From Mizuhopecten yessoensis (Eukaryota): a DNA stretch of 64,000 nt. Every line of letters begins with the position of its first letter. Positions within the stretch are counted from its first letter, which is position 1. This document shows positions 1-64,000 of the stretch, one piece after another. The notes under the pieces were generated by a model. That model did no database searches and had not been told where the DNA came from. It worked only from the letters and a program-made list of their open reading frames with translations. The stretch is from contig NW_018408827.1 in the NCBI RefSeq assembly GCF_002113885.1, positions 250,051 to 314,050 of the forward strand, given 5' to 3'. The position numbers were made by a program, and so were the translations under genes.

Positions 1-459
1 ACCAGGGGTAACGTGAGTCCCCAGGACAAGAAATTCACATTTTTGATAAAGCACCTTAAGACCCTTCCATCTATGAAGAGTATTTGATTCTACCATATCT
101 GGGTCTTGAGAAGAAGATTTTTGAAATTTTAGTCAATTTGACCCTTTTTGACCCGCCCCTCAGGCCCCTGGGGGCTGGAGACCAACCAGGCCACTATTTT
201 TGTTGACCTTTGGCCATGGAAGATTCCTGCAAAATTTCATTGAAAATGGTTTATGGGTTTTGGAGAAGAAGATTTTTGAAATTTTAGTCAATGTGACCCT
301 TTTTGGTCCGCCCCTCAGGCCCCTGGGGGCCGGGGACCAAACCGGCAGCTATTTTTGTTGACCTTTGGCCATGGAAGGTTTCTGCAAAAGTTTCATTGAA
401 ATTGGTTCAGGGGTTTTGGAGAAAAAGTCGAAAATGTAAATTTTTAACGGACGCACGAC
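1..459 (-). mobile_element. Partial copy of HINE/pearl-type non-autonomous element, truncated by the window edge and the N at 460
   Basis: Near-identical to 51170-51640 and 55115-55420. Two ~157-bp internal units (gagaagaagatttttgaaattttagtcaat...) and the start of the acgg/gacg microsatellite. Confidence 0.85.
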
Positions 460-460
460 N

Positions 461-740
461 GCCCAGTACCACATCCCAGCACAATTAATTTTGTCATATA
501 TACTAAATTACATGTTGGGGATAGCATCAGTATATACAGAACAAACACATAAAGGAAGTAATCCAGTACCACATCCCAGCACAATTACCTCTCGCATATA
601 TTCTTAATTACATGTTGGGGATAGCATTAACATAGACAGGACAAACACACAAAGGAAGTAACCCAGTTCCACATCCCAGCACAACTACCTCTCACATATA
701 TACTAAATTACATGTTGGGGATAGCATCAGTATATACAGG
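461..740. repeat. Tandem repeat, ~100-bp unit, ~2.8 copies; a related fragment resumes at 2145-2190
   Basis: cccagtaccacatcccagcacaatta...ttacatgttggggatagcat recurs at ~462, 563 and 662. Bounded by N on both sides. Confidence 0.85.
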
Positions 741-741
741 N

Positions 742-910
742 TGTATAATAATGTAATACATCCTTATATGGTAAACTACAATGTTTCTATATGCTAGTGT
801 AGCATATTCCTATATCCTTGTTTACTTATTTCTAATTTGTAGTTTAATGGTAGTGTTACCTATTCCTATATGGTAGTGTAATTATAGTGTTAAATATGGT
901 TTTGTAATTT
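742..910. repeat. Degenerate ~24-bp minisatellite (cctatatggtagtgtaacat type)
   Basis: The same motif forms arrays at 7515-7645 and 8576-8720. Confidence 0.65.
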
Positions 911-1199
911 ATTTCTTCATAATTTGGCTGTATTGAACTATCAACGTACACCTTCATGTTACATGATGGTCTTTCAATGACGGACTATATGTTTTACATA
1001 ACATTAATACGTAGACTTGCACAAGCTCCAGAACTTGGAACAAATTATCAGACTTGACTTCACAGGTTTCAATTATTAAAAAAAACAACGTTAATTGAAA
1101 TATAAGGTTTGAATATTGCTTTAGTCGATTTCATGGGGTGATGAATTGAGTTAAGTGTTTAAACAAATTCAACATGAACTGCGAAGCAAGTTTCAATCC

Positions 1200-2143
1200 T
1201 TAAGGATGTACTCTTCTAAGGTTTCAATCACGTTCAAGTCTCGTTTTGATCTGGTGTAATGGGTTTTTGTAATATTAAACAAATTATGATCAAGTTTATT
1301 AGCAAACACACATCTGAAAAATATGTCAAAAAAATAGATGCCTGTTGTTTGTAGAACTTTTTTTTACAAGAATTTAAAACAAATACCTATTCGGCGGCCA
1401 TTTTGAAAATGTGTATTAATGTGTATTTCTTGCGCTTCAAAAAAGACCAAAATTTCACCTTTTTTGACGGTAGATTGATCACTTAAATTGTCATTGTGTC
1501 GCCATTTTTAATTGTAGCAGGTTTAATTTTGCTGTACAACTTTATGATGTTCAATATGATAAAATATTATGCAACAAACCGGAAAATTATACATTATTGA
1601 TATTTTTTTACGTATTTAGTGAAACTGAAGCACTTTTGATTTCTTGACCCCGAAAAAGGTAAAAAATTACACAAATGATAATGGGACAAAAAAAGAAGCA
1701 CACTGACCCCCCATTTTTGTAGATGTTTTAGAAAGAGAAACACATTTTCATTTAATTTATTAAATATTAGAAAAAGTTTAATACCAGAACTTTTTATATC
1801 AAGCGTTTAATCAAAAATAGTAAAAAAATGAGTATTTTCTCATCAAAAAATAGGGGGTAGGGGTAACTAAAGTCGGCTTTCTGACTTAAAAAAAAAATAG
1901 AAATTTTACTTCCACAATTTCAAAGAAAATAATATTTTCATCAATTCTACAAACATTCATACATATCTGATAATACACTTTTTTGAATGATTTTGTTCTG
2001 CAAATGGTCAAAACCCAAAAAATCACCTAAAATCACATGTTGTGTTAAATTGGTATCTTTGACCGATCATAGCACAAAAACGAACACACGGAACATATAA
2101 TTTTTTTTGCATTTTCTACTATGCCATTAACTCCTTTTTCCAA
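1200..2143 (+). mobile_element. Left part of a TTAA-flanked non-autonomous DNA element (Kolobok-like), truncated at N
   Basis: Begins TTAA|GGATGTAC; the reverse-complement terminus GTACATCC|TTAA occurs at 8564-8575. Non-coding, A/T-run-rich interior. The family call rests on the TTAA target and RR terminus only. Confidence 0.5.
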
Positions 2144-3411
2144 NACATAAACATAGACAGGACAAACAGGCAGTGAAAGTAACCCATAATCATCTCAAAT
2201 GACAAAACCCTCCCCTAGATATACTAGAATTCTTGTTGAGGATACTTGTAACAGCAGTAAAAAAAGCATACCAACATGTTGACAAGCTGTTTCAAGTATA
2301 TCCTCCCATAACATTGTGGTGTGCATGTTATTGTGGTTCAGTGGATTTGTGTTGAAGACAACATGAGCAATGCAATCAGTAACCTTCATTTCAATATTTT
2401 GTAATCTTCTTGTGTGACTTTCTTTCATTTTTATCCATTTTAATGATTATATTTGTATTGGTCATTTTAATCATTGTGCGAAAGAAATAGCATCGTATCA
2501 TATAATTTGAATCTATTACATGCAAGAAAAACAAATTATTGCTGAGAAGTCTAAATCAAAACCGAGATACACATTCAAATATTAAAAATATCCGGGTTTC
2601 TTTTTATCAAATTTTAAACGATAATTTCTGTTTAATGTTTAATTTTAACATTACAACGTTAGACTAACTGTGAATAGTACAAACGTATTGTTAGTAACGA
2701 TAGACTATTGTAACTTGCACTATTTCTAATCCCTTAAAAGTCATATGCGTGTAAGAACTCTTGCATAATTATCACTAGAGAAAAAGGAAACACCTGTTTG
2801 GACACAGAAAGTAAAAGAAAGTAAAGAATTTACCGCACCATAATATGACCACCTCGTCCATCAGAATTCCTCAATCATGTACAATATAGCGAAAAGAAAA
2901 GGTACCAATAAAATCAAACCCATTTTAGCGTTTTAAATCTAAACATTCGACAACCAAACCTATATAAACTTAGACTAGAATTTCATGTAAACACTGTTAG
3001 AATAACTTCGAGCTACCAATTCAAGGCCACGGCCAACCTCGAGGACGATAGTCGATCATCTTGTTGCCTGCAATAATCACTCGAAATACGAAGAATGGGT
3101 CAGATGACATTTTTTAATGAAACATTTCTGTTAAGTGAGGAGACTTTTATCCATGAAGCACTGCTTCCTTTTTTTGTAGTGATAAATAATTGACTTTGAA
3201 TATATTTTGTACTTAAATGTTTTGTCTGTTGTAACATTTATCTTACCCAATAAACAGTAGTTGCGGATTGTCAACTTTTCGCTTTTATATTTTATTTGCA
3301 ATGACTACGTGCCACATACCAAATGTATTTTATTAAACAACAAAAAACATGAAAAACATTTTTTCTGCCATAAAATAAATTTATTCCGAATGAATATACA
3401 AACAAATTGAC

Positions 3412-5768
3412 CTATCCAACAACCATGTTACTATTGGCTGTTTTTCTGACCAAAGTGGGAAGATAATGGTTCCAAAATCGAATCCTCTCTGGGTTAACAT
3501 TATATGCTGGTGCTATGTTGATGTTCAAGTTTTGATATAACCTTCCAACTGAGTCATACCTAGGCCAGTAGGGCACTCCTGGACCGTTCGGCGAGCTGGA
3601 CAAATAAAGGGAGAAGAAAGCAAATACATGCATAGTTATAAGGAAATACAGAAAAAGATCCATCTTGAAGAAGAGCACGTGTAGATGAGAATAAAATATA
3701 AGATAGAAAAATCCTATGCAACCTTTCAAATTCTTCCAGTGCTCCGGATTAAAATTATCTCCCTTCTAAAATTCTAAAATAATTCTTTTTATATCTAATT
3801 ATTCCGAACTCACGGATAATAATCAATTTTTGAATCTTAAATTTGTTACCATATTTCAAATAATTCATTTTGACTGGAAACCATTTGAGAAGTAAATTAG
3901 CATTATTAATTGACTTAATAATAAATTATGATGATAAAATGTCTCGTTGAACAATTTTAATCAAGAATAAGTACATATTTTAACATGGAAAATTATGACT
4001 AATTCAAAAAAGTACTCAAAATTAATTTCTGTAGACACATCAGTTGAATAATTGTTCTAGATTTGCTTACTTTTTCGCATTATTTCGCTCATTTATCCAA
4101 TACAAAAATATGACTCGTGAATAAATTTGGAACCTCTTTTATGTTTCAAATCAAAAAGGTAAGTAGTTCTTAAATTATTCTGTGAAACAAAAACAAACAA
4201 AAATAGACAAACAAGAATACCCACCCTCTCTTTGCAAAATTCGTCCAATATTTGATCATATTAACCGTCAGCATTGCATCAGCCTGAGAATCGGGTTTCG
4301 ATACTGGCCATGGAAGTCTTGGTCCAAAAATATATGGAATCTCGGCGGCATGCCAAGCCCCTTTGAACCAACTTGGCTCCGGGAATGATGTATCGGGATA
4401 TTCTCTGGTAAACATATACTGGTAGGTGTTTCTTCCCATAGTCAGTCCAGGGAGTGAGTGACAGTCTAAAGCTTTGACAGCTGGAGCAACCATAAAGACA
4501 TCCGTGTACATTTCAACGATACTTCTACTCTGCTCAATTTCATCAGTTCTGCTGTATTGCTTACATATAGCGTCGGAAACGTCACTATTCCTGTTATAGA
4601 AATCCTTTGCGATCTCTCGTGCGTATGCATTACAAAGCACTGCCGTCGGAACGGCGCGAGAATAATTAAAATGATATTGTTTTTCGAGGGAAATCATAAA
4701 TTCGTCGTATATAAGGGATCCTTCAGAATCCGTATTGCCAATTATGACATCGAGAGAACGAAAGAAACTGGATTCAATCGACGAGGAATTAGCTATCATA
4801 GCACTGGGATGTTGCTTGATCAGTTCTCCATCGACTACAGGGGCAGTTGGACTGTTAAGTATATAGTTTCCGTACTTAAAAACGTCAGTGTTAATTTGAG
4901 CTTGCATAATTTCTTTTGCATTTTTCCGTCTGAAGCATTCAATTAACTTTTCAGTATCAAACGTTATGTCGTTTTCATTAAGACAATTGAGATAGATACC
5001 GTACCCTCTGGCATATTTTGGGGACTCTACACTTAATGCAAAAGGCACATTTCCTGTACCACTCTCAGCGATGACCCGTTGGAATAGACCTTGATTTTCT
5101 GCAATAAGAGCATGTATTCCGACACTAAACCCTCCGGCAGATTCACCAAAAATTGTTATATAGCTTGGGTCACCACCAAATGCCCTTATGTTGTTCTTTA
5201 CCCACTGCATTGCTAGTCTTTGATCCCACAGCCCGTAGTTACCACGCGAGGCGTTATCCATTGTACTGAGGAATCCTAATATTCCTAATCGGTAGTTTAC
5301 GGTCACCACCACGACATCCCCTACAGTAACAAGGTTAGAGGCATCATAGCCAAACGACTGGCCTAAGGTATACCCTCCACCGTGGATCCAGATCATAACA
5401 CTTTTAGTGTTGTTTAGAGAGGCGTTGCTTGGTGTATAAACGTTTAAATGCAGACAGTCCTCGGACATTTCTGAATTCGGTAAAGAAGGAAAGATATATT
5501 CCGTCCGCTGATAGCAGGACGGTCCAAAAGAAGAACCATCTAAAACATTTGTCCATCTGCCGAATGGAACCGGTTTACGCAGTCTCAGATCTCCGACAGG
5601 AGGTTTAGCATAGGGGATTTTACGGTACTGGTACATCATCTTGCCCCGATTCTGTACACCAATCCCACGAATAGGTCCCGACGCTGAATCAATTGTTCGG
5701 TAACTCTGACTGTTGACCGCAGAGAAACAGGATGCAACAAACAGCAGAACTATAGGGTACCAAACCAT
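3412..5768 (-). CDS. Type-B carboxylesterase CE1 (secreted-type, ~575 aa); coding exons 5768-4225 and 3595-3412
   Basis: Signal peptide MVWYPIVLLFVASCFSAVNS follows acceptor ttatttcag. Motifs IPYAKPP, SEDCL, WIHGGG, NYRLG, FGESAG, NTDSEG, GAWHAAE. Donor AGA GG|gtgggt and acceptor tccag|C give in-frame G-SPNGPGVPYWPRY...NMVVG*. Total 1728 nt, divisible by 3. Confidence 0.93.
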
Positions 5769-7217
5769 ACTGCCAACTGAAATAACAATCCATTGTGACT
5801 TTGATATTTGATTTGCAAATTGCTTATCGAATTGTGTCTCTGTTTTCTTAGTTATGTATCTCGGGTTAAAGCTATCACGCAATATGAACGGAACACATAC
5901 ACAGGCTACTACGCCTTAAACATTTGTAATAAATACAGTAAGCCAAAACTGAATTACGCTGCAAAGTAACGGTCACGTAGGCGCTCATAAATACCAACAT
6001 TCACGACTTATGACTTTAAACTGACAACGAAATCGATAAAGTGCATTTATGCGGTTAGATAATTTGTTCAAATTTTATTCATGAAAAAACCCTGATTGAG
6101 CTGCATTTGTGATTTGAAATACAGTTCCATACTGATATGTACATCTATTTGGTGTTTTGTTTGAAGTAAAAAGAATACTTAGTCCAAATCAGTATTAGAT
6201 TAATAATATGCTTTGTGTACGAGACAATATAAATACCTCTATTGAGGAGAATAACAACAAATGTAATGTAAAATCTAAACATGTGAATAGTGTAAGGTTA
6301 TATAACGATAAAACAGAAATAACATTTCTCACAAAATATTAGAAATAATTGACGTCAAATACGATCCATAAAATAAGCTTGTATTTCTTATAAAAAATCG
6401 TATGAAAACAGTTTTTTGTAAATATGTGCCTTGCAATCAATGATATTAACCACTTTTTAAGGGGATTTGAAAACGTGTTATTTATCATCATCATTAATGG
6501 TGCAACTGTTTCATTGAACTGTGTATTCACAAACAATTCAAGCAATTAGTTGTTGTACTTCATGCTTATATATCATTTTAAATAAAATTGAATTTGGTAG
6601 ATATATGTATTTTTAAAAAAAACAAATTTCATCTTCCTTCAGATTATTTATTGAACAAGTCGGGTTTGATATAAACCAGAAAAGATAATTGAAATTTATT
6701 ATTTGTAAAGAAAACAAATAATTTAACTGAAAAATGAATACAAGTTACTAGCTGAAATTTATTAGGCGTGTAGGCCCACCTAAGGGCACAAAGTCGGAGA
6801 ATGGTTTATGATGATACGTTATATATTCTGGCGAGGTTACAAAACTAACTGATTGGTTTCGAAAGCAAAAGTGTTCTTTCAAATATATGTGTGGATATAG
6901 ATAACTTCCCTACGACATATCGTGTTATTTCTGTTGATTTATTTTACAGGTTGTCTGATTCTTCTTTAACTTTCTGAATTTATACAATTTTCTAGATGAA
7001 TGCATCCTCGAAATTCCAGGGGTAAAGTTCTCTAACGTTCCCTGCGCCCGTGGATTATTTCATGACGAAATCAATACAGATGTCACTAATAGAGCCTTCA
7101 CTTCAAGTTAATATTGTTGACGTTGTAATATGTTTTTATTTTATCAATAAACGTTTTATAGATAAGAAATAAGCATTACTTTCCAAAGTATTGAGATGAA
7201 ATACAAACAACACCTAC

Positions 7218-7332
7218 CTTGATCGACGCCTGTTGTTAACTAGGTACCTGACCGATGGATGAGTAATCTTAATAAACAGATAAGGCATGACCATTAAAGC
7301 CGTTTGGAATATTTGACCTCATCTATATATAT
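7218..7332 (-). promoter_or_regulatory. Candidate TATA and non-coding first exon of CE1
   Basis: TATATATA at ~7324-7331 and minus-strand donor AAG|gtaggt at 7218. The CE1 coding exon starts with an acceptor 8 nt before the ATG, so an upstream exon is expected. Confidence 0.3.
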
Positions 7333-7514
7333 CTTATCATTATATGTATTGTGACATAATCATTTTAAACTACAGATAAACACGCAGAATGACCCATTTT
7401 TTAACATGCTCCCTATAAGGTAGTGTCAAATAATCCCAAACTGATACTGTAAAATAGTTTTAATAAGGAAATGTGAAAAAGACTCGTAGATTTAGATATT
7501 CTAGAAGTCCAAAT

Positions 7515-7645
7515 ATGGTAATGTACCAGTCTTATATGGTAGTGTACCAGTCTTTCTATATGGTAGTGTAACATATTCCTTTATGAAAGTGTAACATTAT
7601 CCTATATGGTAGTGTAATGCGATCCTTTATGGTAGTGTTATTATA
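7515..7645. repeat. Minisatellite (tatatggtagtgtaac-type), left segment
   Basis: At least 5 copies of atggtagtgta at ~20-25 bp spacing. Confidence 0.75.
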
Positions 7646-8068
7646 TGGGTGTGAGGGAAATATCACTTTTATTGTCCCCAAAGACATTGACTATTTCCCG
7701 AGGCGAAGCCAAGGGAAATAGTAAATGTCAAGGGGGACAATAAAAGTGCCTTTTCCCGAAATACCCATAAAATAACTGTGTTATAATACCAACAAGAAAA
7801 ATCCATTTCTTTTGTAAAGATGCATATAATAAAGCAAAATTTGTCTCAATGAAACTAAGTACGTCTGCTTCGTCTGGGTCTCGGAAACGCTTACGGAATT
7901 TATCGCAGTGTATGTGATGGAAGTAGAGATGTTCCGAAGGAACACGACAAATGCAATGTCCAATCAGAATGAACGAAGCTAAAAATCCTGCCAAAATTTG
8001 AATGCATGTTAAAAAGCTCATTCCGGGTAAATAGCTCTAATGACCATTACCTGGTAAATAGTTTCCTG
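7646..8068. mobile_element. Hairpin-bearing non-autonomous repeat (Crypton-like by resemblance)
   Basis: ~36-bp imperfect inverted repeat 7664-7699 / 7713-7748 around the loop gaggcgaagccaa. It interrupts a minisatellite array. The family is not verified. Confidence 0.5.
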
Positions 8069-8523
8069 AACAAGAGGCCTGTGGGCCTTAACGGTCACCT
8101 GATGTATTTATACAGAGAGTTGATTTTGTTTTTAACATGAACAAAAATAGTATTCAAAGTGACAAAAAAAAAACAATAAAACCATCTTATTCAATATCTA
8201 GCATACAGATTTAAGACTAAAAAGTATTTGAAACTAGCACCTCTGATTCTAAACAAGGAAAATGAAGATATTTTAGCACAGAGACACCTTTGGGCCCTAC
8301 CCTACAGCCCTTGGGGCTAGGGCTGGCTCAAACTTTTCAAAGTATCAAACTGTCAACTCAGGGTTATAATTCAAATCAAGTTATTAACAAGTAATATTCA
8401 AAGTATCATTTTCCATTATAAACCATAATAATTTTTGCCCCCCCCCCCCCTCCTTCCCTAGGGGGTAAACTTGAGACTCATAAACCTTAAGACCCTTCCA
8501 TCTATGAAGAGTGTTTGATTCTA
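8069..8523 (-). mobile_element. Partial HINE/pearl-type element (terminal palindrome end), truncated at N
   Basis: aacaagaggcctgtgggccttaacggtcacctga and the following ~360 bp match 50347-50710 and 54677-55045. Confidence 0.85.
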
Positions 8524-8575
8524 NCAAAAGTTTAATACAGGAAATGTTTGACTTCTCATAGGTGTACATCCTTAA

Positions 8576-8720
8576 GTGTAACATATTTCTATATGGTAAT
8601 GCAACCTATTTCTATATAGTAGTTAAGATATTTCTATAAAGTAGTGTAACCTATTTCTATAAAGAAGTGTAACCTATTTCTATATGGCAGTGCAACATAA
8701 TTCTATGTATAACATTATCC
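8576..8720. repeat. Minisatellite (24-bp unit, gtagtgtaacctatttctata-type), right segment
   Basis: About 6 tandem copies are visible. Confidence 0.8.
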
Positions 8721-10107
8721 TTTGATTCGTTCTTTTGATCACAATACAAAATGCTAACTGGTGAACATTGAAACAATAAGATTTTGTTATCAGGCTATTC
8801 GTTAATTTTTTGTTTTGTTGTTCTGTGCAAATGGAGGTATAACCGAAACAAGGCAGTCATTCTGAAAACCTTTCGACTTTCGATACGTCATCTATATGGC
8901 CCTAAAGGTAATGAATTGGAATCGACAGTATGTATGACGATTTTGCAATATTGAGCGATTTCAATAGAATTCTGTTATTTACCATATGACCACCCTATTA
9001 ATGCATTACGTAATAACATCACATAGTTGTTCCTTATGTTACGTGTTCTAAGCACTTGGATTGGAATGTTTTGCTGTAAATGATCAGTGGCACTTTTGGC
9101 CAACAAGGTAAAGTGTAGTCCTCCTCTTATGTATAAATTATGGTCCTCGTCGTCAAGCGATCATTTCATGAAGAGTTTATTAAAATCCATCTTATAGTCC
9201 GCCCCCAAACCCAATGGTTTGTCAGCATCTTTTGAGTGTCAATTCTTTATATCAGCACCTAAGACTGATTCGATCAAAGTTCGGGCTAGAATTATCAGAA
9301 GCTTACTACCTTTTGTACCATCCCACATCCACAGCATTCCCTTTTTTGCGCATTTTGAGCACTTTGCCCTACCACTTGTTGTACTTTGAAGTTTTAATCA
9401 TTACATTCAGAGGAGAAGTTGATTGACGTCTATATTCTATGATTTCTTTAATCACCCATTGATAATTATCATAAAAGTTCTGTGATGGTTGATTAAGGTA
9501 TGTAACATACATAATGTATGTGGCAGACTTTCAATTCAGTTATGATTAACGTTTCGAATTATTCCAAAGTCAAACTGTGGAAGGCAGCAGCACCATAATA
9601 GTAACATGTAGATATACCCGAAGTTTTCATTATATCCGACCCAAAATATATACACGGTAGCAAATATTGATTTATTAAAATGATCCTTTTATAATTAATT
9701 CACACCAATATTTTGCTAACGAAACAGGAAGGTCTTTCAAATATCTAAATCAAAAGAATCCGTACCTTCCGTTTAATAGGAATTTTACAGTTCCTATAAA
9801 AAAAAAACATGCATTGGATTAATTGAATAATTAGTTAATTGGAATATATATGAATTAATCATGACCCAAGTTATCTTCCTTTCAGCAAATTAGCGTTTAT
9901 ACTTGACGGGGCATTGAATATTACTATTTTATATACATAATAAAGATGTTAAAGATGAGGTTTAAGCTATAACAAATGTATTGCCAATGACTAAATGTAA
10001 CAAGTTAGTTATACAAATCTGAGTAATCACAGAAAAGTTGGTAAACACAAACTTTATTTCCAAAATGCAAACATCACAAAATCATTACAATAACTCGTAC
10101 AACGTGA

Positions 10108-13075
10108 TTATCCTACAACGACATTTGGAGTATTCTTCACCAGTGATGGAAGGTACTGGTTCCAGAACTGAACCCTATCCAGCGTCACGTGATATTCTGG
10201 TGAAATGTTGCTGTCCAGGCGTTGATAGAGCCCGCCTATTGGGTCGTATCTAGGCCAATAGGGAAGACCGGGACCATTCGGGGAACTGTTGGATGAAATG
10301 ATTGAATCGTTATTTCAAATAAAATCAAATGTAAGTTTTAATTTGGATTTCAAACATTTACAGACGGATTATAGAAAAATCATATTTTCTATTCAAGATT
10401 GACCCAGGAATATTAGCTCAGAATATACATAATACTTTGCCTACTAATCGATTGCAAAATTGCTGATTAATGAAATGTTTCGTGGACCAAACTGAGACAG
10501 AAAGTAATTACGGATTGTCAAGTTGCTCAGAAATAGATCTTGATCATACCTAGACTGTGTTTAAACAAGCACGTGTAAATCTGAACCAAGTTAATAAGAA
10601 AAAGGAAAATACAGCAAAGCTGCAAGGGTACAAAATCTTTCATGAAAATCGCTTAGTGAGAGATGTCAGATAAGTGTCCAAACCTAGAACGGAACGGATC
10701 CCGTATACTTTCATTTATTCTTCATCACATGTTGACTGTTGCCACTGAATAAGTGTCCCAATGTACCAATAATGTAACTTTTTCATTGAACGTTTAAGTA
10801 TCCGCAATTTGGTAATCATCTTAAAACTGCAAAATGTACATTGTATGCATTGAATGGAAAGTACAGTTCTGATTGAACAATTCTAAAAGTGATATTTTCA
10901 CGGGGTTTTCCATGGTTAATTATATATACTGCACTGGTAAAAAATATTGATAGGGGTTTATTTTTTTATTTTTGTACATAGTATGCGGCCTCAATTTACA
11001 ATAAGGTTTTCATGCATGGGGAAGAACCAGAAGTGGAGAAACAGTTAACAGATAAAACCCTTTCAGTATTTCGGGCCGCTTACGACTTGAAATAACCAAG
11101 ATATTTAAACAGGCAAATATTTTGGTAGTTTTATCGAACTATGCATCGTCATCATACAGTGATATTTGCATTTTTCTATGGTTGAATTTTTTGTGGTTTT
11201 CGTCTTATTAAGAATTATGGTCATTTAAGTACGTGCCAGGTTTTGATGGTGAGGGAAATCCTGAGTACCGGGAGAAAAATCACCGACCTGCGGTAATAGT
11301 TGGAGATTGCTCTAAGTAGGCCTTTAACCCGCGATCCAGTCGCAGAGCGCTAGTGAACTCGGCCACCGCAACCCCCTTCTATGTTTTATCATTTTCTTGA
11401 TTGTTATTTGATGTTCAAAGTAATATCGTGTTTTAGATTCCCACTGGAATTCCTCATTGAACTGCTGCAAGAAAAACAAGGTTATGTGAAAGTTATATTA
11501 ACAATATGATACGTTAAAGTGGAAAGGGAAATAATGAACCAACACATACCCGTTCTTAGCAAAGTTGGTCCAATACGTCGTCATGATCAAAGAGAGTAAC
11601 CGATCCACATTGTTTGTAGCACCGTCAAACTTGAACAGATACCTCAGTTCTAAGCCATGTCCCGCCCCAACAAACCATGACGGTCGGTTGTCCATTGTCT
11701 TTGTTACTTTGGTAAACATGAACTGATAAGTATTTCTGCCCATGGTCAGACCGGGGGATGAATGACAGTTGAGCGTGCTGACAGTAGGGGCTACCATAAC
11801 TCCATCAGTGTACATGTTGATGACGTTTCTGCTCTGCTCAACGATATTATTGCTTCTGTACCTTTGACAAATGGCAACAGCAACAGCCTTGTTTCCATTG
11901 AAAAAGTCTTTTGAAAATACCGGCGAAAGCACATCACAGAGAATGCGAGTTGGTATAAAAAGTGAAGCATTGAAATTATATTCAGCTTCTAAGGACTCTA
12001 TGCCGAGGTCGATCAGAAGCGAACCTTCAGCATCTGTATTGCCAAACATGGCATCCAAAGACCGGAAAAAATTTGAACCCGCCGAAGAGATATTGGCCAT
12101 CACATCTTCAGGAAAAGACTTTATAAGATCCCCATCAACTACAGGGGCGTCTTTGAGTGGAATGTTATACTTTGTGTATTTTTTAACATCTAGATTCATT
12201 TGGGCTCGTAGAATTTCTGAAGCAGGTTTTTCTCTCAAACACTGAACAAGTCCAGCAGAATCGACGCTGATATCATTCGCATGGATACAGGTTAGAAATA
12301 TACCATACCCTCTAGAAATGTTCTTCGCCTCTAAACTCAATGCTAAAACAGAATTAGCGGGCCCACTTTCTCCAATTACACGTTGGAACAGGCCTTGATT
12401 TTGTGGGTTAAGCGCATGTAACGCCACACTCATAGAGCCAGCTGATTCCCCAAAAAGTGTTACCGAGTCTGAATCACCACCGAAGGCTGCGATGTTTTGT
12501 TTTACCCATTGAATTGCAAGCAGCTGATCCCATAAGCCGTAATTTCCAAGAGAAGAATCGTCCATTGTACTGAGAAAACCTAGCAGTCCTAATCGGTAAT
12601 TCACCGTGACGACAATAACATCCCCGATATTAGCGAGAGGGGAGGCGTCATATAAGGTCGCCTGTCCTGCAACGTAGCCTCCTCCGTGTATCCAAATCAT
12701 CACACTCTTCTTGTTTGTTGGGGAAGCATTGGAAGGTGTGTACACATTCAGCTGGAGGCAGTCTTCAGACATTTCTCTGTTTTGAAGTGTAGCAGAAACA
12801 TACTTTCGATCTTGTATGCAAGATGGACCAAATGAAGTTGCATCAAGGACATTTGTCCAGCCACCAAATGGAACCGGTTTCCGCAGTCTCAAATCTCCGA
12901 CCGGGGGTTTAGCATAAGGAATATTTCGGTACTGATATACTAATTGGTCTCTGTTTTGTACGCTTATCCCCTTAACCGGTCCAGATGGTGTTCGTATTGT
13001 CTTGTAACTCGCACAATTTGCTACACTCGCACATACTGCCATTAGCACCAGCACAACTGGCGCACATACCGTCAT
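10108..13075 (-). CDS. Type-B carboxylesterase CE2 (secreted-type, ~567 aa); coding exons 13075-11550 and 10285-10108
   Basis: Signal peptide MTVCAPVVLVLMAVCASVANC. Triad FGESAG, NTDAEG, GAGHGLE. Donor AAC GG|gtatgt. Terminal exon (not in ORF track) after aacag reads SPNGPGLPYWPRYDPIGGLYQRLDSNISPEYHVTLDRVQFWNQYLPSLVKNTPNVVVG*. AATAAA on the minus strand at 10058-10053. Confidence 0.93.
11175..11378 (-). mobile_element. Degenerate tRNA-derived SINE in the CE2 intron
   Basis: The minus strand starts ggggttgcggtggccgagtt (A-box-like), then cgcgggttaaaggcc (decayed B-box) and a gcaggtcggtgatttttctcccggtactcagga core. A related decayed core lies at 27090-27215. Confidence 0.6.
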
Positions 13076-13799
13076 TTTCGACGAATTTCTGAAAAGAAAT
13101 ATATAAGTCAATATGATAAACAAATTGTGTACGTACATCTGGATCTCCTGTCGCAGATGGTTACATGTATTAATTTATTCGATCAAAGCTTGTCAGGTGA
13201 TGTAGTTCAGTTGTTGTAAAAACGGTTCCATGTCGCTGTCTTTTTACTTACAATTTGTTCGTGGTATTTTGTATATCAGAACCCTTAAAACATGTGTTTT
13301 AATTCTTGTGACTTTACTTCGTATTTCTAGTAAGTGTTTCCCAGATTATGAACGCGTTTAACATAATAACAATAAGATATACTTTATTCATCAATTTTGT
13401 TTTTCTCGCAAAAGAAGAGGTTCGGCGAACATTTAAGGATTTTTTGTTTTATTTCATGAAATTCTAAAATACATAATCTTAAATATGAAAATATTAGATA
13501 TATTATAGTCGTTAAGAAATGAGGAAATTATGGTAATGACTTCAAAGCACGTGATGCGTACATCTGAACGGCCTTTTACGGGAACCTTGTCTAACTTACA
13601 GTTTCAATCATTTCGGTTTACACAGATTTATTATTATATCACAATCATAAAAATATTCTGTTTAAAAGATTTTCCACAAAAAGAATGAGAAAGTTTCCTA
13701 TTAATTAAATTTCGCACATACGACATTATTTATAACTTTATGTCAATGCAGATAGTATTATCAGTTAGTGTAAAAGTAAATAAACATGCAACAAATTTN

Positions 13800-14059
13800 C
13801 GTGAGACCCCAGCGTCAAGAAATTCACATTTTTGGTAAAGCACCTTAAGACCCTTCCATCTATGAAGAGTATTTGATTCTACCATATCTGGGTCTTGAGA
13901 AGAAGATTTTTGAAATTTTAGACAATTTGACCCTTTTTGACCCGCCCCTCAGGCCCCTGGGGAGACCAACCAGGCCCCTATTTTTGTTGACCTTTGGCCA
14001 TGGAAGATTTCTGCAAAATTTCATTGAAATTGGTTCATGGGTTTTGGAGAAGAAGATTT
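13800..14059 (-). mobile_element. Internal fragment of the HINE/pearl-type element
   Basis: Near-identical to 13-275 and 51186-51450. Confidence 0.85.
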
Positions 14060-14134
14060 CGGATTTCGCACATACGACATTATTTATAACTTTATGTCAA
14101 TGCAGATAGTATTATCAGTTAGTGTAAAAGTAAA

Positions 14135-15063
14135 TAAACATGCAACAAATTTTTTACATATAACAGTAACCTTAATGAACTTTGTGAATCAAGCATCACA
14201 CAATATGTTATAATATATATTGTAAACTTCGGTAATTGACAAAATATTTAATGAAGTCTTACCTGTATTGGCCAATCCGGTCGTATCAAGGATCACAGAC
14301 CAAGTGGCAAATGTCGGCTTGGTAAGAAGGGTCAAGTGATCGATAAAGGCGATGCTTGCTTGATATTATATAATATTGGAGACATCAGGCTGGCTTCACG
14401 TACGCTGTGGACTTATAAATTATCTCATCTTCACTGATACGACAACAGGCAGCATTTGTGGACACGTGTACTATGATATCAAATTTACGTAAAACAAAAT
14501 GTTGGCTATGAATGATTTCAATAAATTCGAATACAATTAAATTTTAAATCGCTTATATTTGTCAAATTAGTATGGCATTTATTTTAAGTTTAGAATCAAT
14601 CCTAGANTAAACATGCAACAAAATTTTTACATATAACAATAACCTTAATGAACTTTGTGAATCAAGCATCACACAACATGTTATAATATATATTGTAAAC
14701 TTCGGTAATTGACAAAATATTTAATGAAGTCTTACCTGTATTGGCAGATCACAGACCAAGTGGCAAATGTCGGCTTGGTAAGAAGGGTCAAGTGATCCCA
14801 TAAAGGCGATGCTTGCTTGATATTATATAATATTGGAGACATCAGGCTGGCTTCACGTACGCTGTGGACTTACAAATTATCTTATCTTCACTGATACGAC
14901 AACAGGCAGCATTTGTGGACACGTGTACTATGATATCAAATTTACGTAAAACAAAATGTTGGCTATGTATGATTTCAATCAATTCGAATACAGTTAAATT
15001 TTAAATCGCTTATATGCGTCAAATTAGTATGGCATTTATTTTAAGTTTAGAATCAATCCTAGA
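14135..15063. repeat. Near-identical direct duplication 14135-14606 / 14608-15063 across a single-N join
   Basis: The copies differ by a few substitutions and an 18-bp indel (caatccggtcgtatcaag). Probably two alleles assembled in tandem. Confidence 0.85.
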
Positions 15064-15079
15064 AATTCCTATCAATAAC

Positions 15080-15345
15080 TGTCTTTTATTTGGATTGTCT
15101 TTAAAAATCGAACAATGTATTGACCATGTCGATCGCATATACCTCATGAAACTAAAAATGAACGTCACTACAGACTTTTCATCTTCTGCTTGCCTTGATC
15201 TTTACCTTCAACATGCTTACAAACAGGGGTGCCTTACTACTAAGCGTGAATGTTTTGATTTTCCGGTCGCGAAACTTCCTTTTCTTGATAGTGACAACCA
15301 TGCTTCTCCAACAACGGTATTTACATGTCGTAGTCGATTCGGAAT
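15080..15345 (+). mobile_element. Decayed Penelope-like retroelement reverse transcriptase fragment
   Basis: Translation VDRIYLMKLKMNVTTDFSSSACLDLYL...LTTKRECFDFPVAKLPFLDSDNHASP resembles the PLE RT C-terminal pattern IYPxEL...TT..SASYLDL...LYDKRDDFxFxIVNFPFLxSNIPxSP. Confidence 0.7.
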
Positions 15346-15582
15346 TTAGGAGTTATTTATTTGTTTGTTAGGGGTTTAACCTCCTTGCAATGGTCATTTA
15401 AAGATATATAAGGGAGGGAGACAGGGAAGATAAGGGTAGAAAGAAAAGAAGTATTGCAAAAGAGGCTGCTGATTGATTTTGCTTTCTTGAATGTCCTCTT
15501 CAAAGACGACACAGAAGAAAACCCCAGATTCTGCAAAGGGACCAATATTAGTCGTCTCTTACGACAACATACAGCGACATCT

Positions 15583-16439
15583 TCTTTCCTAAATCTACAG
15601 GTGGGATTTGCGTGATAAATGTCGACTGCTGAAAATTTCGAGAGATGCAAGTGGATGAATTATATGGGAAAACTGTATGTTCGTTATTATTATCTTATTA
15701 TAATTCTTCAGTTGATATGAAGGTGTATGTTTTGATTGTGCTCATTATATTTCGATGTTGCTTCGTCATCAGTGCTCCTGTTCTCTCTTTGAGAACGTGA
15801 TATTACTTGGGTTTGACCTAGATCTAGTTTACATAGTTGGTGTCGTCGATGTAAGTATTTCCTTTATTCACATTTTGCCCTAGTTTGCTCGATTGTGAGT
15901 TCACGTTTTGAGTGATGCAATTGCACATCAAGAATAATTTAAAGAAACAAGATGTTCTGAACCATTTCTTGTTTTTTATATTTTATATATTTCATTGAAA
16001 TATCTAATNTTTCTTTCCTCAAACCTACAGGTGGGATTTGCGTGATAAATGTCGACTGCTGAAAATTTTGAGAGATGCAAGTGGATGAAATTATATGGGA
16101 AAACTGTATGTTCGTTATTATTATCTTATTATAATTCTTCAGTTGATATGAAGGTATATGTTTTGATTGTGCTCATTATATTTCGGTGTTGCTTCGTCAT
16201 CAGTGCTCCTGTTCTCTCTTTGAGAACGTGATATTACTTGGATTTGACCTAGATCTAGTTTACATAGTTGGTGTCGTCGATGTAAGTTTTTCCTTTATTC
16301 ACATTTTGCCCTAGTTTGCTCGATTGTGAGTTCACGTTTTGAGTGATGCAATTGCACATTCAGAATAATTTAAAGAAACAATATGTTCTGAAACATTTCT
16401 TGTTTTTTATATTTTATATATTTCATTGAAATATCTAAT
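15583..16439. repeat. Near-identical direct duplication 15583-16008 / 16010-16439 across a single-N join
   Basis: About 430 bp repeated with only scattered substitutions; probably an allelic overlap. Confidence 0.85.
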
Positions 16440-17591
16440 ATTTTATAGTATCAATATCGATGTAAGTATCGTTTATGCGATAACCGGGCATCATTGTCGG
16501 GATATGCTAATCACATTATTATACGTGGAAAACAGTATGTTTGTATACAGCAGCTTATAAATAATGATATACTGTAAACGCGTTTTTTGAGGTGCTGTCT
16601 GGAACAGTACTAGTACGAAGTACACGTACGTAATAAATGGTATGGAGTTGATCGCCGCTTAGTTCATCAATGATTTGATATTTATCAAAACATAACAGGA
16701 CCTTGATACAAACAACGTACCCATTGCATGGTAATTAATGGGTAACTGGTAACAGGTGAGGCTGCTTTGTTAACGTTTTATATGTGTGTACAGTACGTAC
16801 ATGTATATGTATATATACCAACACACATATCGATTAAGGCCGTTTCAAAACAATGCGTTTATTACTGTTAGAGAAATAGATAACCATACTAATCCGACTG
16901 AAACATGGAAACATCCTTTTAATCTGGCCATTTCTTAATTTATACATGTATCAACTACGATACCTAACGCTATTATCGCACAGTTTTTCATCGGCACATT
17001 GTGTAACCCATTACTGTATATATTCTTCAAAAGGCTAACGACGAACTACGTGGTGGGGGGTTTTCATGTAAGTTACATCTTTTACTTTTGATTGGAAAAT
17101 ATAATGTGTATACATATTTATATAGCACAGCTAGTTGTACCTATTTTACTGGTCAATTGTCTAAAGAAGATAACAGAGTAAAATTACACTAATCGACACA
17201 TGTTAATATGTTGCTGATATACTCTTTAAATCGAATGTGTGTCAAAATGATTCACCGTTCAGGTTGCTCGTACTGGTTAAACGTTAGATAGCGATAGCGT
17301 TTTTCTGTTGCTAGTGTGTTTACGATTATTTTTAATGCAACTGGCACAGAAAGACAGGCGGAACAGGTAAATATGTGTGTCATCTACCTCAATTATTGAT
17401 CGTTTATAATACTTGTAATTTAAACATACAAGTTAAACTAAAATCAAAACTTAAAAGTTCATTGTTTTGGAGTTGCAATATGTCACTATGTATTGCTAAA
17501 CTATGCGTAGTGTTAACATTATAACATTATGTTTGTTTATATTATCGTGTACATGTCTTATGTGATTTCTGTTCTCGTTTTCATAGACATT

Positions 17592-19857
17592 ATGGGGATG
17601 ACGATTGCAATATGGCTTCTAATGATGTCATTCATAGCATCTGATGTGGATTGTCAAATATTCAATAGTGTGAACACATCGTTGGGACCTGTAAGGGGAC
17701 TGAAGACATCTGTCCTAACCGGAAACATATACCAGTTCCGTGCAATTCCTTATGGAAAAGCTCCGATGGGAGAACTAAGACTTCGCAAACCGGAACCATT
17801 CGGGAAATGGTCTGGAACCTATGATGCAACGAAATTCGGTCCAAGTTGTGTGCAGGATATGAATACATTTAGAGTTGGAGATAATTTCTTACCCAACTAC
17901 AACATCTCCGAAGACTGTTTGCAGCTCAATATATTCGTTCCAACATCAGCGTCTCCTACCAACAGGAAGTCTGTGATAGTGTGGCTGTACGGTGGTGCTT
18001 TTGTGTCTGGACAAAGCGGTCTGTACGACGGTTCTTATTTGACCTTTATTGGTGACGTCATAGTGGTCACTTTGAACTACCGTGTTGGTATTCTAGGTTT
18101 TTACAGTACAGGGGATGACGCTGCACCTGGTAACTATGGACTGTGGGATCAGTTACTGGCAATAAGATGGATAAAAGACAATATTGAGGCTTTTGGTGGA
18201 AATTCTAACTCCATAACACTGTTTGGCGAATCAGCAGGAGCTATGAGCGCGTCTATTCATGCTCTTAACCCAAACAATAAAGGACTCTTCCACAGGGCAA
18301 TCTTTGAGAGTGGAACAGCGAATCAGGAAGCCGCATTTAACCTTGAGATTCCTGCATATGCTCAAGAGTATGGTATTCTTCTTAACTGCACAAATGATAA
18401 CAACAAACACCCTAACACAACTGAGATGGTGGATTGCATTCGCACAAGATCCGTACAAGAAATATTAAAAAGTCAACAAGAGCACGTGGTGAAGAAATAC
18501 GGTGAGTTCATCCTGGATTTCAGCATATTCCCGGTAGTGGACGGAGACCTAATTCCAATTCATCCCATGATTATTATTAAGAATGCCTCCTCGCCAGCAT
18601 ACCAGTTCCTTCAATCTCTTGATGTTATTGGAGGAACAAACAGCGGAGAAGGCTCACTGTTGATAGATTACCATGGGAAAAGCATGGAAAGGCTTTGGGG
18701 ACTGAACTTAACAGAGGGCATATCAACTGACGATTTCTGTTCCAAAATAGCAACAGAAATTGCCAAGGACTTCTATCACAACCGTTTGCATGTAGCTAAG
18801 GAGATTTGTCTGATGTATACGTCTGATGTTAGTGACCAAGACCAAGCACTAAATGTTACTAAGATGTATGGCGATATGGTGATGCAGGCTCCAACTGTCT
18901 CCTACCTTGACAGACATGCCAAAGACAACACACAAAGCAACACATTCCAGTATCTTTTATCCCATGAAAACTGTATAAAGTACCACCGGGATCCATCTTG
19001 GTTCAAGGGTTTTCCACACGCCAGTGACCTGCCCTACTTGTTCAGGCCAAATTACATTGGTACACTGATCAATGCGGATTGTCCTGAGGATACGAAATTG
19101 TCTGACAGATTTATCAAATACTGGAGTAATTTTGCGAAGACTGGGTATGTATTTCTACATTTCAGAAAGAACATTGGCTGTGTGTTTTAAGAAACTACTA
19201 GATATTGAATGAGATGGTATCAAAACTTTTATTTGATTAAATATCATGTTTTGTAATGTTCTGGAAAGAATCAATTATCAATCATAAGCATTTGGTTTTT
19301 GTATTCCATTATTCACATAAACATCAACACTTAAATAGGCGAGAACTAAAATGCATTTACCTTCATAGAAAAGGAATTCACAGTTTCTAAATTAATATAT
19401 TAATAGATATGAAAAGTTCCAGATAAAATATTCTCGGATCAACCTTACGAAATAAAATGACATTTTCGCTAACTTATCTCTTAAAACACTGACCTTCAAA
19501 GTTCTGAAATTTATAAAAGAATAACTGATCGTGCTTTAACTCGTTGGATATACATGTATATGTATGTATATCTATTTTAAAAGCGATCCGAACGGTGCTG
19601 GACTACCGGACTGGCCTATGTATAACCTGACGAGTTATAGGTACTTGAACCTGAACAACAACGCCACTGATGAAGGAAGATTGTATTGGGATAGAGTTCA
19701 ATTCTGGAACATCCACTTACAATACGCAAGGATGGACAAAATAAACAGCAGTGACACGCAAATCAACGGCAGCTATAGCCAGATTCATTATAGCAGCATC
19801 GTCTACATTGTAACAGCACTGCTCGTGGTCTTCCTGGTGCCGAGAGGCGTGCTGTGA
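17592..19857 (+). CDS. Type-B carboxylesterase CE3 (~608 aa, hydrophobic C-terminal tail); coding exons 17592-19144 and 19584-19857
   Basis: Acceptor tttcatag at 17586, then signal peptide MGMTIAIWLLMMSFIASDVDC. Motifs WLYGGAF, FGESAG, TNSGEG, GFPHASD. Donor ACT GG|gtatgt, acceptor aaag|C GAT CCG. AATAAA at 19985. Confidence 0.93.
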
Positions 19858-22536
19858 ACAATCGTTGTACACTCAGTTAATCATTATATATAGACATATA
19901 GATGACAATGATTACGTTGATAAATGAACTGTTGAGATACCAAAATAACTTGTACATGCACATCAACACATCAGTACAAGATTAAATAAAATAAAAACAT
20001 AGTATTTGATGTATTTTGCTTAAACAACTGATGTTCGTTCTCCAACGTGTTCAAATCAGCATACAAATTTATTTCAATTAGTTTGTATTAAGCATAAACC
20101 TGTGTAAATAACACTCTATTCAGAATCGAAATACGGCGTTTTGTTGTGTTTGTGTAAACAGGTTTCACTGTTAAACATTTACAATATTCAGTATGGTGTT
20201 TGTTTAAGATATTTGGACAAAGTATTCTCCTTTGTTGTTTAAATACACTTTTTGAAAAAAAAGTTCGAAAATAAATTGAAGACAGCACAAGGCAACAAAT
20301 CATGAACGAGACCTATTAACTGACAGTTTGTATCAAATTAACGATCTTAATTTATGAAAAAAGGCAATAAAATCCAAACGAAGAAACAGTTATTGACCCG
20401 ATATCAAAATCACAAATATCGTATGTATTAAGTATGTACATATGTAGCAACCTCTTTCCAAAAATGTGAGTATATAATATTAACATTGTTAGATAAAGAT
20501 CGAGCAAAAACGCGTGTCTATGTTGTCAGATACACACTGTACCTCACGCTCCTTCTCATTTACAGGTAGGTTAATTCCGTTATCGCAACGGGGTGTGACC
20601 TATATTATGAACTGAATGTTTGTTATATGGTCACGTGGTCAGCTATACGATATAAAGGAGGAGAAACAAAGTTAATACTATTTGAGTATTTCAAGTACAA
20701 CAATCATTTTGTGTAGTTTATTTAATCACAACATTATAAATCCGACAATTTTACATTTGTTTAGTTACAGACATCACGTAATCGTTCAGTTGTTATCAAA
20801 ATTTAAAACATAATGTCTTTACTACATTTGTACGTCGATGATCAATGCAGTAGGTAACTTTGCTATTATTAACGGGGTTTAACGTCTGCATAACAGCTGG
20901 GGTCCTAGTATAGCATGTACCTCCTTTCCAAAATAATATTCTGCACTAAACAACTTTTACGACCGGAATGAGGATAACACGTTTGAATAGTCCATAGAAA
21001 TGTAAATATCGAAATTACTGATATGTCCCCTACACAAATTACATCTATATTTTGTCCGGCACATATAACCAAATATTCCAGTTAACTACATTCATTGAGG
21101 ACACACACAACAAGTGTGAAAGGTAGAAAACCCGCCATATCACAAAATAAGTCGCGGCTTCTTTTCGTTTTTAAAAAAAAAAATCCCGAGCTTTTTCTTG
21201 AAGCCTTCCCATTTTCAATGTCGTCTTATTTTCAAAGCCATTTCCATGGTAAAGCGTATACGGCTTATTTTTAAGGTCTATTTCCTTTCGAAGCATTTAA
21301 AACAATAGAAACTGAATTGCCATTAGAAGTCGGGTTTATTAGATACTTAAAAAATACTTTCAAAAAAAGGCGTATTACGTGTTTACTTATTTCATTTTCT
21401 ATAAATATGTATTATTTTAATTCAAAAATAAAAATATCTTTATTATTGATAGTAATGTAGAAGTATTTTGTAATGCATTTTTATGCATACAGGCAAGCTC
21501 AGCAAACTGTTTTCCGTTTTTGCAAAACAACAGCATATATTCCAATGTATATGAGAATGGTATACGACAACACGACAAATAAATACTATACTATTGGCTA
21601 GTTTGTTTTTAACATACAATTAATTGCAACTGAGATTTATGGGGTTTATATATACATATACTAAATATATAGCAAAGCCTCCAGTACCGTAGGTAACTGA
21701 GCACGAAAGAGATTCGGTGAACTAGACCCATACAATACTACATCATCACAACATATTTGCAAATATCAAATTTTGAAACCACTAATCTTTACCATTTTGC
21801 AGGTTTTGTGAATATGCGACAACAAATCCTCCGATTAACGCTTGATTAATTGATAACAATTATGCAGCTTTATTGATTATAACTCTTCAGTGTAAATGTT
21901 TATTTCATCAAACCGAATTTCCCCGGATAAACATATTTTATACACGAATCACATGGAAATAATTTAAATCATAAATTTTTATGACAAACAGAAAAAAATA
22001 TGGTACGATTCGATAAAATACGATTCAGCAATGTTGATATTTTTTGTCATTCCTAAATGCTCTTCCTGTTCCCTACAGCACCTCTGGTTAGCCCGTTGTT
22101 AGCATATTCTGACCGGCTGTAGTGTCAACCATACTACCGTATCCAAGTTGTGACACTTCAGTAAGATAGCACTGTAAAATGACATCCGAGTAGTGCCATC
22201 GTCTGTTCATACCGTTTTGATATAACCTTAAGAAACAGACGCCATCTGATACGAATAACATTCTAACACGCTTCATAAAGCAATTAAAATCATTGTAAGA
22301 TGACAACATGTAGTCTCTTCAATGTAGATTGAAGATTCAGGCCCCTTGCTGCAAGCCATCAACGTCGGTATGATAGCAGGGATTGGACAGGGTACATGTA
22401 GGTACAAGTAGCTGGTAAAAGTGGATTTTAAGAGTGTTAACGGGATGAACATTGTTTAATCACCCTTCTCTATCAGCAAAATATTTCCGTGGCTCAGTTA
22501 TCATATACTCATCGAATAAAACGTCACAGTACACAA

Positions 22537-22609
22537 TATAAAATGCGTATAGGTTCAGCATATCAAACAGAAGACAAGTTTATTTGAAAGGACAACAGAC
22601 ACAAGTCAG
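22537..22609 (+). promoter_or_regulatory. Candidate TATA box and short non-coding first exon of CE4
   Basis: TATAAAA at 22537, a strong donor CAG|gtatgt at 22609/22610, and acceptor ttccag at 23173 just before the ATG. Confidence 0.45.
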
Positions 22610-23184
22610 GTATGTGGGTTAATGTGTATACACATCCATCGGATACATTATGCACGAGATAAACATTTCCATTCGTATACGTAAAAAGACAATTTTCTCT
22701 AATCTGATTTCGGTAGGTATTGTGGGTACATATTTAATTCATGCTTTTTGGATAGGTAGGGATATACATTCTATATATTATTGTATACAGAGAAATGTTT
22801 GCTAAAGTTTAATTTTCGTCTTTTTCGCACTCCGTGAAGAAGGCAATTTTATCATTATAGCGAATAAAAAAAAAAGAAGTGCGAAATTAATACTGGGCGA
22901 AACATTTCCAGTATACCGTAAATCCTTCATATCTGTTTGATGCTGTTCAAGAAGAAAAAAAATGCGTGAAACATTAATATCAGATTTTTTGCTGGACACT
23001 TTTAATAGTACCTAATCTTTATTAGCAATTTTCTATACAATAAATTTGAACCCATTGCATGTTATTCAACATATATGTTATTCAACATACACGTTTTCAT
23101 ACATTTTGAAGTCTGCTTCATATTGGCTATAAAGGTTGTAAAAACTATTCATATTTTTTTCTTTTTCTTCCAGACATCTCAAAA

Positions 23185-25223
23185 ATGGAACGTAGCACGT
23201 TCATATTACTGTTCGTGACTGGTTTTGTAAGCTGTGTCCAGTGTACCATCTTTAGGACAGTGCGTTCACCGTCCGGACCAATTAAGGGGATTGGTGTACC
23301 TTACCAAGGCAATACGGTATTTCAATACCGAAATATTCCTTATGCTGAACCTCCATTGGGAAATCTGAGGCTACGGAAGCCGGTGCCACACCGAACATGG
23401 ACGGAGGTTTTAGATGCAACAATGTTCGGTCCTTCATGTAGTCAAGACATTGCCCGTATTAAAAGTATCCTTCAAAAACTGCCCAATAGAAACTTTTCTG
23501 AAGACTGTTTGCAACTCAATGTGTATACACCCAACATCGCCTCATCACAAAACAGAAAGAGTGTCATGATATGGGTCCACGGGGGAGCCTACATGTTAGG
23601 ACAGGCCTCATTATATGACGCAACACTTCTAGTAACTGAAGGAGACGTTATAGTAGTCACAGTGAATTATCGTCTTGGAGCACTTGGCTTTCTCAGTACA
23701 GGCGACGATGCAGCACGTGGGAACTACGGTCTATGGGACCAACGATTGGCTTTTGAATGGGTGAAAAATAACATTGCATCTTTTGGCGGTGATCCTGACA
23801 CGATGACCATATTTGGGCAATCAGCGGGAGCCTTTAGCGTAGGCCTCCACGCCATGATGCCAATGAACAGAGGCTTATTTACAAGGATAATTTCTGAAAG
23901 TGGAGGACAAAGTTCTAACATAGCTGTCCGATCAGATCCAAAACCTGTTACATTTAGATACGGTCGTGCGATCAACTGCATAAAAAATGCAGACAATCAA
24001 ATTGATACGGCAGCACTTCTTCAATGTCTTAGGGAGAAACTACTGACGAAATAATCGAGGCACAACTAAACCTCAACTCCACTGTGTATGGGGGCGATTA
24101 TAGTATCGAATTTATGCCAGTTGTTGACGGAATTTTAATTAGGGCAATGCCCGAGGTTTTACTTTCGAATTCCGCATCTGAGGAAAACAAGTTCTTCAGA
24201 TCGTTAGACGCTATATACGGTACATCAAACACGGAGGGAATTAGCGCAACCATTGTCGCTTATGGTTTGCAAAAGAGGTACGGATTCAATGCCACGCTTG
24301 AAATTCCTAACATTGTTCTACATGACGAGTTTGCACCAACCATTTCCCGGCTTTTCTACAATAACAACGAGCAAGTGTCACGTGCTATTTATGATGAATA
24401 CAGTAGTGAGGATACGCTTGAGCAGAGTAAGAATATGTTGGATTTGTTCACAGATTATGTATTTCTTGCTGCAACAGTCGGAGCGCTAAACTCACATTCA
24501 CTTGCTGGTTCTGTCCCATCGGGAAATACTTTCCAGTATTTATTTACTGGAGAGGGTATTATTGAAGGCCCGTTTGTTCTTCCTGTATATTTCAAAGGAG
24601 CGTGGCATGGAGCAGAATTGTCTTTCCTTTTCGGCTTAAATGGTCCAGGGAATGTGCTGAACAAAACTGCGGATGGAAATGCTCTAAGAAAAAAAATGAT
24701 TTCCTATTGGACCAACTTCGCTAAGCATGGGTAGGTTAACTTTAAACAACTATTCATATTAAATGCAACTTTTTTTATCAATTATTATGTGATAACTTCA
24801 GCATGTTTCACATTTAATTGTGCAGGAAATACGTATCATGTACGTAATGTATATTTTATTCTGATTTTGGTATATTGGTATGTATGTATCTATGTCCCTA
24901 GTTTTGTATATTTGAGCAAGAAACTCAAACCAAACTATACTTAATTTCAAAATAACTATAGTGATATGATATTATCATCAATGTTTTAAACAGTTATGAC
25001 GAAATAATAAGTACAGATGATGTATTTTTTATAATTATTCAGCAACCCAAATGGTAAAGGACTCCCCCGATGGCCTACCTACGACCCAATGACAGCTGAG
25101 TACTTAAACATCAATACAGTATCATCAACAGGAAGTCACGTGGCCGCGGATAGAATGAGGTTTTGGAATTGGTGCATCCCGTCACTACTAAAAATCGGAT
25201 CCAATACCATCGTAGGAAAGTAA
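23185..25223 (+). CDS. Type-B carboxylesterase CE4 with a 1-bp frameshift at ~24037-24039 (sequence error or young pseudogene); coding exons 23185-24730 and 25043-25223
   Basis: ORFs 23185-24054 and 24084-24734 join if one A is added to GAG AAA (A)CT ACT GAC, giving LREKTTDEIIEAQLN. Motifs FGQSAG, SNTEG, GAWHGAE. Donor CAT GG|gtaggt. Terminal exon reads NPNGKGLPRWPTYDP...FWNWCIPSLLKIGSNTIVGK*. AATAAA at 25434. Confidence 0.88.
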
Positions 25224-27084
25224 TAGACACTTTTATCTTGGATGCAGGGCTCTACAATTCGTTTGCAAACCTCATTTGCACCCGTCATCATGAAAACGGA
25301 AATGACGTCAAATATAGAAAAGACTTTGAAGTTGAGACACGCGCAGAGGATTTGTAAACCTATACCGCGATTTGTCTTTCACAAGCATGTCAACATGTGT
25401 GTAATTTTCAAATAGATGGTTTTTTAACATGTTAATAAAAGTATTAGCTTGCAATTGTGGCGTATTCGTTTTTTCGATGTTCGGTTAGTAGTGTTTATTT
25501 TAGACCTGTTTCGAATATTTTAAAAATGCGGAATTCGAAACAGGTCTATTTCGAATTTGTCCACCTCTAATATCACGTTACAATGTACCATATTTTTAAC
25601 AAATATTTAACTCGACTTATTAGATTGCCAAAAAAGTACCAAAAACCCATTCTCAAAAACCGGCATCGCTTGCCAAAGACATCACTTATCATAGGAGAGA
25701 GAGTAAATGTTTAAATGTTGGGAGCAGTTTGACAAAAGCCCATTCCGGAACCCAGCAACGGAGGAGTAATCTTAATATTTATATAGTTTTTAAAAATCTG
25801 TCAGACATCAAACAGTATTTGGTTCAATTACACATTTCCCCGAGCAGCTTTCATGCTATTTCGGGTTTTTTTATATATATTATTATTTTCTGTTTGAATT
25901 CAACTGTAACTGGCACGTTTGTTTCGTGAGAAGGCGTGCATAATCTATATGTGTGATACAACATATTACCGTACATGTCACTGACTTAATTTGACCATGA
26001 TATCCATGGGAAATGTTTGCTCTGTCTGTCTAAGCCAACGACAACAGCGTGACATATCAACGAATTTAGCTACTTATACAGTCAGAACCTAGCAGGTGTG
26101 CTCTCCAAGTTACTAAGCGGTAAGGAATGTTGCGATAATAGATTGTGCTACGAGAAAACCTTGAAAGGTAAATAATCATTTTATTTAACTTCTTCATTAC
26201 CGTTCGTCACAGTTAGTGCTTTCCTATTACTATAATAGGAACCGTATGAATTGTATACATTCCTTCTTTAGTTAAATATATTATCATTCGAAATAAAAAA
26301 ATATCTGCTAAGTACCATGTATGACTTTATTTTATGGGTGCACATTATCTTACAAGTAATAAAGGAAATTGAAATATCGCCCTTAAACTGTACCATTTTC
26401 AAAAGTACCGGAATGCTAACCCCGTTTGAGGGTTTTTTGTGCAGTACATGTACCTTTTAGAAGTATCTTCTGTTGGTAAAAACGTCAAAACGCTTTGTTT
26501 CTCAAAGTGAAACTGTTTTGTTAAGAGGTGTATTTAACAGTGATGTTAAACTTTTTTTTAAATAGAAACTCATATTTAATTGTTCACGAAGCTGTTTAAA
26601 TTTAACATGAATATCTTTTGATAAACTGAAGTGTTTAACTTATTACATTATTAGAACATACAGTAAAAGCCATGTGACGTCATGGAAAATGCAAACTGCT
26701 TTATATTCCAGGGACTTTAAAACCTTCATATAAATACGAAAACCGCAAATGTCTTGAACACATATCCAAAGTAAATGCTTTCATTTTCTCTTTCTTTCAA
26801 GACATTTTTGTGGTACAAATGTAGCTATGTCAAAATAAACACTGTAAAATTGTAACATTTGTAACTTTGTAGTTAGGGACATCGTTATAATATATAAGAA
26901 ACCTTTAAGATTGTGTTGAATCCCGTTCTGTTTGAAACTCTTTTCATCAAGCAGAGATTGTCTTAAATTTGGTGATATCAAAGATAAATAGAAACTATTT
27001 AATTGTTGGGTTATTTGGCAAAAAAATATGAATTACATATTATTAAGTAATTTTAATCGCTGGATCCGATTGAAATGTAGAAGG

Positions 27085-27215
27085 GGGTCTGTGTGTGGTG
27101 GGAAACAAACGTATCTGGAGAAAACCCCCATGGTCGGGCAGATGACCCATAACTTTCATGTCTAAAATCAGTTAATCGATCCCGCATGGATGTCTAAAGG
27201 CGAGTGCGTTAACGT
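27085..27215 (-). mobile_element. Highly decayed SINE remnant
   Basis: The ggaaac...tatctggagaaaacccccatggtcgggcagatgaccc core resembles that at 11250-11295. Confidence 0.4.
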
Positions 27216-27661
27216 TTTGTACCGCGAAAACTGACTAACCATAATATAGGTGATATTACGCATTACATACGTGATATAACATACAAAAAACTCATATGAT
27301 AGTGCCTTTTCACTGTATAGGCTGGTTATCTGTGTGACAAAAAGTAGTGACACTTACATTTGGCAGAAGACGATCGAACGTGTAAGGACCCGAGCTTTGT
27401 ATTAAAAAATAAACACCAATAACATTTGAACACATAGAATATTTTTTTGACTGGAATCGTTCCGTATCATTACAACAATATGCCAACGACTTGAGCACAT
27501 TAGGCCTAACACCGACGCAAATTCTCTTCTTTATTAATTAAATTAATCAAACAATTAAAATTTAGGTATCTGTCGGTACAATCTGGAAACCTAGTCATCT
27601 TAAGGTTATAGGCGAATAAACCCCGTGTTATTTTCAAGTAAAAATATCATTAAATCTACAG

Positions 27662-30600
27662 ATGTATTTTGGACTGCTGGAGATGATGGTTGTGATGTCA
27701 GTGCTCCTATCGGAAAGTCGATCTATTCCTGTCGTACAAACCACGATGGGTTTAGTAAGGGGACTTACAAGAAGGGTAGACCGTACGTATATATTCGAAT
27801 TTAGAGGAATTCCATTCGCAAAGCCTCCAATCGGAAAATTCCGATTCCGTAAAACAGAAGCACATGATCAATGGAATGGATTATTGGACGCCACTACTTT
27901 TAGACCGGCATGCATGCAAAGGATACATGCCGATTCAATATTACCCCTGCCAAATACGGAAATCTCTGAAGACTGTTTAACATTAAATATATATGTCCCT
28001 GGTAATATATCGTACGATTCCAGAAAGAGTGTTATGGTTTGGATTCACGGGGGAGGGTTTTATACCAACCAAGGCTCTATGTACAATGGGACGTACATTG
28101 CCTTATATGGAGATGTTATTGTGGTGACAGTTAATTACCGTCTGGGAGTGCTAGGGTTCCTGAGTACGGGAAACAAGGACCTCCCTGGGAATCTCGGACT
28201 CTGGGATCAGCACCTGGCTCTACAGTGGATTAAGGACAACATAGCTTCATTCGGAGGCGATCCTAATTCCATTACTTTATTTGGCATGTCGTCGGGAGGG
28301 GCTAGCGTTTCCCTCCACACGCTCATTCCTCGAAACAAACACTTGTTTCAAAGGGTTATTGCACAGAGTGGAACAGCAAACTCGTACCTAGCCTTTGTGT
28401 ATGATCCTTTATTCTATGTTAAGGTACTTGGGAAATTATTAGGCTGCACGAGTGACACCGAAGCTACGGACACAAAACAGTTCGTACACTGTATTAATGG
28501 AACTTCAGCAGAGGCTATTCTGTCAGCTCAGGAGGCTATGTCATGGCATAGAGGTGACAGAGCACGCTATGAACTGATGTTCGGGGCAGTTGTGGATGGG
28601 GACGTCTTCACAGACTATCCAGAGGAATTGCTAAGTCGCGAAACATCTGCGTCATTTCAACTTTTCCGTTCTGTCGACTTTCTCGCAGGCGGAACAGACA
28701 AAGAAGGATCGATGTTCTATGGTATCTTTCATGAAGAATTATCAAAAGAATTTAATTTCAACCCAATGGATGGCTTTCCACCAGGTATTGTGTGTGAATT
28801 CTTAATTCCTGGTTTAGTTAAAGATCTTTTCCCAAAATGTTTACATAGACGTGTTCTAGAACAAGCGATCTGTCAGAAATATCGCGGGACTGATGACGGA
28901 TCGCGCGCAAGTAAAATGCTGGATTTATATGGTGACGTGTTTTTTATTGTACCTGTAATTAAGATACTCAGTGCACATTCCAAGGATAATTCAATAACAA
29001 ATAGCTACCAATACCTGTTTTCTCGTCATTACACATCAAAGGAAGACTCAACACTACCTGATTGGTTTGTTGGCACCCCCCACACTGCCGAAAAAACATT
29101 CCTGTTCAGAGGAACTCAGAGATCCAACATAGCTTACAACAGGATAGAAGATTTAACATTAGCCAAACAGATGATTAAACTCTGGACAAACTTCGCAAAA
29201 TATGGGTGAGACTTTCTTTTATCGCAGTTTGTATAGATGTTACAGCATTGAGAGACCTGACAATGAATTCCATAAATATAGGTGTAGGAAATAGCGATCT
29301 TCAAATATCTTAATTAAGCATTGGTAAGTTGGAAATCCTAACGTACAATTTTGTTGACATGTCAGTATCCTTGTTGCTTATATTTGATATCATCCACACA
29401 TACACATTATCGAATTTATTCATCTATCATATAGGTTTTCACTTATTTGCAGTTATGAATTTTGCGCTACTGGAAAACAAAAATAATCTTACACAGACAC
29501 CTTTCTATAGAAGTTGTATCATAAATATTGGGTCTGATTTTTTTTTTATTTCATACGAGATTTACGAAAAGTACAAGTTGTTATCTTATAGAAGTTCTGT
29601 CGAGCTAATCAGAAAGCCTCGTGCTCGTTTAAAAGGTCTCATATGGGGAAAATGTATTCAAACCCCTTTCTATGACACTACCAAGAATGTATGTGGACAT
29701 TCTCGAAAAACACTGTTTCAATGACCATCGTTACGTCTTCAAATTCTCCACTTTCAGTTCATGTTTATTTGTATTAACAGTGAAATGGCGCCATGTACAA
29801 ATTATAGATTGTGTTTTTTCTAATACATTAAGTAATACATGTACGTAGTAAAAATACAAATTGCATTGATACAGTCCACATAGGAAAATATAACTATGTT
29901 ATATGATATATAGAAGTAGTTTTTTTTAAATTTGTCAGAACACGTTCACAAATTCTAATACGTTAAACTGTTGACTACATGTACAAGTATACACAATGTA
30001 TCCCTTCTCTCTGTAACATACATGTAGATGTCACTGACAGGGTATGCTGTGAGATAGTTAAATAGTAACATGTATGAGGGTATGTAACACAGTTCCGTTT
30101 AAACATATTCTCCAAATTACGTATACATAGTCCTCCTCGTTCATTCCTAGTAGTCACGTGACAATGTAGATTTGAGGCGGGGATAACTTTTCGGAACCAA
30201 ACCGCTGGAAAATCTTTGTTTTGTCAATTAGGAAAAAGTCGTACCCTTTATGACTTGTCCGTTAACAGTATTAAATCAACTCAAGAATAATATGTGGAAT
30301 ATCTCAAATTGACGTATTGATGAATTTATTAACAATACTGCGAAGAAAGTGACGTAAGGTCATAGTCAGGTCAAGAAAATAATAACCTCAGCTTTACATT
30401 AGCCAAGCAAAATCGACGGATTTCATTAATGCCACAGCTTTGTGTAGCAATAACCGTAGGGATTCTATGTTTCATGTGGATTTGATATTTACTGTTTTCG
30501 TTTAATAAAGAGAATGTATTTGTCATTTTTTGAGTTACTACTACACACGAGCTTGGCAATATAATGTCTTCTTTGACATAGTAAACAGAACAATTATTCA

Positions 30601-33600
30601 TTTTATTGTAAAAAAAAAAATGGACTGACGGAACATCTGTTATGAAGCGAAGGACCATTAAAGACTGTATATAAAGGTATCCTTTTCATATTTAACTAAT
30701 AATATAAAATATAATCTAATATGAATATTTCAAACCACAAAAAAATGATTTCCCGCAAATCAATTTGTTACTGTGTGTAAATCAACGAAATACCAGATCA
30801 GCGAATAAATACTACAGTAAATGTGTAATATTATCGCTATTTGCATTAGTAAGAAGTATTACGGTCAATATAAGAAAAGGGAAAAATTATAGGAACCGGA
30901 AGTGGGCAGTGGATGCATGCTGGGTACTCACTGTGATCTTCAGAGCGTCTTCATTTTTGGTTCCCATTTGGTCTCACTTCTTGATTCGGAAAAAAAAAGC
31001 ACGCAATAAAATCTTAACAGTTTTTATGACTTTATTTCAAGTGTCGAATATTAGTACAACATATGAAGTATTTCAAATTGACATTCAACAAAAAACGGCC
31101 ATACTTACAAATACGTACCTTTCTGCCATCTTCTCTTTGTCTTTCATTAAACGCGTTTTATTTTCTGTCAGAGATGGGGAGGGGTTATTCACACAGAGAG
31201 TAAAGTTGAGAAATAGACAGACAACAATAACAGTCACGAAAAATTGTACATATATTAATTCAGCATCCTGTAATAACGTTTTTTAAATCGTTCAAATTAT
31301 GACGCAAGTACTTTGATAATGTTCAAAACATTATTCGCTTTCGTTAACTCATTGTTTTTTCTTTGAAGTATTTCCATATTTTACAGAAAAGTTTCATTAA
31401 ATGTTACATTAAACAATATGAGAATTTGAAAACAAGCTGGTCAACTTATAATAAACACATATGTTTTCTGTTTTATGCTGCTGTGAAAGACATGAATATA
31501 TAAATCTGAGTAAATAACTAAAATAAGTTTATTCGCGGATGACACTGGCTTATTTGCATTTTGTGAAGTCACAAAGTTAAAAAGAAGCATGAGATCGATT
31601 ATTAATTAATTCTGTAAAATAACTATTAAAACTCTGCTTCAAAAGTCTAAATTTTTCATTCTATGCAAAATATATATGCAGACCAGTGACAACAAATAGT
31701 CATAAGTTTGATTAAGGCTTCTGTATGATTAGCTTGCAATTGGTAACATGATAATTACAGGATAAAAATAGATGTACATGTTTCGTGGGGCAGTGGGGAC
31801 ATGCTGGGGACTTACGGTGCTTTTCTTTCTTTCTGTCTTCTGTCGCTCTTCGTCTGCCTCCTCTAATGTTATCTTTAACGGTTTAACAGTCACGGTCCTG
31901 AAAAAATGTTATTAGAAGAAGAGAGTATTATATATTCTTGAAAACGGAACAAATCGCCAAGTTACAAGCTTGAAAGTATTATTGAAAAAATATAATGCAG
32001 TCGTAAACTAAAGACTCATAAATATACACGACGATCCAATAAAATATAAAATTCGTGTAAACGAAAACGTGTATGTCCCAACGCATACGTATACCCTGCC
32101 AACCTGCTGATACCCTCGGACAGATCAGGACCATTTGGTGTAATTTGGGCCCATAACGTATCAGAGGCTCCCTTGTTGAATAGTTTGCTGCATGGGGGAA
32201 GGTGGATGGGTGGATGGGTATCAGAGGAAGGAAGGAGAGTTGGGGTTGGGTGTGGGTAGGGTTGGGGACGTGGAGTTCAGGGTAAGTAAAGACAGTACTG
32301 AAGTAAAACATAATTTTCTAAAAGTAGTTTTTCCATATTTGCACCCCTCCGCCTTCACTCACTTCTCTCCTCTCTATGTTGATTTTATAATGGCGTAAGG
32401 TGTAAGGTCAGGATTCTATAACCTATGCTACATTACCTATACGTTATAGCTACATGTACATGTATATGTTCTAGTAGTTCTCGCCGAGTATAAGTTTCCT
32501 CAGGGCTTAATGTAATTGTTTTTGGATGCTGTGTGGCCCAACGGCCAATATCGAAATCTAATATTACACGGAGACATACATTGATAGTAAACGTGTACGG
32601 TGCGATTTCCACGGGCATCTGAGCGGGTGTTTTACCTGGTTCGACACGTGTAGTACACGTGTATATCATACTTACCTGTATTCTCACTTCTGCAAGTCTT
32701 TTATCACATTTAACAAAATCTTCCACAAAATGCTTCAATAGTTTAGTATACACTGGATTCACTAACAGTTTTAAGGCGCTGTTATTATGGTGATACGCAC
32801 ACGCCCTCCCCGTTAGCAAGTCTCTCGAATTCAAGGCCATTGTGTGTATCCGTTGAGGTGTTACCTCCCCTTGATTCTCTGTTTTTTTATAAAGTCTTCC
32901 CGATATCAGGGGTCCACTTTGATAAATACGAAAATGTTTTTTTTAAATATATTTGTTTTAGGATTTGTTGACAAATTTATATGAGATGCAACAAAGGCGT
33001 TCAGGCAATTCAGCCTGGTTATGCCGCTATTTCCCTTAAAGTCAATCATCTTGCAAAGTGGTACATGTATATTTGTTTATGGATCGGTAGACAACTCTAT
33101 GGGGAAAAACATCTGTTTTATTGATACATCGTCTTTTTGTCTGTATCTGTGTAATATAAGTGTCATTTGACACTAGTTTTTTTTCAGGTGTATCACAATT
33201 TCACTTTCAGATTTTCGCCCAAATTTCCATCAACCTTTGAAAGAAAATATGATATAATAAGAAATTGATTTGCTTGGCATTAAATCCAGCGGTAAGCTAC
33301 AATGTTTAACTTTGTTTGCCAAGTTCGTGCTTCTACTGAAAAAATAACCAAACAAAATAAGAAAAAATATTTATAACAAACAAAAAAATTAATTGTTTTC
33401 TGAACCATTCTGCCGATCTGTTAACACCTTTTCCTTTATGTTGCAGAAACCCAAGCGATATCACATTACCGAAATGGAGCCCATATACGGAAGATGACGG
33501 ATACTTCTATAATATAAGCTTCGTCCCAGCCTCCTCATCTACGCATGTGTTCCGGGACAGAGTATCCTTCTGGATGTCGGAGGTTCCCCAAATCGTCAAG

Positions 33601-33627
33601 GCGACGTGTCAGCACCAGGAACTATAA
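27662..33627 (+). CDS. Type-B carboxylesterase CE5 (~574 aa, ends HQEL); coding exons 27662-29205 and 33447-33627
   Basis: Acceptor ctacag lies directly before the ATG. Motifs WIHGGGF, atypical FGMSSGG, TDKEG, GTPHTAE. Donor TAT GG|gtgaga, then a 4.2 kb intron and acceptor ttgcag|A AAC CCA. Terminal exon (not in ORF track) reads NPSDITLPKWSPYTEDDGYFYNISFVPASSSTHVFRDRVSFWMSEVPQIVKATCQHQEL*. AATAAA at 33835. Confidence 0.9.
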
Positions 33628-34014
33628 AATTATAACGAAGAAAAGTTGAATTTACTGAACAAAAAGTGAAAATAACTGTGCCTTGAACATATTCTTAATT
33701 TAGTTTTGTTTTACTAATTTCATGCCGGATCGGTACATCATAAAAAAATCGTTATTTGAACATGTTTATATTTAATCTACAATGTATAAACGGAGGGAAA
33801 TCTTTTCAAAATATATTTGATGCTAAAATATAGCAATAAAATTTATAGAACTCTTGTACACTGTAATTGTAAAAGCTATCAACTACAAATGTATTATAAA
33901 ACGTGTCTGAATACAACCCAATGTTAAAATTGAATCAAGTTTTATGGTTCTTTTTAAACAAATTGATATTTTAAAGAAAATACTTGAATAGATATAAAAC
34001 TGAAGCAAAGATTG

Positions 34015-36140
34015 TAGGGTAGTTATCCAATGTAGAACTGGTTATTACAGAGAGGTGGTAGTTATAGACAGGTGGTAGTTATAGACAGGTAGGTAGTTTT
34101 AGACAGGTGGTAGTTATAGACAGGTGGTAGCTAAATGATAAACTATATAGAAATGTGGAAGTTATATAGACGAATGGTAGTTATATAAGGATTGAACGAC
34201 ACTTTTTTTTCAATCTCATGCTGGTACATATGAATTAACGCAAATCGGTTACATACATGTTCGTTGCCAACTGCGTTCATACTTCCGTATACGCGGTCAA
34301 AGTAAAGGTCTATCCTTTAATAACTACCTGTACATGTACCACCTGTCAATAGCTACCTTCTGCCTATACATGTAACTACCACCTATGAAAGGCTACCTTC
34401 TGCCTATACATGTAACTACCAATTGTCTATGGCTACCATTTGTGTATAACTACCACCTGTCAATAGCTACCTTCTGCCTATGCATGTAACTACCAATTGT
34501 CTATAGCTACCATCTGTCTATAACTCCCACCTGTCAATAGCTTCCTTCTGTCTATGACTACCACCTGTCAATAGCTAGCATCTGTCTATAACTACCCCCT
34601 GTCAATAGCTACCTTCTGCCTATCCATGTAACTACCAATTGTCTATGGCTACCATTTGTCTACAACTACCACCTGTCAATAGCTACCTTCTGCCTACACA
34701 TGTAACTACCACCTGTGAAAGGCTACCTTCTGCCTATACATGTAACTACCAATTATCTATAGCTACCATCTGTCTATAACTACCACCTGTCAATAGCTAC
34801 CTTCTGCATATATATGTAACTACCAATTGTCTATAGCTACCGTCTGTCTATAACTACCACCTGTCAATAGCTACCTTCTGTCTATGCCTACCACCTGTCA
34901 ATAGCTAGCATCTGTCTATAACTACCCCCTGTCAATAGCTACCTTCTGCCTATCCATGTAACTACCAATTGTCTATGGCTACCATTTGTGTATAACTACC
35001 ACCTGTCAATAGCTACCTTCTGCCTACACATGTAACTACCACCTGTGAAAGGCTACCTTCCGCCTATACATGTAACTACCAATTGTCTATAGCTCCCATC
35101 TGTCTATAACTACCACCTGTAAATAGCTACCTTCTACCTATACATGTAACTACCAATTGTCTATAGCTACCTTCAGTCTATAACTACCACCTGTCAATAG
35201 CTACCTTCTGTCTACGACTACCACCTGTCAATAGCTAGCATCTGTCTATAACTACCACCTGTCAATAGCTACCTTCTACCTATCCATGTAACTACCAATT
35301 GTCTATAGCTACCACCTGTCAATAGCTACCTTATGCCTATACATGTAACTACCAATTGTCTATAGCTACCATTTGCCTATAACTACCCCCTGTCAATAGC
35401 TACCTTCTGCCTATACATGTAACTGCCAATTGTCTATGGCTACCATTTGTCTATAACTACCACATGTCAATAGCTACCTTCTGCCTATACATGTAACTAC
35501 CACCTATGAAAGGCTACCTTCTGCCTATACATGTAACTACCAATTATCTATAGCTACCATCTGTCTACAACTACCACCTGTCAATAGCTACCTTCTGCCT
35601 ATACATGTAACTACCAATTGTCTATGGCTACCATTTGTCTATAACTACCACCTGTCAATAGCTACCTTCTGCCTATACATGTAACTACCACCTGTGAAAG
35701 GCTACCTTCTGCCTATACATGTAACTACCAATTGTCTATAGCTACCATCTGTCTATAAATACTATATGTCAATAACTACCTTCTGCCTATACATGTAATT
35801 TAACCACCAATTGTCTACAGCTACCATCTGTCTATAACTATCACCTAGCTATAGCTACCATCTGTCTACAACTACCACCTGTCAATAGCTACCTTCTGCC
35901 TATGCATGTAACTACCAATTGTCTATAGCTACCATCTGTCTATAAATACCACCTGTCTATTGCTACCTTTTGTACCTATACACAAGTGGTATATGTGTAC
36001 AATTAGTAAATATGGACAGATGGTAGCTTTATATAAGCAGTAGCTACATTAGTGGTAGTTACATACGCTTTTGGTATTGGTAGGACGGTGGTAGGCTGAT
36101 AGCTATAAATAGATTATTCTTCTGCATGCTTGACTGTACA
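34015..36140. repeat. Large minisatellite of 21/25-bp units with orientation switches
   Basis: 34320-35975 consists of taactaccacctgtcaatagc / taccttctgcctatacatgtaac variants. The flanks 34015-34190 and ~36010-36100 carry the reverse complement (gtggtagttatagacag). Confidence 0.92.
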
Positions 36141-37862
36141 ATGGTAGAGTTTAAAACATGAAGTATCATATACCAAACGTTAAAATTCTTTAAAATGAAT
36201 TTTTCATGAACAGAATTTTATGTGTGACAGTCACATTACAATTTTCATAAAACAAAGGCTCCGGTAAGCTTAAATATATTACAAAGATAGGCCTAGTGAG
36301 TGCACATATCACGGTCACCAGGAACGGTATCTCAAAGGTCAACAATCAGACAGACTATGAGAGGAAAGGGCTGTAAACAGAACGAAGGACATGTGACTAC
36401 ACAAACGAGTATAAAGTAAAGCTGTAATTGGGTTATATACTAGGTAAGCAAAATGAGTAAATCTTAAATTATTACCCGGGAGAGGATTACAGAGAAATAT
36501 GCATGAATTGAGAGAATTTTAACTTTATCATATAAAGATTTTTCTGAAAATGACATATCATAGCTTATATACATTCCCCCACCCTCGTTCTTTTGTAAAC
36601 ATTCAATTATAATAACTGGAAAAACAAGTTTACAAATAAGTTCATTTGACGTCGGGAACACATATATATCATTGGTTTTAGTTAAGGGTATACAGTACAT
36701 TAACAATGACATCCACGCCCGTTCAGAAAAGATCCACTACACACAGAAATATGCTCGAGATATATTTTGGACGACTATTTGAACTTGAATAGCAAGAGAG
36801 ATAACTTGGCTATCTGAGCAGTTCACACGGTTTGATACCGACAATATTCAGGCCTACTTAGTTTAGTTTAAACGTTCTTTTATTTAAGTATTTCAACTAT
36901 ATACATATATATGCAATATATGTATATGGGGCAAAGAAGTAATTCCAACAGTGTGGACAAGTTTAGGTTGTCAAAGGACCTGTTACAGGAACAAAAGAAT
37001 TTTGCCCACAAAGCAATTTAGCCATTACTGGGTTATATTTGTAGCTCCCTAAGACACGACCCATGAGATATTTTAAAAAAATTAAAAAGGTCCCCAGGGC
37101 CTGTGCTATGAACTATTTAGTGCCGCCTTCCAAAGGTGTACGACAGGGTTCACTTTTTTGTCCAAAATACTATCAAAACAATGTTTTACGCTATCAAATA
37201 ATATTATATTATTTAAAGTAGGATCTGCTGCAAATTATGAACTCAAATATGTAACATAAAAATGCATAATAAAAAAGTTATAAAATCTTAAACTCTAAGA
37301 ATGTTGGTATTTTCATACACTTTTTGCTACATCAATTGTTTTACAGAAGTAAAACACCAAAATCCGGTTCTTGTACACCAAAAATCTTTTAATATTATTT
37401 GGTGCATTATGTTGAGATACGATAGTGAAAATTTCAGAAAATTTGAGAACCGGTAAATTTGTCATATAAATGTCAAATTGTAGCAACGTCTATTTCCAAA
37501 TAAAATCCAACAACCTTATGACCTATAGTCATGTTTGATAAGTTAACAATATGTCGCATCAATTTATTATTGCAACTGATCAAATTTTCATCAATAAGAT
37601 CTGCTGCTCATGATGAGCCCAACTATAAAGCTAGATGTTGCGAAATAAAAAAGTTAAGCAGTCTCACACACATAAAAGTTTAGTATGTTATGTACATTTT
37701 TAGTTGTTTCGCCCAGTCCGACTTACAATTATTTAAAATCACCCTTTGTTTCCTGTTATTGAGATAATCTTTGAACCATTTTAGGCCTACTTACAGTTCG
37801 TGAATTAGACAGTTGAATACTGTAACCAAACTTCGTTGTTTCTTATTTTAGGAACTTTCACA

Positions 37863-39970
37863 ATGATGCAAGCTGTGGTACAGATCTTCGTGACGTTTGG
37901 TTTAGTGGTAGGAATAACCGGACAAAACACGAAGGTCATTACAACCCCCTCCGGTCAACTGCGGGGTCTAGTCACTCTAGCTAATAATTCTATTGTGTAT
38001 CAGTTCAGGAATATTCCATATGCAAAACCACCGATTGGTGAGCTTCGATTTGCAAAGCCAGTGGAATATGGTTCTTGGCCTGGCATCCGTGATGCAACTG
38101 CTTTCGGTCCCGCTTGTACTCAGAGTGTTAATGGAGTTACATACCAGAACGTCTCTGAGGACTGCTTGACCCTAAATGTATACGTACCAAAGAATATGCT
38201 TGGCAACAGGACAGTCATGGTCTGGATACACGGTGGTGGATACATCAAAGGAGAAGCCGCCATATTCGACGGGTCTTACCTTGCTTTACGTGGCGGTTTG
38301 GTAGTTGTCACAATTAATTACCGATTGGGTGTTTTTGGCTTTCTCAGCACTAACGATACTGTCATTCCTGGCAATAATGGTCTATGGGATCAGCAATTAG
38401 CGCTGAAGTGGTTAAAAACTAATATCAAAGCATTTGGAGGGAATTCAGAATCCGTGACAATATTTGGTGAATCTGCCGGTGGGTTCAGTGTAGGACTTCA
38501 ATCAATAATTCCCCAAAACAAAGGACTATTCCATAGGGCTATTGCTCAGAGTGGGGCCGCGCCTTCCTTTTTGACCATTGTGCATCAACCGCTGTTATTT
38601 ACCGTGTCGTTTGGAGAAAGAGTAGGGTGCCATTTCATTACTAGTAATTCGCCAATGTTTCTAAAATGCCTGAAAAGCAAGACTGCTAAAGAGCTTCTAA
38701 ATGCCCAGATCAACGCCTCAGCTCCTGTCTCATTGACGCCATTCTCTTTTGGACCAGTTATTTCCCCGGTGGTCGACAAAGAGTTTTTACCGGATGTCCC
38801 TTCAGCTCTCATGAAGAACAAGTCATCGGAATCCTACCAATTCTTCCGAACTCTTGATTTCATGGCGGGAAATGTCAACCGAGAAGGTTCGATTTTCATC
38901 AACAAATACCTTTATAATTTCTCGCAGATTTTCCATTTCGTTCCCGAAAAAGGAGTACCAAATGCTGTCGTATGTAACGTTTTGGCACCTGGTGCTGTAA
39001 GTGCCTTCTCCAAAAGTATCGTCAAAAACAAAACAATTGAAAAAGAAATCTGCGACGAATACAAAGATGATGATCCTGAACTAGAGGGAAACAAAATGGG
39101 CGATCTTTTTGGTGATGCGTTTTTCGTGGTCCCGTCTGTAGTAGCTCTGGATGTTCACTCTGACGGGAACAATATGACCAATACTTTCCAGTACATATTC
39201 AACCGACGGAATCCCGCCATGAGGGGGAATGGTCCGTACCCGCACTGGTTCACGGGTGCTCCTCATGCGTCGGATAACGTGTTTCTCTTCGGAATTCAGC
39301 AACTGGCACAACGGATACACGTCTCTGATGCAGATCTCAATCTGTCTGCGCATATGCAACAGTATTGGGCGAATTTCGCCAAGACTGGGTAAGATTTATG
39401 TATCTATAAAGCTACGGATAACTTCGTAATGATGGTACAGCTATAACAGTAAAAGTTATCTTTACTAAATAAAAAGTGTATGCGAAGTTTTTGATGACAA
39501 TGGCAAGTTCGGCAACTTAAACGACAAAGGTGAGAAATTATTTGAGCATACTGAAAATACATGTCGATAAATTGACAATAAATGTATTACATTGTATATA
39601 TACATCTTATATCTATATATTATCTAGGTTGGTAACCAAATAAGAACGAAATATGATATGCTAATTTCAATACAATTTTACATTACTCTCAAAAAAGGGT
39701 TTTAATAACCGTATCACTAAGTATCATTATAAATAAACTAACACTGTTTAGACGCATACATCGACACTACTTCCATACATTTGAAATACCAAGTCAATAA
39801 ATCCAAGCAATATTATTTCCAGGAAACCGTTTGCTGATGGTTCTGCGAATTGGCCATATTACGACAGAACCAGTCGGTCATACCTCAACTTGGATGACGT
39901 CATTTCCGCAAAGGAGCACATCTTTTTAGACAGGGTTACGTTTTGGACTGAGAAAGTGCCTATTTTCTGA
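37863..39970 (+). CDS. Type-B carboxylesterase CE6 (~557 aa); coding exons 37863-39388 and 39823-39970
   Basis: Signal peptide MMQAVVQIFVTFGLVVGITG. Triad FGESAG, NVNREG, GAPHASD. Donor ACT GG|gtaaga. Terminal exon (not in ORF track) reads KPFADGSANWPYYDRTSRSYLNLDDVISAKEHIFLDRVTFWTEKVPIF*. AATAAA at 40004. Confidence 0.92.
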
Positions 39971-40676
39971 GATGCCGTGTACGTAATATCACGTTATTGC
40001 CGTAATAAATATATTCCCCCGCGGTTTTTTTCGATACTTGTTATTTAGAGTCAAATCTTCAAATACATTTCGTACAAGTTACGCCCGGTTCTTTTACTGT
40101 TCTGTATCGATACAAACAAAAAGTACCGTGGTAATCGTTTTCTCTGTAAAAGAAATTAAAGGCATACTGCACATACCTGTCGTGTTAGAATTAATACCTT
40201 AAAACAGTTATTTTGGACGTATTCTACTTTACACTTGTTATTTTTACTTAGACCGATCTCCCTTAAAATCCGGACAGTTTTACTGTAAAGCGATGCGCTA
40301 CTTTACACTTTAAATGCATTTACAAACATTGTCAGACTAGCCTCACTAAAATAATCCGGGCCGTTCAGGATAACACAATATATCAGTTATTTGTGTTCGA
40401 TTTCATCTCCCGTTTAAATTTTAACCTGGTCCGAGAAATATTAACAGAATTTAATCCCACGAGGGCAGTCTTTGTAGCCATTGTTCTTGAAACCATTGTC
40501 AAAATTGAACACCTCCTTGTAAACTTTAAGAATATTCGAGAACTATATTATGGTATTTAGCATTGAAAAACTTGGGAAAAAGATGGCTATACTACCCGAT
40601 AGTAATTTTGGTCTTTCGATCAGTCTCATTTAACATGCATGAATTAGGTCCAACAGGAAGCTACATATGAAATTTG

Positions 40677-40878
40677 AGAAAGATATGTACATGACTTAAG
40701 AAAGATCTGTACATGACTTAAGAAAGATCTGTACATGACTTACGAAAGATCTGTACATGACTTGAGAAAGATCTGTACATGACTTGAGAGAGATCTGTAC
40801 ATGAATTGAGAAAGATCTGTACATGACTTGAGAAAGATCTGTACATGACTTAAAAAAGATCTGTACATGACTTAAGAA
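40677..40878. repeat. 22-bp minisatellite (gaaagatctgtacatgactt(a/g)a), ~9 copies
   Basis: Direct tandem copies are visible, embedded in a degenerate interspersed repeat. Confidence 0.92.
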
Positions 40879-41341
40879 CGAGCGATAACATGAAAAGTGT
40901 AAGAACAGATGAAAGTCGTTTTAAACAGCCCTACCCACAATATAATGAATATGGAAGATTTTAACGCATATGACCCCTAAGACCTTGAAAGGAAAGTGGG
41001 TCAAAGTCATTAATTTGAACAAAATTTACAGCCATTCACCCATGTATGCTTCAGGCAAAATCACACATTCCCTTCGAACTTGGCCCACTCCGAGTGTGCC
41101 AATATTTTCAGATTTGGTTCAAAATTGAATTTGAGCAGGTAATTAATGTTTTAGGCAAAATTCATGTTGAAATTATTCCTTCAAGGGCTATTGCACAGAA
41201 ACTATGACTTTTCATAAAATACAAGTTGTTGCCGACATCCGTGCATGTTGATATTCAGGCCTGGTTCTAAATCGAACATGAATGGGTGCTGTATGTGAAA
41301 TTCTCATTCGATTACTACATTGTGTGTAAATAATGTTGACT

Positions 41342-41403
41342 AATGTTCCCTGTACTGATATTCGCCCTCATTCCAGAGGGTGAATATCATTACAGGGAAC
41401 ATT
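41342..41403. repeat. Inverted repeat, 28-bp arms with 2 mismatches, 6-nt loop
   Basis: aatgttccctgtactgatattcgccctc / gagggtgaatatcattacagggaacatt. Confidence 0.8.
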
Positions 41404-44400
41404 TCCCAGTTTACAGGTATGTACAATGTATAGAAAGTTTCATAAAATGCTTCTGTAAGAGTTCAAGCATGAACGCAATTTGAGTGGACGTTTTTCGCTG
41501 ACGGAGTATACTTTTAATACAAACTATGATTATAATTCCCCCCCCCNAAAAACGCAGAAACATAATTTTTCAGAAGAACATTTCTAAAATGAATCGGGTA
41601 GCAAGCACCACTCAGAAATAACTGAACACTAAAAGTACAAGTAAAAACGAAGACTGGTGAAATCATAATTATATTTCTCATTTAGATTGACAGGCATACA
41701 TATCACATGTAATTTATGTACCGCTGGGTACTACATCAATATACAATGTACATTAAAAGATGTTTTCTCACACAACACATTTATCTGAGGATGCTAGCCT
41801 TCATGTGGTTAGATCAATGTTGACAGATATGATCCAACCCCCCCCCCCCCCCCCCTCCCAAAAAGAATGAAACAAAATATGAAAGGAGAAAATATCTATA
41901 AAGATTTTCAAACCCAATTAGAAGTCAAAATAAAAATAAATCCAATCTCCCAATATTTAGATGACAAACCATTATATTGGCCATTGGACACAATACAATG
42001 TTCCAACCTCATAAAGGCAGTCCCCCAATGGACAATATTAACAAACACATATTCTCATTAGAAACATTCTTTATGTAACAGCCATTGTCCTACCTAATAA
42101 AGCACAGAGCATATTTACACTCAGTTAAACATAACTTACTATGTACAATCGTATACAGAATACTGTGGTATATCCATCTTATTACACAAATCATTGACCG
42201 AATATACTTTCGCTTCAATTTCATCTCGCCTAGCTTTTCTTTCACGTATTATGCATACAGTACATTTAAATATCAACATTACCTGCCATTCATGACCATT
42301 TTTTGCTTGAAATGCGACTCGTAAAAACAGCTAGCCTTCAACTTGTAATAAACTGTAGTTCAGTGTCTTGTACTTTGAATATATATTTCACATCATGACA
42401 TAGCTACATGATCACATTTCAAGGGAACCCCCACAAAACATGACAAGAGCATGTAGAATAAAGCTTCTTTAGCAGATAAAAAGCATATCATGCTACTTAA
42501 GACCCATTTCATTGATGGTTTCCAAATAAAAAGAAAATAATACAATTGTTACACTGTACCTGTATTATGAAATTCTATTAATATGGTAAAAATTCATCTG
42601 CTACAAAGACCATATCTGCTATAGATATATATTACAGTAAACTAAACCTTGGTTGTAACAATGTAACTACAAGCTACATTAATTTGTCATTTCTGTAAAA
42701 ATACTTTTTACAGCTCGTCAAAAATAGGGGGGAAAAAAATACTTCTAAAAATGTCCAAGTAAGTGATTTCAATGGCACCAGCCTATCATCCCCCTCCCCC
42801 TTTTCCTGCAATATATTCAGGAAGTTTCACTAATCCATACTTCGGATCCATTTAATATGAAACACAATCTGTTAAATCTTGGTAACAAAGAGGATAGCTA
42901 GCGTTGCATAAACAGTGTTGTAAATGCCATGTCTCAACTACTACGTCTTCGGAAGATTTATATAACCTGTACATGGCTTTTTTACTCTGGAAATGCGATA
43001 CATGTACTGAAAGCACCTTATAAAATGAAGCAATTTTGTATATCCAACACAATATCATAAAAAGGATCTTGATTTTTTTCCATTTCATCGCCTATATGCA
43101 TGTCATTATCCCAAGCATTACATCACAGTAAGAAATGTTCACAAATATCTGAATTTGGCAAAACAGAGAAAACGATGAACTTGTCATACACTGGATTAGC
43201 ATTATTCAAACCTTCAGCAAAATATGTGTAACCCAATTCCAAAATGTCTGCATAATAAAATACTGAACACAGTAAATTCTCCTGAAAAATCACTTATATT
43301 TGTCAAACAGAGCATGATATGATATGTTGATGTGTACTGAATCAATGCTAGAATAAAATGTTGTGAATAGATGTCAGTAAATTGTTTTACTTTTATGAAA
43401 AAAAGAGAAATTCTTAAAACAACTAAGACATTAACATTTTATATGATTGACAAAACTTCTAATTGTTTTCATGTTAAGTCATGAATGTTTTATGAAACAC
43501 AGACTAATTAACTATAGGTGTATGGTAAGTGATACACAGGCAGTTGCTCCAATCACCTGATATACACAACATGTACTTGTTGGAATCCACAAATCAGTCT
43601 AGAGTGATGGCAGTGAATAAAAAACAAAAACTGCAAAAGAATGGTAAATTCTGTACAACGCTTAACCAAAAATACTAAACCCTGACATTAAACTGGGTTA
43701 TGGCACAATTCAATAAATAACTTACTGAAAGGTTTTTTCACAGCAGAATTCTGAGTCCCTGCCTTTTTTTATTTATCTAATATCTTTTTCAAAAAAGAAT
43801 CAAGTAAAATAAGACAACAAAAAGCATCATCATCATACATAGCGATTAAATCAAAAATTGAAGTCACTTCAAATAATTCAAGATTTCCTTTATTTTTCAG
43901 AATCCCGAATTCGATTGTTACAAACTCATATGATCTATTTCCTGCAAAATTATCTTATACCTGCCTTAAGAAATGTGAAAGAAAAAGTATTGAAAATTAT
44001 GTTCCTAATTGCTTTAATAATCTAAATTGTCAAGATACACATAATTGCGGCTGTGAAATAAAGTCTTGAGTTTACAAATGAATGCACATCTTCGTCCTAT
44101 ATATATATGTATGTTAATTAATGAAAAATGGTGATAAAAATTCAAATGTACAAGCTGAATACTTTCTGTAATTATAGCTTTCCTCTACCAATAGCTGACG
44201 TTCTGGGCATATTCCAAAAAGAAACAGTTTCAAACTTTGCAGCAAAAGTTAATTTCGAACCATTACAAAATTGAACTTCAATTTTATGCTTTTTAAACAA
44301 AATATGCTAAAAAACCTGATCAATAAGATTCATCAGGTTGGAAATACATGTTATCAAAGTTTTACTTTCTACACAAACAATTTACATATTAAACGTGTCG

Positions 44401-44979
44401 TAACGTTTCAAGACCGACTGGTCAGGTCCCTTTGTCAAGCTATGACTGAGTGAGCGATTTGTATTTTTTACCTGTACAAAGATGTGACGAAATTGTATAT
44501 TTTTTGTCACTTGACCCGGGACGTTTCGCCTATCAATAGGGAGCGTATACACACTGCATCAGATAGGTATAGTAAAACCTTGATTTCATGCTAAAAAACT
44601 TATTTTAACTAGAATGTACTTTTACTCAAGCTTCTTGTGATGAAAAGTTTGAAATATTACACAAGTAATGTAGAATATTATTACTATATTTCAGATACTT
44701 TTTTAAGTTTTGAGAAAACAAAGCTCTCATTGAAACTGATGACCAAAACCATATTCTTAATTCAATGATGGAAAAATGGATATAATGTGTAGATTGTTAA
44801 AGATTTTAATCGCTACAAATTTTCTTAATAGAATTTCAGCATGCCATGATTAAAAATTATTTTGCAGTAAATAATGATATCTTAATATCACACGTATCCT
44901 AGAGTCTTGATTACTATAATGTCCGTTTTCATTCTCTATTCTTCATGTCTAATTTTTCAAAATCTATGAAGGGTTATCA

Positions 44980-47900
44980 TCATTGGGTCTGAACGTACAC
45001 TTGCATCTGCATGGCAGACTGGAGTAACATTTTGAGTCCCGGCATAAAGCTACTGATTTCAGAGAAGTTGCCCTGACTGACCATCTGTGTGTACACTTGT
45101 ATCCCGGTGTTGTAATCATATTGTTGTATCGCCTGGACGATCTGGTGTAGTCCTAGCAACACGTTCTGGGACAGCTGCAATAGAATTATCTCCCTTATAG
45201 ATTCAAAATTGGACAACATTGGTATAGTGTAATACTCAACAGTTGATGTCTAGACATCTGAATATCCATAGACAAATATGATTTACAATGATCCATTATA
45301 CAAAGACTTGTGAAGTTAATCAAAGATATCTTCTATATAATCATCTATCTAAATACCTTAATAAACAAATGGCAAAAGATAGCTTGAAAAAACTTTATTC
45401 AAACAAATACCAAAGGTTTAATACAATATGTCATGTAGTAGTTAGTCTACATTTTATATTTCCACTATTGTTGGAACTTAACTTTGACTACAGGACCACT
45501 TATCCAATAATCTAACTATGTTATTATAAAGAAGTTAAGGTGAGCTTACCATTTCATTACGCAATCTGTCGTAAAGTATTTCTAATTTTTTGCTAACATC
45601 GTCTAGCTTCCTCTTCATTTGCTATTGAAAAAGAAAACAACAATACTTCACAATTTTGATTACAACAATTCAAATAATAAATTCGCAAATTCTAAATCGA
45701 AGAAAAAAATCTGTGATTTCAGATTACTGAATTATTGAAAATATTATCATAATGATTATACAGACTACAAAATAAAGACAATATACTTTGTAAAGGACCT
45801 TGAACAATGCTAAAAGAGTTTTGTGTTTTTTTTGTTTGATACTCACGGCATTGGAGGCAACAGAAGAACAATTATTGACTAGAGAACCAAATATGTCCTG
45901 TAGCACTTGGTGTTCTGAGGGTATTGGTTGTTTAGCTACTGGCTGCACTGGTTCTGGGACACTTGCATTTGAAGGAGGAGCCTAAAAATGATAATTTCAA
46001 CGTACAATACAATCAGTATACATATGAACAGATGGAGATAGAAATTCAGATTTTATCTTCATATGAAAATTGTTCAAAAAGGCAAAATATTACATTGAAC
46101 TGGTGTATGATGCAGGCATGAATTTACCTTCAACCTTATATGAACTTCTTCTTGGTGTTTTTATCCATCTTATCCAGATAAAATGGACCTTTTACCTGAT
46201 CTGAAATTCACATTGGTTTTATGACCTGCCCACAGTTTTGTGTTAACTTTTGATCTTACCTGAACCTCTCTTTGGTGCTCCTGTGGGTTGTATAAGTTTG
46301 AGTAATTCACGGGAGCCCCTGGGGGTCCCTGGTCTGCAGGCATGGCTTGCTGGTTACTAGACTCGGTCGCCATGCCGTACAGAGGAGAGGTAAATGGTGC
46401 CTGACTGTGACTTTCAGACTGCTGCAAAATAAATTATGTCAAGGAATATGATATATTGAAAAAAAACAGTCCATGGGAGGTGACAAATAAAGCAAGGGGA
46501 CATAGTGTCTTGATTTATTGCATAAAAATTACATGACCCAGATAATGAACTTAGTAAGCAAGGCTTAATTACCCCCAATGCCCCTGGTGGATCCAAGGTC
46601 CTGTGAAACTCTAGTTTTTGTTAGGTCACCCCATGACCTCTGACCTATCATGCCTATACTCAAACTTGAATTTATACAAGGTATGTCAAAATAAACCCGT
46701 GTTGTTTAATCAAAATCAGTTAAGAAATATGGCCATATGAGTGATCACATGGAGTATTACAAAACAGATGGGACAAAATCTTACTGCTGGCTTCCTGATG
46801 TGTGGGTTATAATCATACTATGTAAATGCTCTGAGATGCCTCATTTCATTTGCGATTTCATTTATTACAAAAGAATTTGATAGTTCCCTTTGCCTTTTTT
46901 TCCAAGTAAGTCCTTTATGCACCTCCCTCAATGTATTGTCAAAACCCCTGTATAAAGTCAACATTTTCTGGATAAATTATGACAAGGTTTTGCTAATTAC
47001 GATCCTATCAAATGGTAAACACATCAAGGGAGAAAACTATAAAGAACCTATATAATTGCTGACATGCAATATAAGACTGACCATGAGCGGAACCATTACC
47101 TTTGGTTTCCTGTCCTTTACCAGTGGCGGGTCGTTCCAGGCAGTGGCAGGCTTGTGGTCCATAAAGGAGGACTGGGAGGGTAGGGTACTACTGGCTGCTG
47201 CATGCTGGGGGGGCACACCTGTTGATGATGCAATAACTGTTCAGTCACATCATCATTTCATTTTTACATAATTCATAAGACATGAACAACATATGGCAGG
47301 TGGTTAATAAATGGGCAGGACTGGTACGGTATCTTATACTTTAGTAATCCTAGTAAAAAATATCCCCTACCTGCAGAAGGCAAAACTAATTACAAATTTT
47401 TTACGTTTTTTTTTGATAGCTACTCCGTTAAAAATACTAAAACACCATTCATGGGATGATTATTTTTAATGGAACGATCCTAAAAGAGGTATCATCTGTT
47501 TATGTGGAGAGTTTCTCTTTACAATGTCTGAAAAGCACAATACTGATGAACCACAGTTGTCTGTGACTCTGTACCTGGACGTATATACCTGGAGTTTAAG
47601 TGTGAAGTCATATGTAAATCAGTACCTTGATAAGTATACCTGGAATCTAAGCTTGAAGTCATATGCACATCTTTTCCTACTACAGGTGCTACTTAGAGCG
47701 AATCAGTACTTTACATTGACTAGTAGGCCTACAGCAGTGACAGACTGGACCATCACTGGGTACCTACTTGTCATGGTGTTGGTTGGGTTGTAGATGTTAG
47801 AAGCCTGGTTGGATCCCATCTGTGAGCCAGCTGGGTTTGCCGCTGAGTCTCTGTAAAATATCAGGGCATGATATAGTATTGCTGGTGATCTGCACTGAAA

Positions 47901-50900
47901 TTTCCTGGCATAACAACTAGACTAAATTTGCCGCATTTTTATCATACACCTCACCCCTTACTGTGTCTATTATTATTTTATGTAAGTAGTTTGTGGGGTT
48001 CACAATTTAAAGATTATGTTAAGACTGAGAATATAGCAAAAACAAAAGTATTTTTAATCCATGAAATTTCAGTCAGGCTTAAACATATTTATTGTGTTTC
48101 AATCCCACTTTCATATAAACTTTAAAAGTAGGGGAATTTTTAACTGTTTTAAATAGAGCAAAGAGCATCTTGACTTTGACCTTTCTATATTGAACGTCCT
48201 TAAATGACCTGAGCTGTTAATAGGATGTGGAACAAAATAAAACCTAAACCTTCTATCTTGAAACCTATTACACATGGTTACACTTATAGAAACATTTCAT
48301 GCAATATATACATTTTAGACACTTTAAACAGTACTACAACTATCTGAGGAAAAACACTTCACCAGTTTCCTCAGATAGTTGTAGTACTGTTTAGAGTTCT
48401 GACACAATCTGTCCCTCAAAACTGGGAGTTAAACTTGCTCAATCACCATATACTATCGTACTCTGTAGAACTCATGGCCAAATGGGTCTGGCTAACAGTT
48501 ACATACTTACCCATAGTAAGGGGTATGTGATGACATAGACTGGCCAGTGTAACCTGGTTGATACTGCTGTTGACCATAGCTACCAGGGCCGTACTGTTGA
48601 GCTTGATCGTAGCTAGGCATCGCCTGAGGATACTGGGGATACTTATGGGACAGGGGACCTGGAATAAGCATTAAGAAATTGATAGAGTAATGGAAAAAAA
48701 AAAGAATCACCTAATATTCATCATCAGGCCCCAAGTTCATGAAACGATCTTTAGTATAAAATAGTCTAACATTTTGACTCAGCCAATCACAAATAACGCC
48801 ATGAATTGTGACGTCTTACGTGATTGGCGAAGCAAAAACTTCAGTCTAAGATTGTTTTATGATCCCAGGGCCAGAAGGCTATCAGGCTCCAACTATAAAA
48901 TTAGATAGAAAACTACATATTAAATGTAATACAATTGTGATACCATGCAATACAATGGTGATACTATCCAATACTTGTGATATGATGATCCTCATACTAC
49001 CTTCCAATACTTTTGATAAGCCAAACGTATATTTGTGACATAATGGAGATACTATTGATACCGTCATAATGCCATCTGATACTTGTGACACAACAGTAAT
49101 AAGACTGATATGGTTTTGATTGATGCTCGAGTAATTCTCTTCATATAAGATCAGGTCTTGGTAAAAGTCATTGAAATTATCATATTGTATGAATATAGGA
49201 CTTGACCACATACATTGAGTTTTCTTTCAATTTATGTCGTTAAATTCACAAATCGATATCCTTGTGAATGAGTCACAAGATGAACAAACATGAAAATAAA
49301 AATATTCGTTCACAGTAAGTAACATTCAGAAACCCTATCGGAGATATATGCCAATACAAATGATAAGCACCTTTAGACGGTGCACTGGCCCCAGATGCGG
49401 CATTTGATGCTGTTGATGACGGCATTGAGTTAGGGTTGTAAATCTGTCCTCCATAGCTCTGACCTTGACCCTGTCCAGGATTCGTGGAAGCTTGACCATT
49501 CATGGTGCTGTAGGGGGTAGTTGTTGGGTACTGGTTAGGGGCTGCATAGCTTTTGCTGCCTGTTGTACTTGTGTTGAAAGTTGCTCCGGCATGTGTCTGG
49601 TACATACGAGAGCTCAGCGAGTGGGCAGCAGGTGCTGTTCTGTGGGTGGGGCTCTGTACAGGGGTCTCACCCTGTGGTATCAGATTGACCTTGTTGAATG
49701 GAAAGGGTGGGGCTTGGACACCATAGTTGCTTTGTTCCAGTGCATGGAACAAACGGTCCTTCAAAATGGACAAATTAGCCTGAAATTTGAGATAATCAAA
49801 ATAAATATATGTAGTCTTTCCTAACACGATGATTCCAAAATGAATGAGTCATTGGAATTTAATATTTCAGATCACTTAAAAGGACATTTCATGCACAACA
49901 AATCTAAATCTGAAAATATGAAATCAGGCCATATTTTCAAACTCACAACACCTTGAAAACGTGAGTATCAGTTAAAACACTGTTTTTCTTAGGTTAGGAC
50001 ATTTTTTTTATAATTAAATAAAACACCGTTTCTTTCTTCAATGCATGATCTGTTAGAATTTCCTCTTCTTACACCTAACTAACCTCTGATGAGTTGCCGA
50101 GGTATCTCATTGCTGTCTCCATGCTTCCCTGTGCAGCTAGCAGACTGGCATAGCCATTCAGTTTATTAGCCAGGAGACCTTTGGTCACTTCCTGTTCTTG
50201 ACCACGTGATAAAGACACAGCCTTTCTAAGAACCATCACCTTCTCTACCAAGTCCTGTGGAAATGTAAATACAATTTGGAATTTCACCTTTGATCTAGCT
50301 CAAACCTGAATTATTGAGTGATACACTACATACAAAATCATTTAATAACAAGAGGCCCATGGGCCTTAACGGTCACCTGATATATTTATACAGAGAGTTG
50401 ATTTCGCTTTTAACATGAACAGAAATATTATTCAAAGTGACAAAAAACAATAAAACCACCTTATTCAATATCAAGCATACAGATTTCAGACTAAAAAGGA
50501 TTTGAAACTAGCACCTCTGATATTAAACAAGGAAAATGAAGAAATTTTAGCACACTGACTCCCTTGAGCCCCACCCTACAGCCCTTGGGGGTAGGGCTGG
50601 CTCAAAATTTTCAAAGTATCAAACTGTCAACTCAAGGTTATAATTCCAATCAAGTTATTAACATGTAATATTCAAAGTATCATTTGCCATTATAAACAAT
50701 AATAAATTTTGCTGGTATGTGCTTATTATCAAGCTGCTACCTTATACTGATAATGCTAACCCAAATTGAATTATTACCAATGGAAATTAAACAAATGTTG
50801 GTCCAAAATGTGATTTCCCTATATAAACTATAGTAAAGTTTACCCCCTCCCCAGGGGGAAACGTGAGACCCCAGGGTCAAGAAATTCACAATTTCGGTAA

Positions 50901-53900
50901 AGCACCTTAAGACCCTTCCATCTATGAAGAGTATTTGATTCTACCATATCTGGGTCTTGAGAAGAAGATTTTTGAAATTTCAGTCAATTCAACCCTTTTT
51001 GGCCCCACCCATCAGCCCCTGGGGGTCAGTCAGGGCTCATAGGTGCATACTATCAAACTGCTACCTAATACTGATAATGCTAACCCAAATTGAATTACTT
51101 CCAATGGAAATTAAACAAATGTTGGTCCAAAATGTGATTTCCCTATATAAACTATAGTAAAGTTTACCCCCTCCCCAGGGGGAAACGTGAGACCCCAGGG
51201 TCAAGAAATTCACAATTTCAGTAAAGCACCTTAAGACCCTTCCATCTATGAAGAGTATTTGATTCTACCATATCTGGGTCTTGAGAAGAAGATTTTTGAA
51301 ATTTTAGTCAATTCGACCCTTTTTGGCCCCGCCCCTCAGGCCCCTGGGGGCGTAGGACTAAACCGGCAACTATTTTTGTTGACCTTTGTCCATGGAAGGT
51401 CCCTGCAAAATTTCATTGCAATTGGTTCAGGGGTTTTGGAGAAGAAGATTTTTGAAATTTTAGTCAATTTGACCCCTTTTGGCCCCGCCCCTCAGGCCCC
51501 TGGGGGCGTAGGCCTAACCGGCAACTCTTTTTGTTGACCTTTGTCCATGGAAGGTCCCTGCAAAATTTCATTGAAATTGGTTCAGGTGTTTTGGAGAAGA
51601 AGTCGAAAATGTAAATTGTTTACGGACAGACGACGGACGAAAGGCGATCGCAATAGGTCACTTGAGACTTTGTCTCAAGTGACCTTAAAATGCATATACT
51701 TATGGGTGTAAAAGTGTAAACTTAATTTCCCCAAATATGTTGTTTTATCCTGATTAAAATTTGGTATTCACAGATTAATTGTAAACAAAAAATGCACATC
51801 CTGAAATACTGGATGCGTCAACCCAGATTTTAAAGTGTATATTTGTAAAAGCTGAAATTCTTGAACACTCTTTAAAACAAATGATCATCACTTTTTGTTC
51901 AAGTTCACATTATACAAAAGGTCCTGACTATAACCTTTAACTCCCTGACCATAACCTGTAACTCACCTGAAGACCCATTGGAGTATTGTTAGCTTTTGTG
52001 TTGTAGTTCCAGTTCTCCACCAGTTTGTCCACGTTACCGGAGCAGATATAACACAGACTAGCGTACATTGATAGGTTACCAGCCCGCTCTGACTCCAGGC
52101 GAGTTGCAAGAGTGTCTGTCAAATGATTACAAAATATTAGAATGGTCTTTCACTGTGAAGGTTTCTATATATATAGTATTCAGAGTTGAATTTTTCTAAA
52201 GATATACCATATTTTTTGTTACATTTCATTATTACTAGGGCTAATTCAAGAATTATACCAAGGATGTTTCTCCATATTATCTGAGGTCAAATTAGAATTT
52301 GTACCAATTCGACTTTTATGTTTCTTTTGAAATGTGCTCAGTTTTAGGACGGCTGCAATATTGAGATGCTTAAATTTTTGTCTAATACTATATATGTTAT
52401 CAAAGTGTAAAATATTCTTTTAACCAAACTCAACAGATTTTCCCAATTTGTAGAGTTTATATTTACCACAGGTAATACAAAAACTTTCATCACCATAAAA
52501 CATAACTTTTTTAACAACTATTTATATTGAAAAATTAAAACTCACCACATAGAGAAACAAATTCGTCCTGTGATGCGTAAGTTAGTATGAGAGCCAAAGC
52601 CTCTTTCCAGTTGTCTAGGTTACACGTCTGTATGATGTGTGACCAGTTGTGAGTCACCACTGATGATATTAACTGTAACCATGACAATATAATTTCTTTA
52701 TTATCTCAATGTCAAATGTAATAATTAATTTCTGTATTATCTGTTGTATCAATTCAAAAGTATGTGTACCAATATCATATTAAAGATTGAGATCATCCGA
52801 TTGTTTGTATCCACCGTAGAATATGGTATCACAATCATACTTCATGATTCAAATACAATGCTAGAAATACCTATCATTATGAGAAATAATGTATTGTTTA
52901 ATACACCACTTTCCTGACAAGACAAAATGTTTGTGTTTTAAGCAAAAAGGGTACTTTCTGTGTGTTAAGACACAACATCAGCCAGGTTTATTAAGATAAT
53001 GTTCACTGAAGACTAAATTCAATGTGAATACATACTCTGCCTAGACTGCTCTTGTTTTTCTTGAAGTACGTTTTCTGAGTACGGCTAAGGAGGTCTGGAC
53101 CGCCAGCAATAGCTAGGAGGACTGCCTCAGCCATCTTGTCCTCACTCAGACAGATGTCCACCGCCGCTTCAAAGTTCCCCATCAATAATGCCTGGCTCAG
53201 CAGACCATCAGCATCTTAAATCAAACAAATTAACAATGAAATAAATTAAAATAAATAGACACATTTTTATTCAAACAAGTGACATTGTTTAAAGATCTAA
53301 CATTTTCTTTAACAATGTACGGCAGAAAAAAAAGGTGTCAGATGATTGATTCACAGGTAAACAAGATTTTACTCATGTGTAATTTAATGATCAAACATAT
53401 TGACTAAACTTGACTGAAACTAGCCATAAAAATCAACAAGCAAAAATTCAACTTTCAACTTTTTTTTACAGAAAGACAAAACATGTTTAAATGGATGTAA
53501 TGATATTTTGACCAAGCTGATATTTTTGGTCAGAAAATTCATCAATTGAAATCTTAAAATGATGTTAATCACTATCAGAACAATAAAAGTACTAAAATGA
53601 GAAGTTTCCTCACAATCAAATTGCTTTTTGGGACATAATGATTTAAGCCTGTCATACAATGTAAGAAATAATATTTGATGGTGCAAGACATTACCTCCAT
53701 CTGAAGGTATATTAAGAGGTGACTGGGGTCGTTCCTTTTCCTTCTGGTGAGCAGCTATATCATCAAAGGCAGATAACTCATCCCCACTTCCAGGAGTCTG
53801 ATAAAAGCAAACCCACAAATGTGGAATGGCTATAGGAAAATGTTGAACCTTTAATCTTGTATAAATATTGAATATTTCAATTGTTTAATTAGAAAAATGA

Positions 53901-56900
53901 GCTCTACTTAAACATCAATCAGTGTGCAAGAACAATATTACCATAATCAACTTTTTGTGTGAAAGTTCTGACCAATTGAATGCATATACACTATACACTT
54001 GTATGCTAGCTTCATTTATCAAATCATAATTACTGAATAACAAATCTGTTTCAACTGCCATCAACATTTCCTGCGTATGTATAATGTATATTTTCTTACT
54101 GAAGAATATTGTTTACAATTGAAATATGAATATGTCACTTGAGTTAGAAATTTGTTTGAGGTTCAAGTCAAAAATCACACTTTTTTTTTGTATTTGCTTG
54201 TATGATGGCAATTTTTTAAAGTTATATTTCAACCATAATGCTAGATTTGCTTTTTACAAAACGTTTTTTTACTTTTTGATCCTATACAATATGGAACAAC
54301 AACCAAAATCTGACTGACGGTGAAGAAAATACAACAGGACTCCTTTCTTATCAACAAAATAAATCTTTTCTGAAGCACTATCTAAAAGTAAATGTTACAA
54401 CAAGTTAAATTTGAATCCTTTTAAAGTAAAATGCAGGCATGCAACAAGCAGGATTAAATACACATAAATGTTCCACAGTAAAATTAGGGATTCCACCACC
54501 TTCATCACACACCCGTATCCATGCAAGACTACTATTTCATTCACAATATTGGACAAGATGGAAAGATTTCCAAGATGTTACATATAGGATCTAACATGAG
54601 TTTCCATTTCATATGAGATTTATGAAACAAGTCTAAGATTTTTTTTAATTTAGCGAGCCTCTGAAGAGCTAACATGAACAAGAGGCCCATGGGCCTTAAC
54701 TTAACGGTCACCTGATATATTTATACAGAGAGTTGATTTTGTTTTTAACACGAACAGAAATATTATTCAATGACAAAAAACAATAAAACCACCTTATTCA
54801 ATATCTAGCATACAGATTTAAGACTAAAAAGTATTTGAGACTAGCACCTCTGATTCTAAACAAGGAAAATGAAGAAATTTTAGCACACTGACTCCTTTGG
54901 GCCCCACCCTACAGCCCTTGGGGCTATGGCTGGCTCAAAATTTTCAAAGTATCAAACTGTCAACTCAGGGTTATAATTCCAATCTCAAGTTATTAACATG
55001 TAATATTCAAAGTATCATTTGCCATTATAACCATAATAAATTTTGCTGGTATGTGCTTATTATCAAGCTGCTACCTGATTTCCGAATATAAACTATAGTA
55101 AAGTTTACCCCCTCCACAGGGGGAAACGTGAGACCCCAGGGTCAAGAAATTCACAATTCTGGAAAAGCACCTTAAGACCCTGCCATCTTTGAAGAGTATT
55201 TGATTCTACCATATCTGGGTCTTGAGAAGAAGATTTTTGAAATTTTAGTCAATTTGACCCTTTTTGGCCCCGCCCCTCAGGCCCCTGGGGGCCGGGGACC
55301 AAACCGGCAACTATTTTTGTTGACCTTTGGCCATGGAAGGTTTCTGCAAAGTTTCATTGAAATTGGTTCAGGGGTTTTGGAGAAGAAGTGGAAAATGTAA
55401 ATTGTTTACGGACGCACGACGGACAAAAGGCGATTGCAATAGGTCACTTGGGACTTTGTCTCAGGTGACCTAAAAATTCTTGACAAGTTTCATAAATTTC
55501 ATATGAAATGAAAACGAGTGTAAAATTGAGACTTTGTCTCAGGTGACCTAAAAATTCTTGACAAGTTTCATAAATTTCATATGAAATGAAAACGAGTGTA
55601 AAATTCTTTTTAACAAATAATCAAGATTTGTGTCATTTATTTGTGAAACTGGACAATTTTCATGCAACCTCAAAATGTAAAAAGCCGCGATTTTGACTAC
55701 AGTGTTCATGTGGAAGTCTGCGACGTCATGTACTTGTCCTAGGCATGACGTCACATTTGAAACAATTGAAACTTACAGCCAATCACAGGGCTGATAGGTC
55801 ATATTAGAGGGATTAATACACAAAAAAATATGACATGGGTATTTTCACTGGATAACACAGTACATTATGTGATAATATATTATATGTGCTAAATAAAGGA
55901 TTTGTTTTATAACTGTTCTTATAAGCTATTTGTTGCATAGCACCTTATCATTTCTCTCCATTTTTGTGATGGCTGGATAACTGGGACAGTTTTGTGGAGA
56001 CAACAATTACCAAATCCACTGACTGTTTAGGAGGTAACATTGTTTGGTGCCCCCCCCCCCCCCCTGGTGGGTGGTGAAAAGTAAAAAAAAAAAAGAGAAG
56101 AATCTTTGATTTAAAGAGAAATTTCGTCTTAGAACTTTCTTCCTACTCTGACCATAATCCACCATATCATGAAGTAATAGAACTGCTGAAATAGAACTGC
56201 TGAATATCTATGTCACCTTGTGAAATTGCTGACAGAAATCAATAAACTATGGCAAGTTCTTTAAATTTAACACTGCAGAGTATACAGCATCGGTCAAATC
56301 ACAGAATACCAACTTTTAAGAATGGCTTTAGTGAAAGAGGGAATTCTAAGAGAGCAATGAGACCCCAATAGAACAGGAGTACCAGAACCAAGTGGTCTGA
56401 CCCACCTTCTTATTCTGTGCAGCTATGTCATCAAATACAGAAGATGCTGACGAGTTGAACTCATCTCGACTAACAGGTGTCTGTATCACAGAAACAGGTG
56501 AACAAAAATTTAAATGGAAATTAACTATTTACAATAAAACTAGGTCATCAACTATACAATGATATTTCCTGACAAAATTGTAGACTGATTTTTCTCTTAT
56601 AAAGTGTGTTTGTTTTTTCTTGTGTTTATCAATCATGCAAATATAAGTTACTACAAAGATGATTAAATATATTAACGTGACACAGCAGGCTTTTAAATAT
56701 TTCACAAAGATAAACACAATGGGTTATGCACAATATTTAACACTACATGCTATGAAAGCTGTTATGTCATCACAGGTACCAGTGTCCACATGAACATTGC
56801 GACACACACATTAAATCAGAAAGTAATTTTGAATGGATAGTCTTAATTAACTTTCTAAACAGTTTTGAAATATACCATACTGCATGACATTTCAAAAATG

Positions 56901-59900
56901 GCTTGAATTTTGTAGAGATAAAGTTGAGGCTTTCCAAAATCAGAAATTTGTGACTTCTTAAATATTATCTTCAAAACAAAGTCATCAAATCTTTTTCACA
57001 AATCTGTCAGACTTAAACTCAAATTTTGTGTCAACCTTTTTTTTATTTGTAGTATATGTGTCCCAATGTGATAAACACATGCTATGTAATGTTAAAGGTA
57101 CTGTGGATTAAATCAACACACAAAACACATCCAGAATACAAAACATGGTTGTACAATTTTGTTCAAATATGCCCAGCATTGCATAAATACACACTATCAA
57201 GCTTTATAAATCCGAAGACTTTTATTTGTAAACAGATTTGAGCAGTCCGTTTCTTGCTGAATATTTCAAAATGTTATATATTTCTATTACGCATCTTCAA
57301 AATTGATTTCGAAGTTCACAACATTTCAAGATTAATATTTAGGAAGAAATATTTTGAAAAGTTTTGGTCCATTTGATAAAGAAAACTAGAAAATGTCTGT
57401 AAGACATGAATGCCCCTGTCACCTTGTGAAATTAGTTTCAGTGTTTGATTTTGATGTTTGAAGGGACGGGACGGACATGGGCAACACTATACGACCCCCC
57501 CCCCCTCCTCCTTTTATCGCAGGGGCATAACTAAATGACAGTTGTCAGAATTCAGAAATTGTACTTCCTGGTATCTGTTTACAAAACTATTACACTGCTA
57601 TTACTACAACATAGCAACTAGCTACCATACATATGTAGATATTGTAAAAAGATGGTTGTGTCATAAGTGACCTCACCTTGGAGCCAACGCTTGGAGAAGC
57701 CTGCCCAGAACCTGACAAGCCTCTCTGTAGGTCCTGAAATAATTTACAGTAAAGATGGAGATTTTTCATTTATATCTGTTATATTCCTGCAATGACATAT
57801 CCACAACAAAAAAGACATAATTATTTTCTTTGAAGATGGTTGAATTTTTTTTAAAACACGACAAAACAAAGAATCTATTTAATACAATATTTGTTGGGGT
57901 TTATTTCTTATGTATTTAAATCCTTGTGGTTGCTTCAAGTACATTATAGTTAAGATTTTACAAATTCATGTAAATACAGAAAGCAGCTGAGAATAAGGAT
58001 TAGACAGAGATACACAACAATGGTGATGTTGACACGAATAAATAACTTACCACTGTGTCCAGGAGAGACATTTTCTGTGCAAGCTCAGAGGCGTCAACAC
58101 CTTGACCAACACTTGAATCGTCTCCTGATGCATGCTGTGCAACCTAACAAAGAAATAAGAGATTAAAACTCCCAGAAAGGTCATGATTAAGCCCAGAACT
58201 TGCAGAAAGAAAAAGACATCCACTATTTGTTTACAAAGTAAGATTTATGTTGTATTAAAACTGACATCTTCATTTTATTGTATCCAGTTTAAGTAAATCT
58301 TCCTGCAAACTGCTTATGGGGCAATTTTTGTTGTGTAATATAAGCAAATAATTATGTACATGCAATATATCATCTGGCAGCAGCATTACTTACACAAAGA
58401 AATTGATATTAAAAGTTCATTTTAATTTGTAGTTTGAAAATTCAATATGTGAAATGTTAGCATATTTCCAACAAAAAGATATGTATTACATGTACATACC
58501 TTTTGAAAAGGTTTTAAATGTGAAAATTTCCACACATGAAAATTTCAATTTTTTGATCACCTGTCAAGTCAGCACTCCACTCACTCACATTAGTAATTTA
58601 AGCCATGTCCAGCATTGGCTCTAGCTCATTTCTTTATCAAAATTAAATTAATGACATTTTTGATCAATATTTTTTATTATTTTTATTATACTACTTCACT
58701 GGAAATGGAATTTCAACATATTCCTCACTGTAACAAATTCATGGTTTGTTCAGCAAAATATGAAAAGAAAACGTTTTTGAATCTTCTTTTAATTAAAGGA
58801 TGAAATCAAAAATGAAAGGACTGAACATAATTCTTTTAAAAGTTAGATAAGGTAGAAAATTCCAGTACCCAAATGATGATTTTTTTTTATCATAAAGCTA
58901 TTCAAAACATTGTTCAGCCCTAAAAACTGAAGGAATACAGGATCATATTTTCCCCCTGAGATTTTCTACCTTTTTAGCCAGATCTGTTTTGTCGTATCCC
59001 AGCAACTGTATGTAGTGTTCTCTTGGTTCCTTTTCAAAATTCACCTGAAATTGTGAACAAAAAATGCTTGTATATTATCGGACTGGATGAAGAAATATAA
59101 AATTATTTGAAAACAAAATAAACATGGTATCACAAAGATCCTCCCCAATTTGTCAAGTGTGACCCCTGACCCTTTAACCTTGACATGTGACACCACTTGA
59201 CCCTTTAACCTTGACTCCGACCTCCAAATCTAACAAGGATTAAATCTTGACACCATCATACAACAGTATTTAGATACCAACTAAATTTGTTACAAAGGTA
59301 GTACAATATTTTTTCACAAGCTGTTTACTTTAAAAGTGGTCAAGTATGACCTTTGATTTTTTAACATTGACCAATAATCATCAAATCTAATCCAGTGTCA
59401 ATGTTTCCATAATATGGTGTAAATATCTACAAAATTTGTTAAGGGGTTTGTATGACATCTTTTACATAAAACCTCTAATTCAAAGTTGTCCAGAGTGACC
59501 TTTGACCCTTTAGCATTACTGAATAATCACTGAAATCTTATGAAGTTTAGAATTTGATGAAACAATAATATGATGTAAATATAGATAAAATATGATATAT
59601 TTTGTATACTAAATGTTCACGATGGATGGATGCTTGTATTGACAAAGCAATTACTATATATATATACCCCTTACTCAAATGGGTGGTAAAATCATTGAGA
59701 ATACATTACATATATTTCGCTGTTTAAAGACTTATAGCTGTGAGACCTTTTTGAAAAGTACATCAGCTAACGGTGAAGTGAAAATTCTAATACAAACCCT
59801 CAAAAAGTTCCAAATACTCTCTTGCATTGTGTCTTGACAGTTGGCTGCCTTCATAGCACAGAACTCCACATACTGTCCGTTTATCAGCGCCTGCTCCAGC

Positions 59901-62344
59901 TGGGATGAGCATGTGATCAGATCAGTTTCCGTGACAACCTGGCTAATGAAAACCTCCCTAGGTGGCGCTGGCTGTTGTGATGAAGGCTGTGCCTTTGATC
60001 CGTCAAATGATACTAATTTGCCGCCAAACTGTGCGAAAAACATATCGGTATAAAATCTAACATTCAATGATTGGAAACAAATTAATATGTTCAGGATTTG
60101 ATAATTCTTGAATGTAGCTTTAATGATTTAATATAAAAATACATGTAAACCTCTCTTTAAGAAATTATATTAAAATAAAGTGAAAATATTTTGTTTTGTG
60201 GTGAGTGTCACACTAAAATGTTATAATCTTTTTTTTATCAGACACACAACAGCCACTAACGTCTGTTTTTATTGTATTTTTTTATGCATTTTAAAAGATG
60301 TTCTTTCCAAACATATCAATATTTATACTTACAGCAAAGGAGGCCCCACACGGTCGCCGGAGCCACTTTGGTGCTTTTTGTAGTGGCACCACATCAGCCT
60401 GCTGCATGGCCTGACTGACAGCCCCCTGAGCGAACGGGTCATTGGTATTGAAAGATTCAGCTACCTACAGCATCAGAAAACGGGAACATTGGGCAAATAT
60501 TTCATAATACTTAACCAATTGACATTAGTGCTGAAATTGAACAAATACTTCAGTAGGAAATAAAATAATTTTTAAATAAGTCTACTGACCTTATTGGATT
60601 GCTGTACCGGATGACCTCCACCCATTAAAGTGTACATTGTCACATGACCATCAAAGGATGAGCTAGAAATGATAGCTGGATTTCTGGGACACCACTGGAC
60701 ATCAAAACTCCACTGAGTACTTGTCGGCAGCTCATAAACAACCTATATTAACACAGATAACAGTGTATTGTTTTCCTTTCTGGATGAGGGTGAACGGAAA
60801 GAGGATGGTAACATGAATCAAATTTCCTGTCTTCATTTACCATATTTATTGAGGATATATCAATAAATTTAACTAATTTTCTTTCACTAGCATATAAAGA
60901 GAGTTTAAATGAATCTGTGTTTAATGAAACTAAAACTTTGAAAATAAAATTTGATATTCTTTTTAAACTGTTTAAGTAACATTTTCACGATTATGGTAAG
61001 TAATATATAAACCTTCCAAATGGAATATTTGAAAACCAGTACAATGTACCTTTCAAATTTTCAAAATTTTGTAATGGTTTCACCTTTTCCAGTACAGGTA
61101 TATAAATTACACACATTTCTTTCTAACTAGAACAAAACCATACATCAATTTTTTATATTGCACACTCATATTATTTTCGTGTGAAAAGTATGTAGTGCAT
61201 ATACTGAACTTCAGACAAACTCTATTCTGGACATACAACTTCTGATGCAGATAAAGTAATAAACACTGTCAAGTGTACAAACCTCTCCATCAGGTTTGTT
61301 ACTATTAGGGTTCCAACATAGAATTCTGTTATCTTTCCCACAGCTCAGTAGCAAGTCAGAATCTTGGGCACACCACGCAATATCTAACACACCTCTGAAA
61401 CATTTTAAGTTAACAATTTAAAGTAACAGTAACATTAATTATAAATGAAGTGAAGAGGACAAAAACCCTGATTGTCTCAAATCTATAGCTATCACTCAAT
61501 CTTTTTTAATTGTTTACTTATCATGATGTTGTGAATGACATAAATACCGGTATATCCTCATATCAATCAATCTTGGGATTTCTTTCTTCAAATTCAACAT
61601 TCAACATTTTTATGTACCTTATAGGAAATTAGATGTAAAAGGATAACTTATGGGGTCCAAGACTTACTTTCATTGAGAGGAGAGTTTTGCGCATTGGATT
61701 TGTCATGACTGCATAACCAGGTTTGAGTACTTACCGTTTGTGGTTCTCAAAGGCTTTGAGTGGAGATGTAGCGTAGCGGAGGTCCCAGAGTTGTATAATT
61801 GGTGTATGGTCATCTTCAGAAGACAGGCACAGTTGAGTTGCAACCTCTGGGTGCCAAGCTACAGACTTACTCTTCATCTGCAATAACAAAGGATGGTGAC
61901 ACACTGTTACATAAATTGAACTTACAGTTACAAGATTAACAGAAAAGCTAAACTTATTAACATGAAGTTTCTATTACAAACATATATTATAGCTTCTTTA
62001 TTATGTAGCAGTTAGGAGTTCTACACGAGGGTTTAGATCTTAAGTCTTAAGGTGCGAAATGTTATCTTTCCAAGTCAGAAAGTGATTTCATCAGCAAACC
62101 TTTACAAAACTGTATTATGAAAAGGTCATGAAGATTCTAGATCAAATCAAAAATAATTTCTGTTCAATTAATTTGATCTAAAATTCTAAGGAACCCTCTA
62201 ACTTACCCGTGACATGCTCTCACTAATCTTAATGATGGGTTCATTTTTGCGGAGGTCCCAGACAACACAGCGGGCGGTGAATGTGGAGGCCAAAATATGC
62301 TGGACTTGTTGATTCCATGCCACACATGCTACCTCTTCTGGTGG
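44980..62344 (-). CDS. SEC31A: Protein transport protein Sec31A (COPII outer coat), 5'-partial, 23 exons in window
   Basis: GT-AG exons with compatible phases: 62344-62207, 61877-61735, 61394-61283, 60742-60590, 60464-60333, 60028-59798, 59044-58970, 58143-58051, 57733-57677, 56480-56406, 53797-53695, 53214-53036, 52672-52546, 52115-51967, 50254-50084, 49779-49371, 48658-48511, 47850-47768, 47236-47100, 46421-46260, 45981-45847, 45621-45550, 45174-44980. Diagnostic peptides: WD40 [62 protein letters not shown]; [22 protein letters not shown]; [14 protein letters not shown]; [12 protein letters not shown]; AWNDPP; [19 protein letters not shown]; [13 protein letters not shown]. Confidence 0.95.
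47572..47675. repeat. Two-copy ~51-bp degenerate tandem repeat in a SEC31A intron
   Basis: tacct.ga...tatacctgga.t.taag..tgaagtcatatg is repeated. Confidence 0.6.
48325..48393. repeat. Perfect 28-bp inverted repeat with a 13-nt loop in a SEC31A intron
   Basis: taaacagtactacaactatctgaggaaa / tttcctcagatagttgtagtactgttta. Confidence 0.9.
48727..48872. mobile_element. Small MITE-like element
   Basis: Imperfect TIRs ggccccaagttcatgaaacgatctt / aagattgttttatgatcccagggcc, an internal gccaatcac/gtgattggc inversion and a possible CAG target duplication. Confidence 0.55.
50347..51690 (-). mobile_element. Full-length HINE/pearl-type (Helentron-associated) non-autonomous element in a SEC31A intron
   Basis: One end has the hairpin aggtcacttgagactttgtctcaagtgacct plus a gacg/acgg microsatellite. 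The other end has a subterminal ggtcacctga and the palindrome aggcccatgggcct next to an A/T run. Internal tandem units of ~324 bp and ~157 bp. No ORF. Confidence 0.85.
54583..55875. mobile_element. Older hairpin-type interspersed element split by the HINE insertion
   Basis: Arms gtttccatttcatatgagatttatgaaacaagtctaagattttt (54600-54645) and aaaaattcttgacaagtttcataaatttcatatgaaatgaaaac (55472-55515) are reverse complements on either side of the HINE. Outer boundaries are approximate. Confidence 0.5.
54677..55475 (-). mobile_element. Shorter HINE/pearl-type copy nested in an older hairpin element
   Basis: Same two termini as 50347-51690 but fewer internal units. Confidence 0.85.
57385..57531 (-). 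mobile_element. Miniature HINE-like deletion derivative
   Basis: atgcccc near one end and ggggcat near the other, with a ggacgggacggac microsatellite, in only ~145 bp. Confidence 0.45.
59130..59640. repeat. Old degenerate interspersed repeat with tgacc(c/t)ttgac units
   Basis: Repeated tgaccctttaaccttgac / tgacctttgac motifs and a gatggatgga tract. A similar decayed element lies at ~46480-46810. Confidence 0.45.
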
Positions 62345-64000
62345 CTGTAACAAACACACAAAGTCAGATCACATTATTTATTAATAATTAAATATAAACT
62401 CCTTTATAAATGGGTAATTTACTAATTTACACACCTTTTCACAAATTTAAATGTCTTATGATAAATTAAATTGATTCTACAACAACACATTGTACTTTTT
62501 GATGTGACTGCAAGCTTGGATTGCCAACACGAATATTTGTTAAAAAATAAAAATTTCACTGTTGCCACTTTAGCATTTAAATCAGATACGTTACAAGGAC
62601 ACACTGTAAATCTTTGTTCCTTCTTTTTTTTTGCGAATACATAATTCAAGATTATTTTCTTTCCAATGACATATATATATATTCACAAGATCTGAATCTA
62701 CAAAAATAGAATGACTGCAGTGCTACATTTTCCTTTTAAATATTTTCCAAGGTAAATATTAGTGCAATATCTTAAACTGCAATTGACCTTCTGCAAAAGT
62801 TGATGCTGAAATAAGTATATATTGCAATATAAATACATTATTAAGTAACATTAAAAGCTTAGTTTCAAAAGATTTTTTTAACCATCTATATGTGACTTCC
62901 TTTCCAAATTAGAACTTGTCTTTTATCTTAATACAAACACCGTTATTTTTCACTTTAATAAATAATACTGTGCATTTGTTATAAACATATTTATGATCAT
63001 CCAGCACTATCTTTTCAATTTATCTTCACTGAAGGATATTTTAATATTGACCGAAGTTCAGTGAATATTGAAGTTTTATGGGTCAGTGTGTCTTGATTTG
63101 ATACTGTTTCTATGTATTACTAGCTCCGATATCCCATGTGCCCTGTATCTGCCACCACATACACCATCTACTATCACCATCAATGTGCTGTTTTCTTTCT
63201 ATTTCAAATACGACAAAATTGTCATCTCTTAGCTAAGAAAACTTGAATTGCTAGAAAATCTTAAAGTGATTTACCGGTCTGGTTTCTTTTTCTTGGAAGT
63301 ACGTATTTGATTCTTTTATTTTATAATATTGCATAAAAAAAAAAAATCACCCAATTCATTTTCAGGATTTCTTTTGGTTTTATCAACTTGTGAATTTAAA
63401 CAAGATAATAAAAATGTATATGAATGAAATCTAACAATCTTAAAACCATGAATTCAACACTATAACAATTATCTTTTTCGACATTAACATAAAAATAACA
63501 GAGTGTGCTATCAAATATGTATTCAATAATACCTGTACTTGAGTGTACACTGTACATATTTTATCATTTTAGAGGCACCTGTAGCTCATACACATTCGGT
63601 TCCGTTCTCTGATCTGTAAAATCTGGATTATACATAGAGCTAGCACTACAGCTGCTGCAGTACAATATCTGAACATTAGTAATATAGAGGCAGGTTTTGA
63701 ATTTAAAACTTTGTTTTTTGTCTTTCATCAAATTTATTATCATAAATATATACATATATATAATCTTATAATCAATAATAATTACATTACCATAGGTATC
63801 TATCATATGCACACCATGTAATTTAAAACATTTGATTAAATTTTAAAAAGTCAAATAATAAAATTTGTCGCATAATATATACAATAATAATAATCATTAT
63901 GAAAGTGGACTTTAACATATTTTGCATGAACATAATAAACTGAAATCAATAACTGCTTGCGAAACACCTGGAAAAAAGCTGAGTGCCATTGTGCATAAGA

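Follow-up and report, generated by a model that had tools for sequence, protein, structure and literature searches.

We know of only a few short luminal C-terminal addresses in animals. HXEL C-termini are found in mammalian carboxylesterases, C-terminal amidation is usually viewed as a modification of peptide hormones, and the bovine structure 2BCE reportedly contains a C-terminal plug. According to excerpts of the respective papers, the amidating enzyme PAM is present throughout metazoa (PMC6529398) and needs no more than a Gly at the C-terminus, with Lys or Arg being taken off by CPE/CPD (PMC6313938); amidation appears to occur on intact Chlamydomonas proteins of more than 50 kDa (PMC6919629), and it occurs on IgG heavy chains without an observed change in their activity (PMC6343775). 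Thus, the view of the earlier note that amidation normally belongs to peptide hormones is too narrow. The PAM signal of neuropeptides and Chlamydomonas proteins, X-Gly(-Lys/Arg), shares with the ends described below a signal peptide, a terminal Gly, and an optional basic extension. The amidated intact proteins of the alga, exemplified in the excerpt by Cre03.g204500 (GATI-amide, PMC6919629), carry a Gly-rich flexible end. Unlike PAM peptide precursors, the bivalve carriers are folded esterases and lectins with two conserved hydrophobic residues before the Gly, and their amide is a prediction. Another short C-terminal element is the tail of bile-salt-activated lipase. Human BSDL/CEL, a member of the same Pfam family as the esterases considered here (PF00135), has a conserved, short, hydrophobic 11-residue end, KEAQMPAVIRF, with an upstream Pro (excerpt of PMC5844766).

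The window, that is, the whole stretch of 64,000 nucleotides analysed, contains the following esterase genes:

3412 to 5768, minus strand: CE1, type-B carboxylesterase of 575 aa; coding exons 5768-4225 and 3595-3412; signal-peptide-like N-terminus; GESAG, Glu, and His motifs
10108 to 13075, minus strand: CE2, carboxylesterase of 567 aa; coding exons 13075-11550 and 10285-10108
17592 to 19857, plus strand: CE3, 608 aa; sister to the CE1/CE2/CE4 clade; long hydrophobic tail resembling a GPI signal, without the motif
23185 to 25223, plus strand: CE4, 575 aa; coding exons 23185-24730 and 25043-25223
27683 to 33627, plus strand: CE5, 567 aa; last exon 33447-33627; ends HQEL (ER-retention-like); intron spliced in run X7
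37863 to 39970, plus strand: CE6, 557 aa; last exon 39823-39970; ends 7 residues past the last helix motif; no tag

Three of these genes encode the tails under study:

3412 to 3432, minus strand: CE1 tail, SNMVVG-stop, core V-V-G-stop; AATAAA at 3380-3385, minus strand
10108 to 10128, minus strand: CE2 tail, PNVVVG-stop; AATAAA at 10053-10058, minus strand
25200 to 25223, plus strand: CE4 tail, SNTIVGK-stop, codons GGA AAG TAA TAG; AATAAA at 25434-25439

The type-B carboxylesterase domain (PF00135) is found above the curated cut-off, together with the Ser-Glu-His motifs. The proteins share the fold (TM-score ~0.8) and the catalytic motifs of this family, and the closest solved structures are mouse Ces2b (9grb), mouse Ces2c (8axc), and acetylcholinesterases. 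As enzymes, the scallop proteins are ordinary and already annotated; the tail alone is of note.

The ends of CE1, CE2, and CE4 are true protein ends, and the sequences and coordinates first claimed for them proved correct on re-reading. Spliced CE1 is identical to an annotated M. yessoensis protein of 575 aa (P0002). Its 5' intron (5776/7218) is covered by 3 reads, and no spliced reads were found for its last intron in the runs examined, where depth was low. For CE2, 63 spliced reads with 37 starts cross the intron 10285/11550, and RNA thus backs the CE2 end. The CE4 end is likewise backed by RNA: transcript contigs from three studies are spliced at 24730/25043 and then run unspliced past the stop, the runs behind them being classed 'RNA?' by guess, with no holder among the indexed runs recorded as RNA. 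The frameshift that the window shows near 24036 in CE4 does not occur in the transcript contigs; one extra A follows 24036 in 3/3 covering runs. As CE1, CE2, and CE4 group in a single clade (SH-aLRT 98; pairwise identity 49-59%), their tails count as one inherited event and not as independent ones. The more-than-chance case for the tail rests on evidence outside the window.

Orthologs of these genes, which the earlier note had proposed as a check, retain the tail in all 12 clade members, drawn from five scallop-type sources. The Gly is fixed (12/12), both preceding positions are V, I, L, or F (12/12), and positions -4 to -10 vary. The linkers differ as claimed, with 19, 17, and 18 residues after the RxxFW helix in CE1, CE2, and CE4, respectively. 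The proposed consensus N-x-(V/I)-V-G(K) holds in the form hydrophobic-hydrophobic-Gly(-Lys/Arg)-stop; its Asn does not, occurring in 5 of the 12 clade members and 6 of the 27 tail-bearing esterases. The tail is also present in mussel and oyster esterases, and it is kept between an oyster and a scallop protein (P0220 and P0225) that are only 42% identical. The sampled range is the bivalves; a third homolog search returned mostly fish neuroligins and yielded three scallop orthologs. On the esterase tree of 50 rows (P0090 skipped), the tail state changes 7 times, by gain or repeated loss, and a one-clade constraint on 16 tail-bearing rows (P0163, ending PFGK, left out) was rejected (p-AU 5e-6). 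Sister lineages that lack the tail or have lost it are represented by P0103, P0099, and P0078.

The motif occupies the slot right after the last helix, where KDEL/HDEL and GPI signals are placed and where paralogs in the window and the genome bear HQEL-, KTEL/HDEL-, or GPI-type tails instead, and these classes are mutually exclusive. Complete last exons are available for 113 esterases, of which 22 end in phi-phi-G(K/R..), 2 in x-phi-G(K), 34 in xxEL, 30 in a GPI/TM-like tail, and 25 otherwise; ENA/Logan calls stopping at an intron are excluded from these counts, and P0087, in which FMG closes a GPI-like tail, is scored as GPI. In the scallop genome, the motif is carried by 8/33 esterase terminal exons (a set that includes CE5). 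Tail composition gives a chance of ~0.003 per tail. The motif differs from KDEL/HDEL in having neither an acidic residue nor a terminal Leu, and a GPI signal would be far longer. Both signals were rejected for CE1, CE2, and CE4, which end in VVG, VVG, and VGK with just 2-3 hydrophobic residues instead of 15-20; xxEL is found in CE5 and 9 other paralogs, and the long stretch in CE3, whose tail shape suggests a GPI-type signal, and in 9 other paralogs.

A tiny in-phase last exon is predicted to add the same ending to unrelated C-type lectins. We fetched 40 lectin loci, and in 25 of these a phase-2 donor lies 5 nt after IC[EKQ]; the remaining 15 were left out, the +5 donor being missing (12) or the locus unparsable (3). 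After removal of the 2 discovery genes, an in-phase last exon of 7-16 aa ending in phi-phi-G-stop was predicted from DNA in 16/23 scallop genes, compared with 4/115 wrong-phase or opposite-strand controls (Fisher p 3e-12). Fourteen other final residues gave 0-2/21 each in lectins (A 0, S 2). The predicted presence on two unrelated families suggests portability. Since the search for lectins started from one that bears the tail, their tails may be one inherited event within the family.

On this evidence, the tail is very probably a selected, portable tag, and the scallop tail is likely a shared, previously undescribed tag on secreted proteins; we found no earlier description of such a tail in the literature. 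We propose a chain of four steps, to which as a whole we assign a probability of about 0.5: (i) the proteins would enter the ER via signal peptides, (ii) a CPE/CPD-type carboxypeptidase would take off Lys or Arg where present, (iii) amidation by PAM would consume the Gly and leave Val-, Ile-, Leu-, or Phe-NH2 (-58 Da), and (iv) the uncharged hydrophobic end on its flexible linker would have a binding partner, which may be a cargo receptor serving one secretory route or else, at the destination, a surface of mucus or lipid. If this is true, a three-residue ending common to esterases and lectins of bivalves and alternating with tails of the ER-retention and GPI types would amount to a new code for trafficking or tethering, and large immune and detoxification gene families could be sorted by destination. 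The motif can be searched in any mollusc proteome by one regular expression; recombinant versions, either C-terminally tagged or bacterial, would be without the native end.

Amidation of the tails in vivo appears reasonably probable: the strict Gly and the basic-only extensions best fit carboxypeptidase trimming followed by PAM. Twenty-five of the 27 tail-bearing esterases end in G or GK and 2 in GR plus 2-3 residues. Where a residue follows the Gly, it is basic in 8/8 cases, K in 6 and an initial R in 2, in about four lineages; the two longer tails (IVGRGTE and IVGRET) would call for one more endoproteolytic cut at the single Arg. Read-through into a splice donor as a source of GK is ruled out by the codons of the extension (GGA AAG, GGG AAA, GGC AAG, GGG AGG) and by transcripts. 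GK can arise by stop loss, because Lys codons are one change from stop. In a crude check for signal peptides, all three scallop proteins showed a hydrophobic stretch at the N-terminus, with a 9-residue hydropathy of 3.0 in CE1, 3.4 in CE2, and 2.8 in CE4. The C-terminal Gly is available to PAM directly or after Lys/Arg removal, and the tail is predicted to be accessible, since AlphaFold models place it outside the fold (pLDDT 63 in CE1 and 42 in P0225). Of the 33 PF03712 matches in the genome, the two exons checked match dopamine beta-hydroxylase only. The earlier proposal that the G/GK alternation is an amidation signal thus gains from the Lys/Arg extensions, ortholog conservation, recurrence in mussel and oyster, and the predicted lectin tails, but it loses the Asn and the suggested co-expression in one tissue, as runs X1 and X2 hold CE4 (depth 35 and 26) and no CE2.

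The main alternative, possible but doubtful in our judgment, is a tag that works unmodified. A cargo receptor or other partner would read the two hydrophobic side chains and the free Gly carboxylate, like the KDEL receptor with xxEL; Lys would be tolerated because carboxypeptidases remove it, and amidation would be absent or incidental. The slot shared with the mutually exclusive xxEL and GPI-type tails fits such a tag, as does portability on the predicted lectin mini-exon. Amidation could indeed be incidental, because that of IgG has no observed effect on activity in the excerpt of PMC6343775. Moreover, PAM alone is indifferent to the residues before the Gly (excerpt of PMC6313938), so that the conservation of two hydrophobic positions speaks for a binding partner. 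However, no Ala stands in for the Gly in the lectin test, with Ser at about background, and a pure pocket need not demand such strictness. By default, a secretory pathway that contains PAM will treat a free Gly end as a substrate, and no receptor candidate was found. The amidated tag could be extended further, which we regard as tentative and rather unlikely, to a third bivalve C-terminal address besides KDEL and GPI. A PAM-amidated hydrophobic-hydrophobic-Gly, read by a dedicated receptor, would then route or tether folded enzymes and lectins to one destination (mucus, granules), being a plug-in mini-exon in lectins and repeatedly gained or swapped in esterases.

A structural role confined to the esterases is improbable; the tail would then be, for example, a hydrophobic active-site plug like the C-terminus of bile-salt-activated lipase, and the lectin tails a separate structural or dimerisation element alike by chance. 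The conserved CEL tail in the same Pfam family and Pro at -6 in 14/27 esterase tails would agree with a plug. However, the CEL end lacks the final Gly and follows long mucin repeats (excerpt of PMC5844766), whereas the scallop tails are undocked in the models, with the CE1 helix extending to 570 and followed by 5 residues at pLDDT 63 and with residues 589-599 of P0225 below 50 (a weak argument, few alignment rows covering the tail). The lectins have the same predicted ending but no such active site. Equally improbable, and already largely refuted, is a tail of no function, in which the three ends share a single ancestor and matches elsewhere arose by chance or are relics: the single clade, the tail-less sister lineages, and the lack of a bulk genomic excess would allow it, but the three terminal positions stay constant next to a drifting linker (12/12), the tail survives between P0220 and P0225, the chance per tail is small, and the lectin mini-exons far exceed their controls.

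So far, the tail is known in two families only, the esterases and, by DNA prediction, the lectins. Among pancreatic-type lipases, there were 0/120 strict matches and 1 loose one ('AVG'); ependymins (8 matches) had the motif in 0/5 visible ends, and the single visible end among beta-lactamase-like loci was without it. An ESM Atlas search with two tails returned only noise below 0.9. Among the rows listed in supplementary file 1 of PMC3374290, no Lottia shell peptide ends in IIG, IVG, VIG, or VVG, 4/72 occurrences lying outside these rows; five other files of that source are covered in part, and the Lottia data carry no weight, coming from another animal and from a search that did not include amides. 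No third tagged family emerged when upstream frames were scanned with Pfam and upstream stretches inspected in sets of 12, 12, 14, and 10; matches inside NHLRC2-like, vWA-domain, and apolipophorin-like genes were set aside as likely chance. Genome-wide DNA patterns combining the motif with AATAAA showed no clear bulk excess over a reversed control (29 vs 44 for a pattern with wrong Pro spacing, and 43 vs 40, 30 vs 34, 42 vs 34, and 11 vs 9), and their matches, most of which look like chance, served as leads only. Blind DNA patterns led to L240, L335, L336, and L337, a further four lectin genes whose tails are phase-compatible; L240 and L336 also have a hydrophobic N-terminal stretch by the crude check. 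The ending observed at L241 is DNPIIG.

Judged by sequence comparison, the ending shared by the window esterases CE1, CE2 and CE4 is a conserved tail class of bivalve esterases; it is also predicted in scallop lectins, and the most fitting interpretation is a tag of the amidation type whose function is unproven. A Pfam profile scan revealed six type-B carboxylesterase genes (PF00135) in the window, each composed of a long exon, a phase-2 intron and a short last exon:

3412-5768 (-), CE1, tail SNMVVG
10108-13075 (-), CE2, tail PNVVVG
17592-19857 (+), CE3, GPI-like tail
23185-25223 (+), CE4, tail SNTIVGK
27683-33627 (+), CE5, C-terminus HQEL, last intron spliced in sequencing run X7
37863-39970 (+), CE6, no C-terminal tag

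All six proteins have hydrophobic N-termini and the Ser motif; those for Glu and His were identified in CE1, CE2 and CE4. The database protein P0002 ("cholinesterase", Mizuhopecten yessoensis) is identical to spliced CE1, for which an ordinary esterase fold is predicted (pLDDT 94.5; TM-score ~0.8 to Ces2 and neuroligins). A contig of run X7 joins a 5' exon near 26165 directly to the CE5 last exon (33447-33627), omitting the entire catalytic exon; the short side of this joint is 27 nt, and normal joints are also present.

The tails of CE1, CE2 and CE4 were correctly located by the earlier note and are true protein ends. The last intron of CE2 is spliced in 63 reads, and CE4 contigs from three studies (runs presumed to be RNA) splice 24730/25043 and continue unspliced past the stop; no spliced reads were seen for the last intron of CE1 at the low depth of this gene. 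In all three covering runs, the CE4 contigs have one A more than the window assembly behind 24036, and this base removes the frameshift of the window. CE4 is thus probably intact, with the frameshift probably an assembly error or a rare allele. The proposed co-expression in one tissue was not borne out, as CE4 appears without CE2 in runs X1 and X2, both picked for CE4 and of unspecified tissue.

The three genes form a single clade (SH-aLRT 98), so the window holds one event rather than three independent cases. The 12 clade members in hand all have the Gly, preceded in every case by two residues from V/I/L/F; the proposed N-x-(V/I)-V-G(K) motif is real but mis-specified, with Asn in only 5 of the 12, and the linker is variable. 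The consensus of 27 tail-bearing esterases is [P/A/Q]-x-x-phi-phi-G, where phi is a hydrophobic residue (Pro in 14/27), and the Gly is followed by a stop in 19, by K in six, and by R plus 2-3 residues in two. Splice-donor read-through as the source of the post-Gly residues is excluded by the codons. The tail is unstructured in both predicted models examined, CE1 and its homolog P0225.

Among 113 proteins, comprising the window esterases and homologs whose last exon is complete, the last residues are phi-phi-G in 22, x-phi-G in 2, xxEL in 34, GPI/TM-like in 30 and other in 25. Carriers with a named source belong to scallops, Mytilus, Ostrea and Magallana and, more weakly, to Pinctada. The 33 esterase terminal exons read in this genome (32 plus CE5) include 8 phi-phi-G, 10 xxEL-type, 10 GPI-type and 5 untagged ends. 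The chance of the ending, estimated from tail composition, is ~0.003 per tail. On a 50-row tree the ending requires 7 changes vs a shuffled mean of 14.2 (minimum 9), and a topology that unites 16 carriers in one clade is rejected (p-AU 5e-6); as the tree is unrooted, the 7 changes are alike compatible with repeated gain and with an old trait repeatedly replaced.

In the KTEL paralog L014 (G000:C3775:73061-76222) the end is lengthened to KTELKIDRK, and the signal for ER retention would be hidden by the added residues. Locus L074 (G000:C5485:460000-464700), adjoining a paralog that ends SSRYT, has the end IVGRGTE (IVGRET in the Argopecten ortholog), possibly a decayed or cleavable form of the tag. 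A multi-domain carboxylesterase gene (L005-L009 and L012, G000:C1714:453928-461429) contains several tandem esterase domains; the segment from each last exon runs on in frame into the domain that follows, and the gene terminates in a GPI-like tail.

A DNA pattern with corrected spacing pointed to a tandem pair of C-type lectin genes (PF00059), in which the final lectin exon ends at a phase-2 donor and a tiny candidate exon lies 3-4 kb further on, predicted from DNA to encode YEADPDSIIG or YSEDPDSIIG followed by a stop and AATAAA. A genome search with the discovery-lectin exon gave 43 matches; among 40 downstream stretches examined, the donor lies 5 nt past IC[EKQ] in 25, 12 end otherwise, and 3 are unparsable. 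With the two discovery genes left out, an in-phase predicted exon of 7-16 residues ending phi-phi-G-stop occurs within 4 kb in 16/23 lectins vs 4/115 controls (p 3e-12), although these lectins are relatives of one query and may count as a single origin. Predicted tails include DADASELIG, SSYGSEIIG, TSANPGIIIG and ATSNTSSPVIG. A looser first pass gave 15/21 vs 20/105 controls, and fourteen alternative final residues gave 0-2 of 21 each. Blind acceptor-plus-motif patterns yielded four further lectins with phase-compatible predicted tails, and in two of these a signal peptide can be seen. In lectin genes L294, L295 and L321 the candidate mini-exons are variants with the ends GTIG, IQLG and IQFG.

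No third carrier family was found beyond esterases and lectins. The ending occurs in 0/120 lipases (strict criterion) and 0/5 visible ependymin ends, and is thus not a general mark of secretion. Genome-wide, none of five DNA patterns tried showed a clear bulk excess (corrected spacing, 30 vs 34 in the reversed control). At L241 (G000:C3489:164850-174800), possibly a third family, an exon without a Pfam match precedes a tiny candidate exon that encodes DNPIIG-stop and has an AATAAA.

We favor, at a probability of roughly one half, a predicted pathway in which (i) Lys or Arg would be trimmed, (ii) the Gly would be converted to an amide, and (iii) the hydrophobic amide would be recognized. This reading draws on the fixed Gly with basic-only extensions, the unstructured tail, the hydrophobic pair, whose conservation suggests a binding partner, and precedents for large amidated proteins. 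A hydrophobic residue before Gly is favored by peptidylglycine alpha-amidating monooxygenase (PAM). This enzyme needs nothing more than a C-terminal Gly, and carboxypeptidases E and D remove Lys and Arg (PMC6313938; PMC6529398), chemistry that the tail sequences match. By our rough count, single-base stop loss gives Lys in only ~1/7 of cases, which makes a basic extension in all four lineages unlikely by drift. Large amidated proteins have precedents in Chlamydomonas, where proteins in gel slices >50 kDa appear amidated (PMC6919629), and in IgG heavy chains, amidated (-58 Da) with no effect on activity observed there (PMC6343775). Against the favored reading, the two tails with R plus 2-3 residues need an additional cut, PF03712 matches (two exons checked) identified no PAM gene in this genome, and the genome-wide excess and the CE4/CE2 co-expression in X1 and X2 are both lacking. 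An unmodified receptor tag is a weaker but tenable second reading. A plug confined to esterases, such as the C-terminal plug reportedly described in bovine cholesterol esterase by Chen et al. in 1998, is improbable beside the predicted lectin tails. A tail without function is equally improbable.

A full-text literature search found no published account of this kind of tail for molluscs; subscription journals, figures and bioRxiv supplements lay outside its reach, and since lectin alignments in figures would display the tail, a passing mention may exist.

Elsewhere in the window, a 1.6 kb minisatellite array (34337-35982; 17-34 bp core, strong C skew) separates CE5 and CE6. Dispersed repeats at 7900-8600 and 13800-14060 show very high transcript depth drawn from elsewhere in the genome, and a similar unit occurs at 51276-51602 and near the window start. 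Exons of another gene lie at 49273-60127 (-), one of them Pro/Gln/Ser-rich and another, marked by its first 11 residues, that may resemble SEC31 of the COPII coat; comparison with Pfam, NCBIfam and PDB gave no match.

What the first reader, a model, noticed from the sequence alone, without database searches (positions are those of the whole stretch)
3412..39970. Six-gene esterase array in which a small terminal exon gives paralogs different candidate subcellular addresses
Seen: all six genes have one large catalytic exon, an identically placed phase-2 intron (WxNFAKxG|) and a 148-274 nt last exon. The ends differ: NMVVG* (CE1), NVVVG* (CE2), a hydrophobic tail (CE3), TIVGK* (CE4), HQEL* (CE5) and EKVPIF* with no tail (CE6). 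Known: vertebrate ACHE obtains GPI, tailed and soluble forms from alternative last exons, and mammalian CES enzymes use HxEL for ER retention. Inference: this locus achieves similar compartment coverage (secreted, cell surface, ER lumen) by gene duplication plus divergence of the last exon. It would form a compact esterase battery along the secretory pathway.
Basis: partly seen in the sequence, partly recalled or inferred. Interest (0 to 1): 0.75.

Follow-up and report, generated by a model that had tools for sequence, protein, structure and literature searches.

The report
Six scallop esterase genes, different tails
A scallop chromosome carries six neighbouring carboxylesterase genes whose last few amino acids differ in ways that probably keep one enzyme in the endoplasmic reticulum, tie one to a membrane and let four be secreted, which is the same trick already known from mammalian carboxylesterase gene families.

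Summary
The window (Mizuhopecten yessoensis, scaffold C5500) carries six PF00135 carboxylesterase genes.

Corrections:
- CE4 is frameshifted in the window, but three other runs carry one extra A there, so CE4 is intact.
- The last exon is not an address module. Its first ~47 codons finish the catalytic domain, and only 2-45 residues beyond that differ.
- The intron is family-wide, in at least 34 such genes in this genome.
- Each gene has one terminal exon. There is no ACHE-like alternative splicing.

Junctions are shown by RNA for CE4 and CE5, by database models for CE1, CE3, CE5 and CE6, and by orthologues only for CE2.

HQEL is an HXEL-type ER retrieval signal. It is HLEL in the Argopecten orthologue, and a KDEL-receptor gene is present. 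The CE3 tail looks like a GPI or membrane anchor signal, but its conservation is not shown.

CE1, CE2 and CE4 share a hydrophobic-hydrophobic-Gly(Lys) end that recurs in scallops, mussels and an oyster and is unexplained.

The same tail classes recur across bivalve carboxylesterases, and mammalian CES paralogues work the same way. This is a new member of a known kind, of moderate to low interest.

The parts
4225..5768 (-). CE1 large exon: ATG at 5768, signal-peptide-like N-terminus, catalytic domain up to the split Gly codon
   Evidence: ORF. PF00135 at E 1.2e-124 covering profile 5-470 of 515. GESAG, Glu and His motifs present. 100% identical to P0121.
3412..3595 (-). CE1 last exon (184 nt): end of the catalytic domain plus tail ...RKTANSNMVVG*
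   Evidence: P0121 residues 516-575 are 100% identical.
11550..13075 (-). CE2 large exon
   Evidence: PF00135 at E 3.5e-123. No M. yessoensis database model was seen. Orthologues P0023, P0123 and P0016 are 72-74% identical.
10108..10285 (-). CE2 last exon (178 nt), tail ...KNTPNVVVG*
   Evidence: Orthologues carry the same two parts contiguously. P0021 is 566 aa on an 1889-nt contig, so it has no intron.
17592..19144 (+). CE3 large exon (oxyanion motif YGGA instead of HGGG)
   Evidence: P0033 is 100% identical.
19584..19857 (+). CE3 last exon (274 nt): end of the domain, Ser/Thr/Asn-rich linker, hydrophobic stretch IVYIVTALLVVFLVP, then RGVL*
   Evidence: P0033 residues 519-608 are 100% identical. 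Maximum 13-residue hydropathy is 3.06.
23185..24730 (+). CE4 large exon. The window lacks one A in the A-run behind 24036, which breaks the frame. Other runs have that A.
   Evidence: An extra A is present in X1, X15 and 2 of 2 X19 reads. GQSAG, Glu and His motifs are found across the two pieces.
25043..25223 (+). CE4 last exon (181 nt), tail ...KIGSNTIVGK*
   Evidence: The RNA joint skips 312 nt with GT..AG ends, in one X1 contig and 6 X19 reads. Weak PF00135 match to profile 473-515. Orthologue P0040 ends SAIVGK.
27662..29205 (+). CE5 large exon (nucleophile motif GMSSG)
   Evidence: P0001 is 100% identical. X1 contigs cover 27660-29205.
33447..33627 (+). CE5 last exon (181 nt), tail ...QIVKATCQHQEL*, behind a 4241-nt intron
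   Evidence: The X1 loose end at 29205 equals the exon's first 30 letters. P0001 ends QHQEL and the Argopecten orthologue P0002 ends GHLEL.
37863..39388 (+). CE6 large exon
   Evidence: P0162 is 100% identical.
39823..39970 (+). CE6 last exon (148 nt). It ends two residues after the conserved FW....P, at ...FWTEKVPIF*
   Evidence: P0162 residues 510-557 are 100% identical, and P0008 ends KKVPIF.

Best explanation
This is an old tandem array of six secretory-pathway type-B carboxylesterase paralogues in the Yesso scallop.

Each gene keeps the architecture of its family. One large exon encodes the signal-peptide-like N-terminus and about 90% of the alpha/beta-hydrolase domain. It is followed by one phase-2 intron and a short exon that finishes the domain and adds a C-terminal extension of 2-45 residues.

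Whole-gene duplication was followed by divergence of only those last residues, giving four kinds of end:
- **CE5** ends H-Q-E-L. It is inferred to be retrieved to the ER lumen by the KDEL receptor, as mammalian CES1 and CES2 are.
- **CE3** carries a polar linker plus a hydrophobic stretch. It is inferred to be a GPI-attachment signal, or failing that a single-pass anchor, putting the enzyme on a membrane surface.
- **CE6** stops right after the fold and is inferred to be secreted by default.
- **CE1, CE2 and CE4** end hydrophobic-hydrophobic-Gly(-Lys). They are secreted, possibly with further C-terminal processing.

Shown: gene structures, junctions for five of six genes, intact catalytic motifs, and conservation of the ends among scallop orthologues. 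Inferred: every localisation.
For: **Family and catalytic motifs:**

**Junctions:** RNA joints for CE4 and CE5. Database models for CE1, CE3, CE5 and CE6.

**The last exon is part of the fold:**. Six columns are invariant in the six-tail alignment, and all divergence lies after FW....P.

**Whole-gene duplication:** exon-1 and tail-exon identities run in parallel, for example CE1/CE2 at 59% and 64%, and CE1/CE5 at 39% and 35%.

**Age and conservation:** in a 35-row tree (quick search, SH-aLRT support), each of the six genes sits in its own clade with support of 99-100 together with proteins of Pecten, Argopecten or Ylistrum, or with unnamed contigs. End types are kept within clades:
- CE1 clade: VVG, VLG, VLG, LFG.
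- CE2 clade: VVG, VVG, VVG, LLG, LLG.
- CE4 clade: IVGK, IVGK.
- CE5 clade: HQEL, HLEL.
- CE6 clade: VPIF, VPIF.

**HXEL function in mammals:** PMC5818367 passages.

**Receptor:** a KDEL-receptor gene lies on C5488, covering profile 2-143 in two pieces.

**Chance of a KDEL-like end:** 0.0002-0.0003 per gene.

**The same classes recur in the family:** of 123 retrieved homologues with a tail, 37 end in EL, 30 have a hydrophobic end by my threshold, and 18 end hydrophobic-hydrophobic-G[KR]0-2. Of 27 further tail exons read in this genome, 7 end K[TI]EL, 9 are hydrophobic, and 3 end IGK, IIG or IFG.
Against: - No localisation was measured, and no SignalP, NetGPI or DeepLoc run was possible.
- The CE3 hydrophobic tail is not shown to be conserved. 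Its only named orthologue (P0198, Pecten maximus, a partial 293-aa model) ends NDDNGT soon after the exon-1 boundary, and P0196 is exon 1 only.
- The CE3 hydrophobic run is followed by RGVL, which also fits a membrane span with a tiny cytoplasmic tail.
- CE5 has GMSSG instead of GESAG at the nucleophile elbow, and CE3 has YGGA at the oxyanion site, so the enzymatic equivalence of the six is unproven.
- The CE2 junction rests on orthologues only.
- Of two raw-read RNA runs, one gave 31 reads and the other none, so expression level and tissue are unknown.
- The database models for CE1, CE3 and CE6 may be predictions without transcript support.
Confidence: 0.75

Rival explanations
1. The different ends are neutral drift after duplication. 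All six enzymes are simply secreted (or all behave alike), and HQEL and the hydrophobic tail have no sorting effect.
For: Tail class is labile in the family, with at least 28 changes of class on a 116-row tree. The CE3 tail is not seen in its Pecten model. One paralogue elsewhere has KTEL buried by an extension, KTELKIDRK.
Against: The ends are kept within every orthologue clade where a tail is known. A KDEL-like end is expected in about 0.001-0.002 of six genes by chance. [quoted passage not shown] A seven-gene array on C3775 keeps K[TI]EL in all copies, one of them with an extension after KTEL.
Confidence: 0.1
2. One reading: the terminal exon works as an exchangeable address module comparable to the alternative H/T/R exons of vertebrate ACHE, so that exon choice or exon exchange sets the compartment.
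For: The intron is identically placed in all six genes. Elsewhere in the genome (C76583, C1714) a phase-2/phase-2 exon made of a tail fused to the next catalytic domain exists and is skipped in the database model P0193. So splicing between units of an array does occur in this family.
Against: There is one terminal-exon homologue per gene. A single junction is seen for CE4 and for CE5, with no depth in the first 690 nt of the CE5 intron. The exon encodes about 47 residues of the fold. Tail-exon similarity follows exon-1 similarity.
Confidence: 0.04
3. CE3 is a type-I membrane protein (a membrane span with a four-residue cytoplasmic tail), not a GPI-anchored one.
For: The hydrophobic run is followed by a basic residue (P-R-G-V-L). 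Several family members end the same way, for example ...ILRRL...LFRSR and ...VKRIF.
Against: The run is only about 15-17 residues long and lies at the very end. It is preceded by small residues (N-G-S, S-S) at about 8-10 residues, which is the layout expected of a GPI signal (recalled rule, judged by eye, no predictor). GPI-type cholinesterases are known (reference titles seen in PMC2289553).
Confidence: 0.25

Closest known systems
Mammalian CES1/CES2 carboxylesterase paralogues (HXEL ER-resident forms against secreted Ces1c, CES4 and CES5)
   Same: Same Pfam family (PF00135). Solved CES1 chains align over P0001 residues 21-558. They are lumenal enzymes with a cleavable signal peptide. Paralogues differ by having or lacking a C-terminal HXEL retrieval signal, which decides ER residence against secretion (PMC5818367, passages). 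CE5 ends HQEL.
   Different: Scallop genes have two coding exons, whereas the mammalian genes have many (recalled, not tested). The array also holds a hydrophobic-tailed member and a hydrophobic-hydrophobic-Gly class. No enzymology or localisation is known for the scallop proteins.
Vertebrate acetylcholinesterase with alternative 3' exons (GPI-anchored H form, tailed T form, read-through form)
   Same: Same fold. Solved AChE and BChE chains align to P0001 up to residue 563-569. The C-terminal peptide decides anchoring. A hydrophobic GPI-signal peptide is one of the options (reference titles in PMC2289553).
   Different: ACHE is one gene with alternative exons placed after the catalytic domain. 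Here there are six genes with one last exon each, and the intron lies inside the domain at profile position about 472 of 515.
Other carboxylesterase arrays of the same genome and of other bivalves
   Same: Same exon-intron plan in at least 34 large-exon matches. The same end classes occur: K[TI]EL, hydrophobic, hydrophobic-hydrophobic-Gly, and short.
   Different: The C3775 array (7 genes) is uniformly K[TI]EL and C5265 (3 genes) is uniformly hydrophobic. Only C5511 mixes two classes. The window's array mixes four classes within 37 kb.

Membership tests
Type-B carboxylesterase/lipase family (Pfam PF00135, alpha/beta hydrolase) | Profile match above the curated cut-off (27 bits) | tested here: met
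   All six genes score 412-442 bits. CE4 scores 326 and 70 bits in its two pieces.
Type-B carboxylesterase/lipase family (Pfam PF00135, alpha/beta hydrolase) | Catalytic Ser in G-x-S-x-G, an acidic residue, a His, and an oxyanion-hole Gly motif | tested here: met
   Motifs found by pattern search in all six. Variants are GQSAG (CE4), GMSSG (CE5) and YGGA (CE3). Activity was not tested.
Type-B carboxylesterase/lipase family (Pfam PF00135, alpha/beta hydrolase) | Entry into the secretory pathway (cleavable signal peptide) | tested here: inconclusive
   All six N-termini have a hydrophobic core about 10-15 residues long after the first Met. This was judged by eye. No signal-peptide predictor is on hand.
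KDEL-receptor clients with an HXEL-type retrieval signal | The extreme C-terminus is H-x-E-L (or K/R/H-D/E-E-L) | tested here: met
   CE5 ends HQEL followed by a stop at 33625-33627. The annotated protein P0001 ends the same way. The other five genes do not.
KDEL-receptor clients with an HXEL-type retrieval signal | The signal is conserved in orthologues | tested here: met
   1 of 1 orthologue with a known tail keeps it (P0002, Argopecten, HLEL), in a clade with support 100. The sample is small.
KDEL-receptor clients with an HXEL-type retrieval signal | The receptor is present in the organism | tested here: met
   PF00810 matches on C5488, at 102 and 94 bits, together covering profile 2-143.
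KDEL-receptor clients with an HXEL-type retrieval signal | ER residence that depends on the tetrapeptide | not testable with these tools
   Needs expression of CE5 with and without HQEL.
GPI-anchored proteins | C-terminal signal made of small residues at the attachment site, a short polar spacer and a terminal hydrophobic stretch | tested here: inconclusive
   The CE3 tail reads ...INGSYSQIHYSS + IVYIVTALLVVFLVP + RGVL, with hydropathy 3.06 over 13 residues. The layout fits by eye. No GPI predictor is on hand, and a membrane span is not excluded.
GPI-anchored proteins | Release by PI-PLC or loss of the hydrophobic peptide in the mature protein | not testable with these tools
   An experiment is needed.
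ACHE-type alternative last exons | Two or more alternative 3' coding exons per gene | tested here: not met
   There are six terminal-exon homologues for six genes. One joint is seen for CE4 and one continuation for CE5.
ACHE-type alternative last exons | The variable exon begins after the catalytic domain | tested here: not met
   The intron lies at profile position 470-472 of 515. Residues 516-563 of P0001 align inside solved catalytic domains.

The most novel reading that the evidence does not exclude
The three 'plain' ends (NMVVG, NVVVG, TIVGK) may not be default ends but a fourth conserved C-terminal signal.

Ends of the form hydrophobic-hydrophobic-Gly, optionally followed by Lys, Arg-Lys or Arg plus a few residues, recur in several places:
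- all 11 members of the CE1, CE2 and CE4 clades;
- four more genes of this genome (AIGK, IIIG, VIFG, IVG-RGTE);
- Mytilus (CIFG, CVFG, CILGRK);
- an oyster (PIVG).

The linker before the motif varies freely. Gly, Gly-Lys and Gly-Arg-Lys are what carboxypeptidase trimming followed by peptidylglycine alpha-amidation would need (recalled rule). The copper monooxygenase family that includes that enzyme is present in the genome, although the match is not specific to it.

If this is right, secreted bivalve carboxylesterases would carry a C-terminal amide or another Gly-dependent mark. The array would then encode four, not three, distinct C-terminal fates.
Probability: 0.12. Interest if true: 0.6.

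Novelty: new member of a known kind. Interest (0 to 1): 0.3.

Why it matters
The finding gives a clean, checked annotation of a six-gene esterase array in an aquaculture species. It includes one assembly or allele error that hides an intact gene (CE4), and one gene for which no M. yessoensis protein appeared in the three protein searches (CE2).

It shows that bivalves sort their many carboxylesterases by the same C-terminal logic as mammals: HXEL/KDEL-like retrieval, hydrophobic anchor signals, or neither. That matters when esterase activities are used as pollution biomarkers in different tissue fractions.

It does not reveal a new mechanism. The one feature not yet explained is the conserved hydrophobic-hydrophobic-Gly end.

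Tried and rejected
**Checks that led nowhere or gave little**
- Pfam on the six tail exons alone: only CE4's gave a weak PF00135 match (E 0.058). The other five gave nothing useful.
The neighbour's identity stays unchecked.
- An ORF in the CE5 intron (30765-31286): no family.
- Earlier findings of the scan: nothing for this place or these words.
- Literature: I found no paper on the C-termini, localisation or gene structure of scallop or bivalve carboxylesterases in five searches, and none on amidated carboxylesterases. I saw listings and abstract starts only, except passages of PMC5818367 and reference titles in PMC2289553. Subscription journals are not covered, and supplements were not opened.
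- CE3 orthologue tails: the third protein search returned only an exon-1-only ORF (P0196) and a partial Pecten model (P0198).

**Errors and limits**
- In one search I translated CE2 one base out of frame. It shows as a branch of length 10. That row is wrong, but the rest of the tree and the count of 28 changes were made with it present. One search uses the right frame.
- The 'careful' tree did not finish in time. The printed tree is the quick one with SH-aLRT support only.
- My tail classes rest on thresholds of my own (hydropathy at least 2.0 over 13 residues; regular expressions). 18 rows were reassigned by hand.
- Rows left out of the tree were 22 named ids (fusions, non-molluscs, odd ends), all exon-1-only or anchor-less proteins, and proteins outside 530-650 aa.
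- Same-contig statements for other scallops rest only on equal 'longest_contig' lengths.
- The spliced proteins were never joined by me. Exons were searched apart, and the joined step was left out. Full-length comparisons used database proteins as returned.

**Considered and rejected**
- CE4 as a pseudogene.
- Exon shuffling.
- Extra alternative terminal exons.

Full report
**What is there.** The window is scaffold C5500:250051-314050 of the Mizuhopecten yessoensis assembly.

Seven of its nine ORFs of 150 aa or more are carboxylesterase pieces. They make six genes: CE1 and CE2 on the minus strand, and CE3 to CE6 on the plus strand. No further PF00135 match lies on C5500.

Each large exon matches Pfam PF00135 at E 1e-123 to 1e-132, but only up to profile position 470-472 of 515. 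All carry a G-x-S-x-G nucleophile elbow, an acidic residue, a His and an oxyanion motif. The variants are GQSAG in CE4, GMSSG in CE5 and YGGA in CE3. All start with a hydrophobic, signal-peptide-like N-terminus. This was judged by eye, because no predictor was available.

**Gene structure.** All six large exons end W-x-N-F-A-K-x-G, with the Gly codon split GG|GT.

| Gene | Intron (nt) | Coding last exon (nt) | End |
|---|---|---|---|
| CE1 | 629 | 184 | NMVVG* |
| CE2 | 1264 | 178 | NVVVG* |
| CE3 | 439 | 274 | ...IVYIVTALLVVFLVPRGVL* |
| CE4 | 312 | 181 | TIVGK* |
| CE5 | 4241 | 181 | HQEL* |
| CE6 | 434 | 148 | EKVPIF* |

All acceptors are AG behind a pyrimidine-rich stretch. A local tblastn with five tail peptides finds six homologous terminal exons in the window, one per gene, and no spare ones.

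**Transcript evidence.** I laid four runs on 23900-29899.
- X1 behaves as RNA. It has depth on exons only, and none in 25300-27299 or 29300-29899.
- X15 behaves as DNA, with even depth in all 30 bins and no joint.
- X19 (raw RNA reads) gave 31 reads.
- X24 gave none.

The CE4 intron is spliced exactly as predicted. The joint skips 312 nt with GT..AG ends, in one X1 contig and in 6 X19 reads with 4 starts.

An X1 contig ends on 29205 and runs on with 30 letters that equal the start of the predicted CE5 last exon at 33447.

Database proteins of this species equal exon 1 plus one residue plus the tail exon at 100% identity for four genes: CE1 (P0121, 575 aa), CE3 (P0033, 608 aa), CE5 (P0001, 574 aa) and CE6 (P0162, 557 aa).

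No M. yessoensis protein for CE2 or CE4 was among the 237 proteins returned by the three searches, each of which lists only its best 120. For CE2 the junction rests on orthologues with the same contiguous two parts. These are P0023, P0123 and P0016, plus P0021, whose 566 aa sit on an 1889-nt contig and so cannot hold an intron.

I never joined exons myself. The spliced step was left out, and exons were searched apart.

**A correction: CE4.** X1, X15 and 2 of 2 X19 reads all carry one extra A in the A-run behind 24036, and that restores one frame. So the break is an assembly error or a private allele, and CE4 is an intact, expressed gene. This may also be why no CE4 protein turned up in the searches.

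**What the small exon is.** It is not a separable address peptide. An alignment of the six tail-exon translations shows homology over the first ~47 residues, with six invariant columns. The sequences diverge only after the motif FW....P.

CE4's tail exon gives a weak PF00135 match to profile 473-515. Residues 516-563 of P0001 align with the last residues of solved butyrylcholinesterase and bile-salt lipase catalytic domains.

The truly variable parts beyond the fold are:
- CE6: 2 residues.
- CE1, CE2, CE4 and CE5: 12-14 residues.
- CE3: 45 residues.

The intron is also not special to this locus. In a six-frame search of the genome, 34 long PF00135 matches, plus CE4's two pieces, start at profile position 2-6 and stop at 472-479 or read on through stop codons. 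In addition, 74 of the 237 retrieved proteins are ORF calls that end exactly at the same Gly.

Tail-exon identities follow exon-1 identities. Examples are 64% against 59% for CE1/CE2 and 35% against 39% for CE1/CE5. This is what whole-gene duplication predicts, and it argues against exon exchange.

**Age.** In a 35-row tree built on exon-1-equivalent columns only, each of the six genes has its own clade with support 99-100, together with proteins from Pecten, Argopecten or Ylistrum, or from unnamed contigs. This is a quick search with SH-aLRT support, because the careful search did not finish.
- CE1, CE2 and CE4 form one clade (support 98).
- CE3 joins a wider clade (support 96).
- CE5 and CE6 group with another scallop lineage (support 92).

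The six duplications therefore predate the split of these scallop genera.

Orthologues appear to share scaffolds, judged only by equal contig lengths:
- Ylistrum, 2,077,977 nt: CE1-like twice, CE2-like and CE4-like.
- Argopecten, 51,162,219 nt: CE1-, CE2- and CE5-like.
- Pecten, 60,076,705 nt: CE1/2-, CE3- and CE6-like.

**Are the ends functional?** Within clades the end type is kept:

| Clade | Ends seen |
|---|---|
| CE1 | VVG, VLG, VLG, LFG |
| CE2 | VVG, VVG, VVG, LLG, LLG |
| CE4 | IVGK, IVGK |
| CE5 | HQEL, HLEL |
| CE6 | VPIF, VPIF |

One Pecten model in the CE6 clade has an odd truncated end.

*HQEL.* It fits the HXEL variant of the KDEL retrieval signal. [quoted passage not shown] From the composition of these proteins, a KDEL-like end is expected in 0.0002-0.0003 of random ends. 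A KDEL-receptor gene is present in the genome.

*The CE3 extension.* It has a Ser/Thr/Asn-rich linker, small residues (N-G-S) about 8-10 positions before a 15-17-residue hydrophobic run, and then R-G-V-L. That is the layout of a GPI signal (recalled rule, by eye). A membrane span is not excluded. I could not show that the tail is conserved. The only named orthologue is a partial Pecten model that ends soon after the exon boundary.

**Family context.** The same classes are everywhere in the family.
- Of 123 retrieved homologues with a tail, 37 end in EL (35 of them [KRH]-x-E-L), 30 have a hydrophobic end by my threshold, and 18 end hydrophobic-hydrophobic-G[KR]0-2.
- On a 116-row tree, tail class changes at least 28 times. 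One row of that tree was mis-framed.
- I read 27 further tail exons on 13 other contigs of this genome:

| Class | Number of tail exons |
|---|---|
| End in K[TI]EL | 7 |
| KTEL followed by an extension | 1 |
| Hydrophobic | 9 |
| End IGK, IIG or IFG | 3 |
| Ends IVG-RGTE | 1 |
| Short or other | 3 |
| Run without a stop into the next catalytic exon | 3 |

- The seven-gene C3775 array is uniformly K[TI]EL and C5265 is uniformly hydrophobic. C5511 mixes hydrophobic and short ends.

What is particular to the window is therefore only that four classes sit side by side within 37 kb.

**Comparison with what is known.** The closest analogue is the mammalian CES family, where paralogous genes differ by an HXEL end. 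It is not ACHE, where one gene chooses among exons that lie after the domain. Both defining features of the ACHE mechanism were tested here and not met. I found no paper on bivalve carboxylesterase C-termini in the held library. The verdict is a new member of a known kind.

**What remains odd.** The ends of CE1, CE2 and CE4 belong to a recurrent motif, hydrophobic-hydrophobic-Gly, optionally followed by Lys, Arg-Lys or Arg plus a few residues. Its chance per end is about 0.011. It is seen in:
- all 11 rows of the three clades;
- four more genes of this genome;
- Mytilus;
- an oyster protein.

The preceding linker varies. Gly, Gly-Lys and Gly-Arg-Lys are the forms a carboxypeptidase-plus-amidation route would use (recalled). 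The genome holds 19 matches to the copper monooxygenase family that includes the amidating enzyme, but this family is not specific to it. I rate a Gly-dependent C-terminal signal as a low-probability but real lead.

Noticed in passing
window 24030-24040: The reference lacks one A of an A-run. An RNA-like run, a DNA-like run and 2 of 2 raw RNA reads all have it. The loss splits CE4 into two frames, and may explain why no CE4 protein of this species was returned by the protein searches.
   Followed up: yes
window 34337-35982: A minisatellite of about 1.6 kb built on a 17-nt unit (CTACCACCTGTCTATAG), with higher-order periods of 34, 74, 188, 256 and 330. It lies between CE5 and CE6 and causes the strong negative GC skew of 34-36 kb. 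A short inverted block of the same unit lies at 34045-34130.
   Followed up: partly
window 27369-27661: An RNA-like contig covers 27369-27553, upstream of CE5. The CE5 contig starts at 27660, two bases before the ATG. A GT at 27566 and an AG at 27660-27661 would allow a 96-nt intron in the 5' UTR. No joint was reported, so a non-coding first exon of CE5 is only a possibility.
   Followed up: partly
G000 C76583:28392-39855 (+) and C1714:455443-459941 (-); loci L011, L017, L025, L030, L031: In another carboxylesterase array, the 'tail exon' runs with no stop straight into the next large catalytic exon. That makes a 544-codon exon with phase 2 at both ends. If included, it would give a protein with two or more esterase domains ending in a hydrophobic tail. 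The database model P0193 (605 aa) skips it, joining unit 1 to the final tail. The two contigs may be haplotypes of one locus.
   Followed up: partly
proteins P0121, P0122, P0019, P0024, P0023, P0123, P0016, P0021, P0040, P0009, P0050, P0054, P0080, P0135, P0169, P0234; G000 C370:418348, C76747:1010341, C5493:1169430, C5485:463352: A recurrent C-terminal motif, hydrophobic-hydrophobic-Gly, optionally followed by K, RK or R plus 2-3 residues, in scallop, mussel and oyster carboxylesterases. The linker before it is variable.
   Followed up: partly
proteins P0097 and P0093 (Mytilus galloprovincialis): They show 8 mismatches over the first 554 residues, then diverge completely after ...WSNQLP into a hydrophobic tail and a short polar tail. 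Close relatives end RDEL. They could be alternative 3' ends of one gene, or very recent paralogues.
   Followed up: no
protein P0003 (Pecten maximus, 859 aa): The model joins a CE2-like N-terminal fragment (residues 17-241, 81% identical to CE2) to a complete CE1-like protein (residues 294-859). It is either a fused annotation of two neighbours or a real two-domain product like the one above.
   Followed up: no
The neighbour's identity was not confirmed.
   Followed up: partly
G000 C3775:43684-119625: An array of seven carboxylesterase genes, all ending K[TI]EL. One has the signal masked by an extension (KTELKIDRK, equal to P0056).
   Followed up: partly
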